Below are positions 1 through 39,438 of a DNA stretch of 39,438 nt, piece by piece. The notes beneath the pieces are model-generated. The model saw only the letters and a program-made list of their open reading frames with translations, was not told the DNA's origin and searched no databases. Source of the stretch: Candidatus Bathyarchaeota archaeon. Lineage in GTDB: Archaea > Thermoproteota > Bathyarchaeia > Bathyarchaeales > Bathyarchaeaceae. The position numbers and the translations under genes are program-made. Location: contig JAPUUO010000003.1 in the NCBI GenBank assembly GCA_026967815.1, positions 1 to 39,438 on the forward strand, written 5' to 3'. Within the stretch, counting starts at the first letter, position 1. Each line of letters opens with the position of its first letter.

Positions 1-36
1 AACCTATATTAATAAAATGCGGACGCGAACTTCTGC

Positions 37-221
37 CTTAAATTATTAATGCAACATGAAATGAAAAATGAATAAACATGTAAAGTAGTGGTTTATAATT
101 CTAGTAGATTGTTTCACAAGTTATTAATGTGCTCGACACTCAGAGTAGCGAAATACTTAGGAATGCTCCAGTATTGTGCTGGTTGTCTCTCTGAATGTGT
201 AAACTGGAAGGAGGTGAAAGA
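37..221 (+). promoter_or_regulatory. Conserved upstream module (promoter/leader), copy 1
   Basis: 37-75 matches the reverse complement of 39302-39340 at 35/39 nt; TTGTTTCACAAGTTATTAAT (109-128) is also shared; similarity continues to the GGAGGTGA SD at 210-217. Confidence 0.8.
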
Positions 222-707
222 GTGAGAAAAATACTAACAAGCATGGTTGCAACCTTGGTGATCCTCGGGGCGCTTTTCGCATTTTCGGGCGTCGCGACAG
301 CGGATAAGCCCACCGCCATAACCTTTGAATGGGTCCTCACGCAGAACACACAAGGACCGCTCATCAACGAAGGACCTTGGTCTGCTTCTGGTGTAGTTTC
401 CGACAGCGGTGATATGGTTCAGTACTTACATATGCGCCCGAACAAGCCTGCTCTCTCGGAGACCACTCTGACGAGTGATCTTGGAACCATCAGAATCTGC
501 AGCGTGGCACAAACCATAGCGGTCATTTCAGAAGATCCATTCATAGTCCGGATCGAAGGCATATGGTTCATCACAGGGGGAACCGGTGCCTACGCTCAGC
601 TTTCCGGTCATGGCACGGAGGTCGTTGAGGTGAACGTTGACCTCGCGATCCAAGGGCTGCCTTCTAACTTTGGGACCCAGACCGGCACCGCTCACTTACC
701 ACACTAG
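222..707 (+). CDS. Secreted hypothetical protein, possibly dirigent/allene-oxide-cyclase-like beta-barrel
   Basis: GTG at 222 follows GGAGGTGA, a better start than 195; signal peptide MRKILTSMVATLVILGALFAFSGVATA; motif WFITGGTGAYAQLSGHG. Confidence 0.75.
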   Translation: MRKILTSMVATLVILGALFAFSGVATADKPTAITFEWVLTQNTQGPLINEGPWSASGVVSDSGDMVQYLHMRPNKPALSETTLTSDLGTIRICSVAQTIAVISEDPFIVRIEGIWFITGGTGAYAQLSGHGTEVVEVNVDLAIQGLPSNFGTQTGTAHLPH

Positions 708-761
708 GAAGCACAATCGGCGCCGAGAGGAAGTGTGGTGATATCGCCAACCGCGTAACCA

Positions 762-772
762 CCCTTTTTTTT
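762..772 (+). terminator. Oligo-T archaeal terminator candidate
   Basis: CCC followed by T8 (765-772), about 60 nt after the stop at 707. Confidence 0.5.
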
Positions 773-840
773 CCAATACAATAAGGATTAAACCGAAGAA
801 ATAAATATCTCCACGCATGAGACCGAGACACTTAGCTAAG

Positions 841-852
841 GTGCGCGCGCGT
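841..852. repeat. Iterated (CG)n motif, representative copy; others at 1741, 5942, 7322, 10786, 14251, 14371, 21331, 31869, 33551, 33779, 35959, 38326
   Basis: GTGCGCGCGCGT; nine pure alternating-CG tracts of >=8 nt counted by eye in the window. Confidence 0.8.
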
Positions 853-1226
853 TAGATGAAGAGAATAAGCTATTTTGAGTCTTTTCTACTAGCTTGTTTC
901 CGCCACACTTTACACCATTTCTTAAGAGTTGAAGGCTTAGCATTGCCCGAGGTATAATATTCCACTTCCTCGCTCGCCGCAAGGATCGTTTCCTCAGTTT
1001 TCCCTACCCTGTTCTTCCTGTCTGACCCTGAAAAAGACGAGAGGTAGTATACTACCCTATAATAATAATCATTATAATAATCAGTAAAGCACTTGCTTCT
1101 CACCTTCAAGTTGCTTCTATCTTTTTCAAGTTGAAGCTGAATGGCGCACGCCAGTGCGCCCTCATACGCATGCGCACTTCAATCTCTTTTCCAAGCGCAT
1201 GCTGAAACTCAGAACGTGTGTGTGTG

Positions 1227-1254
1227 CTTAAATTATTAATGCAACTTCAAATGA
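1227..1254 (+). promoter_or_regulatory. Partial third copy of the conserved upstream module
   Basis: CTTAAATTATTAATGCAAC is identical to 37-55, followed by TTCAAATGA versus ATGAAATGA; ends 29 nt before the ATG at 1283. Confidence 0.7.
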
Positions 1255-1282
1255 CATATCAGTCAAATGAGAAGGGAGAGAT

Positions 1283-1594
1283 ATGAGCTGGAATGTGGTT
1301 TATACTCCGTCGAGCTCCGTGTTTCTGGGTATTGTATTGATTATTTCGGTCCTAGCACTGACCGGTCTGTCTATAGGTTATGTCCTAGCGGAAGTGGTCA
1401 AAGGTAGACACATGGCAATTGGTTCAGCTGTGTACTGGGCGATTTACTTTGTCAATTGGTACAACCGTGAGTTTCTCGCTCAAATTCCTGCAATTTACCC
1501 TTTTAGTATTCGTCTTTTGTATTCAGGGGCTCTGGTTCTGTTCTTGACTCTAGCGTATGCTATTCGAAAATATACACTCAAACGAAACGTCTAA
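1283..1594 (+). CDS. Small multi-pass membrane protein, possibly frameshifted (a fourth TM helix continues in the +1 frame to 1706)
   Basis: Three hydrophobic segments; purine-rich SD; +1 frame reads SKPSLWIRVLFSIQFILWLFPLVGVFALLIMEKLRNNH*. Confidence 0.6.
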   Translation: MSWNVVYTPSSSVFLGIVLIISVLALTGLSIGYVLAEVVKGRHMAIGSAVYWAIYFVNWYNREFLAQIPAIYPFSIRLLYSGALVLFLTLAYAIRKYTLKRNV

Positions 1595-1914
1595 ACCAAG
1601 CCTCTGGATACGCGTTCTGTTCTCAATCCAGTTCATCCTCTGGCTGTTTCCCCTAGTAGGTGTATTCGCTCTTTTAATCATGGAAAAACTCAGAAATAAC
1701 CACTGAAAGTAGTGTCAAAAACCCCATAACCAACAAACCAGCGCGCGCGAATCAGATCTCTAAACCTTCTCCTATACTCTTCTCAGGACTGAAAACTAGA
1801 ACCAATATACTATTCATACTAACAACACTACTGCAAAACACTCTTCAGCATTCCTCTAACATCATTTTTATGTAGATGAAAGAAGCTAAGATTACGCTTG
1901 GTTCGTGAGAAATT

Positions 1915-2643
1915 TTGGTTAAAACTTCTTTTTTTGCAAATGTCAGGGCTATACTTTTTGATTTCGGCGATACACTTGTATCCTTTGAAACCTTCGACTA
2001 CGAGGCTTCCTTGGCTGCGCTTCACCAAACATTGATGGAAAGTGGAGTAATCGTTCCCTATGAAAAGTTTAAGAAAACCTACTTTAAGATTAGAGATCAG
2101 CTTTACAGGGAAACCGACTCCTCTTTTAAGGAAGTCAATTTCTGTGTTCGTGTTTCTTGCGTGTTAAATGAGTTGGGATTTAATCTTAATTCTAGAGATC
2201 CTAAGATAATCAGGTCAGCTGAAGCCTTCATGTGTCCTCTTATTAAATCGCTAAAATTAGAGGAACACGTTCCCTTGGTTCTTCGAGAATTAAGTAAGAA
2301 GTATAAGCTGGGTCTTGTTTCAAATTTCGCCTATCCTCCAGCAATCAAGCAGACGTTGCGGAAATTTCACCTGTCTGAGTTCTTTGATGCCGTAATCATT
2401 TCGGGAGACATAGGTTGGCGCAAGCCAAGTTCAAAGATCTTTGACAAAGCTCTCAAAGCATTACGCGTGTCTGCTTCTGAAACAGTGTTCGTGGGCGACG
2501 CGCCTTTTCATGACATTGCGGGGGCTAGGCATGTTGGAATGAAGACAGTTTTGCTGAGGCGACGACTAGGTGAAAAAGAAAGGGCGGGCATGGATAATCC
2601 AGACGAGATAATAAGTGGATTGGAAGAGCTTCTGACGACGTAG
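1915..2643 (+). CDS. HAD-superfamily hydrolase
   Basis: Motif I FDFGDTL, LVSN, RKP, FVGD..HDI.GA...GM. Confidence 0.92.
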   Translation: MVKTSFFANVRAILFDFGDTLVSFETFDYEASLAALHQTLMESGVIVPYEKFKKTYFKIRDQLYRETDSSFKEVNFCVRVSCVLNELGFNLNSRDPKIIRSAEAFMCPLIKSLKLEEHVPLVLRELSKKYKLGLVSNFAYPPAIKQTLRKFHLSEFFDAVIISGDIGWRKPSSKIFDKALKALRVSASETVFVGDAPFHDIAGARHVGMKTVLLRRRLGEKERAGMDNPDEIISGLEELLTT

Positions 2644-2742
2644 CATGACTGTTAGATGTGGAAAGTCGATGCATATTACCTCAATTGGGTTGGTTGGGTA
2701 ATAATTTAAGGAGGACATATCTGCATACTATAAGAGACTAGT

Positions 2743-2928
2743 ATGTTGAAGAATACTTTACAGGTACAGATGGCAAGTGTGGCTCTAGTTCCGCTTCTAG
2801 TTCTTTCATTTCTGGGCTTTATCATAGTTATTGCTGTCTTGTGGAAGAAAGGTAAAACGATTGAAGCCTTGCTGGTTTGGAATTCGTTGCTCCTTTATGT
2901 CATTGCGTTGACTCTGCTTCTCAAATAG
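2743..2928 (+). CDS. Small 2-TM membrane protein
   Basis: 61 aa, two hydrophobic helices, TTTAAG box upstream. Confidence 0.55.
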   Translation: MLKNTLQVQMASVALVPLLVLSFLGFIIVIAVLWKKGKTIEALLVWNSLLLYVIALTLLLK

Positions 2929-2944
2929 AAGCTGGACTAGAATT

Positions 2945-3070
2945 CTACCCACCCAAGTCTAGTATTATGAAAAGAAAAAACCAAATAGCAGCTCCTGTAA
3001 TTGCCACAAGTACGGGTAACCAGATAGCCCAATTCATTCTTTGTTTTTCTTCTTCATTACTTGAACTCAT
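2945..3070 (-). CDS. Small single-TM protein (41 aa, not in the ORF track)
   Basis: Hand translation MSSSNEEEKQRMNWAIWLPVLVAITGAAIWFFLFIILDLGG*; GGTG upstream; convergent with 2743..2928. Confidence 0.55.
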   Translation of the reverse strand: MSSSNEEEKQRMNWAIWLPVLVAITGAAIWFFLFIILDLGG

Positions 3071-3434
3071 TCCAATACACCACATGGTCAATCTATACCA
3101 GTTCTGCATAGGTTCTTATGACTTGTGGAAGAAACTAGGGTGCGCACGCGCAGCGCTATTTGTCCCAGAGTTCCACAAGTTGTCTTATCATTCTGGCCTT
3201 GGGGTTTTCCTCGTTGTATCTGAAGATACGGATTCTTCCAAATTTCTTATGCATTACAAGCTGGTGGTCTTCTAGAGCTTTTAGGTGCTGGTTAGTTGTC
3301 GCATAATTGAGTCCTGCTCGGCGGGAAATCTCTGAAATGTTTAGTTCACCGATGTCTGCGAGAATTCTCAGGATTCTAACCCTTCCTTTTGAGGAAAATA
3401 CATCTTCAATGGGCAGAGTGAAATCTCCTTCAGG

Positions 3435-4619
3435 CTAAGTTGCTTTTATTCGAAGGACCCTGCTCAGTTCTTGTTCTAACTCTGAAGCTGGTGTTGTCGG
3501 CAAACTGATAAACGTCGTTTTTCCTCGATGTCCAAGACTGGAAGGTTGAGTTTCAATTATGTCCAAAGCCGAAAGCAGCTTGGCATATTTCCATAATTGC
3601 GTATGCTTGCGTTCTGTTTCGCCAAATTCTTCGCAAACAATGGCATAAGCTTCTTCGGCTTCGCCCATAGTAATATGGGCTGCGTCGGTTAGGTTGAAGC
3701 GTCTGGCGATTCCTAAGAGAAACAGTTTTTCATGCAATCCCAACTCGGTGATTGTGTCTTTTCGCACAACTGCATACACGCTGCTAGCGGCTTTGCGTAC
3801 ATGTTCAGGTAAAACTTCTTTGGATCTTTCGGTGTCAGCGTATTTGCCCGCTCTCCATAGCAACTCAATTGCATAACGGGCGTCGCCTCCCTCTAAAACT
3901 GCAGCTTCAGCAACGGCATCCTGAGTTTGAGATTGAACCGTGCCTTCTTTAAAGGCCCACGTTATTCGGTCGTTTAGGATGTCGCGAAGTTGAGGTTTCG
4001 AGTATTCGCTAAAATGTATAATGTTATGTTGAAGAGTGCTCCTTGTGCTTGCGTCGAGTTTGTCTAGGCGATGCATCTCCCGAAGGATGCCGATCAGCGA
4101 CAGCCTGTGAGCTGTTTTTACCCGTTCCTCCTGAACTCTTGTTAAACTGTATATGGGGTTTGACCCTTCGCTTTGAACAAGCGCTTCCAACTCATCTAAC
4201 GCCAATATGACATAGGCTTTTTTCTCGTCGAGAATCTGCATTAAAGCCTGTAGGAGCTCTTCAGCCGAATATCCTCTCTTCGGGAAGGTCGGATAAAATC
4301 TCAGAATAACCCGTTGAAGAATCATAAAGAAGCTTCCTTTGCATTCGCGGCAGTTGACGTGAACATAATGTAGGTTAACATTTCTCTGTTGAGCTTGCTT
4401 GGTTATGTTGGATCCAAAACTCTGGGAAATCACGGTTTTCCCAGTTCCGATTTTGCCGACAATGAGCACGCGTTGGGTCATTCTTCCCGGATTTTCAATT
4501 GTGAATCGGAAAAACTGGTTAAGGAGGTCTAATTGGGCTTTTCTGTGAGGTAAGCGTGGTGGCACATAGTTGATGTCTAGTTTGCTTTCGTCCTTGAAAA
4601 CGCTGAAATATGGAAGCAT
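3435..4619 (-). CDS. cdc6: ORC1/Cdc6-type DNA replication initiation protein
   Basis: N-terminal VFKDESKLDINYVPPRLPHR, Walker A GKIGTGKT, VNC, Walker B LALDE, GDAR sensor, C-terminal winged helix. Confidence 0.95.
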   Translation of the reverse strand: MLPYFSVFKDESKLDINYVPPRLPHRKAQLDLLNQFFRFTIENPGRMTQRVLIVGKIGTGKTVISQSFGSNITKQAQQRNVNLHYVHVNCRECKGSFFMILQRVILRFYPTFPKRGYSAEELLQALMQILDEKKAYVILALDELEALVQSEGSNPIYSLTRVQEERVKTAHRLSLIGILREMHRLDKLDASTRSTLQHNIIHFSEYSKPQLRDILNDRITWAFKEGTVQSQTQDAVAEAAVLEGGDARYAIELLWRAGKYADTERSKEVLPEHVRKAASSVYAVVRKDTITELGLHEKLFLLGIARRFNLTDAAHITMGEAEEAYAIVCEEFGETERKHTQLWKYAKLLSALDIIETQPSSLGHRGKTTFISLPTTPASELEQELSRVLRIKAT

Positions 4620-4842
4620 ATTCCATCCTTCCCCTTTTCTATTATTGAGGATGTCAATTTATGGTTTTTGTTCTTTAGAAAGAAGATTTAGCGAGGAGAA
4701 CATTGAAACTAATATTTTGCATCATGCGGGAGGAATTGTAAGTTGTCAAGGAAACTGCATGTAGCAGGCTAAATCTAAAGCATATTCCCGTATTCGATTA
4801 GTCACGTGACAAGAACCTGATTGGATCGAATGAAATGAAACC

Positions 4843-5175
4843 CTACCCAAGCGGAAGCGAGAAGTGGAGAATTGTATTCCACACTACAACGAATGTGTAG
4901 AAAGCTACAAGCACCATTAGTGTTCCTAGCAATAGCTTCTTGGCAAACCGCCACTCAGTTGGGTTAGTGACTTTTCTTGTGAGGACACACAAGAAACCGA
5001 AAAGCAGAACCTGCCCGATCTTGATCCAGGCTGAAAGCATCATCCCTAGTTTTCCCCATAAGTAAAGAGTGAAAGGGTTGGCCTCGAAGGACGGGTTTGT
5101 AACCAAAATATCGAAGATGTTGAGCCAAAGTAGAAACAAGAACCACGGTGACAAAGATGACAGTTTCCACTTCAC
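4843..5175 (-). CDS. Membrane protein, DUF5658-like
   Basis: Three TM segments; D..T...EANP motif. Confidence 0.65.
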   Translation of the reverse strand: MKWKLSSLSPWFLFLLWLNIFDILVTNPSFEANPFTLYLWGKLGMMLSAWIKIGQVLLFGFLCVLTRKVTNPTEWRFAKKLLLGTLMVLVAFYTFVVVWNTILHFSLPLG

Positions 5176-5254
5176 TTCTCCTTTCTCCCAACTAAAGAAC
5201 GCAACTTCGAATATTTATGATTTCCAAGAATAGAGAGCTTTGTAGTGCGCCAAG

Positions 5255-5608
5255 TTAAACATAAAATATTTCAGGTCTTTCCTCTTTTTTCTTCTTGACC
5301 CTTTTTCTGGCTTTTAACCCTCTCTGAGATCCTAGCTTGGTCGCCTCTAAGTCGTATTCTATAAAAGAACGGGTAAACTCAGACAGTTTTTTGTTTATCT
5401 TCTCTAGATCCTTTTGTGAGAATTTCGTCATGATATCAGGCGTATTCACCCATTGCATCCAACCGAGCAAGCTCCTTTGTAAAACGTTCAGCATGAAACT
5501 TAAGGACCTTACAAGCTCTAGTCTGTCCCGTTCCTTAGCCTCTTCTAAACGCGTTATCTGATCCAAGATCTTCTCAGAAACCTGCATCCATCTTTCACTC
5601 AAATCCAT
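5255..5608 (-). CDS. DUF2153 family archaeal protein
   Basis: DRLELV...RSLLGWMQWVNTPDIM..FS signature. Confidence 0.8.
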   Translation of the reverse strand: MDLSERWMQVSEKILDQITRLEEAKERDRLELVRSLSFMLNVLQRSLLGWMQWVNTPDIMTKFSQKDLEKINKKLSEFTRSFIEYDLEATKLGSQRGLKARKRVKKKKEERPEIFYV

Positions 5609-6080
5609 GTTCCCTCACTTTCTCAGTCATCTCCCTAAAAAGCATCTCTTGATATAAAGATTAGGGAAACGCAACCTGCTCATAGTACGCCAGAGCATTT
5701 CGGCTACAGTGTTTTTTGCTTCTAAAACGCCCGCGTGGTAGGGTTCTCCACGTCAGAGGTGTGGGCTCTCGCATTCTTGGCGCGGGTGCTGTTGCACACC
5801 TTCTATCGGCGCGCTCTCAAGATCTATATCATCTGCTCAGTGGGGCCAGAGTCGTCATCGCCCACAAACAAGGTTCTGTGTCAAGCCCAAATAAAAACGT
5901 TTTTTTCAGATATCCAATCGAGAAGAATGCGGTCGCTTATGGCGCGCGCATCCTTGTTGATGTCCGCAAAGAGGGGACGGTGACCCTACAAGTCCCCGCA
6001 CTTAAAACTGAGTGGTCACTTCTACCCATAATATTAAACTAAGATGACCAGTCATAAAGGCGCAAAAAGAGGGAGAACCC

Positions 6081-7322
6081 ATGGACTTCGTTGAAAAACT
6101 CAAGAGTGAGTTCTCATTCATAAAAGGGAACTACGCAGTCATGGTAATAAGCTGGATACTGGTAGACTTCGCCGTTGAGCTGCCAGCTACATACTTCAGC
6201 CTATATGTACTCGGACTCGGGGCCACTGAAACCATTCTGGGAGTCATAGGTCTCTCTCAATTCTTGGCCTTGGCTTCCTTACAGTTTCCAGGCGGTTACT
6301 TGGCAGACAAATACGGAAGAAAATGGCTGATCTCAACAATGACCTTCGGCGTAGCCTTCAGTTTCATACTGTACGCAATCGCACCGTCATGGCCTGTGAT
6401 ACTTGTCGGAGTGATTCTAATGAGCATATTCAACTCAACCTATCAGCCAGCCTTGAACGCGATGATCTCTGACTCTCTTCCGGTCGATAAAAGAGGAATG
6501 GGATTCAGCATAGTTATGTTGATAGCAAGCGTTTCCACAACACCAAGTCCGGCCGTCGCAGGTCTGCTGCGTGCTAACTTCGGCTTAATCCCTGGAATGA
6601 GAATCGCTTACGGCATCGTCGTGGGTCTCTTTCTTATTGCAGCCTTTATCAGGTCCTTCTTCCTAAAAGAAACCGTAGTAACCTCTTCAAGGCCGCGCCT
6701 GAACGAGATATTTCAGAGCTATCCGACAGCTCTGAGAGAAAGCTTCAGCGTGTGGAGAAAAGTGCCAAAATCCATGTTATACTTATTTCTGACCTTTTCT
6801 ATCGCGATCTTTGGTTTCTCAGCTACATTCCTCTATACGGTCATATATGCAACCAGAGTGCTCCTCATCGACGAGGTAGTGTGGGCTTTCGTCACTGCAC
6901 TGGTACCGTTAACCACAATCATCCTGGCTATACCTGTAGGCAAGCTTGTAGACAAAATCAAGAGGAAAATACCCATTCTCGCTTCAATTCTGATCTTCGG
7001 GCTCTCTATGTGGATCTTCGTTAACGGGGATTTGGCAAAAGTCGCTCTATCACTAATCCTGCTGGGCGTAGGGCAGGTAATGCTCAACGCCTCCTTTGGC
7101 GCGCTGCAGACTGACTTGACACCAAAAGAGCAACGTGGAAAAGTAAGCGGGTTCATCAACTTCGCCAACTATATAGTAATGGCTTCAGGCAGCCTGCTGG
7201 GCGGATACCTATATGAGCACGTGGCTCCTCAAGCCCCATTCATGCTCGCCATAATATCAGTCCTGCCTTCATCTCTCTTGACACTGATCCTCGTGAAAGA
7301 ACCAGAGAAACGAGAAGAATAG
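6081..7322 (+). CDS. MFS transporter
   Basis: About 12 TM; motif A GGYLADKYGRK and second-half GKLVDKIKRK. Confidence 0.93.
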   Translation: MDFVEKLKSEFSFIKGNYAVMVISWILVDFAVELPATYFSLYVLGLGATETILGVIGLSQFLALASLQFPGGYLADKYGRKWLISTMTFGVAFSFILYAIAPSWPVILVGVILMSIFNSTYQPALNAMISDSLPVDKRGMGFSIVMLIASVSTTPSPAVAGLLRANFGLIPGMRIAYGIVVGLFLIAAFIRSFFLKETVVTSSRPRLNEIFQSYPTALRESFSVWRKVPKSMLYLFLTFSIAIFGFSATFLYTVIYATRVLLIDEVVWAFVTALVPLTTIILAIPVGKLVDKIKRKIPILASILIFGLSMWIFVNGDLAKVALSLILLGVGQVMLNASFGALQTDLTPKEQRGKVSGFINFANYIVMASGSLLGGYLYEHVAPQAPFMLAIISVLPSSLLTLILVKEPEKREE

Positions 7323-7503
7323 CGCGCAAAAAGCGATTTGAAACCGTTTTGAGACAAATTCTGAGACAATTTCCCATGGTTTTCCATCCGTCTTAGTGCG
7401 CGGTTCTCTAGAATCGTTTTGCGAAGTGCCTTCATACGTGTGGATGGTGAAAATGTTATAAAGGCTTGATGTTATTATGCAGATTCACTTTGGAGAGGAA
7501 GAT

Positions 7504-10500
7504 ATGAGGGTTCCCTTGCTTAGAAAAATCTGGGTGATCGGGATTGTAATTCTGTTTCTTGTTGCGAGCTGGACGGTGGTTCTTAGTCGCAATACGTCTG
7601 TCGTAGCTGCAGGGGCTACTATCTATGTTGATGCTGACAACGTCACCGGCCCGTGGGATGGAAGTCATGACTACCCTTATCAAAACCTCACCAGCGGGTT
7701 AGCCCATGCCTCTAACGGTGATACCGTTGTTGTCTTGGGTGGAACGTATAGTGAGAACGTTGTGGTGAACAAGAGCGTAACGTTGACAGGTGAGTCGAAG
7801 CCGGTTATTGATGGGATGAGCGGTCTCTACGGCTTGAATATCACCGTTAACAACGTTACTGTGCAAGGGTTCAACATAACGAATGCGGATTTTGGTATCT
7901 ACACGAACGCTTCGGGGTTCTCCATATTAGACAACGTCTTCTGGTATGACAATTACGGATTCTATTGGAATGTCTCCGAAAGCAGCCTTGCTGAGGATTA
8001 CACCCTCTATGCTAGCACGATCAAATACAACGAGTTTTACCTGAACACCGATAACGCGGCGGTATTTGTTTTTGTCACATTAAATTACAGCTCCAATGTC
8101 GGCTACGATGTTGATGTAGGGGATATTGCAATATGCAGCAATACGTTTTACATGGATGGAACAAGTGCGACCGGCATTGATGTTGAGTATTTCTATGTAG
8201 AAGCTCTTTATGGGGGAACGATTTCTTTCGGCGTCTTTAACATGTCTGGAAATACCATGTCTGGCGGAGCGTATGGCATTGATTTCTGGGGATACCTTGA
8301 AGATCTTCGAGATGTGCAAGCAAGCGTCGGTGATGTGATAATTACGAACAATGCGATGGTAAACCAGTCGTTCGGTGGCATGTACTTTGATTATTATGAT
8401 GGGGACTACTGGTATGGAAATACGGTAGGCACGTACGGAGACCTTGTAATAACGGACAATACGATAACGTCTGTGTATGACGCGGATGGCATCTACCTTT
8501 CAGACATTGGGTACTGGTATGACTTCTATGATTATGCTCGTCTTGAAGTTGGCGACGTGTACATTGAAGAAAATGAAATAGACGTTGGCGGAGACGGAAT
8601 CCATTTGTATGGCACTGAAGCTGGAAACTATTTGTACGACAATTCGTCCTTTACAATGGGGCACGTCCTTGTCAGAGACAACACAATCATCAGCGGCTGG
8701 TATGGAATATACATTGAATTCGAGTATTTTGGCTACGACATGAATGGTAGCTCTTCCTTCACGATGGGCAGCATCCTTGTAAACGACAACACCATCACCA
8801 GCACTGCCGATGGAATCTACGTAAAATACATGGAATATTTTGGAGAAGACATGACCGGCAACTCTTCCTTCACGATGGGTAGCCTCGAGTTCAGCCGCAA
8901 CACAATAGACAGCACCTACGAAGGAATCCATATCGACGACTTACTTGAATTCGGCAACTACATGTCCGACAATTCGTCCTTTGCGATGGGCAGCATCCTT
9001 GTAAACGACAACACCATCACCAGTGCTGCCGATGGAATACACCTGACCGGACCCTACTACTTGGGCTACGACATGAATGGAAAGTCCTCCTTCACCGTGG
9101 GCAACATCCAGTTCAACGGCAACAGCATCACCAGCGGCGGCGAGGGAATATACCTTTCTTACTTAGAGTACTACGGACAGGGCCTGCACGACTCATCCTC
9201 CTGGTTAATGGGCAACATCCAGTTCAACGACAACACCATCACCAGCGACGACTATGGAATGTACATCGGCTACATCGATACTTTTGGCGACGACATGACA
9301 GGTAACTCCACCTTCACGATGGGTAGCCTCGAGTTCAACGGTAACGTAATCAACAGCACCCTTGATGGAATGTACTTGTTCCAAATCTACTATTTCGGCT
9401 GGGTGTATGACAACGCATCTTTCACAATGGATCACTTCTCTGTAAATGACAACGTCGTTAACAGCGGCGATGATGCGATCCACCTTTATTACATGGAACC
9501 TTTTGGCACGCACGTCTACGACCACGCGTCTTTCACAATGGGTAACATCGAGTTTGACGGCAACCTAGCTAGCAACAGCGATGCTGGCATGAACTTGACG
9601 GATCTGGAAAATGCAATAGTCCGAAATAACATACTGCAAAACAGTTCCTACGGGATCTACCTGCAAAACTCAGGTAACAATTCTATTTACCATAACAACT
9701 TCATCAACAACACAGTTCAAGCCTACGTCACGGTGAACGACAACAGCACGTGGGACAACGGGTATCCGTCGGGGGGAAACTACTGGAGTGACTACAGTGG
9801 CGTCGACGAGTTTAGCGGTCCCGACCAGAATGAGCCCGGAAGCGATTTCCGAGGTGACACCCCCTACGCCATCAACGCCAACAACACCGACCGCTACCCC
9901 TTCATGATCCCCCGTGAAACGACTCCGCCCACCATTGTCCTCCTGTCTCCCGAGAACACGACTTACGCGCTAAGTACTGGCATCTCGCTGACTTTCACCC
10001 TCGATGAGCCGGCTGCATGGATCGGCTACAGCATCAACGGACAAGCCAACGTGACTCTCACGGGCAACGCCACGCTGCCGACCCTCCCGGACGGGTGGCA
10101 CCACGTGACCATCTATGCAAATGATACCTTCGGCAACATGGGAACGAACACCGTGTCCTTCACCGTGGACACCACGGCTCCAGCAGCCCACGCGGGTCCG
10201 GATCAAACCGTCGACGAAGATACCGCTATGACCTTCGACGGCTCCGCTTCAACCGACGACAACGGCATTGCCACGTACACCTGGACCTTCACGGACGGGA
10301 CGCCTCAAACCTTGAGCGGCGAGAATCCCATCCACACGTTTACTACACCTGGAACCTACACCGTGACCCTTGAGGCGACAGATCCCGCAGGTAACACTGC
10401 GACCGACACTGTCGTGATCACCGTGCTTGACGTCACTACACCGGTCGCCGATGCAGGAACAGACCAAACAGTGAATCAAGGAGCAAGTGTCGCTTTTGAC

Positions 10501-10782
10501 GGGGGCGGCTCAACGGATAACGTGGGCATCGCCAGCTATGCATGGGACTTCGGCGACGGAGCATCTGCGACCGGCAGAACGACGACTCATGAATACGCGA
10601 ACGCCGGCACCTACACGGTCACGTTAGCTGTTGAGGATGCGGCGGGCAATCAAGCGACTGACACCGCAGTGATCACCGTGAACCCGACCGAAGCTTTTCC
10701 AATGTGGGCTGTGGCGGCAGTTGGCATCGTAGCAGTGGGCATAGTCATCGCAGCAGTGATCTTCTGGAAAAGGCGAAAATAG
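7504..10782 (+). CDS. Cell-surface protein: signal peptide, NosD/pectin-lyase-like parallel beta-helix with 36-37 aa tandem repeats, Ig-like domain, 2 PKD domains, C-terminal TM anchor
   Basis: IYVDADN..GPWDGS..YPY; NNSIYHNNFINN; WDNGYPSGGNYWSDY; PKD motifs YTWTF/YAWDFGDG..GTYTVTL; ends in hydrophobic helix + WKRRK; alternative start 7477. Confidence 0.9.
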   Translation: MRVPLLRKIWVIGIVILFLVASWTVVLSRNTSVVAAGATIYVDADNVTGPWDGSHDYPYQNLTSGLAHASNGDTVVVLGGTYSENVVVNKSVTLTGESKPVIDGMSGLYGLNITVNNVTVQGFNITNADFGIYTNASGFSILDNVFWYDNYGFYWNVSESSLAEDYTLYASTIKYNEFYLNTDNAAVFVFVTLNYSSNVGYDVDVGDIAICSNTFYMDGTSATGIDVEYFYVEALYGGTISFGVFNMSGNTMSGGAYGIDFWGYLEDLRDVQASVGDVIITNNAMVNQSFGGMYFDYYDGDYWYGNTVGTYGDLVITDNTITSVYDADGIYLSDIGYWYDFYDYARLEVGDVYIEENEIDVGGDGIHLYGTEAGNYLYDNSSFTMGHVLVRDNTIISGWYGIYIEFEYFGYDMNGSSSFTMGSILVNDNTITSTADGIYVKYMEYFGEDMTGNSSFTMGSLEFSRNTIDSTYEGIHIDDLLEFGNYMSDNSSFAMGSILVNDNTITSAADGIHLTGPYYLGYDMNGKSSFTVGNIQFNGNSITSGGEGIYLSYLEYYGQGLHDSSSWLMGNIQFNDNTITSDDYGMYIGYIDTFGDDMTGNSTFTMGSLEFNGNVINSTLDGMYLFQIYYFGWVYDNASFTMDHFSVNDNVVNSGDDAIHLYYMEPFGTHVYDHASFTMGNIEFDGNLASNSDAGMNLTDLENAIVRNNILQNSSYGIYLQNSGNNSIYHNNFINNTVQAYVTVNDNSTWDNGYPSGGNYWSDYSGVDEFSGPDQNEPGSDFRGDTPYAINANNTDRYPFMIPRETTPPTIVLLSPENTTYALSTGISLTFTLDEPAAWIGYSINGQANVTLTGNATLPTLPDGWHHVTIYANDTFGNMGTNTVSFTVDTTAPAAHAGPDQTVDEDTAMTFDGSASTDDNGIATYTWTFTDGTPQTLSGENPIHTFTTPGTYTVTLEATDPAGNTATDTVVITVLDVTTPVADAGTDQTVNQGASVAFDGGGSTDNVGIASYAWDFGDGASATGRTTTHEYANAGTYTVTLAVEDAAGNQATDTAVITVNPTEAFPMWAVAAVGIVAVGIVIAAVIFWKRRK
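8600..9600 (+). repeat. Intragenic 108-111 bp tandem repeats (>=9 units)
   Basis: Equivalent codons at 8656, 8764, 8875, 8986, 9097, 9208, 9319, 9427, 9538; ATGGGCAGCATCCTTGTAAACGACAACACCATCACCAG is identical at 8764 and 8986. Confidence 0.9.
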
Positions 10783-10799
10783 TTTCGCGCGCGCAGTCA

Positions 10800-11396
10800 T
10801 TATTGCCTGAAATGCTTTTTGAAGACCTCAAAAATCTCCTCAGGCCTTTCCAGAATGAACACATCATCCATGGTGGCTAGCTTCTTCACATGTTCTACAT
10901 CTTCTTTTCTTATCCTCAATTTAAAGTCTCGTCCATTAGGAAGTGTCGTAATTATTTCTCCTTCTTTGTAGTCAGAAGGCATTATGTAAACGGGAACGAA
11001 GCCTTTTAGGCCCATGATTGCTGCGTTGCAGAGTAATGTGTCTGCCATTCCCGTTGAAATCTTTGCTACAGTATTGGACGTCGCTGGAGCAATCAACAGG
11101 AATTCAAACTTTCCCGTTTGCAATTGACCTGCCAGAAACGGCGTATTTGCATCGATTTCAACCCGAATTGTGCCAAAATTCTCTTTTAAACGATCAGCCA
11201 GCCTATAGTATTTGGCGACAAGGTTTCCTGCTCTGGAAAGATAGACTATTATGTCGACCCTTCCTTGATACTGCTTCTTTATCCTCTTCATAATCTCAAC
11301 AGTTTCGACTAGGCGGTCACCGCTTCCTGTTATTCCCCAGGCAACTTTCCTTATCTTCTCTTTCTCTTCTTTCTTCAGTTTCATTTCCACAACCAT
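10800..11396 (-). CDS. afpA: Archaeoflavoprotein AfpA (HFCD flavoprotein family)
   Basis: KVAWGITGSGD, PFLAGQLQTGKFEFLLIAPATSNTVAKI..G.ADTL. Confidence 0.85.
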   Translation of the reverse strand: MVVEMKLKKEEKEKIRKVAWGITGSGDRLVETVEIMKRIKKQYQGRVDIIVYLSRAGNLVAKYYRLADRLKENFGTIRVEIDANTPFLAGQLQTGKFEFLLIAPATSNTVAKISTGMADTLLCNAAIMGLKGFVPVYIMPSDYKEGEIITTLPNGRDFKLRIRKEDVEHVKKLATMDDVFILERPEEIFEVFKKHFRQ

Positions 11397-11400
11397 GTTT

Positions 11401-12003
11401 CTAACCCCTAATCTTGTTTTCGAACCTCAATTGCTCCAAGAGCCCTGCAAACTTCTCAACAGATTTCTTCAAGCTTCTGAAACCTTCGTCATCCTTTTTC
11501 ACGCCCTCCAGAGTGTCTTTTGACCAAAAAGTTGCCCCCAAGTTTGCTCCAAAGGAACCGCCGCTAATTGGAAGGATGCCGTTTAGAATGTAAAATGTTA
11601 TGATTTGCTGAATTGCCAGTTCTTGTCCGCCGATTCTGTCTCCTCCAACTGCCATTGCCATACCGACTTTATGCTCGAAAACGGTGCGGTCTGCTGCAAC
11701 TAAAGCTCTACATCTGTCCATAACAGCCTTTGTTTGTGCACTAATTCCACCGTTATAAACGGGTGACGTGAATATTATTCCTTTGGCATCTTTGAGCAGA
11801 GGATAGAGCGAGTACATGTCATCCTTAACTGCGCACTCTTTGTTTTCCAAGCAGTAGTCGCAATGCCTACAGAACCCAATGTCTTTGCCTCTGACGGTGA
11901 AGAATTCCGTTTTGAACCCAATCTTTTCCAGCATGTCCAAACCTTTTCTTAGGACATATTCAGTTGCCTGTTTTCGTGGGCTCCCACAAATGCCAACTAT
12001 CAT
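11401..12003 (-). CDS. Iron-sulfur flavoprotein (flavodoxin-fold, Isf-like)
   Basis: GICGSPR, CxxCxxCx5C (CRHCDYCLENKEC), SPVY, KAVMDR, GGQE. Confidence 0.9.
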   Translation of the reverse strand: MIVGICGSPRKQATEYVLRKGLDMLEKIGFKTEFFTVRGKDIGFCRHCDYCLENKECAVKDDMYSLYPLLKDAKGIIFTSPVYNGGISAQTKAVMDRCRALVAADRTVFEHKVGMAMAVGGDRIGGQELAIQQIITFYILNGILPISGGSFGANLGATFWSKDTLEGVKKDDEGFRSLKKSVEKFAGLLEQLRFENKIRG

Positions 12004-12331
12004 GGTACTTCATCAGACTTCTATAATTGTTAGAGTCAATAAAGGTTGCCGAGATGCTTGGCAAGTCGATAGGCTATAGATGGCAAAGCTGCACGCGCAG
12101 TTATGACCATTTTCCTTTTTCGAGTTTGAGTCTCCAAATTTGCTTTTCCCCAGTTTCTAAGCTGAGTTGCTTGACTATGCTCGCAGGAACTATTGCCTAC
12201 ATGTGGCGTGGACGTTAGGATTTACCTCCATATCTTAATAACCCGCTTGCTTCACCAGTTGGCACGTCTAAAGAATCGGTAGGTGCAAACAATCATAAAG
12301 GGCTGAGCTACAATTGCGGTGTTGACCTAAA

Positions 12332-13309
12332 ATGCTCAAAAAGATCACAGTTGTTCCTTTGGCAGCAGAGAGTTTCGGCGTGCGCTCAATGTGCTGTTAT
12401 GTTGAAACTCCTGATTTGAAACTTCTTTTAGATGCAGGCGTATCGCTGGCTCCCAGGCGTTTCGGGCTGTCTCCTCACCCTAAAGAGTATGAAGCCTTGG
12501 CTGAATGTCGCAAAAAAATAGCAGACGCGGCTGACAAGGCTGAGGTTGTCACCATAAGCCATTACCATTTTGATCATCACACACCGTCCTACACGGACTG
12601 GTGCAATAATTGGTCTTCTGAGGAAGTTGCGAGGCAAATCTATGAGGGAAAAACGGTCTTGGCAAAAAACTATAGGTCTAAGATTAATGCCAGTCAGAGA
12701 CGCCGTGGCTGGATGTTCTCCAAAACCGGTGGTAACTATGCTAAAAAATTACATTATGCAGACGGCAAAGCCTTCGAGTTCGGTGAAACCAAACTAAGAT
12801 TTTCTGAACCAGTTTTTCATGGACCCGAACATTCGCAGCTTGGCTGGCTGTTAATGGTAACTGTCGAACATGAAGATGAAAGGTTGCTATACACCTCTGA
12901 TGTTCAAGGTCCAATGGCTAACTCTACTTTACAGCTGATTTTAGCTCATAATCCACAGGTGATGATCGTTGGTGGCCCTCCAACCTATCTGGGTGATCTC
13001 GTAAACCAAGAAGATGTACAACGTGGTCTCCAAAACTTGGAACGATTAACCAAAAACGTTCCATTAACAATCTTAGACCACCACATTCTGCGCGATGAAA
13101 GATGGACGATTCTGACCCAGCCAATTTTCGATTCAGCATCAAAAGCTGATCACAGAGTTGTTACAGCAGCCGAATTTTTGAGAAAGCAAAACAACATGTT
13201 AGAATATCAAAGAAAGAAGCTCTTTGAAGTTGAGCCCCCACGCATGGAGTTCAGTAAATGGATGAAACTGCCACGCTTAAGAAGGAAACTGACCAAGCCT
13301 CCAACTTAA
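12332..13309 (+). CDS. Metallo-beta-lactamase-fold hydrolase (UPF0282-like)
   Basis: AAESFGVRSM, LLDAGVSL, ISHYHFDH, SDVQGP, DHH.LRD. Confidence 0.88.
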   Translation: MLKKITVVPLAAESFGVRSMCCYVETPDLKLLLDAGVSLAPRRFGLSPHPKEYEALAECRKKIADAADKAEVVTISHYHFDHHTPSYTDWCNNWSSEEVARQIYEGKTVLAKNYRSKINASQRRRGWMFSKTGGNYAKKLHYADGKAFEFGETKLRFSEPVFHGPEHSQLGWLLMVTVEHEDERLLYTSDVQGPMANSTLQLILAHNPQVMIVGGPPTYLGDLVNQEDVQRGLQNLERLTKNVPLTILDHHILRDERWTILTQPIFDSASKADHRVVTAAEFLRKQNNMLEYQRKKLFEVEPPRMEFSKWMKLPRLRRKLTKPPT

Positions 13310-13463
13310 TTGGTGTGCGCCCTGAAATGTCGAAACCGATGGCTAATTGTTCCGCATGCTTAAATCGAAAACTAGAATATATCGCTTCTTGAAGGACGAC
13401 ATTTATAGAAAAAAGGTATCATTCTATTCCTAGAGAGAGAATAGAAAACAAAAAAGCGTCCTA

Positions 13464-13661
13464 TTGGTGTTAGAGATGCAAGACCTCAACCTGATAGTGG
13501 CAAAATACTATTTGCCTAACGCGTTGTTTGTCGGTCAAGTTGAAGAGATCATCGACATGCTGACTGAGCGGTTAACGCAGCGTTTTTCACATGACCAAGC
13601 AGTGATCAAAGCAAACCACCTTGTGGCAAAATACTACTTGATGGTTAATGCCGAAGCTTAA
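13464..13661 (+). CDS. Small hypothetical protein with duplicated VAKYYL motif
   Basis: 65 aa ORF; GTGGCAAAATACTA repeated at 13497 and 13623. Confidence 0.5.
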   Translation: MVLEMQDLNLIVAKYYLPNALFVGQVEEIIDMLTERLTQRFSHDQAVIKANHLVAKYYLMVNAEA

Positions 13662-13775
13662 AAACCGCCCATGCATGTGCGGTGCGAGTACGTGCATCAA
13701 GTGTCTATATTCCTGATTCATAATGCTTTTCCATCAGAACCTCTTATGTGTTGATAGCAAAGAGGTAGTGTTTAA

Positions 13776-14246
13776 TTGCCGAAAAGCACCCAAAAAACCA
13801 TAGTTGCACGAAGTTCCAATCAAATTCTTGGCTTAGTCCTTACCGTTGTGGGGCTGACACCTATAATTGTTGTATTGCTGAACGCTTGGACCTCAGGAAT
13901 TTCCCTTTTGAATCTTTCAGCACTATACGAATTTCTCTGGTCAAACCCATTTTACATTGGCTTCGGAATAGGATTTGAACTCTTCTACCTGGTCATTGTG
14001 GGCACTGTGATAATCATCTCGGGCCTTGCTCTCTTAGCCCGTAAAATGAGACAGATTGAAGAGGTGACGGTTGTAACCGATGACTTAGCGGTAACATTAG
14101 AATGTACTGTCTGCAAACACAAATGGAAAGAACACTTCTCGGAAGCGCAACTGCAGGCTATGGGATTCCCCCAAAACCGAACGATTTCTCGGAGAAGATG
14201 TCAGGAATGTCGAAAATTCACTCGCCCCAAGATAATGGGGATCTAA
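13776..14246 (+). CDS. Membrane protein with C-terminal zinc ribbon
   Basis: Two TM segments, then CTVC...CQEC. Confidence 0.7.
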   Translation: MPKSTQKTIVARSSNQILGLVLTVVGLTPIIVVLLNAWTSGISLLNLSALYEFLWSNPFYIGFGIGFELFYLVIVGTVIIISGLALLARKMRQIEEVTVVTDDLAVTLECTVCKHKWKEHFSEAQLQAMGFPQNRTISRRRCQECRKFTRPKIMGI

Positions 14247-14851
14247 TTCTCGCGCGCAACTCCTTGTTTTACATTATCTGATATTGAAACGCTAGAGTCC
14301 TTATATCAGAGAACCAGTTAAGAAGAAATGTGAGAAGAAATCAAGAAGCGGGTGGTGGGCATGTTTGCTCCGCGCGCTGGAAAACCAAGACGGAAGCAAC
14401 TTCTAACGGCTCTTTCTTCTTCTATATGGCTCCTACGTCTTCAAGACGTTAGCTAGAATCTTCAGGCTCCTGCAACACCTAACAGCTCTTACGGAAATCG
14501 CATAAATGTTGTTGTCGTAGGGGTCTTAGTGACAACAACACACAAGCTCCTCACAATTGCCAAGGATCTGCTTAGCCCAGAAGCGACCCTCAAAATCTGA
14601 TTAGTCAGCGGAACCATGAAGAACAAGCCAGAAGAGTCGAGGGTTATCGTCAACATCCTTTTTCGATGGGAGTTGTGGTGGAGAAGCAAACAGCTCCCAA
14701 CACCACCACAACTGCAACCGCAGACAAGAACGCAAGTTCTTAGTTCGGTAAATAGTGAACATCTCAGGTTTGTGTCAGATCCATGGCGTTTGCCATACCT
14801 TCATCCGTTGCTTAAACTTTATATTAATCCAAACGTATTGCGATAATGTAA

Positions 14852-15499
14852 ATGAGTGGCGAGGATGAGAAACTCAGTCTTCCCGGCGTGGTTAAACGCT
14901 TGATAAAGCGTGTTAGGGCTTTCTTTCAAAGAACTAGAATGTATCTACGGATTACACAAATGAGCCCTATTGCCAGAAGGTACTTCATCAAGAATGGTTT
15001 TGACGGTTCGATGACTCTTCTTGGCATCATTGTTGGCTCTTGGATCGTTGGAGTTACAAAACCAGAAATAATTGTCACTGCAGGGTTAGGAGCATGTCTA
15101 GCCATGGGGTTGTCTGGAATCTTCGGCGCTTACATGACTGAAAGAGCTGAGCGAATGAGACATCTTAAGACGCTGGAAGATACTATGCTTTCTGATCTCA
15201 GCGGTTCCGTCTTGAGTGACGCTTCTGACTTTGTTTCTTTATATGCCGCATTTGTTGACGGTGCGTCACCCATATTGACAGCGGTGATCGCTATCATTCC
15301 CTTCATTCTCACGTTGACTGGAACGTTTGCAATCTGGGACGCCTATATTGTCTCACTCGCTCTCACATTGGCCACATTGTTTTCTTTGGGTCTTTATCTT
15401 GGAAGAATCGCGAAAGAGAACATGTTGTTGTACGGTGCTATAACGCTTGCCGCTGGAGTAATCACAATAACTGTAGCACTCATTTTGGGTGCTATTTAA
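14852..15499 (+). CDS. VIT1/CCC1-like membrane protein (TIGR00267-type)
   Basis: ARRYFIKNGFDG, AMGLSGIFGAYMTERAER; paired with a DUF211 gene. Confidence 0.82.
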   Translation: MSGEDEKLSLPGVVKRLIKRVRAFFQRTRMYLRITQMSPIARRYFIKNGFDGSMTLLGIIVGSWIVGVTKPEIIVTAGLGACLAMGLSGIFGAYMTERAERMRHLKTLEDTMLSDLSGSVLSDASDFVSLYAAFVDGASPILTAVIAIIPFILTLTGTFAIWDAYIVSLALTLATLFSLGLYLGRIAKENMLLYGAITLAAGVITITVALILGAI

Positions 15500-15583
15500 T
15501 CTCTTTAAGTGGTCACGTCTTGATTAGGTTCAGAATAATAGTTAAATATGTTGACGATAAGAACTATGACGAGAAGCTCTAAG

Positions 15584-15880
15584 ATGATTAAAAGACTTGT
15601 CCTCGACGTCTTAAAGCCACACAACCCAAGCGTCGTCGAACTTTCTGAAGCACTCAGCCACCTTGAAGGCATAGACGGAGTAAACGTCATTATCTACGAG
15701 ATAGACCAGCAAGTTGAAAACGTAAAGATCATAATCGCTGGAACCAGTATAGACTTCGAAAACATCAAGAAGAGACTAAAAGAAATGGGAGCAACCATTC
15801 ATTCCGTTGATGAAGTTGCGGCGGGCAATAGAATCGTTGAGGAAGTAGGAACGCCTCAGGATAAATCTGCCCGAATGTAA
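15584..15880 (+). CDS. DUF211 family protein
   Basis: IKRLVLDVLKPH.P, GATIHSVDEVAAG; start moved to ATG 15584. Confidence 0.85.
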   Translation: MIKRLVLDVLKPHNPSVVELSEALSHLEGIDGVNVIIYEIDQQVENVKIIIAGTSIDFENIKKRLKEMGATIHSVDEVAAGNRIVEEVGTPQDKSARM

Positions 15881-15995
15881 GATGCTCTAGGATTCCTTGT
15901 TATGCTCCATGGAATCTATCTTTGCCTATCTTGGATTTCTTCCAAAAAACAGAATACAGGTCAGAATATCTCCTAGATCCTATCAAACAAAGCTG

Positions 15996-16093
15996 TGGTG
16001 CGGCCGCCGGGATTTGAACCCGGGTCGTCAGCGCTCTGCGTTTCGTGTGGATTTGGCAGGCTGATGTCCTAATCCAAACTAGACTACGGCCGC
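15996..16093 (-). tRNA. tRNA-Gly(GCC) with 20-nt intron at 37/38 (16034-16053), encoded CCA
   Basis: GCGGCCG acceptor stem, TCAGC-CT-GCC-A|intron|C-GCTGA, GGTTCAAATCC T-arm; CTGC/GCAG central helix with a relaxed (BHL-type) splice motif. Confidence 0.95.
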
Positions 16094-16183
16094 TGCATCT
16101 TCTTATCTAGGTTTCGCAAAGAGTCTTAAAGCTTTTCTCAAGGAAAGGTTAAAGAACTCGGAAGTTGAATTTCGGTTTCTAAA

Positions 16184-17467
16184 ATGAAGCTTTGCGGAAG
16201 GTTGCCTTTGGGACTTGTTGAGCCTTTAATCGCTTTTGTTGTCTCTTTTCTTTTCCTTGGAATACTGGTGTATAAGCGTGTGGGTTTAGGGATAACCCTA
16301 ACTATCACTGCAATAATTTTGAGCCTGCTTTCTCTAGAATTAGGTAGTATCACTAACGTTTTTTGGGAAACATCAAGGGATCCTGTTACAATTTCGCTTT
16401 TGTTGGCAACTTTCGGGATAATGCTGCTAAGTCAGCTCTACAAGGAAACAGAATTCGCAGAGATGTTGAGCCAAAGTCTAAGTGAAATTCTCAGGAATTC
16501 CAAACTTGTCGTGAGCGTGCTTCCAGCAGTTGTCGGACTTCTTCCTGTTCCAGGTGGCGCTTTGATGTCGGCGCCTATGGTGGAGGCTGAAGCAAACAAG
16601 CTTGAGTTGAAAAAGGATAGGCAAACTTACGTGAACATCTGGTTCAGGCATACAATTTTTCCGGTCTATCCGATGAGTTCATTTTTTGTGCTTGCCGTTG
16701 CGCTTACTGGGGTGTCTGTGATTTCGCTTATAACGAGACAGGTACCCGTGGTAGTTGCGATGGTGGTCTTTGGATTTCTCATAGGGTTTTGGAGGGTCTC
16801 GTCGGTTGAACATGGAGCCGCGAGAAATGGTTTGGGTACAAACTTGAAGTTTCTTGTGAAGGCTTTTGCGCCCATCTTAGTTATGATTCTTGCTATAGTG
16901 GCTTTCAACATTGTACGTGCTAGGGAAGATCTTAACATGTTTTCAATTCCTATGGATGCGACTTTTGATGTTTCAGTAGCTGCGTTTTTAGGCGTGGGGG
17001 GGCTGCTTCTAATTGCAAAGCCGGGGTTAAACGTTTTTTCGCGACCCTTTAGAAGTAAGGGTATCTACGAGGTTACTTTGGCGGCGTTTGGCGCTATGTT
17101 GTTGAGAAATGTCACTATGGCTTCTGGGATTTCAGAATCTTTTGGGATGTTGATAGCTGGAGGAAACGTTAGCGATGTTGTGTTGTTGCTGACGCTTCCA
17201 ACGGCGTTGGCGTTTCTTATGGGGACTCCATCTGGAGGCTTGGCGATAAGTGTTTCAATGTTGGCTGGAACACTGAGTTTCACACCTAAAGTGGCGAGTT
17301 TGCTTTACATGGTCACGTATCTCGGGTATTTGGGTGCTCCTACTCATCTTTGTCTTGTTTTTACCGCGGATTATTTTAAATGCTCTTTAGGCAGGCTTTA
17401 TCGGTATTTGTTTCCATCTTTGGTAATGTCTTTTCTAGTGGCAGTTCTTGTTTATTTTTTGCTCTGA
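16184..17467 (+). CDS. DUF401 family membrane protein (putative transporter)
   Basis: PAVVGLLPVPGGALMSAPMV, N.WFRH..FPVYP, PTHLCL..T..YF; true start may be a few codons downstream. Confidence 0.85.
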   Translation: MKLCGRLPLGLVEPLIAFVVSFLFLGILVYKRVGLGITLTITAIILSLLSLELGSITNVFWETSRDPVTISLLLATFGIMLLSQLYKETEFAEMLSQSLSEILRNSKLVVSVLPAVVGLLPVPGGALMSAPMVEAEANKLELKKDRQTYVNIWFRHTIFPVYPMSSFFVLAVALTGVSVISLITRQVPVVVAMVVFGFLIGFWRVSSVEHGAARNGLGTNLKFLVKAFAPILVMILAIVAFNIVRAREDLNMFSIPMDATFDVSVAAFLGVGGLLLIAKPGLNVFSRPFRSKGIYEVTLAAFGAMLLRNVTMASGISESFGMLIAGGNVSDVVLLLTLPTALAFLMGTPSGGLAISVSMLAGTLSFTPKVASLLYMVTYLGYLGAPTHLCLVFTADYFKCSLGRLYRYLFPSLVMSFLVAVLVYFLL

Positions 17468-17615
17468 TGTCGAAATCTGTTGTTTTTGATGTTGAGAATC
17501 GGATTTGAACCGTAGAAAAATGAGGTGATGTCTTTCACGAACTTGCAGTTTTCCTTGGGATCATATAGGTTTATCTATTTCTTCTCGAATCTTTTTCGAA
17601 GGTTGAGGTTTAAGA

Positions 17616-18146
17616 ATGGTTTACAAAAGGGTTACGCTGAAGGATGGACACATTGTGATGCTTGATTGGCTTAAGAAGAGTGACTTGCCTGAACTTGTGC
17701 AAGTGCTCAACAGTGTTATCCGCGAGGGGGAATATCTCTTTATGAACAATGAGATAACGGATATGGAAGAGGAGAGAAGATGGTACGAGCGCGGTATAAA
17801 AAATGGAATGCTTTACTTGGTTGCAAGGGTAGGTGGGAAAATTGTTGGTGGGGCAAGCATTCATCCTCGTACTGACAAGCAGTCGCATGTTGTTGGATTC
17901 GGCATTTTCATTCAAGAAAGCTATCGCAACTTAGGACTAGGAACAAGACTGACACGTGAATTTGTCGAGATTGCAGGGAAACGTGGATTTGAGATTCTTC
18001 AGCTTTCCGTTTATTCCACGAACATGAGAGCCTTTCACGTTTACAGGAAATGCGGGTACAGGGAATGTGGCAGATTCACTAGAGATATCAAATTTCTTGA
18101 TGGAAAATATGCTGACAGAATATTAATGGAGCTTCTCCTGAATTAG
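17616..18146 (+). CDS. GNAT family N-acetyltransferase
   Basis: YRNLGLGTRL acetyl-CoA motif, L.V...N.RA..VY.KCGY. Confidence 0.9.
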   Translation: MVYKRVTLKDGHIVMLDWLKKSDLPELVQVLNSVIREGEYLFMNNEITDMEEERRWYERGIKNGMLYLVARVGGKIVGGASIHPRTDKQSHVVGFGIFIQESYRNLGLGTRLTREFVEIAGKRGFEILQLSVYSTNMRAFHVYRKCGYRECGRFTRDIKFLDGKYADRILMELLLN

Positions 18147-18235
18147 TGATGCGTGGGCTAGTCTAAACATGCAACGGGTGGGCTGTCTCTCGCGTTCTCA
18201 CCTTTTTTCATCAGGTACACGCTGTAACTCAATGG

Positions 18236-18586
18236 TTAGATCAAGATTTCTGCACTCATCTTTACCCTGCCGTTTTCGATGGGGATTCCCTCGCTCTCCA
18301 AGTGGCTCCTTCTTGATTCAGCGTCTCTTTTTTCTCCTCCGAATCCACCATCCGATTTAACAACACGATGACACGGAACTATTGGGGCCAGTGGATTCTT
18401 ATGCAGGGCATTACCGGCAGCCCGATACGCACGTGGTCTGCCGATTTTTTCGGCAATCCTCTTGTACGTACTCACCTTTCCTTTGGGAATTTTGAATGTG
18501 GCGACCAAAACTGCCTTTTCGAAGTCTGTCTTATTGCCCAACAAACTGATGACGTCTTTCTCGCTTTTGATGTCCACCTTTTTCAC
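18236..18586 (-). CDS. ogt: Methylated-DNA-protein-cysteine methyltransferase (single-domain MGMT)
   Basis: IPKGKVSTY, RAAGNAL, active-site VPCHRVV, LESEG. Confidence 0.9.
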   Translation of the reverse strand: MKKVDIKSEKDVISLLGNKTDFEKAVLVATFKIPKGKVSTYKRIAEKIGRPRAYRAAGNALHKNPLAPIVPCHRVVKSDGGFGGEKRDAESRRSHLESEGIPIENGRVKMSAEILI

Positions 18587-18792
18587 AATCTAACCTCCTT
18601 CTTAAAGCGCGGCCAACGTAAACCAAGTTTAGTTGAAATTTAAGCTTTGTCGCAAGCGAACAGTGTGTAAGGGAGTGAACTGGCAACAGAGGTCGACGTC
18701 TCTCGCCCAATACCAGCATTCCGAGCCAAAAATCCTTCACACATGTCAAATCTTAAGTATCCATTTCACAATCTAACGCTTGGAGTTGAAAT

Positions 18793-19470
18793 GTGATGTT
18801 CAGATCAAGTCATGTTGCAGTTTGGCTAGCTAGAAAACGAGAGAAAGAACTCATGAATCTCTGCAAAGCACACGCAGATAAAATCGTTGAAACCGTTGTC
18901 CATCTGAAACAGGTCGTCTACTCATTTTGTGACGACGATCAAGAAGGATTACAGAAAGGGTTCAACCTAGTTTTTGAGAAAGAACGTGAAGCTGACGAGA
19001 TTAAGCGGAAAATCCTCGAAGAGCTTTCTGCAGGACCTTTCCATCCAATTGACCGTGAAGAGGTTGTGAGATTTGTTTTGACCGCTGATGATGTGGCCGC
19101 TAATGCCAAGTCTGCTGCTAGGAAAATCCGTTCTTCCTCAATAAACGGAGTTTCACAGGAGATAAAGGAAGGGCTGAAGGGGCTTTCCGAAATGTTGATC
19201 AATATAGTCGACACAATGAGAGAGGCATTCACTAAACTCCTCAAAGATCCAAAAGGAGCAATTAAGATTGCGGACAAAGTGGAAAACATAGAGGAAGAGA
19301 TTGACGACTTCCGTGTTGAGCTGGTGGAAAAGATACTGAAACTCGGCAACACCACCAGAAGTTTGAGCGCGTGGCTTATGCTAAAGGAAGCCGTTGAAAA
19401 CATGGAGAATGTTGCTGACCGCTCGGAAGATGTGGCGGATGTCATAAGAAGCATAGCTATCCTTGGATAA
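18793..19470 (+). CDS. DUF47 / PhoU-like phosphate transport regulator
   Basis: EREADEIKR, PIDRE, D.VA, E.VADRSED; directly upstream of a PiT gene. Confidence 0.9.
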   Translation: MMFRSSHVAVWLARKREKELMNLCKAHADKIVETVVHLKQVVYSFCDDDQEGLQKGFNLVFEKEREADEIKRKILEELSAGPFHPIDREEVVRFVLTADDVAANAKSAARKIRSSSINGVSQEIKEGLKGLSEMLINIVDTMREAFTKLLKDPKGAIKIADKVENIEEEIDDFRVELVEKILKLGNTTRSLSAWLMLKEAVENMENVADRSEDVADVIRSIAILG

Positions 19471-19530
19471 GCGCAGATAAAAGGGAAATCGGAATCGTCC
19501 TGTCGAATCATTTCTGGGAACTAACGAACA

Positions 19531-20547
19531 ATGGACTCCACTTTTGTGCTTCTAGCTTTTGGACTGGCGCTATCTTTCTTCATGGCTTGGAACCTTGGAG
19601 CAAACGACGCGGCCACGCCGACAGACTGTGCAGTTGGCGCCGGTGTCATTTCAATTAAGAAAGCCGTGGTCTTGTTCGCGCTGTTTTCAACCATTGGAGC
19701 TCTCTCTCAAGGCTTCATGACCATCAAAACTATTGGAACCGGCATAGTCCCAAATATTGACGTTATCGGCGCGTTGACTATTACACTTGCCACATGCATA
19801 TGGGTTACATTTTGCACTTGGAAAGGCTTGGAAATCTCAAACACCTATTCAGTTGTCGGCAGTGTCATCGGCTATGGCATAGCGGTTTTCGGCAGCGTTG
19901 AATCCAGAATATTTGCAGAACTTCTCATCTCTTGGGTTTCATCCCCTATCTTAGCCATGGCATTGTCTTTCACGATCTACCATCTACTCTTGAAGGCTTT
20001 TCGAAACTCTCTAGACGACAATCGGTTCATCAAACTTCTCTCATTCTTGTTGATAGTCGCTCTATGCTTTTCCGCCTACACCTTTGGAGCAAACGACGTC
20101 GGAAACGCTTCCGGCGTCTACCTAACCGTCGCACAAGAAGTTGGAAACATCCCAAGCTTCACCGCAATGTTCATTCTAGCAGCCTTCGGATCTGTCGGCA
20201 TAGCCTTGGGAGGTCTAACGTGGGGACACAAAGTCATCGAAACTGTCTCCTTCAAGATCATTCGATTAGATGTTTTGTCAGGTTTTGCAGCTGAACTGGC
20301 GAATGGACTTATAGTTTATTTATTCGTGACTTTACCCTACTTGTTTCTCGGGTTTGGCCTACCAGTTTCAACTTCCATCGCAGGTGTCGGCGCAATTATA
20401 GGCGTTGGAATTGCCAAAGACTTTAGAGCTATTAACAAATCTACTGTAGGCCGACTCTTGGTAACATGGGCGTTAACTGTTCCAGCGACAGCCGCTCTCA
20501 GCATAGTGCTCTATAAATCCGTTTCTCTTATCATAACAGCCGTCTAG
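19531..20547 (+). CDS. Inorganic phosphate transporter, PiT family
   Basis: Two GAND motifs (GANDAA, GANDVGN), GLPVSTS. Confidence 0.93.
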   Translation: MDSTFVLLAFGLALSFFMAWNLGANDAATPTDCAVGAGVISIKKAVVLFALFSTIGALSQGFMTIKTIGTGIVPNIDVIGALTITLATCIWVTFCTWKGLEISNTYSVVGSVIGYGIAVFGSVESRIFAELLISWVSSPILAMALSFTIYHLLLKAFRNSLDDNRFIKLLSFLLIVALCFSAYTFGANDVGNASGVYLTVAQEVGNIPSFTAMFILAAFGSVGIALGGLTWGHKVIETVSFKIIRLDVLSGFAAELANGLIVYLFVTLPYLFLGFGLPVSTSIAGVGAIIGVGIAKDFRAINKSTVGRLLVTWALTVPATAALSIVLYKSVSLIITAV

Positions 20548-20665
20548 CGTTGTGCGTACCCGAGAAACAAGAAGAGCCATTGTACGTACATAATGTAGTA
20601 AGTGCACGCGCGTTTGCATCAACTGCATTCAGAAGAACTGGCTGAAGACCTGCTTCTTATTAAAT

Positions 20666-21196
20666 CTAAGGAGCGTATGGTAGCACTACTGCGTCTATGA
20701 CGTGAATGACACCGTTCGCCGCTTCAACGTCTGTGACGACAATGTCTGCCTGGCGACCCAAGTTATCCGTAAGTGTGCCACCGTTTTGGAAAAGGAAACT
20801 CTTCAGCATGGTACGGATACGTTCTGACCCGATTACGGCACTTGAATATCGCCGACCACGAGCAACATGATACAGCAAGATTTCAGTCAACACGGCTTGG
20901 GGCAGAGTACCTACATTGGTTTCGTCTAGATCAAGCTCGGCAAAAGCATCGTCAGTCGGTGCAAAGACTGTGAATTGTCCATTACCTGAAAGAGTTTTCA
21001 CTATTGCAGGATCAGCGGCAAGAACAGCAGCGATTAGTGTGTCAAACTGCCCGGCGAATGGACCGTCACTGTTGACAGCAATTGCCACGTCAACGATTGT
21101 TGGACCAGGCGGCGCAGCCACGGCTACCAGAACTGGGTAGAGACCGGTTATGAGTATCAGCAGAACAAGTGCATGACTCTTTCTCAAGAATATCAC
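20666..21196 (-). CDS. Secreted fasciclin (FAS1) domain protein
   Basis: Signal peptide; H1 FTVFAPTDDAF, ILLYHV, H2 ANGVIHVIDAVVLP. Confidence 0.93.
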   Translation of the reverse strand: MIFLRKSHALVLLILITGLYPVLVAVAAPPGPTIVDVAIAVNSDGPFAGQFDTLIAAVLAADPAIVKTLSGNGQFTVFAPTDDAFAELDLDETNVGTLPQAVLTEILLYHVARGRRYSSAVIGSERIRTMLKSFLFQNGGTLTDNLGRQADIVVTDVEAANGVIHVIDAVVLPYAP

Positions 21197-21339
21197 CCCC
21201 TTTTGTTCCGTGTGTTCACGATTCGATACTATACCCGTGTCCTAGCATCACAGTTTTAAGTGTATGTGACTGTTGTGCAACAGCTACACTTGGCATGCGA
21301 AGAGGCTTGTGAAGCTAAAAAGCTAGGCCACGCGCGCGC

Positions 21340-21363
21340 AAGCTGTTCCAGAAACGTAAATAG
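21340..21363 (+). pseudogene. Possible integrase C-terminal remnant (KLFQKRK*)
   Basis: Follows CG tract 21331-21339 and ends 35 nt from the tRNA-Phe 3' end; ends CGTAAATAG like 33890-33898. Confidence 0.4.
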
Positions 21364-21397
21364 AGCTGTGTCGTGGGCTTATGCCAAAATAATGGTG

Positions 21398-21499
21398 TGG
21401 TGCCGAGGGCCAGATTTGAACCGGCGACAACCCGGTCTTCAGCTTCACCCTCAAACAAACGTTCGAGTCGGGTGCTCTCCCAGGCTGAGCTACCTCGGC
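21398..21499 (-). tRNA. tRNA-Phe(GAA) with 25-nt non-canonical intron at 30/31 (21444-21468), encoded CCA
   Basis: GCCGAGG acceptor; removing ACTCGAACGTTTGTTTGAGGGTGAA restores CCCGG-CT-GAA-GA-CCGGG; strict BHB with CACC/GGTG helix and CG|A, AA|G bulges. Confidence 0.93.
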
Positions 21500-21791
21500 A
21501 TGCTATCAAGATTGAAATGCTATTTACATTTTTAAGTTTTCGGAAACACCTGAAAAAGTCAACTTAGCAGAGCCTAACTGTCCTCCTTTTTTCATCGGAC
21601 TATAGCTCTGGAAGGGATGTAAAGCTGTTCCTTTCTCTCTCCTCTATTCTTATTACCAGAATCATATTTGTTCCTTATGGAGATATCTTCTAGAAACTAG
21701 AACCATTAAATATGGGAAAAGGACACGTTGAAGTTCCACTGCTTAAAGACATCGTGCGAGCTTTAGCCGTAGCCAAGCAGTTTATAACTAA

Positions 21792-23021
21792 GTGATGAAA
21801 GGAAGCATTATCATGAGGGCTTTCGGAAGGCATCTGCGTGTGTTTCGCCTTAAATACTGGGCATCATGGCTTCCAAACTCTTTGTTTACCGCTTTGAATA
21901 AAGATCTTAAGCTGATTTTTGTATCCAACTTCATAGGTGCTTTTGGCGATGGTCTTTACGCGTACATATGGCCACTCTACATTAGGGAACTTGGAGCTGA
22001 TCCGTCTGAGGTAGGCGTAGTTTTCTCGGTGCTCTTCTTTGTTGCAGCATTAACACCGCTTCCAGGAGGGATTCTAGCGGATAAGTATGATCGGAAGAAA
22101 CTCATGATTCTAGGCTGGTTACTTTGGATACCTATTCCGCTAGTATTCTCTGCAGCAGAACACTGGACTCACATGTTGCCAGGAGCGGCTCTTTACGGAA
22201 TTATGCTCAGCGGACCCGCAACCAGCGCTTATATCGCCACTGTAGCTCATAAAAAAAAGATGACGCAAACCTTCACTCTGATTTCGGCTGCTTGGTGGCT
22301 TGGCTACATTTTCTCGCCAGCCATAGGCGGTTATCTCTCATCAACCGTGGGAATGAAATGGGTATTCAATTTGTCTTTCTTTTTTTTCGTTTTGGCCACA
22401 GTTCTTCTCTTATTTATCAGTAGTCAGTTTACGCTTTCCGATTCAAGACGGGAGGCATCTGGCATTCCAAATAGGCGCAGGAAGATACTTCTCTGGTCAG
22501 CCTTCTTTGCTGCAGTATTCTTTGTCACGATTCTGTTTCGACCATATGTTCCTCAGTTTTTCCAAGACGTGTTGTTCTTTGACAAATTTCAAATCGGAAT
22601 CCTAGGTTCTGTCACATTTCTTGGTTCAGCCATTCTGTCTGTGGCTCTCGGAAAACTAGGTGACAAATGGGGAAAAGCAAACGCCGTGTTTGTCTCTTTG
22701 ATTCTCTGCTTTCTTGCACTTAGCTTTCTAGTGTCCTTAAGCAACTTCTTCTTGTTGAGTTTTGCCTCTTTTATGATTGGCGCGTCATATCCCCTCTGGT
22801 CGCTAATGGGCGCAGTTATAAGTTCGATTGCTCCCAGCCCGTCTCGAGGGCGCTGGATATCTGTTGCTCAAACCATGTCCTTGTTGGCAGCTTTTTTCGC
22901 GCCTTACCTAGGAGGTCTTTTATACGACTCCTCGCCCGACAAACCATTCCTAATCGCAATCGTAGCGACATCGATACTCTCCGTTTTAGCTCTTACCAAA
23001 CCACTAAAAGACAAAAACTGA
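21792..23021 (+). CDS. MFS transporter
   Basis: GGILADKYDRKK and GKLGDKWGK motifs, about 12 TM; start uncertain. Confidence 0.9.
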   Translation: MMKGSIIMRAFGRHLRVFRLKYWASWLPNSLFTALNKDLKLIFVSNFIGAFGDGLYAYIWPLYIRELGADPSEVGVVFSVLFFVAALTPLPGGILADKYDRKKLMILGWLLWIPIPLVFSAAEHWTHMLPGAALYGIMLSGPATSAYIATVAHKKKMTQTFTLISAAWWLGYIFSPAIGGYLSSTVGMKWVFNLSFFFFVLATVLLLFISSQFTLSDSRREASGIPNRRRKILLWSAFFAAVFFVTILFRPYVPQFFQDVLFFDKFQIGILGSVTFLGSAILSVALGKLGDKWGKANAVFVSLILCFLALSFLVSLSNFFLLSFASFMIGASYPLWSLMGAVISSIAPSPSRGRWISVAQTMSLLAAFFAPYLGGLLYDSSPDKPFLIAIVATSILSVLALTKPLKDKN

Positions 23022-23121
23022 CCACAATCCACATCTTAGTTTCATCATCCGAACAACCTCAGGAAGACATAAGATAATTTATGGACGAATGTACTTGCAC
23101 ACGCAAATACAGAAAAGATTC

Positions 23122-23199
23122 TGGTGGGCCGGGCCGGATTTGAACCGGCGATCTTCGCCGCGTGAGGGCGACGTCTTAGCCAAGCTGGACTACCGGCCC
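23122..23199 (-). tRNA. tRNA-Val(CAC), intronless, encoded CCA
   Basis: GGGCCGG acceptor, TCGCC-CT-CAC-GC-GGCGA anticodon arm, GCCGGTTCAAATCCGGC T-arm. Confidence 0.95.
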
Positions 23200-23338
23200 T
23201 CTTCGTCAACGTTTAAACGAGAAGTATAAGCCCTTAATTATTTTTCGTGCATCTCAGTGCGTTTCATATTATAGCTTTTTTTCTTAGGAAGGCGTCATAC
23301 GGTTAAAAGTGATTTGATAGGCTGGATTGAACGCTGGT

Positions 23339-23500
23339 CTATCGAACAAGTTCCCGTTTTTTCCAGCGCAAGTTTTTACTGTGGCACTTTCGGCATTTGG
23401 TTGCTGAAGGCGCGTTTCGGACACCACACTCGCGGCAAATCTTCATGTAGAGCCTATGTTTCTGAGCAATTGTCTTCTTGAAAGGGTCAGTGATTGGCAC
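23339..23500 (-). CDS. rpl40e: 50S ribosomal protein eL40 (53 aa, missed by the ORF track)
   Basis: Hand translation MPITDPFKKTIAQKHRLYMKICRECGVRNAPSATKCRKCHSKNLRWKKRELVR*. Confidence 0.95.
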   Translation of the reverse strand: MPITDPFKKTIAQKHRLYMKICRECGVRNAPSATKCRKCHSKNLRWKKRELVR

Positions 23501-23544
23501 AGTTTGCTATCTCCATTTTGATTGTTAGCTACCTTTCCACTCAA

Positions 23545-24438
23545 CTAAATATACTTTTCTTTCATTAAGCGTTGACTCAAGATTTTCGCGACTTCGCTGG
23601 GCATTTCCGCCACTTGCACGCCGGCCTTTGAAAAGGCTTCTATTTTGCTCCTTGCGGTTCCAGTTCGACCCATAACAATTGCACCCGCGTGACCCATTCT
23701 TTTTCCAGGAGGCGCCGTTCTTCCAGCAACATAGGCAACTACAGGCTTTTCATATCCTTCGGTTGCGATAAACGCTGCTGCCAGCTCTTCCAAGTTGCCT
23801 CCAATCTCGCCTATCAAGGCAACAGCCTTTGTTTGATCGTTTTTTCCAAACTGTTTCAAGGTTTCTACAAAGCTTAACCCTATGATTGGGTCGCCTCCCA
23901 ACCCTATGCAAGTTGATTGCCCCAAATCTGCAACAGTGATTCCAGCCGCAATTTCGTAGGTCAAAGTTCCACTTCTTGAGGCTATGCCCACTATGCCACG
24001 CTCAAAAACATGTGCCGGCATGATTCCGAGCTTGCATTCACCTGGCACAATTATTCCGGGTGTGTTAGGACCAATTACAATTGTGCCAAGTTGTTTTGCC
24101 TTCGCCATCACTCGTATAGCATCTTTAATTGGAATGTGCTCAGTTATCATAACGATGGTTTTCAAGTTGGCTTCCATGGCTTCGAAGGCTGCTTCCGCCG
24201 CAAACGGGGCTGGGACAAAGATTATTGACGCATTTGCGTTATGTTTTTCTGCTGCTTCTTTCACCGTGTCATAAACGGGCACATCATGAACCTTTGTTCC
24301 TCCTTTACCAGGTGTAACTCCGGCCACTATTTTGGTTCCATAATCAAGCATGAGTCTTGTGTGAAAGCTGCCTTGCTCTCCTGTTATGGCCTGCACAATC
24401 GCACGTGTTTGTTTATCAACGAATATACCCATATCCAT
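23545..24438 (-). CDS. sucD: Succinyl-CoA synthetase alpha subunit
   Basis: GVTPGKGG, IGPNTPG, SRSGTLTYE, GEIGG, phospho-His motif KRMGHAGA. Confidence 0.95.
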   Translation of the reverse strand: MDMGIFVDKQTRAIVQAITGEQGSFHTRLMLDYGTKIVAGVTPGKGGTKVHDVPVYDTVKEAAEKHNANASIIFVPAPFAAEAAFEAMEANLKTIVMITEHIPIKDAIRVMAKAKQLGTIVIGPNTPGIIVPGECKLGIMPAHVFERGIVGIASRSGTLTYEIAAGITVADLGQSTCIGLGGDPIIGLSFVETLKQFGKNDQTKAVALIGEIGGNLEELAAAFIATEGYEKPVVAYVAGRTAPPGKRMGHAGAIVMGRTGTARSKIEAFSKAGVQVAEMPSEVAKILSQRLMKEKYI

Positions 24439-25585
24439 TGCTTCCTCCCGCCTTTGCCATTTCCACGACTTTTTCAGCAGCTTCTTCCATGCTGCTCAAA
24501 ACGTGAATTCCAGCCTCTGTAAGAATGTGTCTCCCCTCTTCTTCGTTGGTTCCCACAAGTCTTATTACAATGGGCTTGGCGAAGCCGACTTGCTTTCTCA
24601 CTTCTAAAACGCCTTTAGCTATTTCATCGCATCGAGTGATGCCGCCCAAAACATTGATGAAAACAGCGTTGACTCTGGTATCAGATAAAACTATTTTGAG
24701 TGACGCGGACATCTTTTCTGCTGAGGCACCTCCGCCGACATCTAAGAAGTTGGCTGGGTTTCCACCATATAATTGAATTGTGTCCAACGTTGCCATTACC
24801 AAGCCAGCGCCGTTTCCTACTATGCCAATGTTTCCGTCGAGCTTGACGTATGCTAATCCTCTTTTTTGAGCTTCACGTTCTTGCGGGGTGAGTTTAGTTT
24901 CTTCTTCAGTAACTCGATTTTCGAATTCACGATGTCTATAAAATGCATTGTCATCTATGATAAGTCGCGTGTCAGCGGCAGCAAACTCTTGGTTAGTCTT
25001 CTCTATGAGGGGATTCATTTCAGCCAGTTCTACGTCATAGTCAGTTGCTAACTTATAGACCTTGAAAAAGGTCGAGGCTAAACTTAGCATCTGTTTCCCA
25101 GCGTATCCGATTCTTCCGGCTACTTGGCGTGCATGATAAGGTTGAAACCCATAAATGGGATTTATAAAAACCTTAACTACTTTTTCAGGCATTCTAGTAG
25201 CGACTTCCTCGATTTCCATGCCGCCTTCGGATGAAGCTACGGCTACATAACAACGCAGAGCACGATCTACGGTAATTCCAAAATACAATTCATTTTTCGC
25301 AGTAATTCTTTCTTCAACCAAGACACTAGGAACTCTTACACCTTTTATTTCGACGCCTAAAAGTTTCTCGGCGGCCAGTTCAGCTTCTTTCGGAGTATCC
25401 GCGAAGAGGATTCCCCCTGCTTTTCCTCTTCCAGCCACGAGAATCTGAGCCTTTACCATAACTGGAACGTTGAGTTTAGCTGCAACTTCTCTGGCTTCTG
25501 CTGGTGTGGTGGCTATTTCTCCTTTTGGAATTGGTATTCCATATTTGGCGAAGATTTTTTTCGCTTCATATTCAAAAAGCTTCAA
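24416..25585 (-). CDS. sucC: Succinyl-CoA synthetase beta subunit
   Basis: MKLFEYEAK, KAQ...GRGKAGG, EGGMEIE, GNGAGLVMATLD, NFLDVGGG, GGITRCD, RLVGTN. Confidence 0.95.
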   Translation of the reverse strand: MKLFEYEAKKIFAKYGIPIPKGEIATTPAEAREVAAKLNVPVMVKAQILVAGRGKAGGILFADTPKEAELAAEKLLGVEIKGVRVPSVLVEERITAKNELYFGITVDRALRCYVAVASSEGGMEIEEVATRMPEKVVKVFINPIYGFQPYHARQVAGRIGYAGKQMLSLASTFFKVYKLATDYDVELAEMNPLIEKTNQEFAAADTRLIIDDNAFYRHREFENRVTEEETKLTPQEREAQKRGLAYVKLDGNIGIVGNGAGLVMATLDTIQLYGGNPANFLDVGGGASAEKMSASLKIVLSDTRVNAVFINVLGGITRCDEIAKGVLEVRKQVGFAKPIVIRLVGTNEEEGRHILTEAGIHVLSSMEEAAEKVVEMAKAGGSNGYGYIR

Positions 25586-25607
25586 CTTGCAAATGATCTC
25601 CTTTAGG

Positions 25608-26081
25608 TTACTTCAAGGTCTGTATGGTAACGTATGATTTTGTCTCTTGTATTCCTTCTACTGCTGCGAGCTTTTTGAGGGTTTCATCGAGTTTCCCTTG
25701 TTCTATCATAAGGATTGCATCCATGTCCCCTGTTACTCTAAAGATCCGTTCAATTGGCAACTTCGACACCTGCCGGTAAGCTTCTCCTCGCCGTAGCGGA
25801 GAGACTTTGACAAAAACGAACGCTGGGTCAACTGAGATTCCGAGTGTTTTCAATCCCTTTTCTGTTACGTCGATGAATCCTCTTCCTGTACGAATGTGTC
25901 TGCCATCACGTAGCTTGCGTAAATGCACGTTTAATGCCTGTCGGCTTATACTGAGTTGTTGTGCCAGTTCGCTTTGCTTCAGTTTTATTGTGTATGTGGT
26001 AGCTGGTTTCCCTTTTCGATATAGCATATGAAGCAGTTTGAGCGGTTTTCCTGTTGGGATTTCGGTTGTCATGGCTATCAC
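25608..26081 (-). CDS. Lrp/AsnC-family transcriptional regulator
   Basis: HTH QSELAQQLSISRQALNVHLRKL; RAM-like C-terminus RVTGDMD. Confidence 0.82.
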   Translation of the reverse strand: MIAMTTEIPTGKPLKLLHMLYRKGKPATTYTIKLKQSELAQQLSISRQALNVHLRKLRDGRHIRTGRGFIDVTEKGLKTLGISVDPAFVFVKVSPLRRGEAYRQVSKLPIERIFRVTGDMDAILMIEQGKLDETLKKLAAVEGIQETKSYVTIQTLK

Positions 26082-26281
26082 CAGTTTGTATATGGTTAAT
26101 TTCTTGTTTACATAAGTAAAGGCATATATAGCCTTTGCTTTTTATGCACACGCATTCATAGTATGAGATAAACCTGCACTATGCACAGAACCTCAACAGT
26201 TATAAAACAGAAAAACTTCTTACTTGTAGCCAAAAGCAACATAGAAAACCATAGAACCTGAAACATGGAGTGTACAATGAG

Positions 26282-26560
26282 ATGTCAGAGAGCAACTCTG
26301 TCTTGATTGGAAGAAAACCTGCAATGAACTATGTACTGGCTTGCATAACCCTTTTCCACGGCGGAACAAAAGAAGTGAACGTGAAAGCAAGAGGAAGAGC
26401 CATCAGCCATGCAGTCGATGTTGTTGAAATCGTAAGGCGACGGTTCCTGCCTGACGTGAAAGTCAAAACCATTGACATCGGCACCCAGCAAATGCCTCCA
26501 AGAGAAGAGGGAGGTATGCCAAGCAACGTCAGCACAATAGTGATATCACTGGCCCAATAG
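26282..26560 (+). CDS. albA: DNA/RNA-binding protein Alba
   Basis: [38 protein letters not shown]; start ATG 26282 preferred. Confidence 0.95.
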
Positions 26561-26590
26561 AAGTGCAGCGACCCACAAAGATCCGCCTCC

Positions 26591-26603
26591 CATTATTTTT
26601 TTT
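26591..26603 (+). terminator. Oligo-T terminator candidate of alba
   Basis: T8 at 26596-26603, 36 nt after the stop. Confidence 0.5.
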
Positions 26604-26764
26604 CGACTGGCTAGTCTCTGATTTGGTTTGTTAACAAAGTCTCTATTTGGGACACAAAAGGAGTGCAACATCGAATTTTAGGATATATATGATGTATAAG
26701 CTCTGACTCTTATTTCAATAACTTAACAACACGCGTATATTTGAGTCGGTTTCCAGACAAGAAA

Positions 26765-27670
26765 TTATTGGCGTTCACAAACCTCTCGTGTGTCAACTAC
26801 TCTGTTTTCCAAAATGCCTATCTTTTCGATTTCTACTTTTACAATGTCACCACATTTCAGGAATCTTGGTGCAGGTTTTAGAGCAAATCCTACACCTGCA
26901 GGTGTTCCCGTTGCTATTATGTCGCACGGTTCCAATGTCATTACTCGACTTAGATGGTGCACTATCTCGTAAACGTTGAAAACCATGTTTTTTGTCGTTG
27001 AATCTTGTCGAAGTTCATTATTTACCCACGTGCGGATGGTGAGGTCAGATGTCTCTTCCAGTTGGTTTCTTGTTGTTATGCATGGACCTAGTGGAGCAAA
27101 GGTGTCAAAGCTTTTTCCTCTAGTCCACTGCTTATCTTTAAACTGTATATCTCGAGCTGAGACATCATTCAGAATAGTGTAACCGAAAATATATGATTCT
27201 GCCTTTGAAACCGAAATGTTTTTGGCTTTTTTCCCTATTACTATTGCGAGTTCGCCTTCATAGTCCAACCGTTCTACAAAACTTGGCTTAACTATGTTTT
27301 GATGCGGACCCACTATTGCTGTTCGAGGTTTAAAGAAAATTATAGGTTCATCAGGTATTGCAGCGTTTTGTTCAGCAGCGTGGTCTCGATAGTTTAAGCC
27401 TAGGCAGATGATTTTGGGAGGAGAAACTATCGGTGCCAACAATCGGACTTCATCGAGCTTACAGGTTGCGTTTCCAGTGTCTCTTTCTGCGAGCTTGAGT
27501 ATTCTCTCTGCTGTTTCCAAGTTGTTTGCTTCAGATGCTATGAAGTTATCTAAGCTTTCAGGAATTTTCGTTTTCAGTTTTTTAGCTAACAGCGGAAGAG
27601 GGACTATTGCATCTTCTAGGAGTACACCATATTGACTTTCTTCTCCCTTTTGATATCGAACAAGTTTCAC
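26765..27670 (-). CDS. Fumarylacetoacetate hydrolase family protein
   Basis: KIICLGLNY, DYEGEL, NDVSARD, W..GKSFDTF.P.GP, DIIATGTP.GVG. Confidence 0.93.
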   Translation of the reverse strand: MKLVRYQKGEESQYGVLLEDAIVPLPLLAKKLKTKIPESLDNFIASEANNLETAERILKLAERDTGNATCKLDEVRLLAPIVSPPKIICLGLNYRDHAAEQNAAIPDEPIIFFKPRTAIVGPHQNIVKPSFVERLDYEGELAIVIGKKAKNISVSKAESYIFGYTILNDVSARDIQFKDKQWTRGKSFDTFAPLGPCITTRNQLEETSDLTIRTWVNNELRQDSTTKNMVFNVYEIVHHLSRVMTLEPCDIIATGTPAGVGFALKPAPRFLKCGDIVKVEIEKIGILENRVVDTREVCERQ

Positions 27671-27686
27671 TTGTTATGCAACTCTT

Positions 27687-28505
27687 TTAGCTTGGAACGA
27701 TTCCGATTCTAGTTACCGAGATGTCTCTTCTTTCAAGTTCTTGGATTAGCGGATTTATGCCAACAGAGTCGCTTGCGATATGCCCAGTGATTATTAGATT
27801 TCCGACGTTATCCGTCTTCAGTTTTCTTAAATCCACAGGGCTTATGTGAATGTAAACTACTGTGCCGACGCCGTGTTCAAAGTATGTTTTTGCGATTTCG
27901 TAACCTCCGTTTGTTCCAGCTCCATGGGAGACCACAACCTTTCCAGCTGCATTTTCAGGTTTTCCGAGTCTAATCTTGATTTTTGTCATTGCATTCTTGA
28001 ATTCAGCTAGTTCTTCTAGCGCGGAAACAACATCTTGAACCACGGAGTCTTTCCCGATTTTTCGCTTAATCTGATCATTCATTCTTTGTCGTCCTATCTC
28101 GTCTAGGGGAGTGTGTATGTTCATATAAGGCATTTTCAGAAGCTTCGCAACTTCAACTGCATGAGCATAGTTTCGCATATGCATCTCAACTTCCAAAGCC
28201 ATGAGTTTCTCTTGAACCGTTTTTTTCGCTTCCTCTTCTGGAATGCCCGCAGCAACCATTTGCTGAATGTGTCGCTTGAAAACTTTGTGAAAGTCTACAA
28301 CGGCGCTTACACCCTGTGGGTGATGAGCGATCACAGCATCGAAGCCCAACTCTTTTGCCAGTAGAAGCTCAGGAACACCCGCATCAACGCCGAAAAAGAT
28401 TTTCTTGATATCTACACCACTCACATATATAGCACTGTCTTCGGGGATCGACTTTAATCCCGCAAGCTTCAAAGATAATTTCATAATATCTTCAGTGTTG
28501 ACCAT
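27687..28505 (-). CDS. NIF3/YbgI-like dinuclear metal-centre protein
   Basis: GVD, IAHHP, NIHTPLD, TGHIASD. Confidence 0.72.
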   Translation of the reverse strand: MVNTEDIMKLSLKLAGLKSIPEDSAIYVSGVDIKKIFFGVDAGVPELLLAKELGFDAVIAHHPQGVSAVVDFHKVFKRHIQQMVAAGIPEEEAKKTVQEKLMALEVEMHMRNYAHAVEVAKLLKMPYMNIHTPLDEIGRQRMNDQIKRKIGKDSVVQDVVSALEELAEFKNAMTKIKIRLGKPENAAGKVVVSHGAGTNGGYEIAKTYFEHGVGTVVYIHISPVDLRKLKTDNVGNLIITGHIASDSVGINPLIQELERRDISVTRIGIVPS

Positions 28506-28892
28506 TTTTCATGTTCCCAGACATTAGGTTATTCAAAGAAACAGAAACCATAACTCTAATAAATGTTCATTCTTGAATCAAGTTCTAAGCAATACAAAAT
28601 GCGCGGTTTGCATTTTAATAGCAACTTCACGATTTTTTCACAGTCAGATTTCTACGTCCGCGACACTGTGATTCGGCGACAGCTTGCTCGCTCCGAACAA
28701 ACATATTAAATAAATATATCCTTGACACTTAGGAAGCTTTTTAGGTGAAGTTGCTAGAATCACAGAGGCACGCGTAATAAGGAATGACAATTTTTGAACA
28801 CTATTAGATTGTGTCCTGGCGCCTTTTCTTCGAGACGGCAAACCGAGTCAGGGAAAAGGGGAAAGAAACAAAACACTACGTGTTAGGAGTGG

Positions 28893-29207
28893 ATGGTGAA
28901 TATGCGAAGATCAAAGCTAGAAATGTATGTTGACATCCTTAAGGTTCTGACTCATCATGGACCGCTAAAGCTAACTCACATCATGTATAAGGCTAACGTA
29001 AACTGTAGTGTTCTAAAACGATCATTGGACTTCTTGATCCAGCAGAATCTCGTCGAAGAACAAACTGTGCACAAGAAGAAAAACAAAACAAAAACTGCTT
29101 ACGCGATAACGGAAAGAGGTAGAACCGTACTCAAATACTTTAGAGAACTGAAAAAGGCTTTGCCAATAACTGAAGGGGCAAACAAAATCCCAGTATTGTT
29201 GCTTTAA
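28893..29207 (+). CDS. Archaeal winged-helix transcriptional regulator
   Basis: RRSKLEMYVDIL, LTHIMYKANVN, Y.ITERG; alternative start 28902. Confidence 0.88.
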   Translation: MVNMRRSKLEMYVDILKVLTHHGPLKLTHIMYKANVNCSVLKRSLDFLIQQNLVEEQTVHKKKNKTKTAYAITERGRTVLKYFRELKKALPITEGANKIPVLLL

Positions 29208-29283
29208 GCCACACGAGCGTAAATCCCCATTTGTCTCCTAATTCTATAGCTAAACTCTAGGCTTCTTGCCTCCTTTTCGGTAT

Positions 29284-32200
29284 CTACATGCTTTCCTTTT
29301 TTAGAAGCAGTTCGCTCTGTAGATATCTCTGATTATACATCTTCGTTACCCTCAGAAAGCGTTCTAAACCTCTTTCAGTATCTTTCTCGTAGATGTTGAT
29401 CTGTCCTTCGAAGAGACCTAGAATCGCTTGAACATCTTCTGGGGAATGCATCTGAGGATTCATTACAGCTAGAGTAGTGAAGCCTTTTGATCTTAGGTTT
29501 GTAATGAATCCGGTTAGCCATCTCCTGGTTGAAACAGCGTGATGCTGGAGCAAAACGTCTGAAATGATTTCGATGCAAGCCCTTCTTGGCTCCCTTGGCA
29601 ATGCGCTCAACTTGCGGAAAGCCGAAGTCATGGCAATACTGATGTTAGTAAGGTTTTCTACGCCTCTTAGTTTGAAAACATTGGGTAGGCTTTTGATCAC
29701 TTTGTCAGCTTGAGGGTTGCATATGAAAAGATAGAGGCTTGACTCCAATTCTTCCAGCGCATTTACTCCACTCGCCTTTATGGTTACATAAAACGTGACT
29801 TGACCTTTTTTTGCTCCTGCTTCAAGAAATCTCTTAATCAGTAGCTCCTTTTCATCGCAGGAAGCTGAGGTGACTATCACTGCATAATTCTCAGGTATCC
29901 CTCCAAACAGCACGCAGTCAAGACTTTTGTACCCTGTCTCAACACGACCTGGAAGAGTAACCTCTGAAACGTTAATTACTACAGGTTCAGGTTCGCAGGA
30001 AATTTCGCTTCCAGTTTCATTCACATAGATAATTCGTGGCTTTATTGCAAACGTACCTTGGCTAAATGACCTAAGGATAAGCCTAACTTCTTCCGTTCTT
30101 AGTGGGTCAAGCTTCTTTCCCTTCATTTCAAGGCATGCGTTTTCAAGGTTACAGTACCCGGGTCTGGCAACGAGCTCGAAGCCTTGAGGGAGGATTCCTT
30201 CGACCTTAGTCAATAAAGCTGCTTCTTTTCCTACATTTGTAATCTGCATTTCCAAGTTGATGTTCTCTCCAGCTGTTGCCTTGGCCGAACTCAAGGAAAG
30301 GTTGGCTTCGATGGCAGCATGTTCAAACTTGTCCAAGCCAACGGCTTTTTCGTGAGTTGGAGTTGGTGTAGTGAAAGAGCTTGTCGTTGAAGCGACTGTC
30401 GGAGCTTGCAACACCTCGGTAAGCGACATGACAAGCTGTTGTTCTTCTTTGACGCTCTCCAGAAGCCTTTGAACTTCTTCACTTTTTTCAGGATATTTTG
30501 CCTTCATGTAGGAGCTAACTGAGGCTTGAAGAAGTTTTTGAGCCATCTGGTAGCACTTTGCTTTGGTTCTCAGATCCGTCTCTGTTTCGGCCCTGCTCAT
30601 GTAAACGTAGGCGTCGAAGAGCCTGTGAGTAGCTCTAGCATATTCCGAGGCGGATTTGAAGCCTGATTTGAGATAGCAGCTTGACGCAGCTTCTAGGTGT
30701 CTTTTAGCTATCGAATACTCTGCCATATTTCTTGTAATTTCAAATTCTGTTCCAGCTTCTAAAGCCTTACAAAAACTGCTGTTGGCCAGAGCCAATAGGC
30801 TTGTCTGTTTGTCAATCGTGTGTTCTTTAGCTGTTCTAAATAGTTCTGCTGCTTCTCCATACAATGTTGACGAAGCCTTTGCTTCTGCCATCATCATTTT
30901 CTGCCAGGCTTGGCAGAGATAGACTATGGGCAAAAGCTCCTTGCGGCTCTGCCCTGACTCGGCTTCTGCTATCTCCTGGAACATTTCTGCTGCTAACTTG
31001 TATCTTTTCGAACTCGCTATGCAATCACCCTGCCTGTCGTGGATCTTTCCCTCTTCTACCACAACTCGTCCAATACAATATGCTTTTCTAGTGTCTGAAG
31101 CTTTAATCAGCTTGCTAGCCAGGTTTTTTTCATCTGCATTCTCGATTCTTTCTAACTTGTCTCGCAGAGTCCTCTTAGCTTCACTGAAGAGCTCAGCTGC
31201 TTTTCGGAAGGCTTGTATGGCTTCTTGAGTCTTCTCACCTCTGCTTAAACCTTCACCGTGCTCCAGCTGGACCCAAGCAAGATAGTTTGCAGCAAGATGT
31301 TTCCAGGATTTGGAAGACTTGTGTAGACTGGAGACTTTCTCGTAATGCGTCATGGCCTGAAAATGCTCTTGTCTTGCGTGATGGTGCCTTGCTTTTTCGA
31401 TTTCGCTCCACGCCTGCATGTAACGGGTGTAGTCCAAGTAAAAACCCTTTAACCGTGGCAGTTTTTTGGCAGCAGCCTTGTAGCTTTCTGACGCTGCCTC
31501 GAAGCTTTCCGCAGATCCCATATAGTTTTGCAGCTTGTTGTGAGCTCTAGCTAGTTGCCAGTGACCCTCAGCAATGCGACTAGGTAATTCAGCTTTTTCA
31601 TATGCTTTGATGGCACCTTCAAAGATCTTTACCAGCCTACCTACAAGTTCGTAAGTGCCGGTTATCTGGTAAAGGCGACTGAGAATTCCCCCGAAGTCGA
31701 AGTAATATCCTCCTAGCACAGCGTGTTGTTCTCGACTTAAGATTTCGTGTCTCAAGCATAGATTTATGCATTTTTCAGCACTTTCAATTCCGTCTTCAAG
31801 AAGCTTTACTTTTAGTGTGCTATTCTCCTCTATCCTTGCCAGCTCAGCTTGTATCAAGGCTAGATAATGCGCGCGCACGCCCTGATTCCAGAAGAAATAT
31901 GGCATTGCTTGTTCTAGTGTTTTAATGTTTTCTTCTCTAAATTGAAGCGACTCTTTAAGAAGACGCTTTTTCACGTCTGCGTCTGTCTCCATGGTAGAAA
32001 GCAAAAACAGAGACTTGCCAAGTGGGTGAAGGATCAACCATGTAGCTCCTATAGAGCCTGAACGCCGCGCATGTTCCAAACCTTTTCTTCCAGCCTCGAT
32101 GGATCTTTTGAGGAGAACGCGTTTTTTTTCTGAGCTAGTTTCGACAAACTCGGCCAAAATATTGTAGTTTTCGGCGAGCCAACAGTAACTAGACGCTATC

Positions 32201-33216
32201 TCTTGATCATTGGAGATCAAGCTGAAATGACGTATAGCATCTTCGCTGTACCTCTGACACTTTTTGGATTCTTCTCTTTTCTTCTCTAGGTCTTCGTCTA
32301 CAAACATTTTCCAAGAGGTCGATGAAGCCAAACAATAGAATGCCCGTCCGATTAGATAGTTATCTCTTGTATCTATGCCGCATTGTAGTGCATTTTCAAA
32401 GTGCTTTGTTGCGGAATCTGGCTGGTCAGTGAACTCAGCGACAGTTGATCCTAACGAGATGTTTGACATGCCTAGAAGAAAGCGGTCGCCAATTTTTTCG
32501 GAAAGCTCTACTGCCTTTTTGGAATAGCTTAGAGCTTTCTGCTCATATTTCCTCTTCTTCTCTAATTCTAAGCCTGATGCTCCAGTGTTGTAATGAATGC
32601 TTACCGTGAAGTAGGCTCTAGCTAGCTCGTATTCTTCTCCCCGCTCAGAAAGTGCAGTTATCGCTTTTTCTCCATAGCTCAGAGCTTCCTTTAACATTTT
32701 CAGCCGTACATGTTTATCCCACTCCAGATTCAACCTATCGACTAGACACATACTTAGTTCGCTACAGGTTTTGCCCAAGCTGAGATGATCGCTTGTCCTT
32801 TTGTAGAATTTTAAGGCTTCCTTTTCAAGTTTCAAACATTCATCTAGCGATCTTTTCCGAGAAGCGAAATCTGGCTTTAAAAGAGAATTAACATATGTGG
32901 TGATAGCTTTACAATGACATATTTCAGCTTGCTTTTTTGGATCTTCAACTTTTTCTAAAAGCTCGGATGCTTGGATGTATGCATTTATAGCTTGAAGCAT
33001 ACGGTTCTTGAATTCCCGTAGATTCTTTGCTTGCATGGCCGCGCGATGATAACAGAAACCAATTCGCTCATAGATTTTCGCTCCTTCATAAAAATCGTTT
33101 CGCTCAAGTTCAACGATTAAAGCCTTTTTATAGGGCTCCAGGGCAGTAATCCAATTATACTTTTTCTCTTGCTTTTTTCCCTCAGCAAGAAGATCGTAGT
33201 TTCGACTTCTGGACAC
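29284..33216 (-). CDS. Large TPR/helical-repeat protein with Ig-like domain and C-terminal degenerate KaiC/RecA-like domain
   Basis: About 930 aa of Ala/Tyr/Glu/Lys helical repeats; ITNVGKE..LPQGF..PRIIY beta-sandwich; VETGYKSLDCVLFGGIP followed by a broken Walker A (TSASCDEK). Confidence 0.82.
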   Translation of the reverse strand: MSRSRNYDLLAEGKKQEKKYNWITALEPYKKALIVELERNDFYEGAKIYERIGFCYHRAAMQAKNLREFKNRMLQAINAYIQASELLEKVEDPKKQAEICHCKAITTYVNSLLKPDFASRKRSLDECLKLEKEALKFYKRTSDHLSLGKTCSELSMCLVDRLNLEWDKHVRLKMLKEALSYGEKAITALSERGEEYELARAYFTVSIHYNTGASGLELEKKRKYEQKALSYSKKAVELSEKIGDRFLLGMSNISLGSTVAEFTDQPDSATKHFENALQCGIDTRDNYLIGRAFYCLASSTSWKMFVDEDLEKKREESKKCQRYSEDAIRHFSLISNDQEIASSYCWLAENYNILAEFVETSSEKKRVLLKRSIEAGRKGLEHARRSGSIGATWLILHPLGKSLFLLSTMETDADVKKRLLKESLQFREENIKTLEQAMPYFFWNQGVRAHYLALIQAELARIEENSTLKVKLLEDGIESAEKCINLCLRHEILSREQHAVLGGYYFDFGGILSRLYQITGTYELVGRLVKIFEGAIKAYEKAELPSRIAEGHWQLARAHNKLQNYMGSAESFEAASESYKAAAKKLPRLKGFYLDYTRYMQAWSEIEKARHHHARQEHFQAMTHYEKVSSLHKSSKSWKHLAANYLAWVQLEHGEGLSRGEKTQEAIQAFRKAAELFSEAKRTLRDKLERIENADEKNLASKLIKASDTRKAYCIGRVVVEEGKIHDRQGDCIASSKRYKLAAEMFQEIAEAESGQSRKELLPIVYLCQAWQKMMMAEAKASSTLYGEAAELFRTAKEHTIDKQTSLLALANSSFCKALEAGTEFEITRNMAEYSIAKRHLEAASSCYLKSGFKSASEYARATHRLFDAYVYMSRAETETDLRTKAKCYQMAQKLLQASVSSYMKAKYPEKSEEVQRLLESVKEEQQLVMSLTEVLQAPTVASTTSSFTTPTPTHEKAVGLDKFEHAAIEANLSLSSAKATAGENINLEMQITNVGKEAALLTKVEGILPQGFELVARPGYCNLENACLEMKGKKLDPLRTEEVRLILRSFSQGTFAIKPRIIYVNETGSEISCEPEPVVINVSEVTLPGRVETGYKSLDCVLFGGIPENYAVIVTSASCDEKELLIKRFLEAGAKKGQVTFYVTIKASGVNALEELESSLYLFICNPQADKVIKSLPNVFKLRGVENLTNISIAMTSAFRKLSALPREPRRACIEIISDVLLQHHAVSTRRWLTGFITNLRSKGFTTLAVMNPQMHSPEDVQAILGLFEGQINIYEKDTERGLERFLRVTKMYNQRYLQSELLLKKESM

Positions 33217-33362
33217 TGCAATCCCTACATTATGTCGTAGATTTTAAGGCAAATAAGTATATGTTGAAGTTGAACAAACAAATCTGTTGCGATTTATGTT
33301 TTTAATGGGCTTTTTCTCTTGGAAAAAGAGGAAGAAAAAGATGAAAGCAAACAGAGTGTTAG

Positions 33363-33614
33363 CTATCCGGTTGCTGGGGGATGCTCATCAAGTCCGCACC
33401 AAACTTCAATGTCATGGAGACCATGCTCCATGAACAATTTGATAATTTGCCTAACGTCTGCGCCATCAAAGTAAGCTATTGTACTATAAGGCCCATTGAT
33501 AACATGAACATGTATGGTACCAGCACCCTGGTATGAATCTTGAATGCGTTGCGCGCGCGTGTTGAGTGTTTTCCAATCGGTGCCCTTCGCCACAACGAAA
33601 CCATGCCGCGTCAA
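33363..33614 (-). CDS. Hypothetical protein
   Basis: 83 aa, AGGTGA SD before TTG, pyrimidine-rich terminator-like tract downstream. Confidence 0.6.
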   Translation of the reverse strand: MTRHGFVVAKGTDWKTLNTRAQRIQDSYQGAGTIHVHVINGPYSTIAYFDGADVRQIIKLFMEHGLHDIEVWCGLDEHPPATG

Positions 33615-33793
33615 AAAATCACCTTTTAAACCATAAATTGCTTATACCTTGATTTAAAACTTTTCGTTCTTCAGAAAATTTTACAGAAAACAAACATTGA
33701 GGTGATATATTCGAGTTAATGATGCGTAAAATCAGGGCTGACCTCTGTTACACAAACGCTTGCATGATACGGATTTTTCGCGCGCGCACCTGC

Positions 33794-33898
33794 AGGATAG
33801 CAAAGATGCCTGAAATTAATTAAACAACTCATAGAAGCAGGCTTTGACGACGTAACCAAAAAAAAGACGACCGAATCTGCTTTTGCGAGCGTAAATAG
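33794..33898 (+). pseudogene. Decayed integrase-like C-terminal fragment
   Basis: With two frameshifts it reads RIAKMPE/LIKQLIEAGFDDVTKK/DDRICFCERK*, resembling the recalled archaeal tyrosine-recombinase tail L.E.GFEYV...D....FRKRK. Confidence 0.55.
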
Positions 33899-34008
33899 AA
33901 TCGCCACCTTCATGATAATACCAACGAAAAATAAGTCTATAAGTTTATATTATATTAGCACTTTTTGTGTATGATACCCCCTAGACCCGACCTGGACGAT
34001 GGAAACAG

Positions 34009-34524
34009 ATGCCGAAAATGGTAAATATCTGTAATTTCTGCCTCAAAAGCGGAATCCTCTGCTCCAAATGCCAAGCTAGGGTCAGGCTAGGTGAAATCAC
34101 AAAAACAGATTTGGAAATTGGACGCTTGCTCATTTCGCTTGAAAGCACGTATCCGTCTTTACAAGACATCTACTTCTACAAAGCAATCGAATACGACGAT
34201 GTTCTGGCCCTAGTTGTCGGCAGAGGCGACGTAGCCCGCCTGCTGAGTTATGGCGGCAAAATCCTACGAGCTGTGAGAAATAAGACTGGAAAGACCATTC
34301 GCGTGTTGGAATACGGCGTAGATGACAGAAAATTTCTCGAAGACTTGTTTGCGCCGTCTAGCATCCTCACAATAAACACAATCTGGCTACCCGACGGAAC
34401 AACCGAAACCCGCGTAATATTAAAGAAAAGGGGACGAAGAATACCTCCCTTCCACATTGAAGCCTTGAAACAAATTGCCCGAGAAGCCCGAGGAATGACC
34501 CTACGAGTAGAGTTTTCATACTAG
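34009..34524 (+). CDS. NusA-like KH-domain protein with N-terminal Cys cluster
   Basis: ICNFCLKSGILCSKC, KH-like GGK, IWLPDGT; directly upstream of aspS. Confidence 0.8.
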   Translation: MPKMVNICNFCLKSGILCSKCQARVRLGEITKTDLEIGRLLISLESTYPSLQDIYFYKAIEYDDVLALVVGRGDVARLLSYGGKILRAVRNKTGKTIRVLEYGVDDRKFLEDLFAPSSILTINTIWLPDGTTETRVILKKRGRRIPPFHIEALKQIAREARGMTLRVEFSY

Positions 34525-34541
34525 CAGGGGAAAGCTTCTAG

Positions 34542-35861
34542 ATGAAGACAGACCCACTGGGAGATTGGCGGCGAACTCACTATTCAATTGAGATATTACC
34601 TCGACTAGATGGAAACGAAGTTATCGTCTTCGGCTGGGTTCAAGACATCCGAGACCTCGGCGGCATACGCTTTCTGATACTGCAAGACCGTGAGGGAAGT
34701 GTGCAAGTTACAGTTCCTCGTAAAGTAATCAGTGAACAAATCGCAGAAAAGGCAGAAGCCATCCAGAGGCAGTACAGCATCGGCGTCAAGGGGACAGTCA
34801 AGCGGACCGAAATGACTCCGCGAAAAGTCGAGATAATTCCAAAAGAAATTCGTATACTTGGGGTGGCACAGCACCCGCTTCCATTAGACGTTACAGGACG
34901 AACCCCGGCCAAAATAGATGTACGCCTAGACGCTCGAGCTCTTGACCTATGCCAGCAAGAAAATCGAGCAGTGTTTAAGATTCAACATGCAACACTACGC
35001 GCAACACGAGACTTTCTGTCAGAAAAAGGCTTTCTAGAAGTTCACACCCCGCGAATAATCGCAACAGCAACTGAAGGCGGAGCAGCACTTTTCCCAGTTG
35101 AATACTTCGAGAACAAAGCGTTCTTGGCTCAAAGTCCCCAATTATATAAGGAAGAGCTTGTTTTAGGATTAGAAAAAGTGTTCGAAATCGGCCCTTTCTT
35201 TCGAGCTGAAGAGTCACATACTCGACGACACATAAGCGAGTTCATATCAGTCGACATCGAACAAGCCTTCGCTTCAGCCGAAGATGTAATGCGAGTCCTC
35301 GAACACCTGGTGCATCATGTCTGCAAAAATGTAAAGGAAAAATGCAAAGGCGAACTTGAAATCTTAAAGCATGATTTCGAAGTGCCAAAACTCCCATTTA
35401 AACGCCTCACTTACGACGAAATCCTCCAGGAATTAAAAAACGAAAAAGTTGAAGCTCCATGGGGCGAAGACATTCCCACACCAGCCCTAAGAACCTTGGG
35501 TAAGTTTCATCATTACTTCTACTTCATCACAGATTGGCCGACAACAGCAAGAGCATTTTACATAAAGACGAAAAGCGACAATCCAAAACTAACTGAAGGA
35601 TTCGACCTGATGTGGCACTGGATAGAACTCGCATCGGGAGGAACCCGTGTCCCAACAAAAGACCTACTTATTGAACGGCTAAAGGAATGTGAGTTGAACC
35701 CGAAATCTTTTAGACATCACCTAAAAACCTTCGACTACGGCATGCCACCACACGCAGGCTGGGCCATCGGACTAGAACGGTTAACGATGATGCTAACCGG
35801 AAGAAAAAACATAAGAGAAGTTGTTTTGTTTCCCAGAGATCGCTTTAGACTTACACCTTAG
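34542..35861 (+). CDS. aspS: Aspartyl-tRNA synthetase, archaeal type, probably non-discriminating (Asp/Asn)
   Basis: OB-fold GWVQDIRDLGG, TEGGA, LAQSPQLYKE, motif 2 FRAE.S.T.RH, motif 3 GMPPHAG..IGLERL, FPRD; Pro in the L1 loop (MTPRK). Confidence 0.96.
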   Translation: MKTDPLGDWRRTHYSIEILPRLDGNEVIVFGWVQDIRDLGGIRFLILQDREGSVQVTVPRKVISEQIAEKAEAIQRQYSIGVKGTVKRTEMTPRKVEIIPKEIRILGVAQHPLPLDVTGRTPAKIDVRLDARALDLCQQENRAVFKIQHATLRATRDFLSEKGFLEVHTPRIIATATEGGAALFPVEYFENKAFLAQSPQLYKEELVLGLEKVFEIGPFFRAEESHTRRHISEFISVDIEQAFASAEDVMRVLEHLVHHVCKNVKEKCKGELEILKHDFEVPKLPFKRLTYDEILQELKNEKVEAPWGEDIPTPALRTLGKFHHYFYFITDWPTTARAFYIKTKSDNPKLTEGFDLMWHWIELASGGTRVPTKDLLIERLKECELNPKSFRHHLKTFDYGMPPHAGWAIGLERLTMMLTGRKNIREVVLFPRDRFRLTP

Positions 35862-35940
35862 CATCAAAATATCTGCATTCAAAATTGGCGATGAATAATC
35901 TCAAGAAGACATGCTCGCGTATACAGCGCATAGCATCAAA

Positions 35941-36385
35941 TTAGGGCCTCTGCCGCCACGCGCGCACAGTTTCATACCACATAACTCTTGTGCTAAGTAT
36001 GCCCAGAATTATCGCAAAGACACTGTAGAAATCTACTTGCCTGAATTGAGTCAAGAAAAAAACCAGCAGGGTCGTAAACATGCTAGCATATAGCAAGCAA
36101 CGTGGAAACATGAAGGTGCCGAAGCGGACGAACTGTTTTGGAACTCCAATATTCACGGCTTTAACTAGCCGATACTCTCCACGTATTTTTTTCTACTAGC
36201 CCCAACTCTGTGAGTTTGTCCAAATGATAAACAGCAAGTGCTGGACTTGAAAATCCTAAAGCGCGTTGAGTCCCCCTAACTCCTACAACGCCATTTTCTG
36301 CTCGCAGTAGGAACCAGTAAACCTTAAGCGTGTTGCCACGAAGAACATTAGCAACGTCTTCATTCTTGAACGTAAATTTCCCCAA
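35941..36385 (-). pseudogene. Membrane-anchored wHTH protein split by a +1 frameshift in an A7 run (36186-36192)
   Basis: Removing one A joins ORF 36161..36385 (HTH, QRALGFSSPALAVYHLDKL) to 35941..36156 (2 TM) as GLVEKIRGEYRLVKAVNIGVPKQF. Confidence 0.78.
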
Positions 36386-36524
36386 GATCCTGATCCAAGC
36401 ATACTTGCAATAGGTTAGGCTGAAACTTGTTAAAAGAATTACCCGTTAGCGTTAAACATAGAGAAACCTCCTAGTGTTTTCCCCGTCTTTTGCAAGCGCG
36501 TTATTCTAACTTTTCAACCAATTA

Positions 36525-36576
36525 TTACCAAAAAGTAACGTTTATATATTACTGGATAGTAATTACGTTATGGTAA
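36525..36576 (+). promoter_or_regulatory. TATA box flanked by three TTAC-N6-GTAA palindromic operator sites
   Basis: 36525-36538, 36549-36562 and 36563-36576 around TTTATATA (36541-36548). Confidence 0.75.
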
Positions 36577-36592
36577 CAAGAGGCGAGATTGT

Positions 36593-37006
36593 ATGAAACT
36601 GAAGCTGCAACTAGTTCGCGACGGAGAAGTATTATTTGACATCTCCATTTCTCCTACGGACTGGCCAAGAGAGCAGCTGGAAAACGAATTAGAGGCTTTA
36701 GAAGATGACTTTCAAAGATTTTCAAAGATTTTTGATGCCTTGTGCCATGAGACCCGCTTGAGGATGATGAAACGACTCATGGAGGAAGAAGACCGCACAA
36801 TAAACTTTGCAGATTTCATGCGGGACCTAAATTTGAATCCCAAAATTGTTTGGGAAAACGCCAAAAAACTCAGAGAAGGGGGGCTCTTAGAAAAGGTCGA
36901 CAGGGGAATATATCGTTGTTCAGATTTTGGGCAGAGAAGATTCATTCTGATAAGCTTCGCATTTAGGCGTCTAGTAGAGGCTCTGGAAGAAATGGAAAAC
37001 TACTAG
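36593..37006 (+). CDS. ArsR-like winged-helix regulator, probable heat-shock operon regulator
   Basis: FDALCHETRLRMM, LREGGLLEK..RGIY; first gene of the hsp20 operon. Confidence 0.8.
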   Translation: MKLKLQLVRDGEVLFDISISPTDWPREQLENELEALEDDFQRFSKIFDALCHETRLRMMKRLMEEEDRTINFADFMRDLNLNPKIVWENAKKLREGGLLEKVDRGIYRCSDFGQRRFILISFAFRRLVEALEEMENY

Positions 37007-37020
37007 GGAGGTGAAAAATA

Positions 37021-37593
37021 ATGTCATCTGACGAATTTGGAGAATTTGATGTGTTCAAAAGCGACCTCAAGAAGATAATTCAGAGAATGATGAGCGAGAT
37101 TAAGAATGCGACAAAAAACGGGAACCTCAAAGGCAAATGGGAGATCAACGAAATTGATAGAGACGGTGTAAAAGGATACAGTATTCAGGGACGCTTTGGA
37201 CCAGGTCAACCCTGGAAGCCGCTTGATCCCTTTAATCCCTTTGAACCACAGAATCCTATGAGGCCCCGACCAGGGCCGCAAAGACCATTTGAAGTTCCAC
37301 CGAGTGCTTTGAAAGAGACCAGCGAACCGCTTACGGATGTCTTCGAGGACGAGAAGATGATAAAGATCTATTTTGAAGTGCGAGGTGAAGATAAGAATGA
37401 TATACGATTGAATGTCACCGCAGGCAAGGTTGAGGTTAAGGCTAAAAACTTTTACAAGATGATTAACCTGCCGACAAGTAATATCATACTTGAAAAAGCA
37501 TCGTCAAAGTGCAAGAACGGTGTGCTTGAAGTAATAATTCCAAAGAAAGAGAAGACTCTTGAAAACGATGCGCGCAAGATAAATATCGACTAA
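37021..37593 (+). CDS. hsp20: Archaeal small heat-shock protein Hsp20
   Basis: EPLTDVFE, FYKMINLP, KNGVLEVIIPK, terminal IxI (KINID); GGAGGTGA SD. Confidence 0.9.
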   Translation: MSSDEFGEFDVFKSDLKKIIQRMMSEIKNATKNGNLKGKWEINEIDRDGVKGYSIQGRFGPGQPWKPLDPFNPFEPQNPMRPRPGPQRPFEVPPSALKETSEPLTDVFEDEKMIKIYFEVRGEDKNDIRLNVTAGKVEVKAKNFYKMINLPTSNIILEKASSKCKNGVLEVIIPKKEKTLENDARKINID

Positions 37594-37598
37594 TTTCA

Positions 37599-38315
37599 GT
37601 GAGCATTATGGTAGAAATCTTCAATATTAACTATAATCAGTATGTTGATGTCGTTGGTACTGCTCACTTTACAAGACGTAGCATTAACGATGCCTATGAG
37701 TCAATAAAGTCTTTGAACCCTAAAGATGTCGCCATCGAACTCGATTGGACACGCTTCCAACATCTCAACACCGCATGCATAGGTTGCCCAAAAAGCGGAT
37801 CATGCAAAGGTCTCTGTGAATTCACTGGAGCCGCGGAAGCCTTAGGAAACGTCGACACCAACATATGGCTGATAGACATGACAGAACAAGAGATCCGACG
37901 CAGGATAAGAAGCAGAATGACCCCTTCCGAGAGAACTCGGATGGGCTTTCAGGTATACTATGAGGTAGATGAGGATCCCATTTGGCTTTGGGAGAAAGGG
38001 TTCAAGGACAGAGTGATCAACAACTCTAAAAAGCAGATAGAAGCCAGTCGACAGTTTTTTCCTTCTGTATGGCGGGTTCTTGTAGATGAACGAAATGCTT
38101 TAATGTCTGCTAGATTAGCGTGGATAGCGTCAAAGAATTTACATATCCATACAAGAAAGGACTCTAAGATACTTGCATTTGTCGGAGCTGCTCACGTTGA
38201 AGGAATAAAGGACCTGCTTATGGACCCCCTTCTAATCAAAGATCAGCTTAGAAGATTTCACTTATCGTTTACGGAGCCAACCCTTATCAGAAGAGTAGCC
38301 ATTCAATGGAACTAG
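37599..38315 (+). CDS. TraB/PrgY/GumN-like domain protein
   Basis: VVGTAH, VAIELD..R, LVDERN..M, FVGAAH..GI; inserted CIGCPKSGSCKGLC. Confidence 0.78.
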   Translation: MSIMVEIFNINYNQYVDVVGTAHFTRRSINDAYESIKSLNPKDVAIELDWTRFQHLNTACIGCPKSGSCKGLCEFTGAAEALGNVDTNIWLIDMTEQEIRRRIRSRMTPSERTRMGFQVYYEVDEDPIWLWEKGFKDRVINNSKKQIEASRQFFPSVWRVLVDERNALMSARLAWIASKNLHIHTRKDSKILAFVGAAHVEGIKDLLMDPLLIKDQLRRFHLSFTEPTLIRRVAIQWN

Positions 38316-38346
38316 CGCTGTTTCAGCGCGCGCGCATATAAACCAA

Positions 38347-38445
38347 ATCGAGAACTCCACGATCATAGCGCGAGAACTTCTTGAAGTGGACTTTCAGTCT
38401 GTCTGTGAGGAGGATAATTTCTTACAAATCTGAAAACGTATGTAG
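38347..38445 (+). pseudogene. Decayed integrase-like C-terminal fragment
   Basis: Reads IENSTIIARELLEVDFQSVCEEDNFLQI*KRM*; begins 11 nt after CG tract 38326-38335. Confidence 0.5.
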
Positions 38446-38669
38446 TGTTCATGGTCTAAGAATAACTATGAGTATCGGGCTTTATTCTCGTACTGTGGAG
38501 ACATCACCCGCTTTCCCCCGCAAATCCCCCATTTTTGCATTTTCCTTTCTAGTGTTCGGCTTCATCTTGCCAGATATCAGCAAATATGTCTCCAAAAGAG
38601 GGGGGAGGTAAAAAGTTGTTTCGCCTTCACTTCTTCTTCATGGTTTCACTTCAGTCATAACGAAGCTCT

Positions 38670-39173
38670 CTATGCATCCCAGGCAGGACCAACGTTCACA
38701 AACCTTACATACGTTCCCTCTGGCCACATTGATGCCTCAGCCGCAGCATCTTCTGGAGTGTATCCCTCCATCATAAACAGAGCCACAAGAGCTTCATACG
38801 AAAAATAAAACCACTTGTTTTTAAGAGCCTCTAATGCGGTCTCGGGATCAAGCAACATCATCATCCACGCTTCCAATCCGGAAAGGGTAATCTCTTCGGC
38901 TTTGTTCATTAGGCCTTTAGCCCTTGACGCATCAAGGCCATGCATGAAGTCAATTGGCATCTCTTCGGTGTTGGCCATCCAAGTGTGAGTTCCTCCGTTG
39001 GGAAGAATCGCGTCCGCTCCCCCAGCCGTGGCGGGAGGGCCGGGGTCCGGAGGCACGATCTCCACATGTGGGTTTTTTTCCCCTGCTTTCTGGGGTCCGA
39101 TAGGTTTAGCCAGCACTGGGGTTATCATCAACAACACTAGAAGAGCCAAGACAGGTATCAAAACTTTCTTCAT
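38670..39173 (-). CDS. Secreted hypothetical protein
   Basis: Signal peptide MKKVLIPVLALLVLLMITPVLA; GGAGGTGA SD. Confidence 0.8.
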   Translation of the reverse strand: MKKVLIPVLALLVLLMITPVLAKPIGPQKAGEKNPHVEIVPPDPGPPATAGGADAILPNGGTHTWMANTEEMPIDFMHGLDASRAKGLMNKAEEITLSGLEAWMMMLLDPETALEALKNKWFYFSYEALVALFMMEGYTPEDAAAEASMWPEGTYVRFVNVGPAWDA

Positions 39174-39340
39174 TTCATTATCACCTCCTCCTAGTAAACA
39201 AATTTAAGGAATCACCAGAACAATGTTGGAAACAATTATAGGTATTATAACGCTTTGAATGTTAGCCCTATTAATAACTTGTGAAACAACTCTATAGAAA
39301 CTTATTCACATTTCATTTCATGTTGCATTAAAGATTTAAG
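39174..39340 (-). promoter_or_regulatory. Conserved upstream module (promoter/leader), copy 2
   Basis: Reverse complement aligns with 37-221 over both conserved blocks and the leader down to the SD. Confidence 0.8.
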
Positions 39341-39438
39341 GAGAAATGCTTACATTAATAAACTGATGAAGGCAAGGCATCAGCTTGCTTGATATTTGCA
39401 TTCCTGCTCTAACTTCTCGAGTGTAAGCTGACAGGCAA

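Follow-up and report, generated by a model that had tools for sequence, protein, structure and literature searches.

Among archaeal operators, several lie between the TATA box and the transcription start site, including the NrpR nif operator, the Phr heat-shock operator and the TGM of Thermococcales. Archaeal activator sites, such as those of Ptr2 and the ara-box, are found upstream. Bathyarchaeia are among the most abundant archaea of sediments, and almost nothing is in print on the control of their transcription. We searched the full-text literature, with subscription journals outside the scope, for descriptions of Bathyarchaeia promoters or for the sequence of the module reported here, and found nothing relevant.

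Putative mobile promoters were described by Nijveen, Matus-Garcia and van Passel, with at least 80% identity over at least 50 nt as the criterion (PMC3575422). Their survey describes mostly pairs, and the mechanism of mobility is unknown (PMC3575422). As for the erp genes of Borrelia, the accessible part of one account states that they go back to a single promoter/leader/localisation sequence and to many sequences of diverse kind (PMC10016077).

The window analysed here is the whole contig C110, of 39,438 nt, of the Bathyarchaeota MAG G000 (1.35 Mb, 111 contigs, 72% complete, 44% G+C). Near both ends it carries a module composed of a long conserved box (block 1), a second box (block 2) and a leader, in front of two genes that we call A and B. 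Block 1 alone is found in front of a third, gene C. We read the module as tandem specialised promoters with a putative common regulator, reused in cassette-like accessory units, and give this reading, made from sequence comparison, a probability of about 0.6. The module is very unlikely to be an integron, and it is neither a known RNA family nor a gene duplication.

Block 1 resembles the archaeal operators in having a TATA box with a conserved stretch up to the start site (here a predicted one), and in being a site common to a set of genes. It differs in being far longer (~30-46 nt), near-invariant and not a dyad, in lacking a purine-rich BRE, and in that its genes have no common pathway. Block 2 and the box AGAACnTTTCTC, often found upstream of block 1, are closer to the archaeal activator sites, as dyad-like boxes a few bases upstream of a TATA box.

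The mobile promoters are alike in that closely similar upstream sequences precede unrelated coding sequences, both within one genome and across genera (PMC3575422). The pair in the window falls below their threshold, with 68% identity over 160 nt, its two blocks measuring 39 and 20 nt. That level of similarity is seen in 13 pairs among 63 segments, eight of them within the related genome G001 and before unrelated genes. A further difference is that we find families of up to 32 copies together with a matching 3' motif, where the survey has mostly pairs. The “upstream homology box” of the erp genes is an analogy only: in the accessible part of that account, a conserved promoter/operator, leader and first residues are joined to diverse exported proteins (PMC10016077). 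The erp genes are bacterial, are carried by cp32 prophages in allelic position, code for lipoproteins and are controlled by the regulators BpaB, BpuR and EbfC, whereas the genes behind our module are archaeal, chromosomal and dispersed.

The window and its assembly

In terms of gene content the window is ordinary chromosome, with genes for Orc1/Cdc6, succinyl-CoA ligase, Alba and a class II (Asp/Lys/Asn-type) tRNA synthetase. The Orc1/Cdc6 gene (3435-4619, minus strand) contains Cdc6 lid and winged-helix domains, and a replication origin may be near. A surface protein of 1101 aa with beta-helix/NosD and PKD domains is encoded at 7477-10782 (plus strand). Five tandem DNA repeats of 111 nt within its gene (8616-9371, 63-73% identity) code for turns of the beta-helix.

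An earlier reading of this DNA, made without database searches (the sequence-only reading), had suspected that the repeat breaks the assembly, and the raw data bear this out. Contigs built at k=31 from three DNA runs are interrupted at block 1, at 37-66 and at 1227-1256. Depth at block-1 sites in the three runs climbs to 112-1437 from ~5-48, and loose contig ends ahead of 1227 read …AGAACATTTCTC. Two of six G000 copies of block 1 are found at most 100 nt from a contig end. Block 1 accounts for contig breaks when such genomes are assembled.

Anatomy of the shared upstream module

The two long copies of the module, at 37-221 (plus strand) and 39174-39340 (minus strand), align end to end (MAFFT, 20-235(+) against 39160-39360(-)). 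A genome-wide blastn search with 37-221 recovers 39181-39340(-) at 68% identity over query positions 1-181, with an E-value of 2.8e-9. Block 1 is identical at 35 of 39 positions (37-75 against 39340-39302) and block 2, TTGTTTCACAAGTTATTAAT, at all 20 (109-128 against 39289-39270), with 21 additional nt between the blocks in copy 1. The sequence-only reading had proposed this homology, with 35/39 and 20/20 identities and about 20 extra nt, and our alignment and recount agree with it. Its tandem TATA-like boxes are also confirmed, as two TATA-type boxes are stacked in the module.

In copy 1, block 1 (37-66, plus strand) starts with the TATA box CTTAAAT and continues with an invariant stretch up to a predicted start site at ~67-72. 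A degenerate version of the AGAACnTTTCTC box, GCGAACTTCTGC, is found upstream at 25-36, and the extension AATGAATAA, common to the long-form copies, follows at 67-75. Block 2 (99-128) contains TTCTAGTAGA and then TTGTTTCACAAGTTATTAAT, laid out as a TAGAA-N5-TTTCA box, 5 nt, and the TATA-like box TTATTAAT. The leader of gene A (129-221) contains the conserved CTCAGAGT at 139-146, the box TCCAGTATTGTGCTGGTT at 167-184 and the Shine-Dalgarno site GGAAGGAGGTGA at 206-217. Gene A (222-707) has a GTG start and codes for a secreted protein of 161 aa.

Copy 2 has the same order on the minus strand. Its block 1 (39311-39340) is preceded by the upstream box ...GCATTTCTC at 39341-39349 and followed by block 2 (39270-39300; TTTCTATAGAG, then TTGTTTCACAAGTTATTAAT). 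The leader of gene B (39174-39269) has the box TCCAACATTGTTCTGGTG at 39213-39230 and the Shine-Dalgarno site GGAGGAGGTGA at 39181-39191. Gene B (38670-39173) codes for a secreted protein of 167 aa.

The third copy is a short form, rightly noticed in the sequence-only reading as a truncated copy before a membrane-protein gene. Its block 1 (1227-1256, plus strand), with a (GT)5 tract at 1216-1226 replacing the upstream box, ends 26 nt ahead of the ATG of gene C (1283-1594), a membrane protein of 103 aa. One metatranscriptome run (X20) gave a single contig of 151 nt on 1377-1527, inside gene C.

Tracts in which purines and pyrimidines alternate, 8-12 nt of (GT)n or (GC)n, abut promoter boxes on their upstream side at 1216-1226 and 841-851 (GTGCGCGCGCG) of the window, and further tracts were seen next to promoter boxes at the loci L101, L020, L081 and L098. 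A repeat search reported no local inverted repeat within 37-130, and on this ground the pairing of block 1 and block 2 as one hairpin was dropped.

Block 1 across related genomes

With 37-221 as query, the first ~30 nt are matched many times in relatives. This portion is block 1, CTTAAATTATTAATGCAACTTGAAATGAAA. A 30-mer pattern with four free positions and up to three mismatches has 31 matches in G001, 12 in G013 and six in G000, and the reversed pattern, used as control, has 0 in each, which places block 1 beyond chance. The 19-mer core, counted in 60 genomes of the family, is most abundant in G001 (32 copies), followed by G424 (26), G013 (18), G002 (13), G003 (12), G022 (10), G004 (9), G000 (8) and G024 (5). 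In genus g20, with 25 genomes, the counts do not exceed those of the control, and genomes with at least four copies belong to the genera g1, g8, g10, g19, g2 and g16. In a class-wide sample, eight of 401 genomes have a block-1 match, mostly genomes of this family.

The idea of a portable module, put forward in the sequence-only reading, is upheld. Many copies exist beyond those of the window, and whole or partial copies stand ahead of non-homologous genes both in G000 and in its relatives. Neither outcome that this reading had named as refuting it came about, as copies are many and A and B are not diverged paralogues. In G004, a genome of a single contig (C1), all nine core matches are found on the forward strand.

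In a logo of 62 distinct copies, conserved positions extend from about -14 to +2 around CTTAAATTATTAATGCAACTTGAAATGAAA and no further; the logo overstates conservation, since the copies were picked at up to 5 mismatches. The AGAACnTTTCTC box is directly upstream of the TATA box in 31 of the 62 copies. Eight copies have a (GT/GC) tract of 10 nt or more in its place, and more copies have GTGTGTGC. At L060 (1545-1720, plus strand) and L015, an ORF of ~50 aa (…KEWKCVQLGHHKRVAETIEEYPKEDWRLHTYQATGQGTLITHYLLFEKG) is divergent to block 1 and adjoins its upstream box. This ORF is part of a dispersed repeat, present on several contigs in G000, G002, G003 and G004.

As for the genes found behind block 1, a Pfam family was assigned to 17 of 54 downstream ORFs of relatives, and the other 37 have none. 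The families comprise two SAM methyltransferases, two GNATs, two DUF3795, APH, glycosyltransferase 1, ABM, NIPSNAP, DUF6614, a luciferase-like monooxygenase, dockerin with CARDB, CBM96 and an extensin-like family. A hydrophobic N-terminal segment is present in 26 of 57 block-1 ORFs, against 72 of 566 control ORFs of G000 (up to 270 aa). Block 1 is not specific to secreted proteins. The sequence-only reading had the module driving a repertoire of exported proteins; the long form does precede exported proteins, but block 1 is found also before many other genes and before non-coding stretches.

At six of 63 copies, no ORF of at least 45 aa starts within 300 nt behind block 1. Three of these six (in G000 C17, G017 and G001) precede a conserved non-coding stretch of ~115 nt, which is a candidate small RNA with no Rfam match. 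The stretch (G000 C17:804-918(-), also L003; L016:1387-1501(-); L071:362-476(-)) has a T-rich run at its end, two CCUCC stretches and a consensus fold of -23 kcal/mol. Over the three sequences, 0 compensatory changes were seen in the 36 predicted pairs. L016 (G017, genus g14) and L071 (G001, genus g1) are near-identical for ~300 nt behind block 1 in spite of belonging to different genera, possibly through recent transfer or a binning error.

Block 1 as a putative promoter

TATA-type 6-mers have the highest enrichment 20-90 nt upstream of 738 crude gene calls of G000 (TTAAAT 3.7-fold, CTTAAA 2.7-fold). In the tRNA promoters of the same genome, a CTTAATA-type box, placed 33-38 nt ahead of the tRNA, is combined with an A-rich BRE. 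From both we conclude that block 1 opens with the ordinary TATA box of this genome. The rest of block 1 is absent from the tRNA promoters, and upstream of the 738 gene calls no enrichment was found for TTTCTC, TAGAAC, TTAATG or GCAACT. The remaining 22 nt of block 1 would reach the expected transcription start.

The orientation of the copies to genes was also compared. For ORFs of at least 100 aa, 23 of 56 copies have a same-strand start no more than 100 nt downstream; the mirrored test gives six of 56. Several ORFs start 2-13 nt past block 1 with no Shine-Dalgarno site, as in leaderless genes. Furthermore, block 1 is retained at orthologous loci across genera. The orthologues of gene B in G004 and G424 keep the boxes, and the non-coding locus of C17 keeps block 1 in G000, G001 and G017, with a different upstream flank.

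We propose that block 1 may be a lineage-specific extended core promoter, in which the usual TATA box CTTAAAT is joined to the almost invariant 22 nt. In half of the copies, the AGAACnTTTCTC box sits where a purine-rich BRE normally lies. One putative DNA-binding factor would read the stretch, and it could be a repressor that occupies the interval from TATA box to start site, or else a dedicated initiation factor. In an operator model, the putative specific binder would cover the GCAACTTGAAATGAAA stretch. The small accessory genes behind block 1, many of which code for membrane or secreted proteins, would then be co-regulated as one set. Block 2 would serve as a proximal promoter box, giving a leader of ~70 nt with the TCCAGCATTGTGCTGG box and a strong Shine-Dalgarno site. 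With two promoter-like units stacked in front of them, genes A and B would get two regulatory inputs.

Some features sit less easily with a promoter. Directly upstream of the TATA box of block 1 there is no purine-rich BRE, and pyrimidine-rich TTTCTC is found there, unlike in the tRNA promoters. Some orthologues have no block 1, namely the gene A orthologue L101 and the methyltransferase genes on the G000 contigs C36 and C54. A run of ~30 near-invariant consecutive bases exceeds the usual site of a factor and fits copying as well as constraint. As a candidate reader of block 1, a TFB paralogue was dropped, since the TFIIB-domain counts do not follow copy number: G013 has four matches with 18 copies, and g20 genomes have 4-15 with no copies above control.

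Block 2 and the leader

The 20-mer pattern of block 2 has ~40 matches in the 60 genomes, against ~22 for the control. Matches are clearly above control in G000 (4 against 0), G003 (5 against 0), G004 (3 against 0) and G019 (4 against 1). Among 31 distinct matches, 16 have an ORF with a Shine-Dalgarno site within 200 nt downstream, and 15 of these 16 ORFs have a hydrophobic N-terminus (background 72/566). We read block 2 as a second, putatively proximal promoter box that is characteristic of the family's secreted-protein genes. A sister form in G001 (…CCTTCCATAAGTCATAAAAACTG) follows block 1 ahead of ABM, methyltransferase, GNAT and DUF3795 genes, so this type of box is not strictly bound to export. 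One dockerin/CARDB gene is found behind a block 1 copy and not behind a block 2 copy.

Block 2 and the leader (CTCAGAGT, TCCAGCATTGTGCTGG, GGAAGGAGGTGA and an MRK start) precede gene A, its metagenome orthologue L101, and gene B with its orthologues. The same is seen for L013p (G001), L158p (G438) and L121p (G439). No significant pairwise similarity was found among A, B, L013p, L158p and L121p. Across three genera, block 2 with its ~70-nt leader is present before no fewer than five secreted proteins that are unrelated to one another. Comparison of the gene A locus with the G001:C86 unit, which has the most similar leader, revealed no synteny beyond the module (tblastx). L101 and L121 have block 2 and leader with block 1 absent, so the parts of the module are separable.

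Three details of the sequence-only reading have to be revised. Where it described one module of ~185 bp, we find three separable parts, with block 2 and leader but no block 1 in the metagenome orthologue of gene A. Its TGAAA/TTTCA operator half-sites find no support, as most copies consist of block 1 alone and the TTTCA partner is absent from them. Lastly, the leader that it put at ~90 nt would measure ~150 nt if counted from the first box and ~70 nt if counted from block 2.

The 3' motif and turnover of units

A second conserved motif, GAATATCAAGCAAGATGAAGTAAACA, newly described here, is found behind many block-1 genes. Of the 63 block-1 copies, 18 have the motif downstream and 10 have it upstream, in both cases on their own strand, and one has it on the opposite strand. 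Its genome counts track block 1, with 22 in G001, 18 in G424, 12 in G013, three in G004 and 0 in G023, and 0 in the controls. In G001, 11 of the 22 motifs follow a block 1 of their own contig and strand at a distance of 0.25-2.1 kb.

The core pattern of this motif has two matches in the window, both on the minus strand, for a chance expectation of 0.01. The first (38560-38577, variant ATATCTGGCAAGATGAAG) is found 92 nt past the stop codon of gene B, at the end of the B unit. The second (39378-39395, variant ATATCAAGCAAGCTGATG) is 38 nt upstream of block 1 copy 2, and presumably marks the end of another unit beyond the contig end.

A conserved micro-ORF of 14-21 codons, for example MIATLPAVIVYRRI or MLTTLLAVKVYRRRYISSKMK followed by a stop codon, precedes the 3' motif at L048, L059, L068, L043 and L022. 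Its copies differ in a synonymous fashion, as judged by eye, and the window has no clear copy. This micro-ORF could encode a tiny hydrophobic peptide, or it could be the decayed remnant of a membrane anchor once at the C-terminus of a protein.

Two candidate roles for these sequences were rejected. Taken as direct repeats or as an att core, block 1 and the 3' motif match at 13/20, a value reached in 239 of 2000 shuffles. An attC-like folding of the 3' regions was discarded with z-scores of -1.63 to +0.61 for eight regions folded as single-stranded DNA.

Units are gained or lost between congeneric species. Two block-1 units carried by contig C67 of G001 have no counterpart on contig C97 of G000, which is syntenic with it. 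A methyltransferase orthologue is found elsewhere in G000, with no recognisable block 1 or 3' motif. At the start of the window, positions 1-62 are ~93% identical to a G004 locus adjoining a tRNA gene, and the homology ends inside block 1. Behind this break comes a membrane protein of 68 aa in G004, whereas block 2, leader and gene A follow in G000. At L086:4020-4110 (G004), a tRNA-like sequence (T-arm GGGATTTGAACCC, by eye) lies ~300 nt upstream of three block-1 units. The orthologue of gene B is one of these three units, and the layout resembles an island beside a tRNA gene.

Alternative explanations

This turnover bears on the alternative that survives best, a propagated promoter cassette, in which block 1 would be uniform mainly through copying, by recombination or other mobility, together with small genes and the 3' motif, and not through a regulator constraining each of its bases. 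Block 1 would be a gene-swap junction. The alternative overlaps with the promoter reading and is compatible with it. We regard it as possible and hold it tentatively. Copying is suggested by the 3' motif, which follows 18 of the 63 block-1 copies, tracks block 1 in copy number and, in 11 of 22 cases in G001, lies 0.25-2.1 kb behind it. It is also suggested by the absence of both C67 units from the C97 backbone, by the ~93% identity to G004 that stops within block 1 with other genes beyond, by the eight G001 pairs at or above 80% over at least 50 nt before unrelated genes, and by gene A, present in none of 59 other family genomes.

However, no recombinase was found among the 35 other window ORFs scanned and no hairpin in eight 3' regions, and terminal inverted repeats and target duplications were not found either. 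The indels between C67 and C97 exceed the size of the units and end off the motifs, and the likeness of block 1 to the 3' motif is not significant. A single breakpoint inside block 1 is documented, and the conservation of block 1 at orthologous loci across genera needs selection. It is a minority possibility that small accessory genes are packed as self-contained cassettes, with block 1 at the 5' side and the 3' motif behind, and swapped by recombination within block 1. If true, this would be an archaeal gene-shuffling platform without an integrase, in which captured genes come pre-wired into one regulatory circuit.

Improbable on present evidence is an element at the RNA level, with block 1 and/or the leader transcribed and acting as a 5'-UTR regulatory RNA (riboswitch-like, protein-binding or sRNA-binding) in place of a DNA promoter. 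The leader box CCAGCATTGTGCTGG can make a hairpin of 5 bp with the loop ATTGT, and in the G004 orthologue of gene B the same place has CTATCATTGTGAATAG, with changed stem bases and the same loop (by eye). Over six aligned leaders, however, the stem changes are mismatches (CCAAC...GCTGG) and not compensatory pairs. Rfam 15 at gathering threshold gives only tRNAs, with three matches in the window and none in L003 or L016. The leader box is rare, with five matches at up to two mismatches in 60 genomes, and the ~70 matches at three mismatches (control ~25) are mostly noise. Furthermore, no promoter-like conserved sequence is found upstream of block 1, where the logo is at zero, and in many copies the start codon is 2-30 nt behind block 1.

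It is very unlikely that block 1 or the 3' motif are attC-like sites or element ends of an integron or transposon. Integron cassettes, archaeal ones included, are alike in having small and mostly uncharacterised accessory genes, short units and conserved borders, according to the accessible part of their description (10.1101/2022.02.06.479319). The gene content behind block 1 is cassette-like (small genes, GNAT, methyltransferase, APH, DUF3795, with 37 of 54 ORFs lacking a Pfam family), and the units are partly in same-strand runs. Unlike integrons, the eight 3' regions contain no attC-type hairpin (z -1.63 to +0.61), and block 1 does not repeat the 3' motif in inverted or in direct orientation. 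A domain scan of the 35 other ORFs of the window found no integrase family, and every unit has its own promoter-like box, against promoterless cassettes.

Proteins A and B

Genes A and B were said in the sequence-only reading to share only a signal peptide, and every comparison made here agrees. The best BLASTP E-value between the proteins is 1.1, hhalign gives a probability of 1.7% (family alignments of 7 and 15 sequences), and neither protein has a Pfam family. The AlphaFold2 model of A is all-beta (pLDDT 60.6) and that of B is alpha+beta (pLDDT 71.7). A Foldseek search of the A model against PDB found nothing at E 0.001 or better; its best rows are weak, with TM ~0.4 for a model of pLDDT 60.6, and belong to barrel types (dirigent, allene oxide cyclase, PodA-like). 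In the 59 other genomes of the family, gene A is found in none and gene B in six.

Plain gene duplication, with A and B as diverged paralogues retaining their upstream region, is rejected on the BLASTP and profile comparisons and on the unlike predicted folds, despite both being secreted proteins of ~165 aa with alike signal peptides and MRK/MKK starts, and the same module is present ahead of three more unrelated proteins (L013p, L158p, L121p).

Significance

A putative promoter element of 30-46 nt, with up to 32 copies in a genome, gives a concrete handle on transcription in Bathyarchaeia. The genes behind block 1, for small membrane, secreted and modifying proteins, make up a candidate regulon. 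Block 1 can be used as bait for the putative regulator, and the predicted start sites can be checked with metatranscriptomes. Finally, the paired 5' and 3' motifs, together with the turnover of units between species, suggest a form of accessory-gene capture and expression in archaea without the known machinery of mobile elements.

Follow-up and report, generated by a model that had tools for sequence, protein, structure and literature searches.

The window analyzed here is a stretch of 39,438 nucleotides of contig JAPUUO010000003.1 from a Candidatus Bathyarchaeota archaeon. It carries a Cdc6/Orc1 block and genes for a HAD hydrolase, two MFS transporters, a PKD surface protein, flavoproteins, an FMN reductase, Alba, a KaiC-domain protein, AspRS and an intron-bearing tRNA, among which short tracts of alternating C and G are scattered (Table 1). 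The nine tracts of 8-10 nt and the four of 6-7 nt reported in the initial annotation were all found where it had placed them, and the seven purine-pyrimidine variants it had listed proved to be genuine alternating R/Y tracts, 8-13 nt long and with 1-3 CpG each. Five further CG 6-mers, absent from its list, occur at 5809, 7099, 20607, 33040 and 37570.

Table 1. CG tracts, decayed tracts and an associated segment in the window.
Feature	Positions	Strand	Location
GCGCGCGCG run, 9 nt	843..851		Inside 1.2-kb spacer 708-1914
GCGCGCGCG run, 9 nt	1741..1749		Spacer 708-1914, 165 nt upstream of HAD hydrolase gene
GTGCGCACGCGCA, decayed tract	3140..3152		Edge of conserved Cdc6/Orc1 block
GCGCGCGC	5942..5949		Left junction of 4.85-kb segment; length constant in 3 samples
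GCGCGC	7322..7327		Overlaps MFS gene stop codon
4.8-kb stretch (PKD surface protein, flavoprotein, FMN reductase)	7472..12271		CGCGCGCG instead in one contig of another sample
CGCGCGCGC, 9 nt	10786..10794		Convergent stop codons on both sides; right junction of 4.85-kb segment
TGCACGCGCA, decayed tract	12090..12099		Divergent spacer, FMN reductase gene (11401-12003, minus) / gene 12332-13309 (plus)
GTGTGCGC	13313..13320		4 nt past stop codon of gene 12332-13309
CGCGCGC	14251..14257		4 nt past stop codon of gene 13776-14246
Second CG 7-mer	14371..14377		Near 14251 tract
GTGCACGCGCGT	20602..20613		Between convergent genes
CGCGCGCGC, 9 nt	21331..21339		62 nt from 3' end of intron-bearing tRNA gene (21401-21499, minus)
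TGCACACGCA	23096..23105		Right edge of 1.4-kb stretch (second MFS gene)
Purine-pyrimidine variant, alternating R/Y tract	26143..26155		
ACACGCGTATAT	26729..26740		Spacer where 7.3-kb stretch begins
GCGCGCGC	31869..31876	-	Inside 1310-aa KaiC-domain gene; encodes G-V-R-A-H
GCGCGCGCG, 9 nt	33551..33559		792-nt spacer, right end of 7.3-kb stretch
CGCGCGCGC, 9 nt	33779..33787		792-nt spacer, ~150 nt before promoter block
CGCGCGC	35959..35965		Conserved AspRS stretch
GCGCGCGCGC, 10 nt	38326..38335		Convergent spacer, 10 nt past stop codon of gene 37599-38315

Abundance, length and proposed decay of the CG runs

In the whole genome (G000, 1.348 Mb, GC content 44.5%), the two most over-represented 8-mers relative to an order-3 Markov background are GCGCGCGC (z=34) and CGCGCGCG (z=29). 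The former occurs 94 times, as against 9.0, 6.5, 16.3 and 36.9 occurrences expected at orders 1, 3, 4 and 5, respectively, and the latter 71 times, as against 7.2, 5.2, 13.1 and 30.5. The enrichment claimed in the initial annotation thus holds over dinucleotide- and tetranucleotide-aware backgrounds, and the signal is non-random and genome-wide. In the 245.7 kb of non-coding DNA, GCGCGCGC was counted 79 times (1.2 expected at order 1 and 7.4 at order 3), and in the 1.10 Mb of coding DNA, 12 times (7.8 and 3.1 expected). The signal is family-wide in this lineage and patchy across the class.

The runs of 6, 7, 8, 9, 10, 11, 14 and 15 nt number 128, 42, 47, 28, 13, 2, 1 and 1, respectively, which gives a shoulder at 8-10 nt that the other alternating dinucleotides do not show. 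Runs of at least 8 nt amount to 92 in the case of CG and to 19, 22, 23, 52 and 62 in that of AT, AC, GT, AG and CT. The window, with 2.9% of the genome length, holds nine of these 92 CG runs.

If the tracts were microsatellites growing by slippage and tolerated only in unconstrained DNA, their link with junctions would reflect a common lack of constraint. One pure 7-nt expansion inside well-aligned flanks (C29 4822) is consistent with this idea, as is the length of the spacers carrying a run (median 226 nt, as against 96 nt in those without). However, the window runs at 1741, 5942 and 10786 keep the same length across contigs of three samples (without any gaps at 1741, in records 1, 18 and 25), and two other sites show no length change across contigs 94-99.8% identical. 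The 8-10 nt shoulder, with its stop at about 11 nt, is unlike other dinucleotide repeats, the tracts lie exactly at the ends of homology, and their association with broken gene adjacency, described below, holds per kb and after correction for spacer length. Slippage therefore seems a very improbable origin. One further site among near-identical contigs differs by two C/T transitions, and variants with an internal transition show a 3.2-3.8-fold enrichment, as against 1.2-1.3-fold for those with a transversion.

Position relative to genes

The runs are mostly intergenic, as the initial annotation had proposed: 78 of the 92 lie outside the genes called by a crude in-house caller, whereas 81% of random 9-mers are coding. 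The window run at 31869 is an incidental coding occurrence, its stretch aligning end to end with paralogues, and that at 35959 is probably incidental as well: relatives with an AspRS 87-91% identical have CGCTCGC or AGCTCGC there, one substitution off.

The proximity to stop codons noticed previously applies to a minority of the runs: 13 of the 52 sides facing a gene 3' end are at most 10 nt away from it (12% expected, p = 0.007). Gene 5' ends are avoided, since only one of the 72 sides facing one is at most 10 nt away. As regards the reported ending in GCA, an A does follow 71 of the 115 run ends finishing in C, but there is no conservation further out, and what is conserved in the flanks is limited to one base per side.

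These features were considered in the light of the possibility that the tracts are selected sites, binding a chromosome-organising or boundary protein, serving as a methylation target or acting as a supercoiling sink. The extreme non-coding enrichment and the persistence of the signal through the whole family would fit such a role, and so would the neatly palindromic T(GC)nA that is the most frequent form, the GC phase outnumbering the CG phase at 8 nt (33 vs 14 in G000 and 44 vs 17 in congener G004). However, only about 5% of the spacers carry a run, and no class of spacer is preferred: the 24 divergent, 14 convergent and 24 tandem cases are equally enriched. In orthologous spacers of a congener with ~87% amino-acid identity, a run of at least 8 nt is kept in one case out of eight, and in one out of seven in the reverse direction. 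A C5 cytosine methyltransferase, the only class searched for, was found in 4 of the 41 relatives and is unrelated to the signal, which argues against the methylation site suggested initially. Selected sites are therefore an improbable explanation. The CG tracts are not conserved gene-boundary signals, and a role in terminating transcription is not supported: what stands of the original interpretation is the genome-wide, lineage-wide, non-coding signal, and not its selection as a marker of gene boundaries.

Two families of repeats invite comparison. In cyanobacteria, the highly iterated palindrome HIP1 (GCGATCGC) occurs about once per kb and is frequent inside genes. The two systems have in common a single GC-rich palindromic octamer as the most over-represented word of the genome, but the present motif, found about once per 14 kb, is nearly confined to non-coding DNA (79 vs 12), its length varies and its positions are not conserved, so that its near absence from genes does not bear out the HIP1-like nature initially suggested. 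The REP elements and BIMEs of bacteria are described, in the part of the source available, as imperfect extragenic palindromes of 20-40 bp with a conserved tetranucleotide head (PMC3733652). As far as this description goes, they resemble the tracts in being short palindromic DNA limited to spacers, often just past genes, and differ from them in that the CG core here is 8-10 nt long and nothing is conserved outside it.

Tracts at junctions of lost, inserted and rearranged DNA

When the window is compared with its congeners G001 to G004, many tracts coincide with the ends of homology. The genes flanking spacer 708-1914 have matches in G001 only on separate contigs. Homology of the Cdc6/Orc1 block to all four congeners begins at 3154/3155, the DNA to the left differs in all five genomes, and remnants of the GTGCGTGCA and GTGTGCAC types are present at this edge in G004 and G003. 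The 4.85-kb segment encoding the MFS transporter and the PKD surface protein is missing in G004 at the corresponding place; at position 10786, G002 and G004 have no run, each with different DNA on the left. At 7322, homology to G003 contig C76 stops exactly at the tract, where G003 has ACGCGC, and the same MFS gene is preceded in G003 by GCGCGTGCGC in another neighbourhood. Homology blocks of G002, G003 and G004 start or end at 13303-13317, near the 13313 tract, and homology to all four congeners stops at 14240-14256, near the 14251 tract, which bounds on its left side a 529-nt stretch missing in G004.

Further to the right, a match to G002 with 94% identity (window 21398-21541) covers the tRNA gene plus 42 nt of 5' flank, and G002 has GCGCGCGC 27 nt past the end of this match, on the side opposite to the window run. 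The 1.4-kb MFS stretch between two tRNA genes is absent from G003, which carries ACACACTCCGCA at the matching place of the empty site. The 7.3-kb stretch following the Alba gene is missing in G001 and G003, and G001 links its flanks by a 79-nt junction containing GCGCGCGCG; the promoter block common to the window, G001, G002 and G003 starts at ~33932. To the right of the 38326 run, homology to G004 resumes only at 38669. In other relatives, homology of L105 and L101 to L113 breaks off where CGCGCGCG starts, at its first base, and that between L113 and L102 resumes at the first base of GCGCGCGC. CG runs thus look like sitting at joins where DNA was lost, inserted or reshuffled, and the recombination hotspot is the nearest of the four options originally put forward.

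In a contig from another sample (a single assembled contig, depth 7.9, the shorter side being 30 letters long), position 7471 is joined to 12272, 4800 nucleotides being skipped; the sides share no letters and are separated by CGCGCGCG, which fits neither of them, and at neither breakpoint does the window carry a CG run. The full genome-versus-genome comparison covered one pair, G000 and G004, both incomplete bins (72% and 64%), and yielded 44 indels with an anchor on each side. In 6 of these a run of at least 8 nt is present in the short allele, and in 10 a run of at least 6 nt, as against 0.69 and 1.38 expected from random length-matched non-coding pieces (P = 0.0003 and below 0.0003). In four indels (C23 21736-22296, C67 12525-13805, C64 4512-5755 and C54 6176-6537), little or nothing but the tract separates the flanks, and the breakpoints of the long allele are free of runs. 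Since the breakpoint lies inside an intact G000 gene in the C23 and C64 cases, the tract-bearing allele is a derived deletion. The C90 46844 case is not clean filler, and resembles a microhomology deletion with local substitutions creating the run.

This pattern is not general. All the run-bearing short alleles fall among the 33 indels in which G004 has the short allele, none being found among the 11 with G000 as short allele. A tract is missing in 10 of the 15 tight junctions (at most 25 nt between flanks), and none of the 33 distinct short alleles at the 80 metagenome loci from other relatives has a run.

Gene order also links the tracts to joins, adjacency being lost about 3-7 times more often at spacers with a run. 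Of the spacers for which both neighbouring genes have an orthologue, 7 of the 15 with a run in G000 and 13 of the 20 in G004 no longer keep the adjacency, as against 72/426 and 44/400 of those without one; with spacer length and gene orientation corrected for, the odds ratios are 3.1 (p = 0.035) and 7.5 (p = 0.0001), respectively. Per kb of spacer, run-holding spacers number 0.15 where adjacency is kept and 0.31-0.55 where it is broken. Within spacers, a homology end lies at most 3 nt from a run in 6 cases in G000 (1.9 expected) and 9 in G004 (2.8 expected).

A cassette-type system, in which the tracts would be recombination sites or ends moving gene modules, like integron attC sites or transposon ends, might account for the window modules of one or few genes bounded by tracts (5942, MFS, 7322, later PKD, 10786, flavoproteins, 12090) and for the 4.85-kb stretch with a run on each side missing in G004. 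However, site-specific excision predicts sites at both breakpoints of the long allele, and these are lacking in C23, C64, C67, C54 and the window joint. In addition, conservation around the tracts does not extend past the first flanking base, and the genes listed beside the modules are of housekeeping type only, with no recombinase seen among them. We give this explanation little credence.

Origin of the tracts

The reading we favour, with some confidence though by no means firmly, is that the tracts are self-complementary CG filler from end-joining junctions, which later decays by transitions. When broken DNA is rejoined in this lineage of Bathyarchaeia, whether sequence has been deleted, a gene module inserted or the gene order altered, an alternating C/G tract, usually of 7-10 nt, would often be left at the join. 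That it is copied from neither flank was shown by the joints described above. Repair of the end-joining type might add or extend CG at the ends. As (CG)n is self-pairing in both directions, two ends carrying such tails could always anneal and be sealed. Tracts would accumulate in spacers because joins within essential genes are lost, and would survive more easily just past stop codons than in promoters. Their length would not be changed by slippage, while C-to-T and G-to-A decay would yield the TG/CA-containing variants also listed in the initial annotation.

Alternatively, the tracts may have come first, alternating CG being fragile or recombination-prone, for example as Z-DNA-prone sequence or as an optimal microhomology that can serve in either orientation, so that breaks and illegitimate recombination occur at existing tracts. 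Z-DNA-prone and other non-B fragile sequences do provoke double-strand breaks, and alternating purine-pyrimidine CG tracts at rearrangement breakpoints are what the present case shares with them. Several sites speak for this order of events: the boundary at 3154 is common to five genomes, with remnants in three or four and unrelated DNA on the left in all; L113 and L102 have a tract in common (GCGCGCGC vs GCGCGTGT) exactly where homology restarts; the empty site of G003 already has a decayed tract where the window adjoins the extra MFS gene; and the MFS gene at 6081-7322 is flanked by tracts on both sides in two genomic neighbourhoods. However, in the clean deletions and the window joint, the long allele has no tract at either breakpoint, and in the clean cases the tract is missing from the ancestral allele and present only in the joined product. 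The matching sides in the other genome carry a run of at least 8 nt at the same rate for rearranged junctions with a run (3/40) and for those without one (19/256), and this reading leaves the origin of the tracts unexplained. Tracts preceding the breaks are thus a rather unlikely general account. Some boundaries have nevertheless been used repeatedly at one tract (3154, common to five genomes, L113/L102 and 23096), which is compatible with tracts being a cause of breaks as well as their result, and that some tracts serve again as later breakpoints is partly shown.

Filler or N-nucleotide addition at end-joining junctions is familiar from eukaryotic TdT, Pol mu and Pol lambda, from the templated insertions of Pol theta and from the non-templated addition by bacterial LigD. 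The tracts resemble such filler in being extra letters at junctions supplied by neither flank, but they have a defined sequence (alternating CG, self-complementary, mostly 7-10 nt) instead of a random or locally copied one, leave a genome-wide footprint and occur in an archaeon whose genome (G000) yielded no Ku. Ku was likewise not found in 36 of 38 other relatives. No enzyme accounting for the tracts was found: neither Ku (at class level) nor PolX nor the Y-family polymerase tracks the signal. The Thermococcus litoralis polymerase reportedly synthesizes repeats without a template (papers by Ogata and Miura). Template-free making and extension of short self-complementary repeats by DNA polymerases in vitro are described in the available part of a further source (PMC13061963). 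By analogy, untemplated polymerase synthesis is a possible source of the CG filler, although the products described there are long and of the AT type, and that part of the text draws no link with cellular repair or CG (PMC13061963).

No published description of the CG-tract junction pattern was found in the literature. If the end-joining reading is true, the CG runs would be traces of a hitherto undescribed process by which DNA breaks are rejoined.

Abundance and placement of the alternating CG tracts

The nine alternating C/G runs of 8-10 nt and the four of 6-7 nt listed in the initial annotation were all found in the window, which also holds five more 6-mers of this kind; the seven purine-pyrimidine variants listed with them are all alternating tracts, 8-13 nt long, with one to three CpG each. 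In the whole bin to which the window belongs as contig C110 (G000; 1.348 Mb, 111 contigs, 44.5% GC), GCGCGCGC occurs 94 times, as compared with 9.0, 6.5, 16.3, and 36.9 occurrences expected under Markov models of orders 1, 3, 4, and 5, respectively, and CGCGCGCG occurs 71 times (7.2, 5.2, 13.1, and 30.5 expected). The Markov-corrected k-mer check proposed at the outset thus bore out the enrichment: these two words are the most over-represented 8-mers, GCGCGCGC coming first, and the following ranks are occupied by transition variants, CGCGCGCA and GCACGCGC among them. Run lengths in G000 form a shoulder at 8-10 nt, with nearly nothing above 11 nt. This shoulder is absent from every other alternating dinucleotide in the same genome, and the run-length pattern is repeated in the congener G004.

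Genes were called with a simple caller of our own (1258 genes covering 82% of G000). Outside the called genes lie 78 of the 92 runs of at least 8 nt, while random 9-mers are 81% coding. GCGCGCGC was counted 79 times in the 0.25 Mb of non-coding DNA (1.2 expected at order 1, 7.4 at order 3) and 12 times in the 1.10 Mb of coding DNA (7.8 and 3.1 expected). The tracts resemble HIP1 in that one fixed palindromic octamer is far over-represented (94 vs. 6.5 at order 3). However, HIP1 is abundant within genes as well as between them, and the sparseness of the CG tract in genes speaks against the HIP1-like palindrome proposed previously.

Of the runs, 24 fall in divergent spacers, 14 in convergent ones, and 24 in tandem ones, with 13 at contig edges and three over the 3' ends of genes, and they avoid the first 50 nt upstream of genes. 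As to the proximity to stop codons claimed in the initial annotation, a modest excess does exist, since 13 of the 52 sides facing a gene 3' end are within 10 nt of it (12% expected, p = 0.007), but runs are equally present in divergent spacers. The marking of gene boundaries is therefore a by-product only, the tracts behaving unlike terminators or promoter elements; a transcription terminator or gene-end signal, which needs downstream-only placement, was rejected in view of the 24 divergent cases. No conserved flanks or larger repeat were detected past the first flanking base at the 184 run ends analyzed, where the only preference was for T before the tract and A after it. The tracts differ in this respect from REP/BIME elements, which are 20-40 bp imperfect palindromes with a conserved head, GTAG or CGTC (PMC3733652). 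Among the 8-nt runs, the GC phase outnumbers the CG phase by 33 to 14 in G000 and by 44 to 17 in G004.

The only known RNA families or tRNAs detected in the window were three tRNA genes, none of which is overlapped by a tract. Two of them (see table) probably carry introns, because they were found by Rfam yet missed by ARAGORN. The coding run at 31869 was considered as a possible gene-fusion joint and ruled out, the protein aligning end to end with its paralogues. In the 1310-aa protein listed in the table, only a C-terminal KaiC-type ATPase domain was recognized; at least five further copies or fragments of this family are present in G000 and several in G004.

The spread of the signal was assessed from the fraction of GCSSSSGC words that are GCGCGCGC (its share; uniform expectation 6%), the sole control for the GC content of the relatives. 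In the family to which the window belongs, this share amounts to 12-75% in 22 of 24 other genomes, the remaining two (G021 and G023) being at 2%; elsewhere in the order, it is 0-3% in 14 of 16 genomes and 23-24% in the other two. Across an even sample of 151 Bathyarchaeia genomes, the share ranges from 0 to 83% and reaches at least 20% in 25 genomes (our own tally). The high-share genomes cluster in a few families (f1, f6, f26, and f31, and parts of f9, f24, and f25).

Tracts at broken adjacencies and at junctions

In the synteny breakpoint analysis suggested in the initial annotation, broken gene adjacency was commoner at run-bearing spacers in both genome directions. Adjacency is kept at 8 of 59 run-bearing spacers in G000 and at 7 of 68 in G004, as compared with 354 of 1033 and 356 of 860 run-free spacers. 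Among spacers with orthologues for both flanking genes, adjacency is disrupted at 7 of 15 run-bearing vs. 72 of 426 run-free spacers in G000, and at 13 of 20 vs. 44 of 400 in G004. After adjustment for spacer length and orientation, the odds ratio amounts to 3.1 (p = 0.035) in G000 and 7.5 (p = 0.0001) in G004, the two directions not being independent. Per kb of spacer, run-bearing spacers number 0.15 where adjacency is kept vs. 0.31-0.55 where it is broken. This full comparison covers one pair of genomes, both incomplete bins, with G004 scaffolded from 257 pieces. Within individual spacers, BLAST matches terminate no more than 3 nt from a run six times in G000 (1.9 expected) and nine times in G004 (2.8 expected), a test in which the junction effect is mixed with the preference of the tracts for stop codons. 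Three comparisons among metagenome contigs of other relatives show homology halting or resuming at the first base of a run.

Several such boundaries occur in the window itself. G004 lacks the DNA bounded by the runs at 5942 and 10786, which encodes an MFS transporter and a PKD surface protein, and in that genome the two flanks adjoin each other. Homology with the congener G003 stops exactly at the GCGCGC that overlaps the stop codon of the MFS gene. At the decayed tract 3140-3152, homology with all four congeners begins 2 nt after the tract, and the DNA to its left is unrelated in all five genomes. In the congener G001, the Alba gene is joined to the promoter block (33932) by a 79-nt junction with GCGCGCGCG, whereas the window has 7.3 kb at this place.

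The block to the right of the decayed tract is conserved in four congeners and also contains a DUF2153 gene and a small ORF missed by our gene caller; it could be a replication-origin neighbourhood. A non-coding segment within it, which is conserved despite differing neighbours, gave no match in Rfam and may represent a small RNA or regulatory DNA; contigs from other samples part from the window inside it, at 5833 and 5865. In the contigs of three other samples, the end of the PKD gene looks hypervariable or recombined, while the neighbouring flavoprotein gene hardly differs. Three ORFs are preceded, at a distance of 30-130 nt, by a promoter-like element of about 30-40 nt (core CTTAAATTATTAATGCAAC), which has dozens of matches (about 90% identity) in all four congeners and may be a regulatory element common to a gene set. 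A search for gene remnants in the spacers of the window was negative apart from one weak match, an ORF which may be a small gene rather than a remnant because it has its own promoter-like element.

Features of the window and its relatives noted in the analysis
Feature	Coordinates	Strand	Observation
Promoter-like element	37-64, 1227-1254, 39302-39341 (minus strand)		matches congener DNA
ORF, possibly a small gene	1334-1585		48% identity over 91 residues to C-terminal part of a 407-aa paralogue
Conserved block	3154-5923		holds the Cdc6/Orc1 gene
Cdc6/Orc1 gene	3435-4619	minus	
Small ORF	4843-5175	minus	81% amino-acid identity in G004
Non-coding segment	5746-5902		76-88% identity in G002, G003, G004
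PKD surface-protein gene end	10473-10659		within last 300 nt of the gene; dense substitutions
tRNA genes	15999-16093, 21401-21499 (minus strand)		95 and 99 nt
KaiC-type protein gene	29284-33216	minus	1310 aa
C5 methyltransferase match	C68:1849-2550, C68:3593-3982		profile positions 2-227 and 227-320
CG run vs. G-rich patch	G000:C5:3104-3112 vs. G004		CGCGCGCGC vs. TGGGTGGGG
CG run vs. G-rich patch	L100 vs. L103 (relatives' loci)		GCGCGCG vs. GGGGGCC

Contigs of four public samples were compared with window positions 1-20000. In one contig from the sequencing run X15, position 7471 is followed by CGCGCGCG and then directly by 12272, with no letters shared by the two sides, and neither breakpoint of the window has a CG run; this joint is a single contig (depth 7.9) with a shorter side of 30 letters. 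Parts of the skipped stretch are covered by other contigs of the same sample. The comparison of G000 with G004 gave 44 indels anchored on both sides, in which the longer version measures 300 nt or more and the shorter one 150 nt or less. The short allele carries a run of at least 8 nt in six of them and of at least 6 nt in ten, as compared with 0.69 and 1.38 in length-matched random non-coding pieces (P = 0.0003 and <0.0003, respectively). All ten belong to the 33 cases in which the G004 allele is the short one; no run was found in the 11 short alleles of G000, nor, in a replication on 80 metagenome loci, in any of 33 short alleles. At four clean junctions (C23, C67, C64, and C54), 6-9 CG letters stand between the flanks without any counterpart at either G000 breakpoint, so that letters supplied by neither flank were observed at these four G004 junctions as well as at the 7471/12272 joint. 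Junctions C14 and C15 have a run followed by about 40 unassigned letters, the alignment at C90 is messy, and in the 15 tightest junctions the run is absent from 10. The fact that one breakpoint of C23 and of C64 falls within an intact G000 gene indicates that the tract-bearing allele is a derived deletion. Integron attC sites are imperfect inverted repeats of 60-150 nt which flank every cassette on both ends. The CG tracts differ from them in having a core of 8-10 nt with no conserved flanks, and the long alleles are tract-free at their breakpoints in five cases.

Stability and origin of the tracts

Reciprocal best hits between G000 and G004 number 683, at a median amino-acid identity of 87%. 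In spacers between genes adjacent in both, only one of eight G000 runs has a counterpart run of at least 8 nt in G004, and conversely one of seven; in the spacer alignments, the tracts appear variously as pure insertions, replacements, and substitutions. Among closer strains they are stable: the window runs at 1741, 5942, and 10786 are gap-free in contigs of three samples, which originate from different studies, and at two sites in other relatives the run length is identical across contigs 94-99.8% alike, while a third shows two C/T transitions. A slippage microsatellite or contingency repeat was rejected, there being no copy-number change among close strains, as far as contigs, which hide rare variants, can tell. 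Internal transition variants of the octamers are 3.2-3.8-fold enriched and transversion variants 1.2-1.3-fold, which fits tracts arising in one step and then decaying through point mutation and explains the purine-pyrimidine variants. At two unrelated places with well-conserved flanks, the CG run is matched in a relative by an equally long G-rich patch (see table).

On balance, the CG tracts are probably filler added at joins, which is the reading we rank first. An enzyme would tail or extend broken ends with alternating CG, and the ends would then anneal and be ligated. The added CG would provide microhomology on demand, an alternating CG tail being able to pair, whatever the direction, with every tail of its kind; since the tail is self-complementary in this way, two ends of any kind could anneal. 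At the X15 joint and the clean deletions, tracts are present where none stood before. The counterpart sides of rearranged junctions carry a run in 3 of 40 cases, which is the background rate (19 of 256); this favours tracts as a consequence, and recombination between tracts present in both parents was rejected on the same grounds. The second-ranked explanation, that the tracts are fragile or recombinogenic sites, seems unlikely to us as the cause, although it is compatible with filler. Boundaries at 3154, 23096, and L113/L102 (loci of other relatives) have been used repeatedly, the MFS module is bordered by tracts at either end in two distinct contexts, and the tract sequence is compatible with a Z-DNA-forming fragile site; the clean deletions, however, had no earlier tract at their breakpoints. 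The recurrence of these boundaries and of the MFS module with its tracts suggests that existing tracts are also reused.

Candidate enzymes and significance

The filler reading has a likeness to end joining, in which the letters at the join come from neither flank (here, 6 of 33 short alleles have a run vs. 0.69 expected), but the CG signal does not follow the distribution of Ku or PolX, the members of the classical machinery (Ku, LigD-type or PolX polymerase) that were profiled. To our knowledge, homology-free double-strand-break repair is poorly known in archaea, most of which lack Ku.

None of the four families profiled follows the tract signal. The C5 cytosine methyltransferase (PF00145) was found in 4 of 41 relatives (G000, G023, G036, and G040) without any relation to the signal, and was therefore rejected as its driver, which, for this methylase class, gives no support to the methylation link raised in the initial annotation. 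Its sole match in G000 consists of two pieces about 1 kb apart (see table), and the gene may be interrupted or split. Ku (PF02735) occurs in two of the 41 relatives, G019 and G023, both weak-signal members of the family, and the PolX palm domain (PF14792), also rejected, in 11 of 41, patchily and with weak scores, the presence or absence of both being uncertain in incomplete bins. The mutual exclusion of Ku and signal hinted at by the relatives was ruled out by the class sample, where Ku is present in 23 of 151 genomes and a high share in 5 of 23 Ku-positive vs. 20 of 128 Ku-negative ones. The Y-family polymerase (PF00817) is present in 56 of 151 genomes, including 16 of 25 high-share vs. 40 of 126 others (our own tally, on genomes that are kin). 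This polymerase is enriched in high-share genomes, yet neither necessary nor sufficient: many signal-free genomes have one, and it is absent from the strong genomes G017, G115, G166, and G167. Template-free synthesis of self-complementary repeats by polymerases in vitro is described in PMC13061963. A full-text search, judged mostly from abstracts, found no publication on such CG tracts in archaea.

That some Bathyarchaeia lineages have a dedicated, undescribed CG-tailing pathway for joining DNA ends is possible rather than probable. Such a pathway would seal deletions and stitch in foreign or relocated gene modules, shaping the flexible genome. For annotators, the CG tracts should be taken neither as terminators nor as regulatory sites. 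If the reading is true, a filler of defined, self-complementary sequence would constitute a new way to join unrelated ends, and the abundance of GCGCGCGC would be a readable record of the amount of such joining, its share in GCSSSSGC words giving a simple read-out of illegitimate recombination in uncultivable organisms. CG joining could explain the gain and loss of transporter and surface-protein modules in these abundant sediment archaea.
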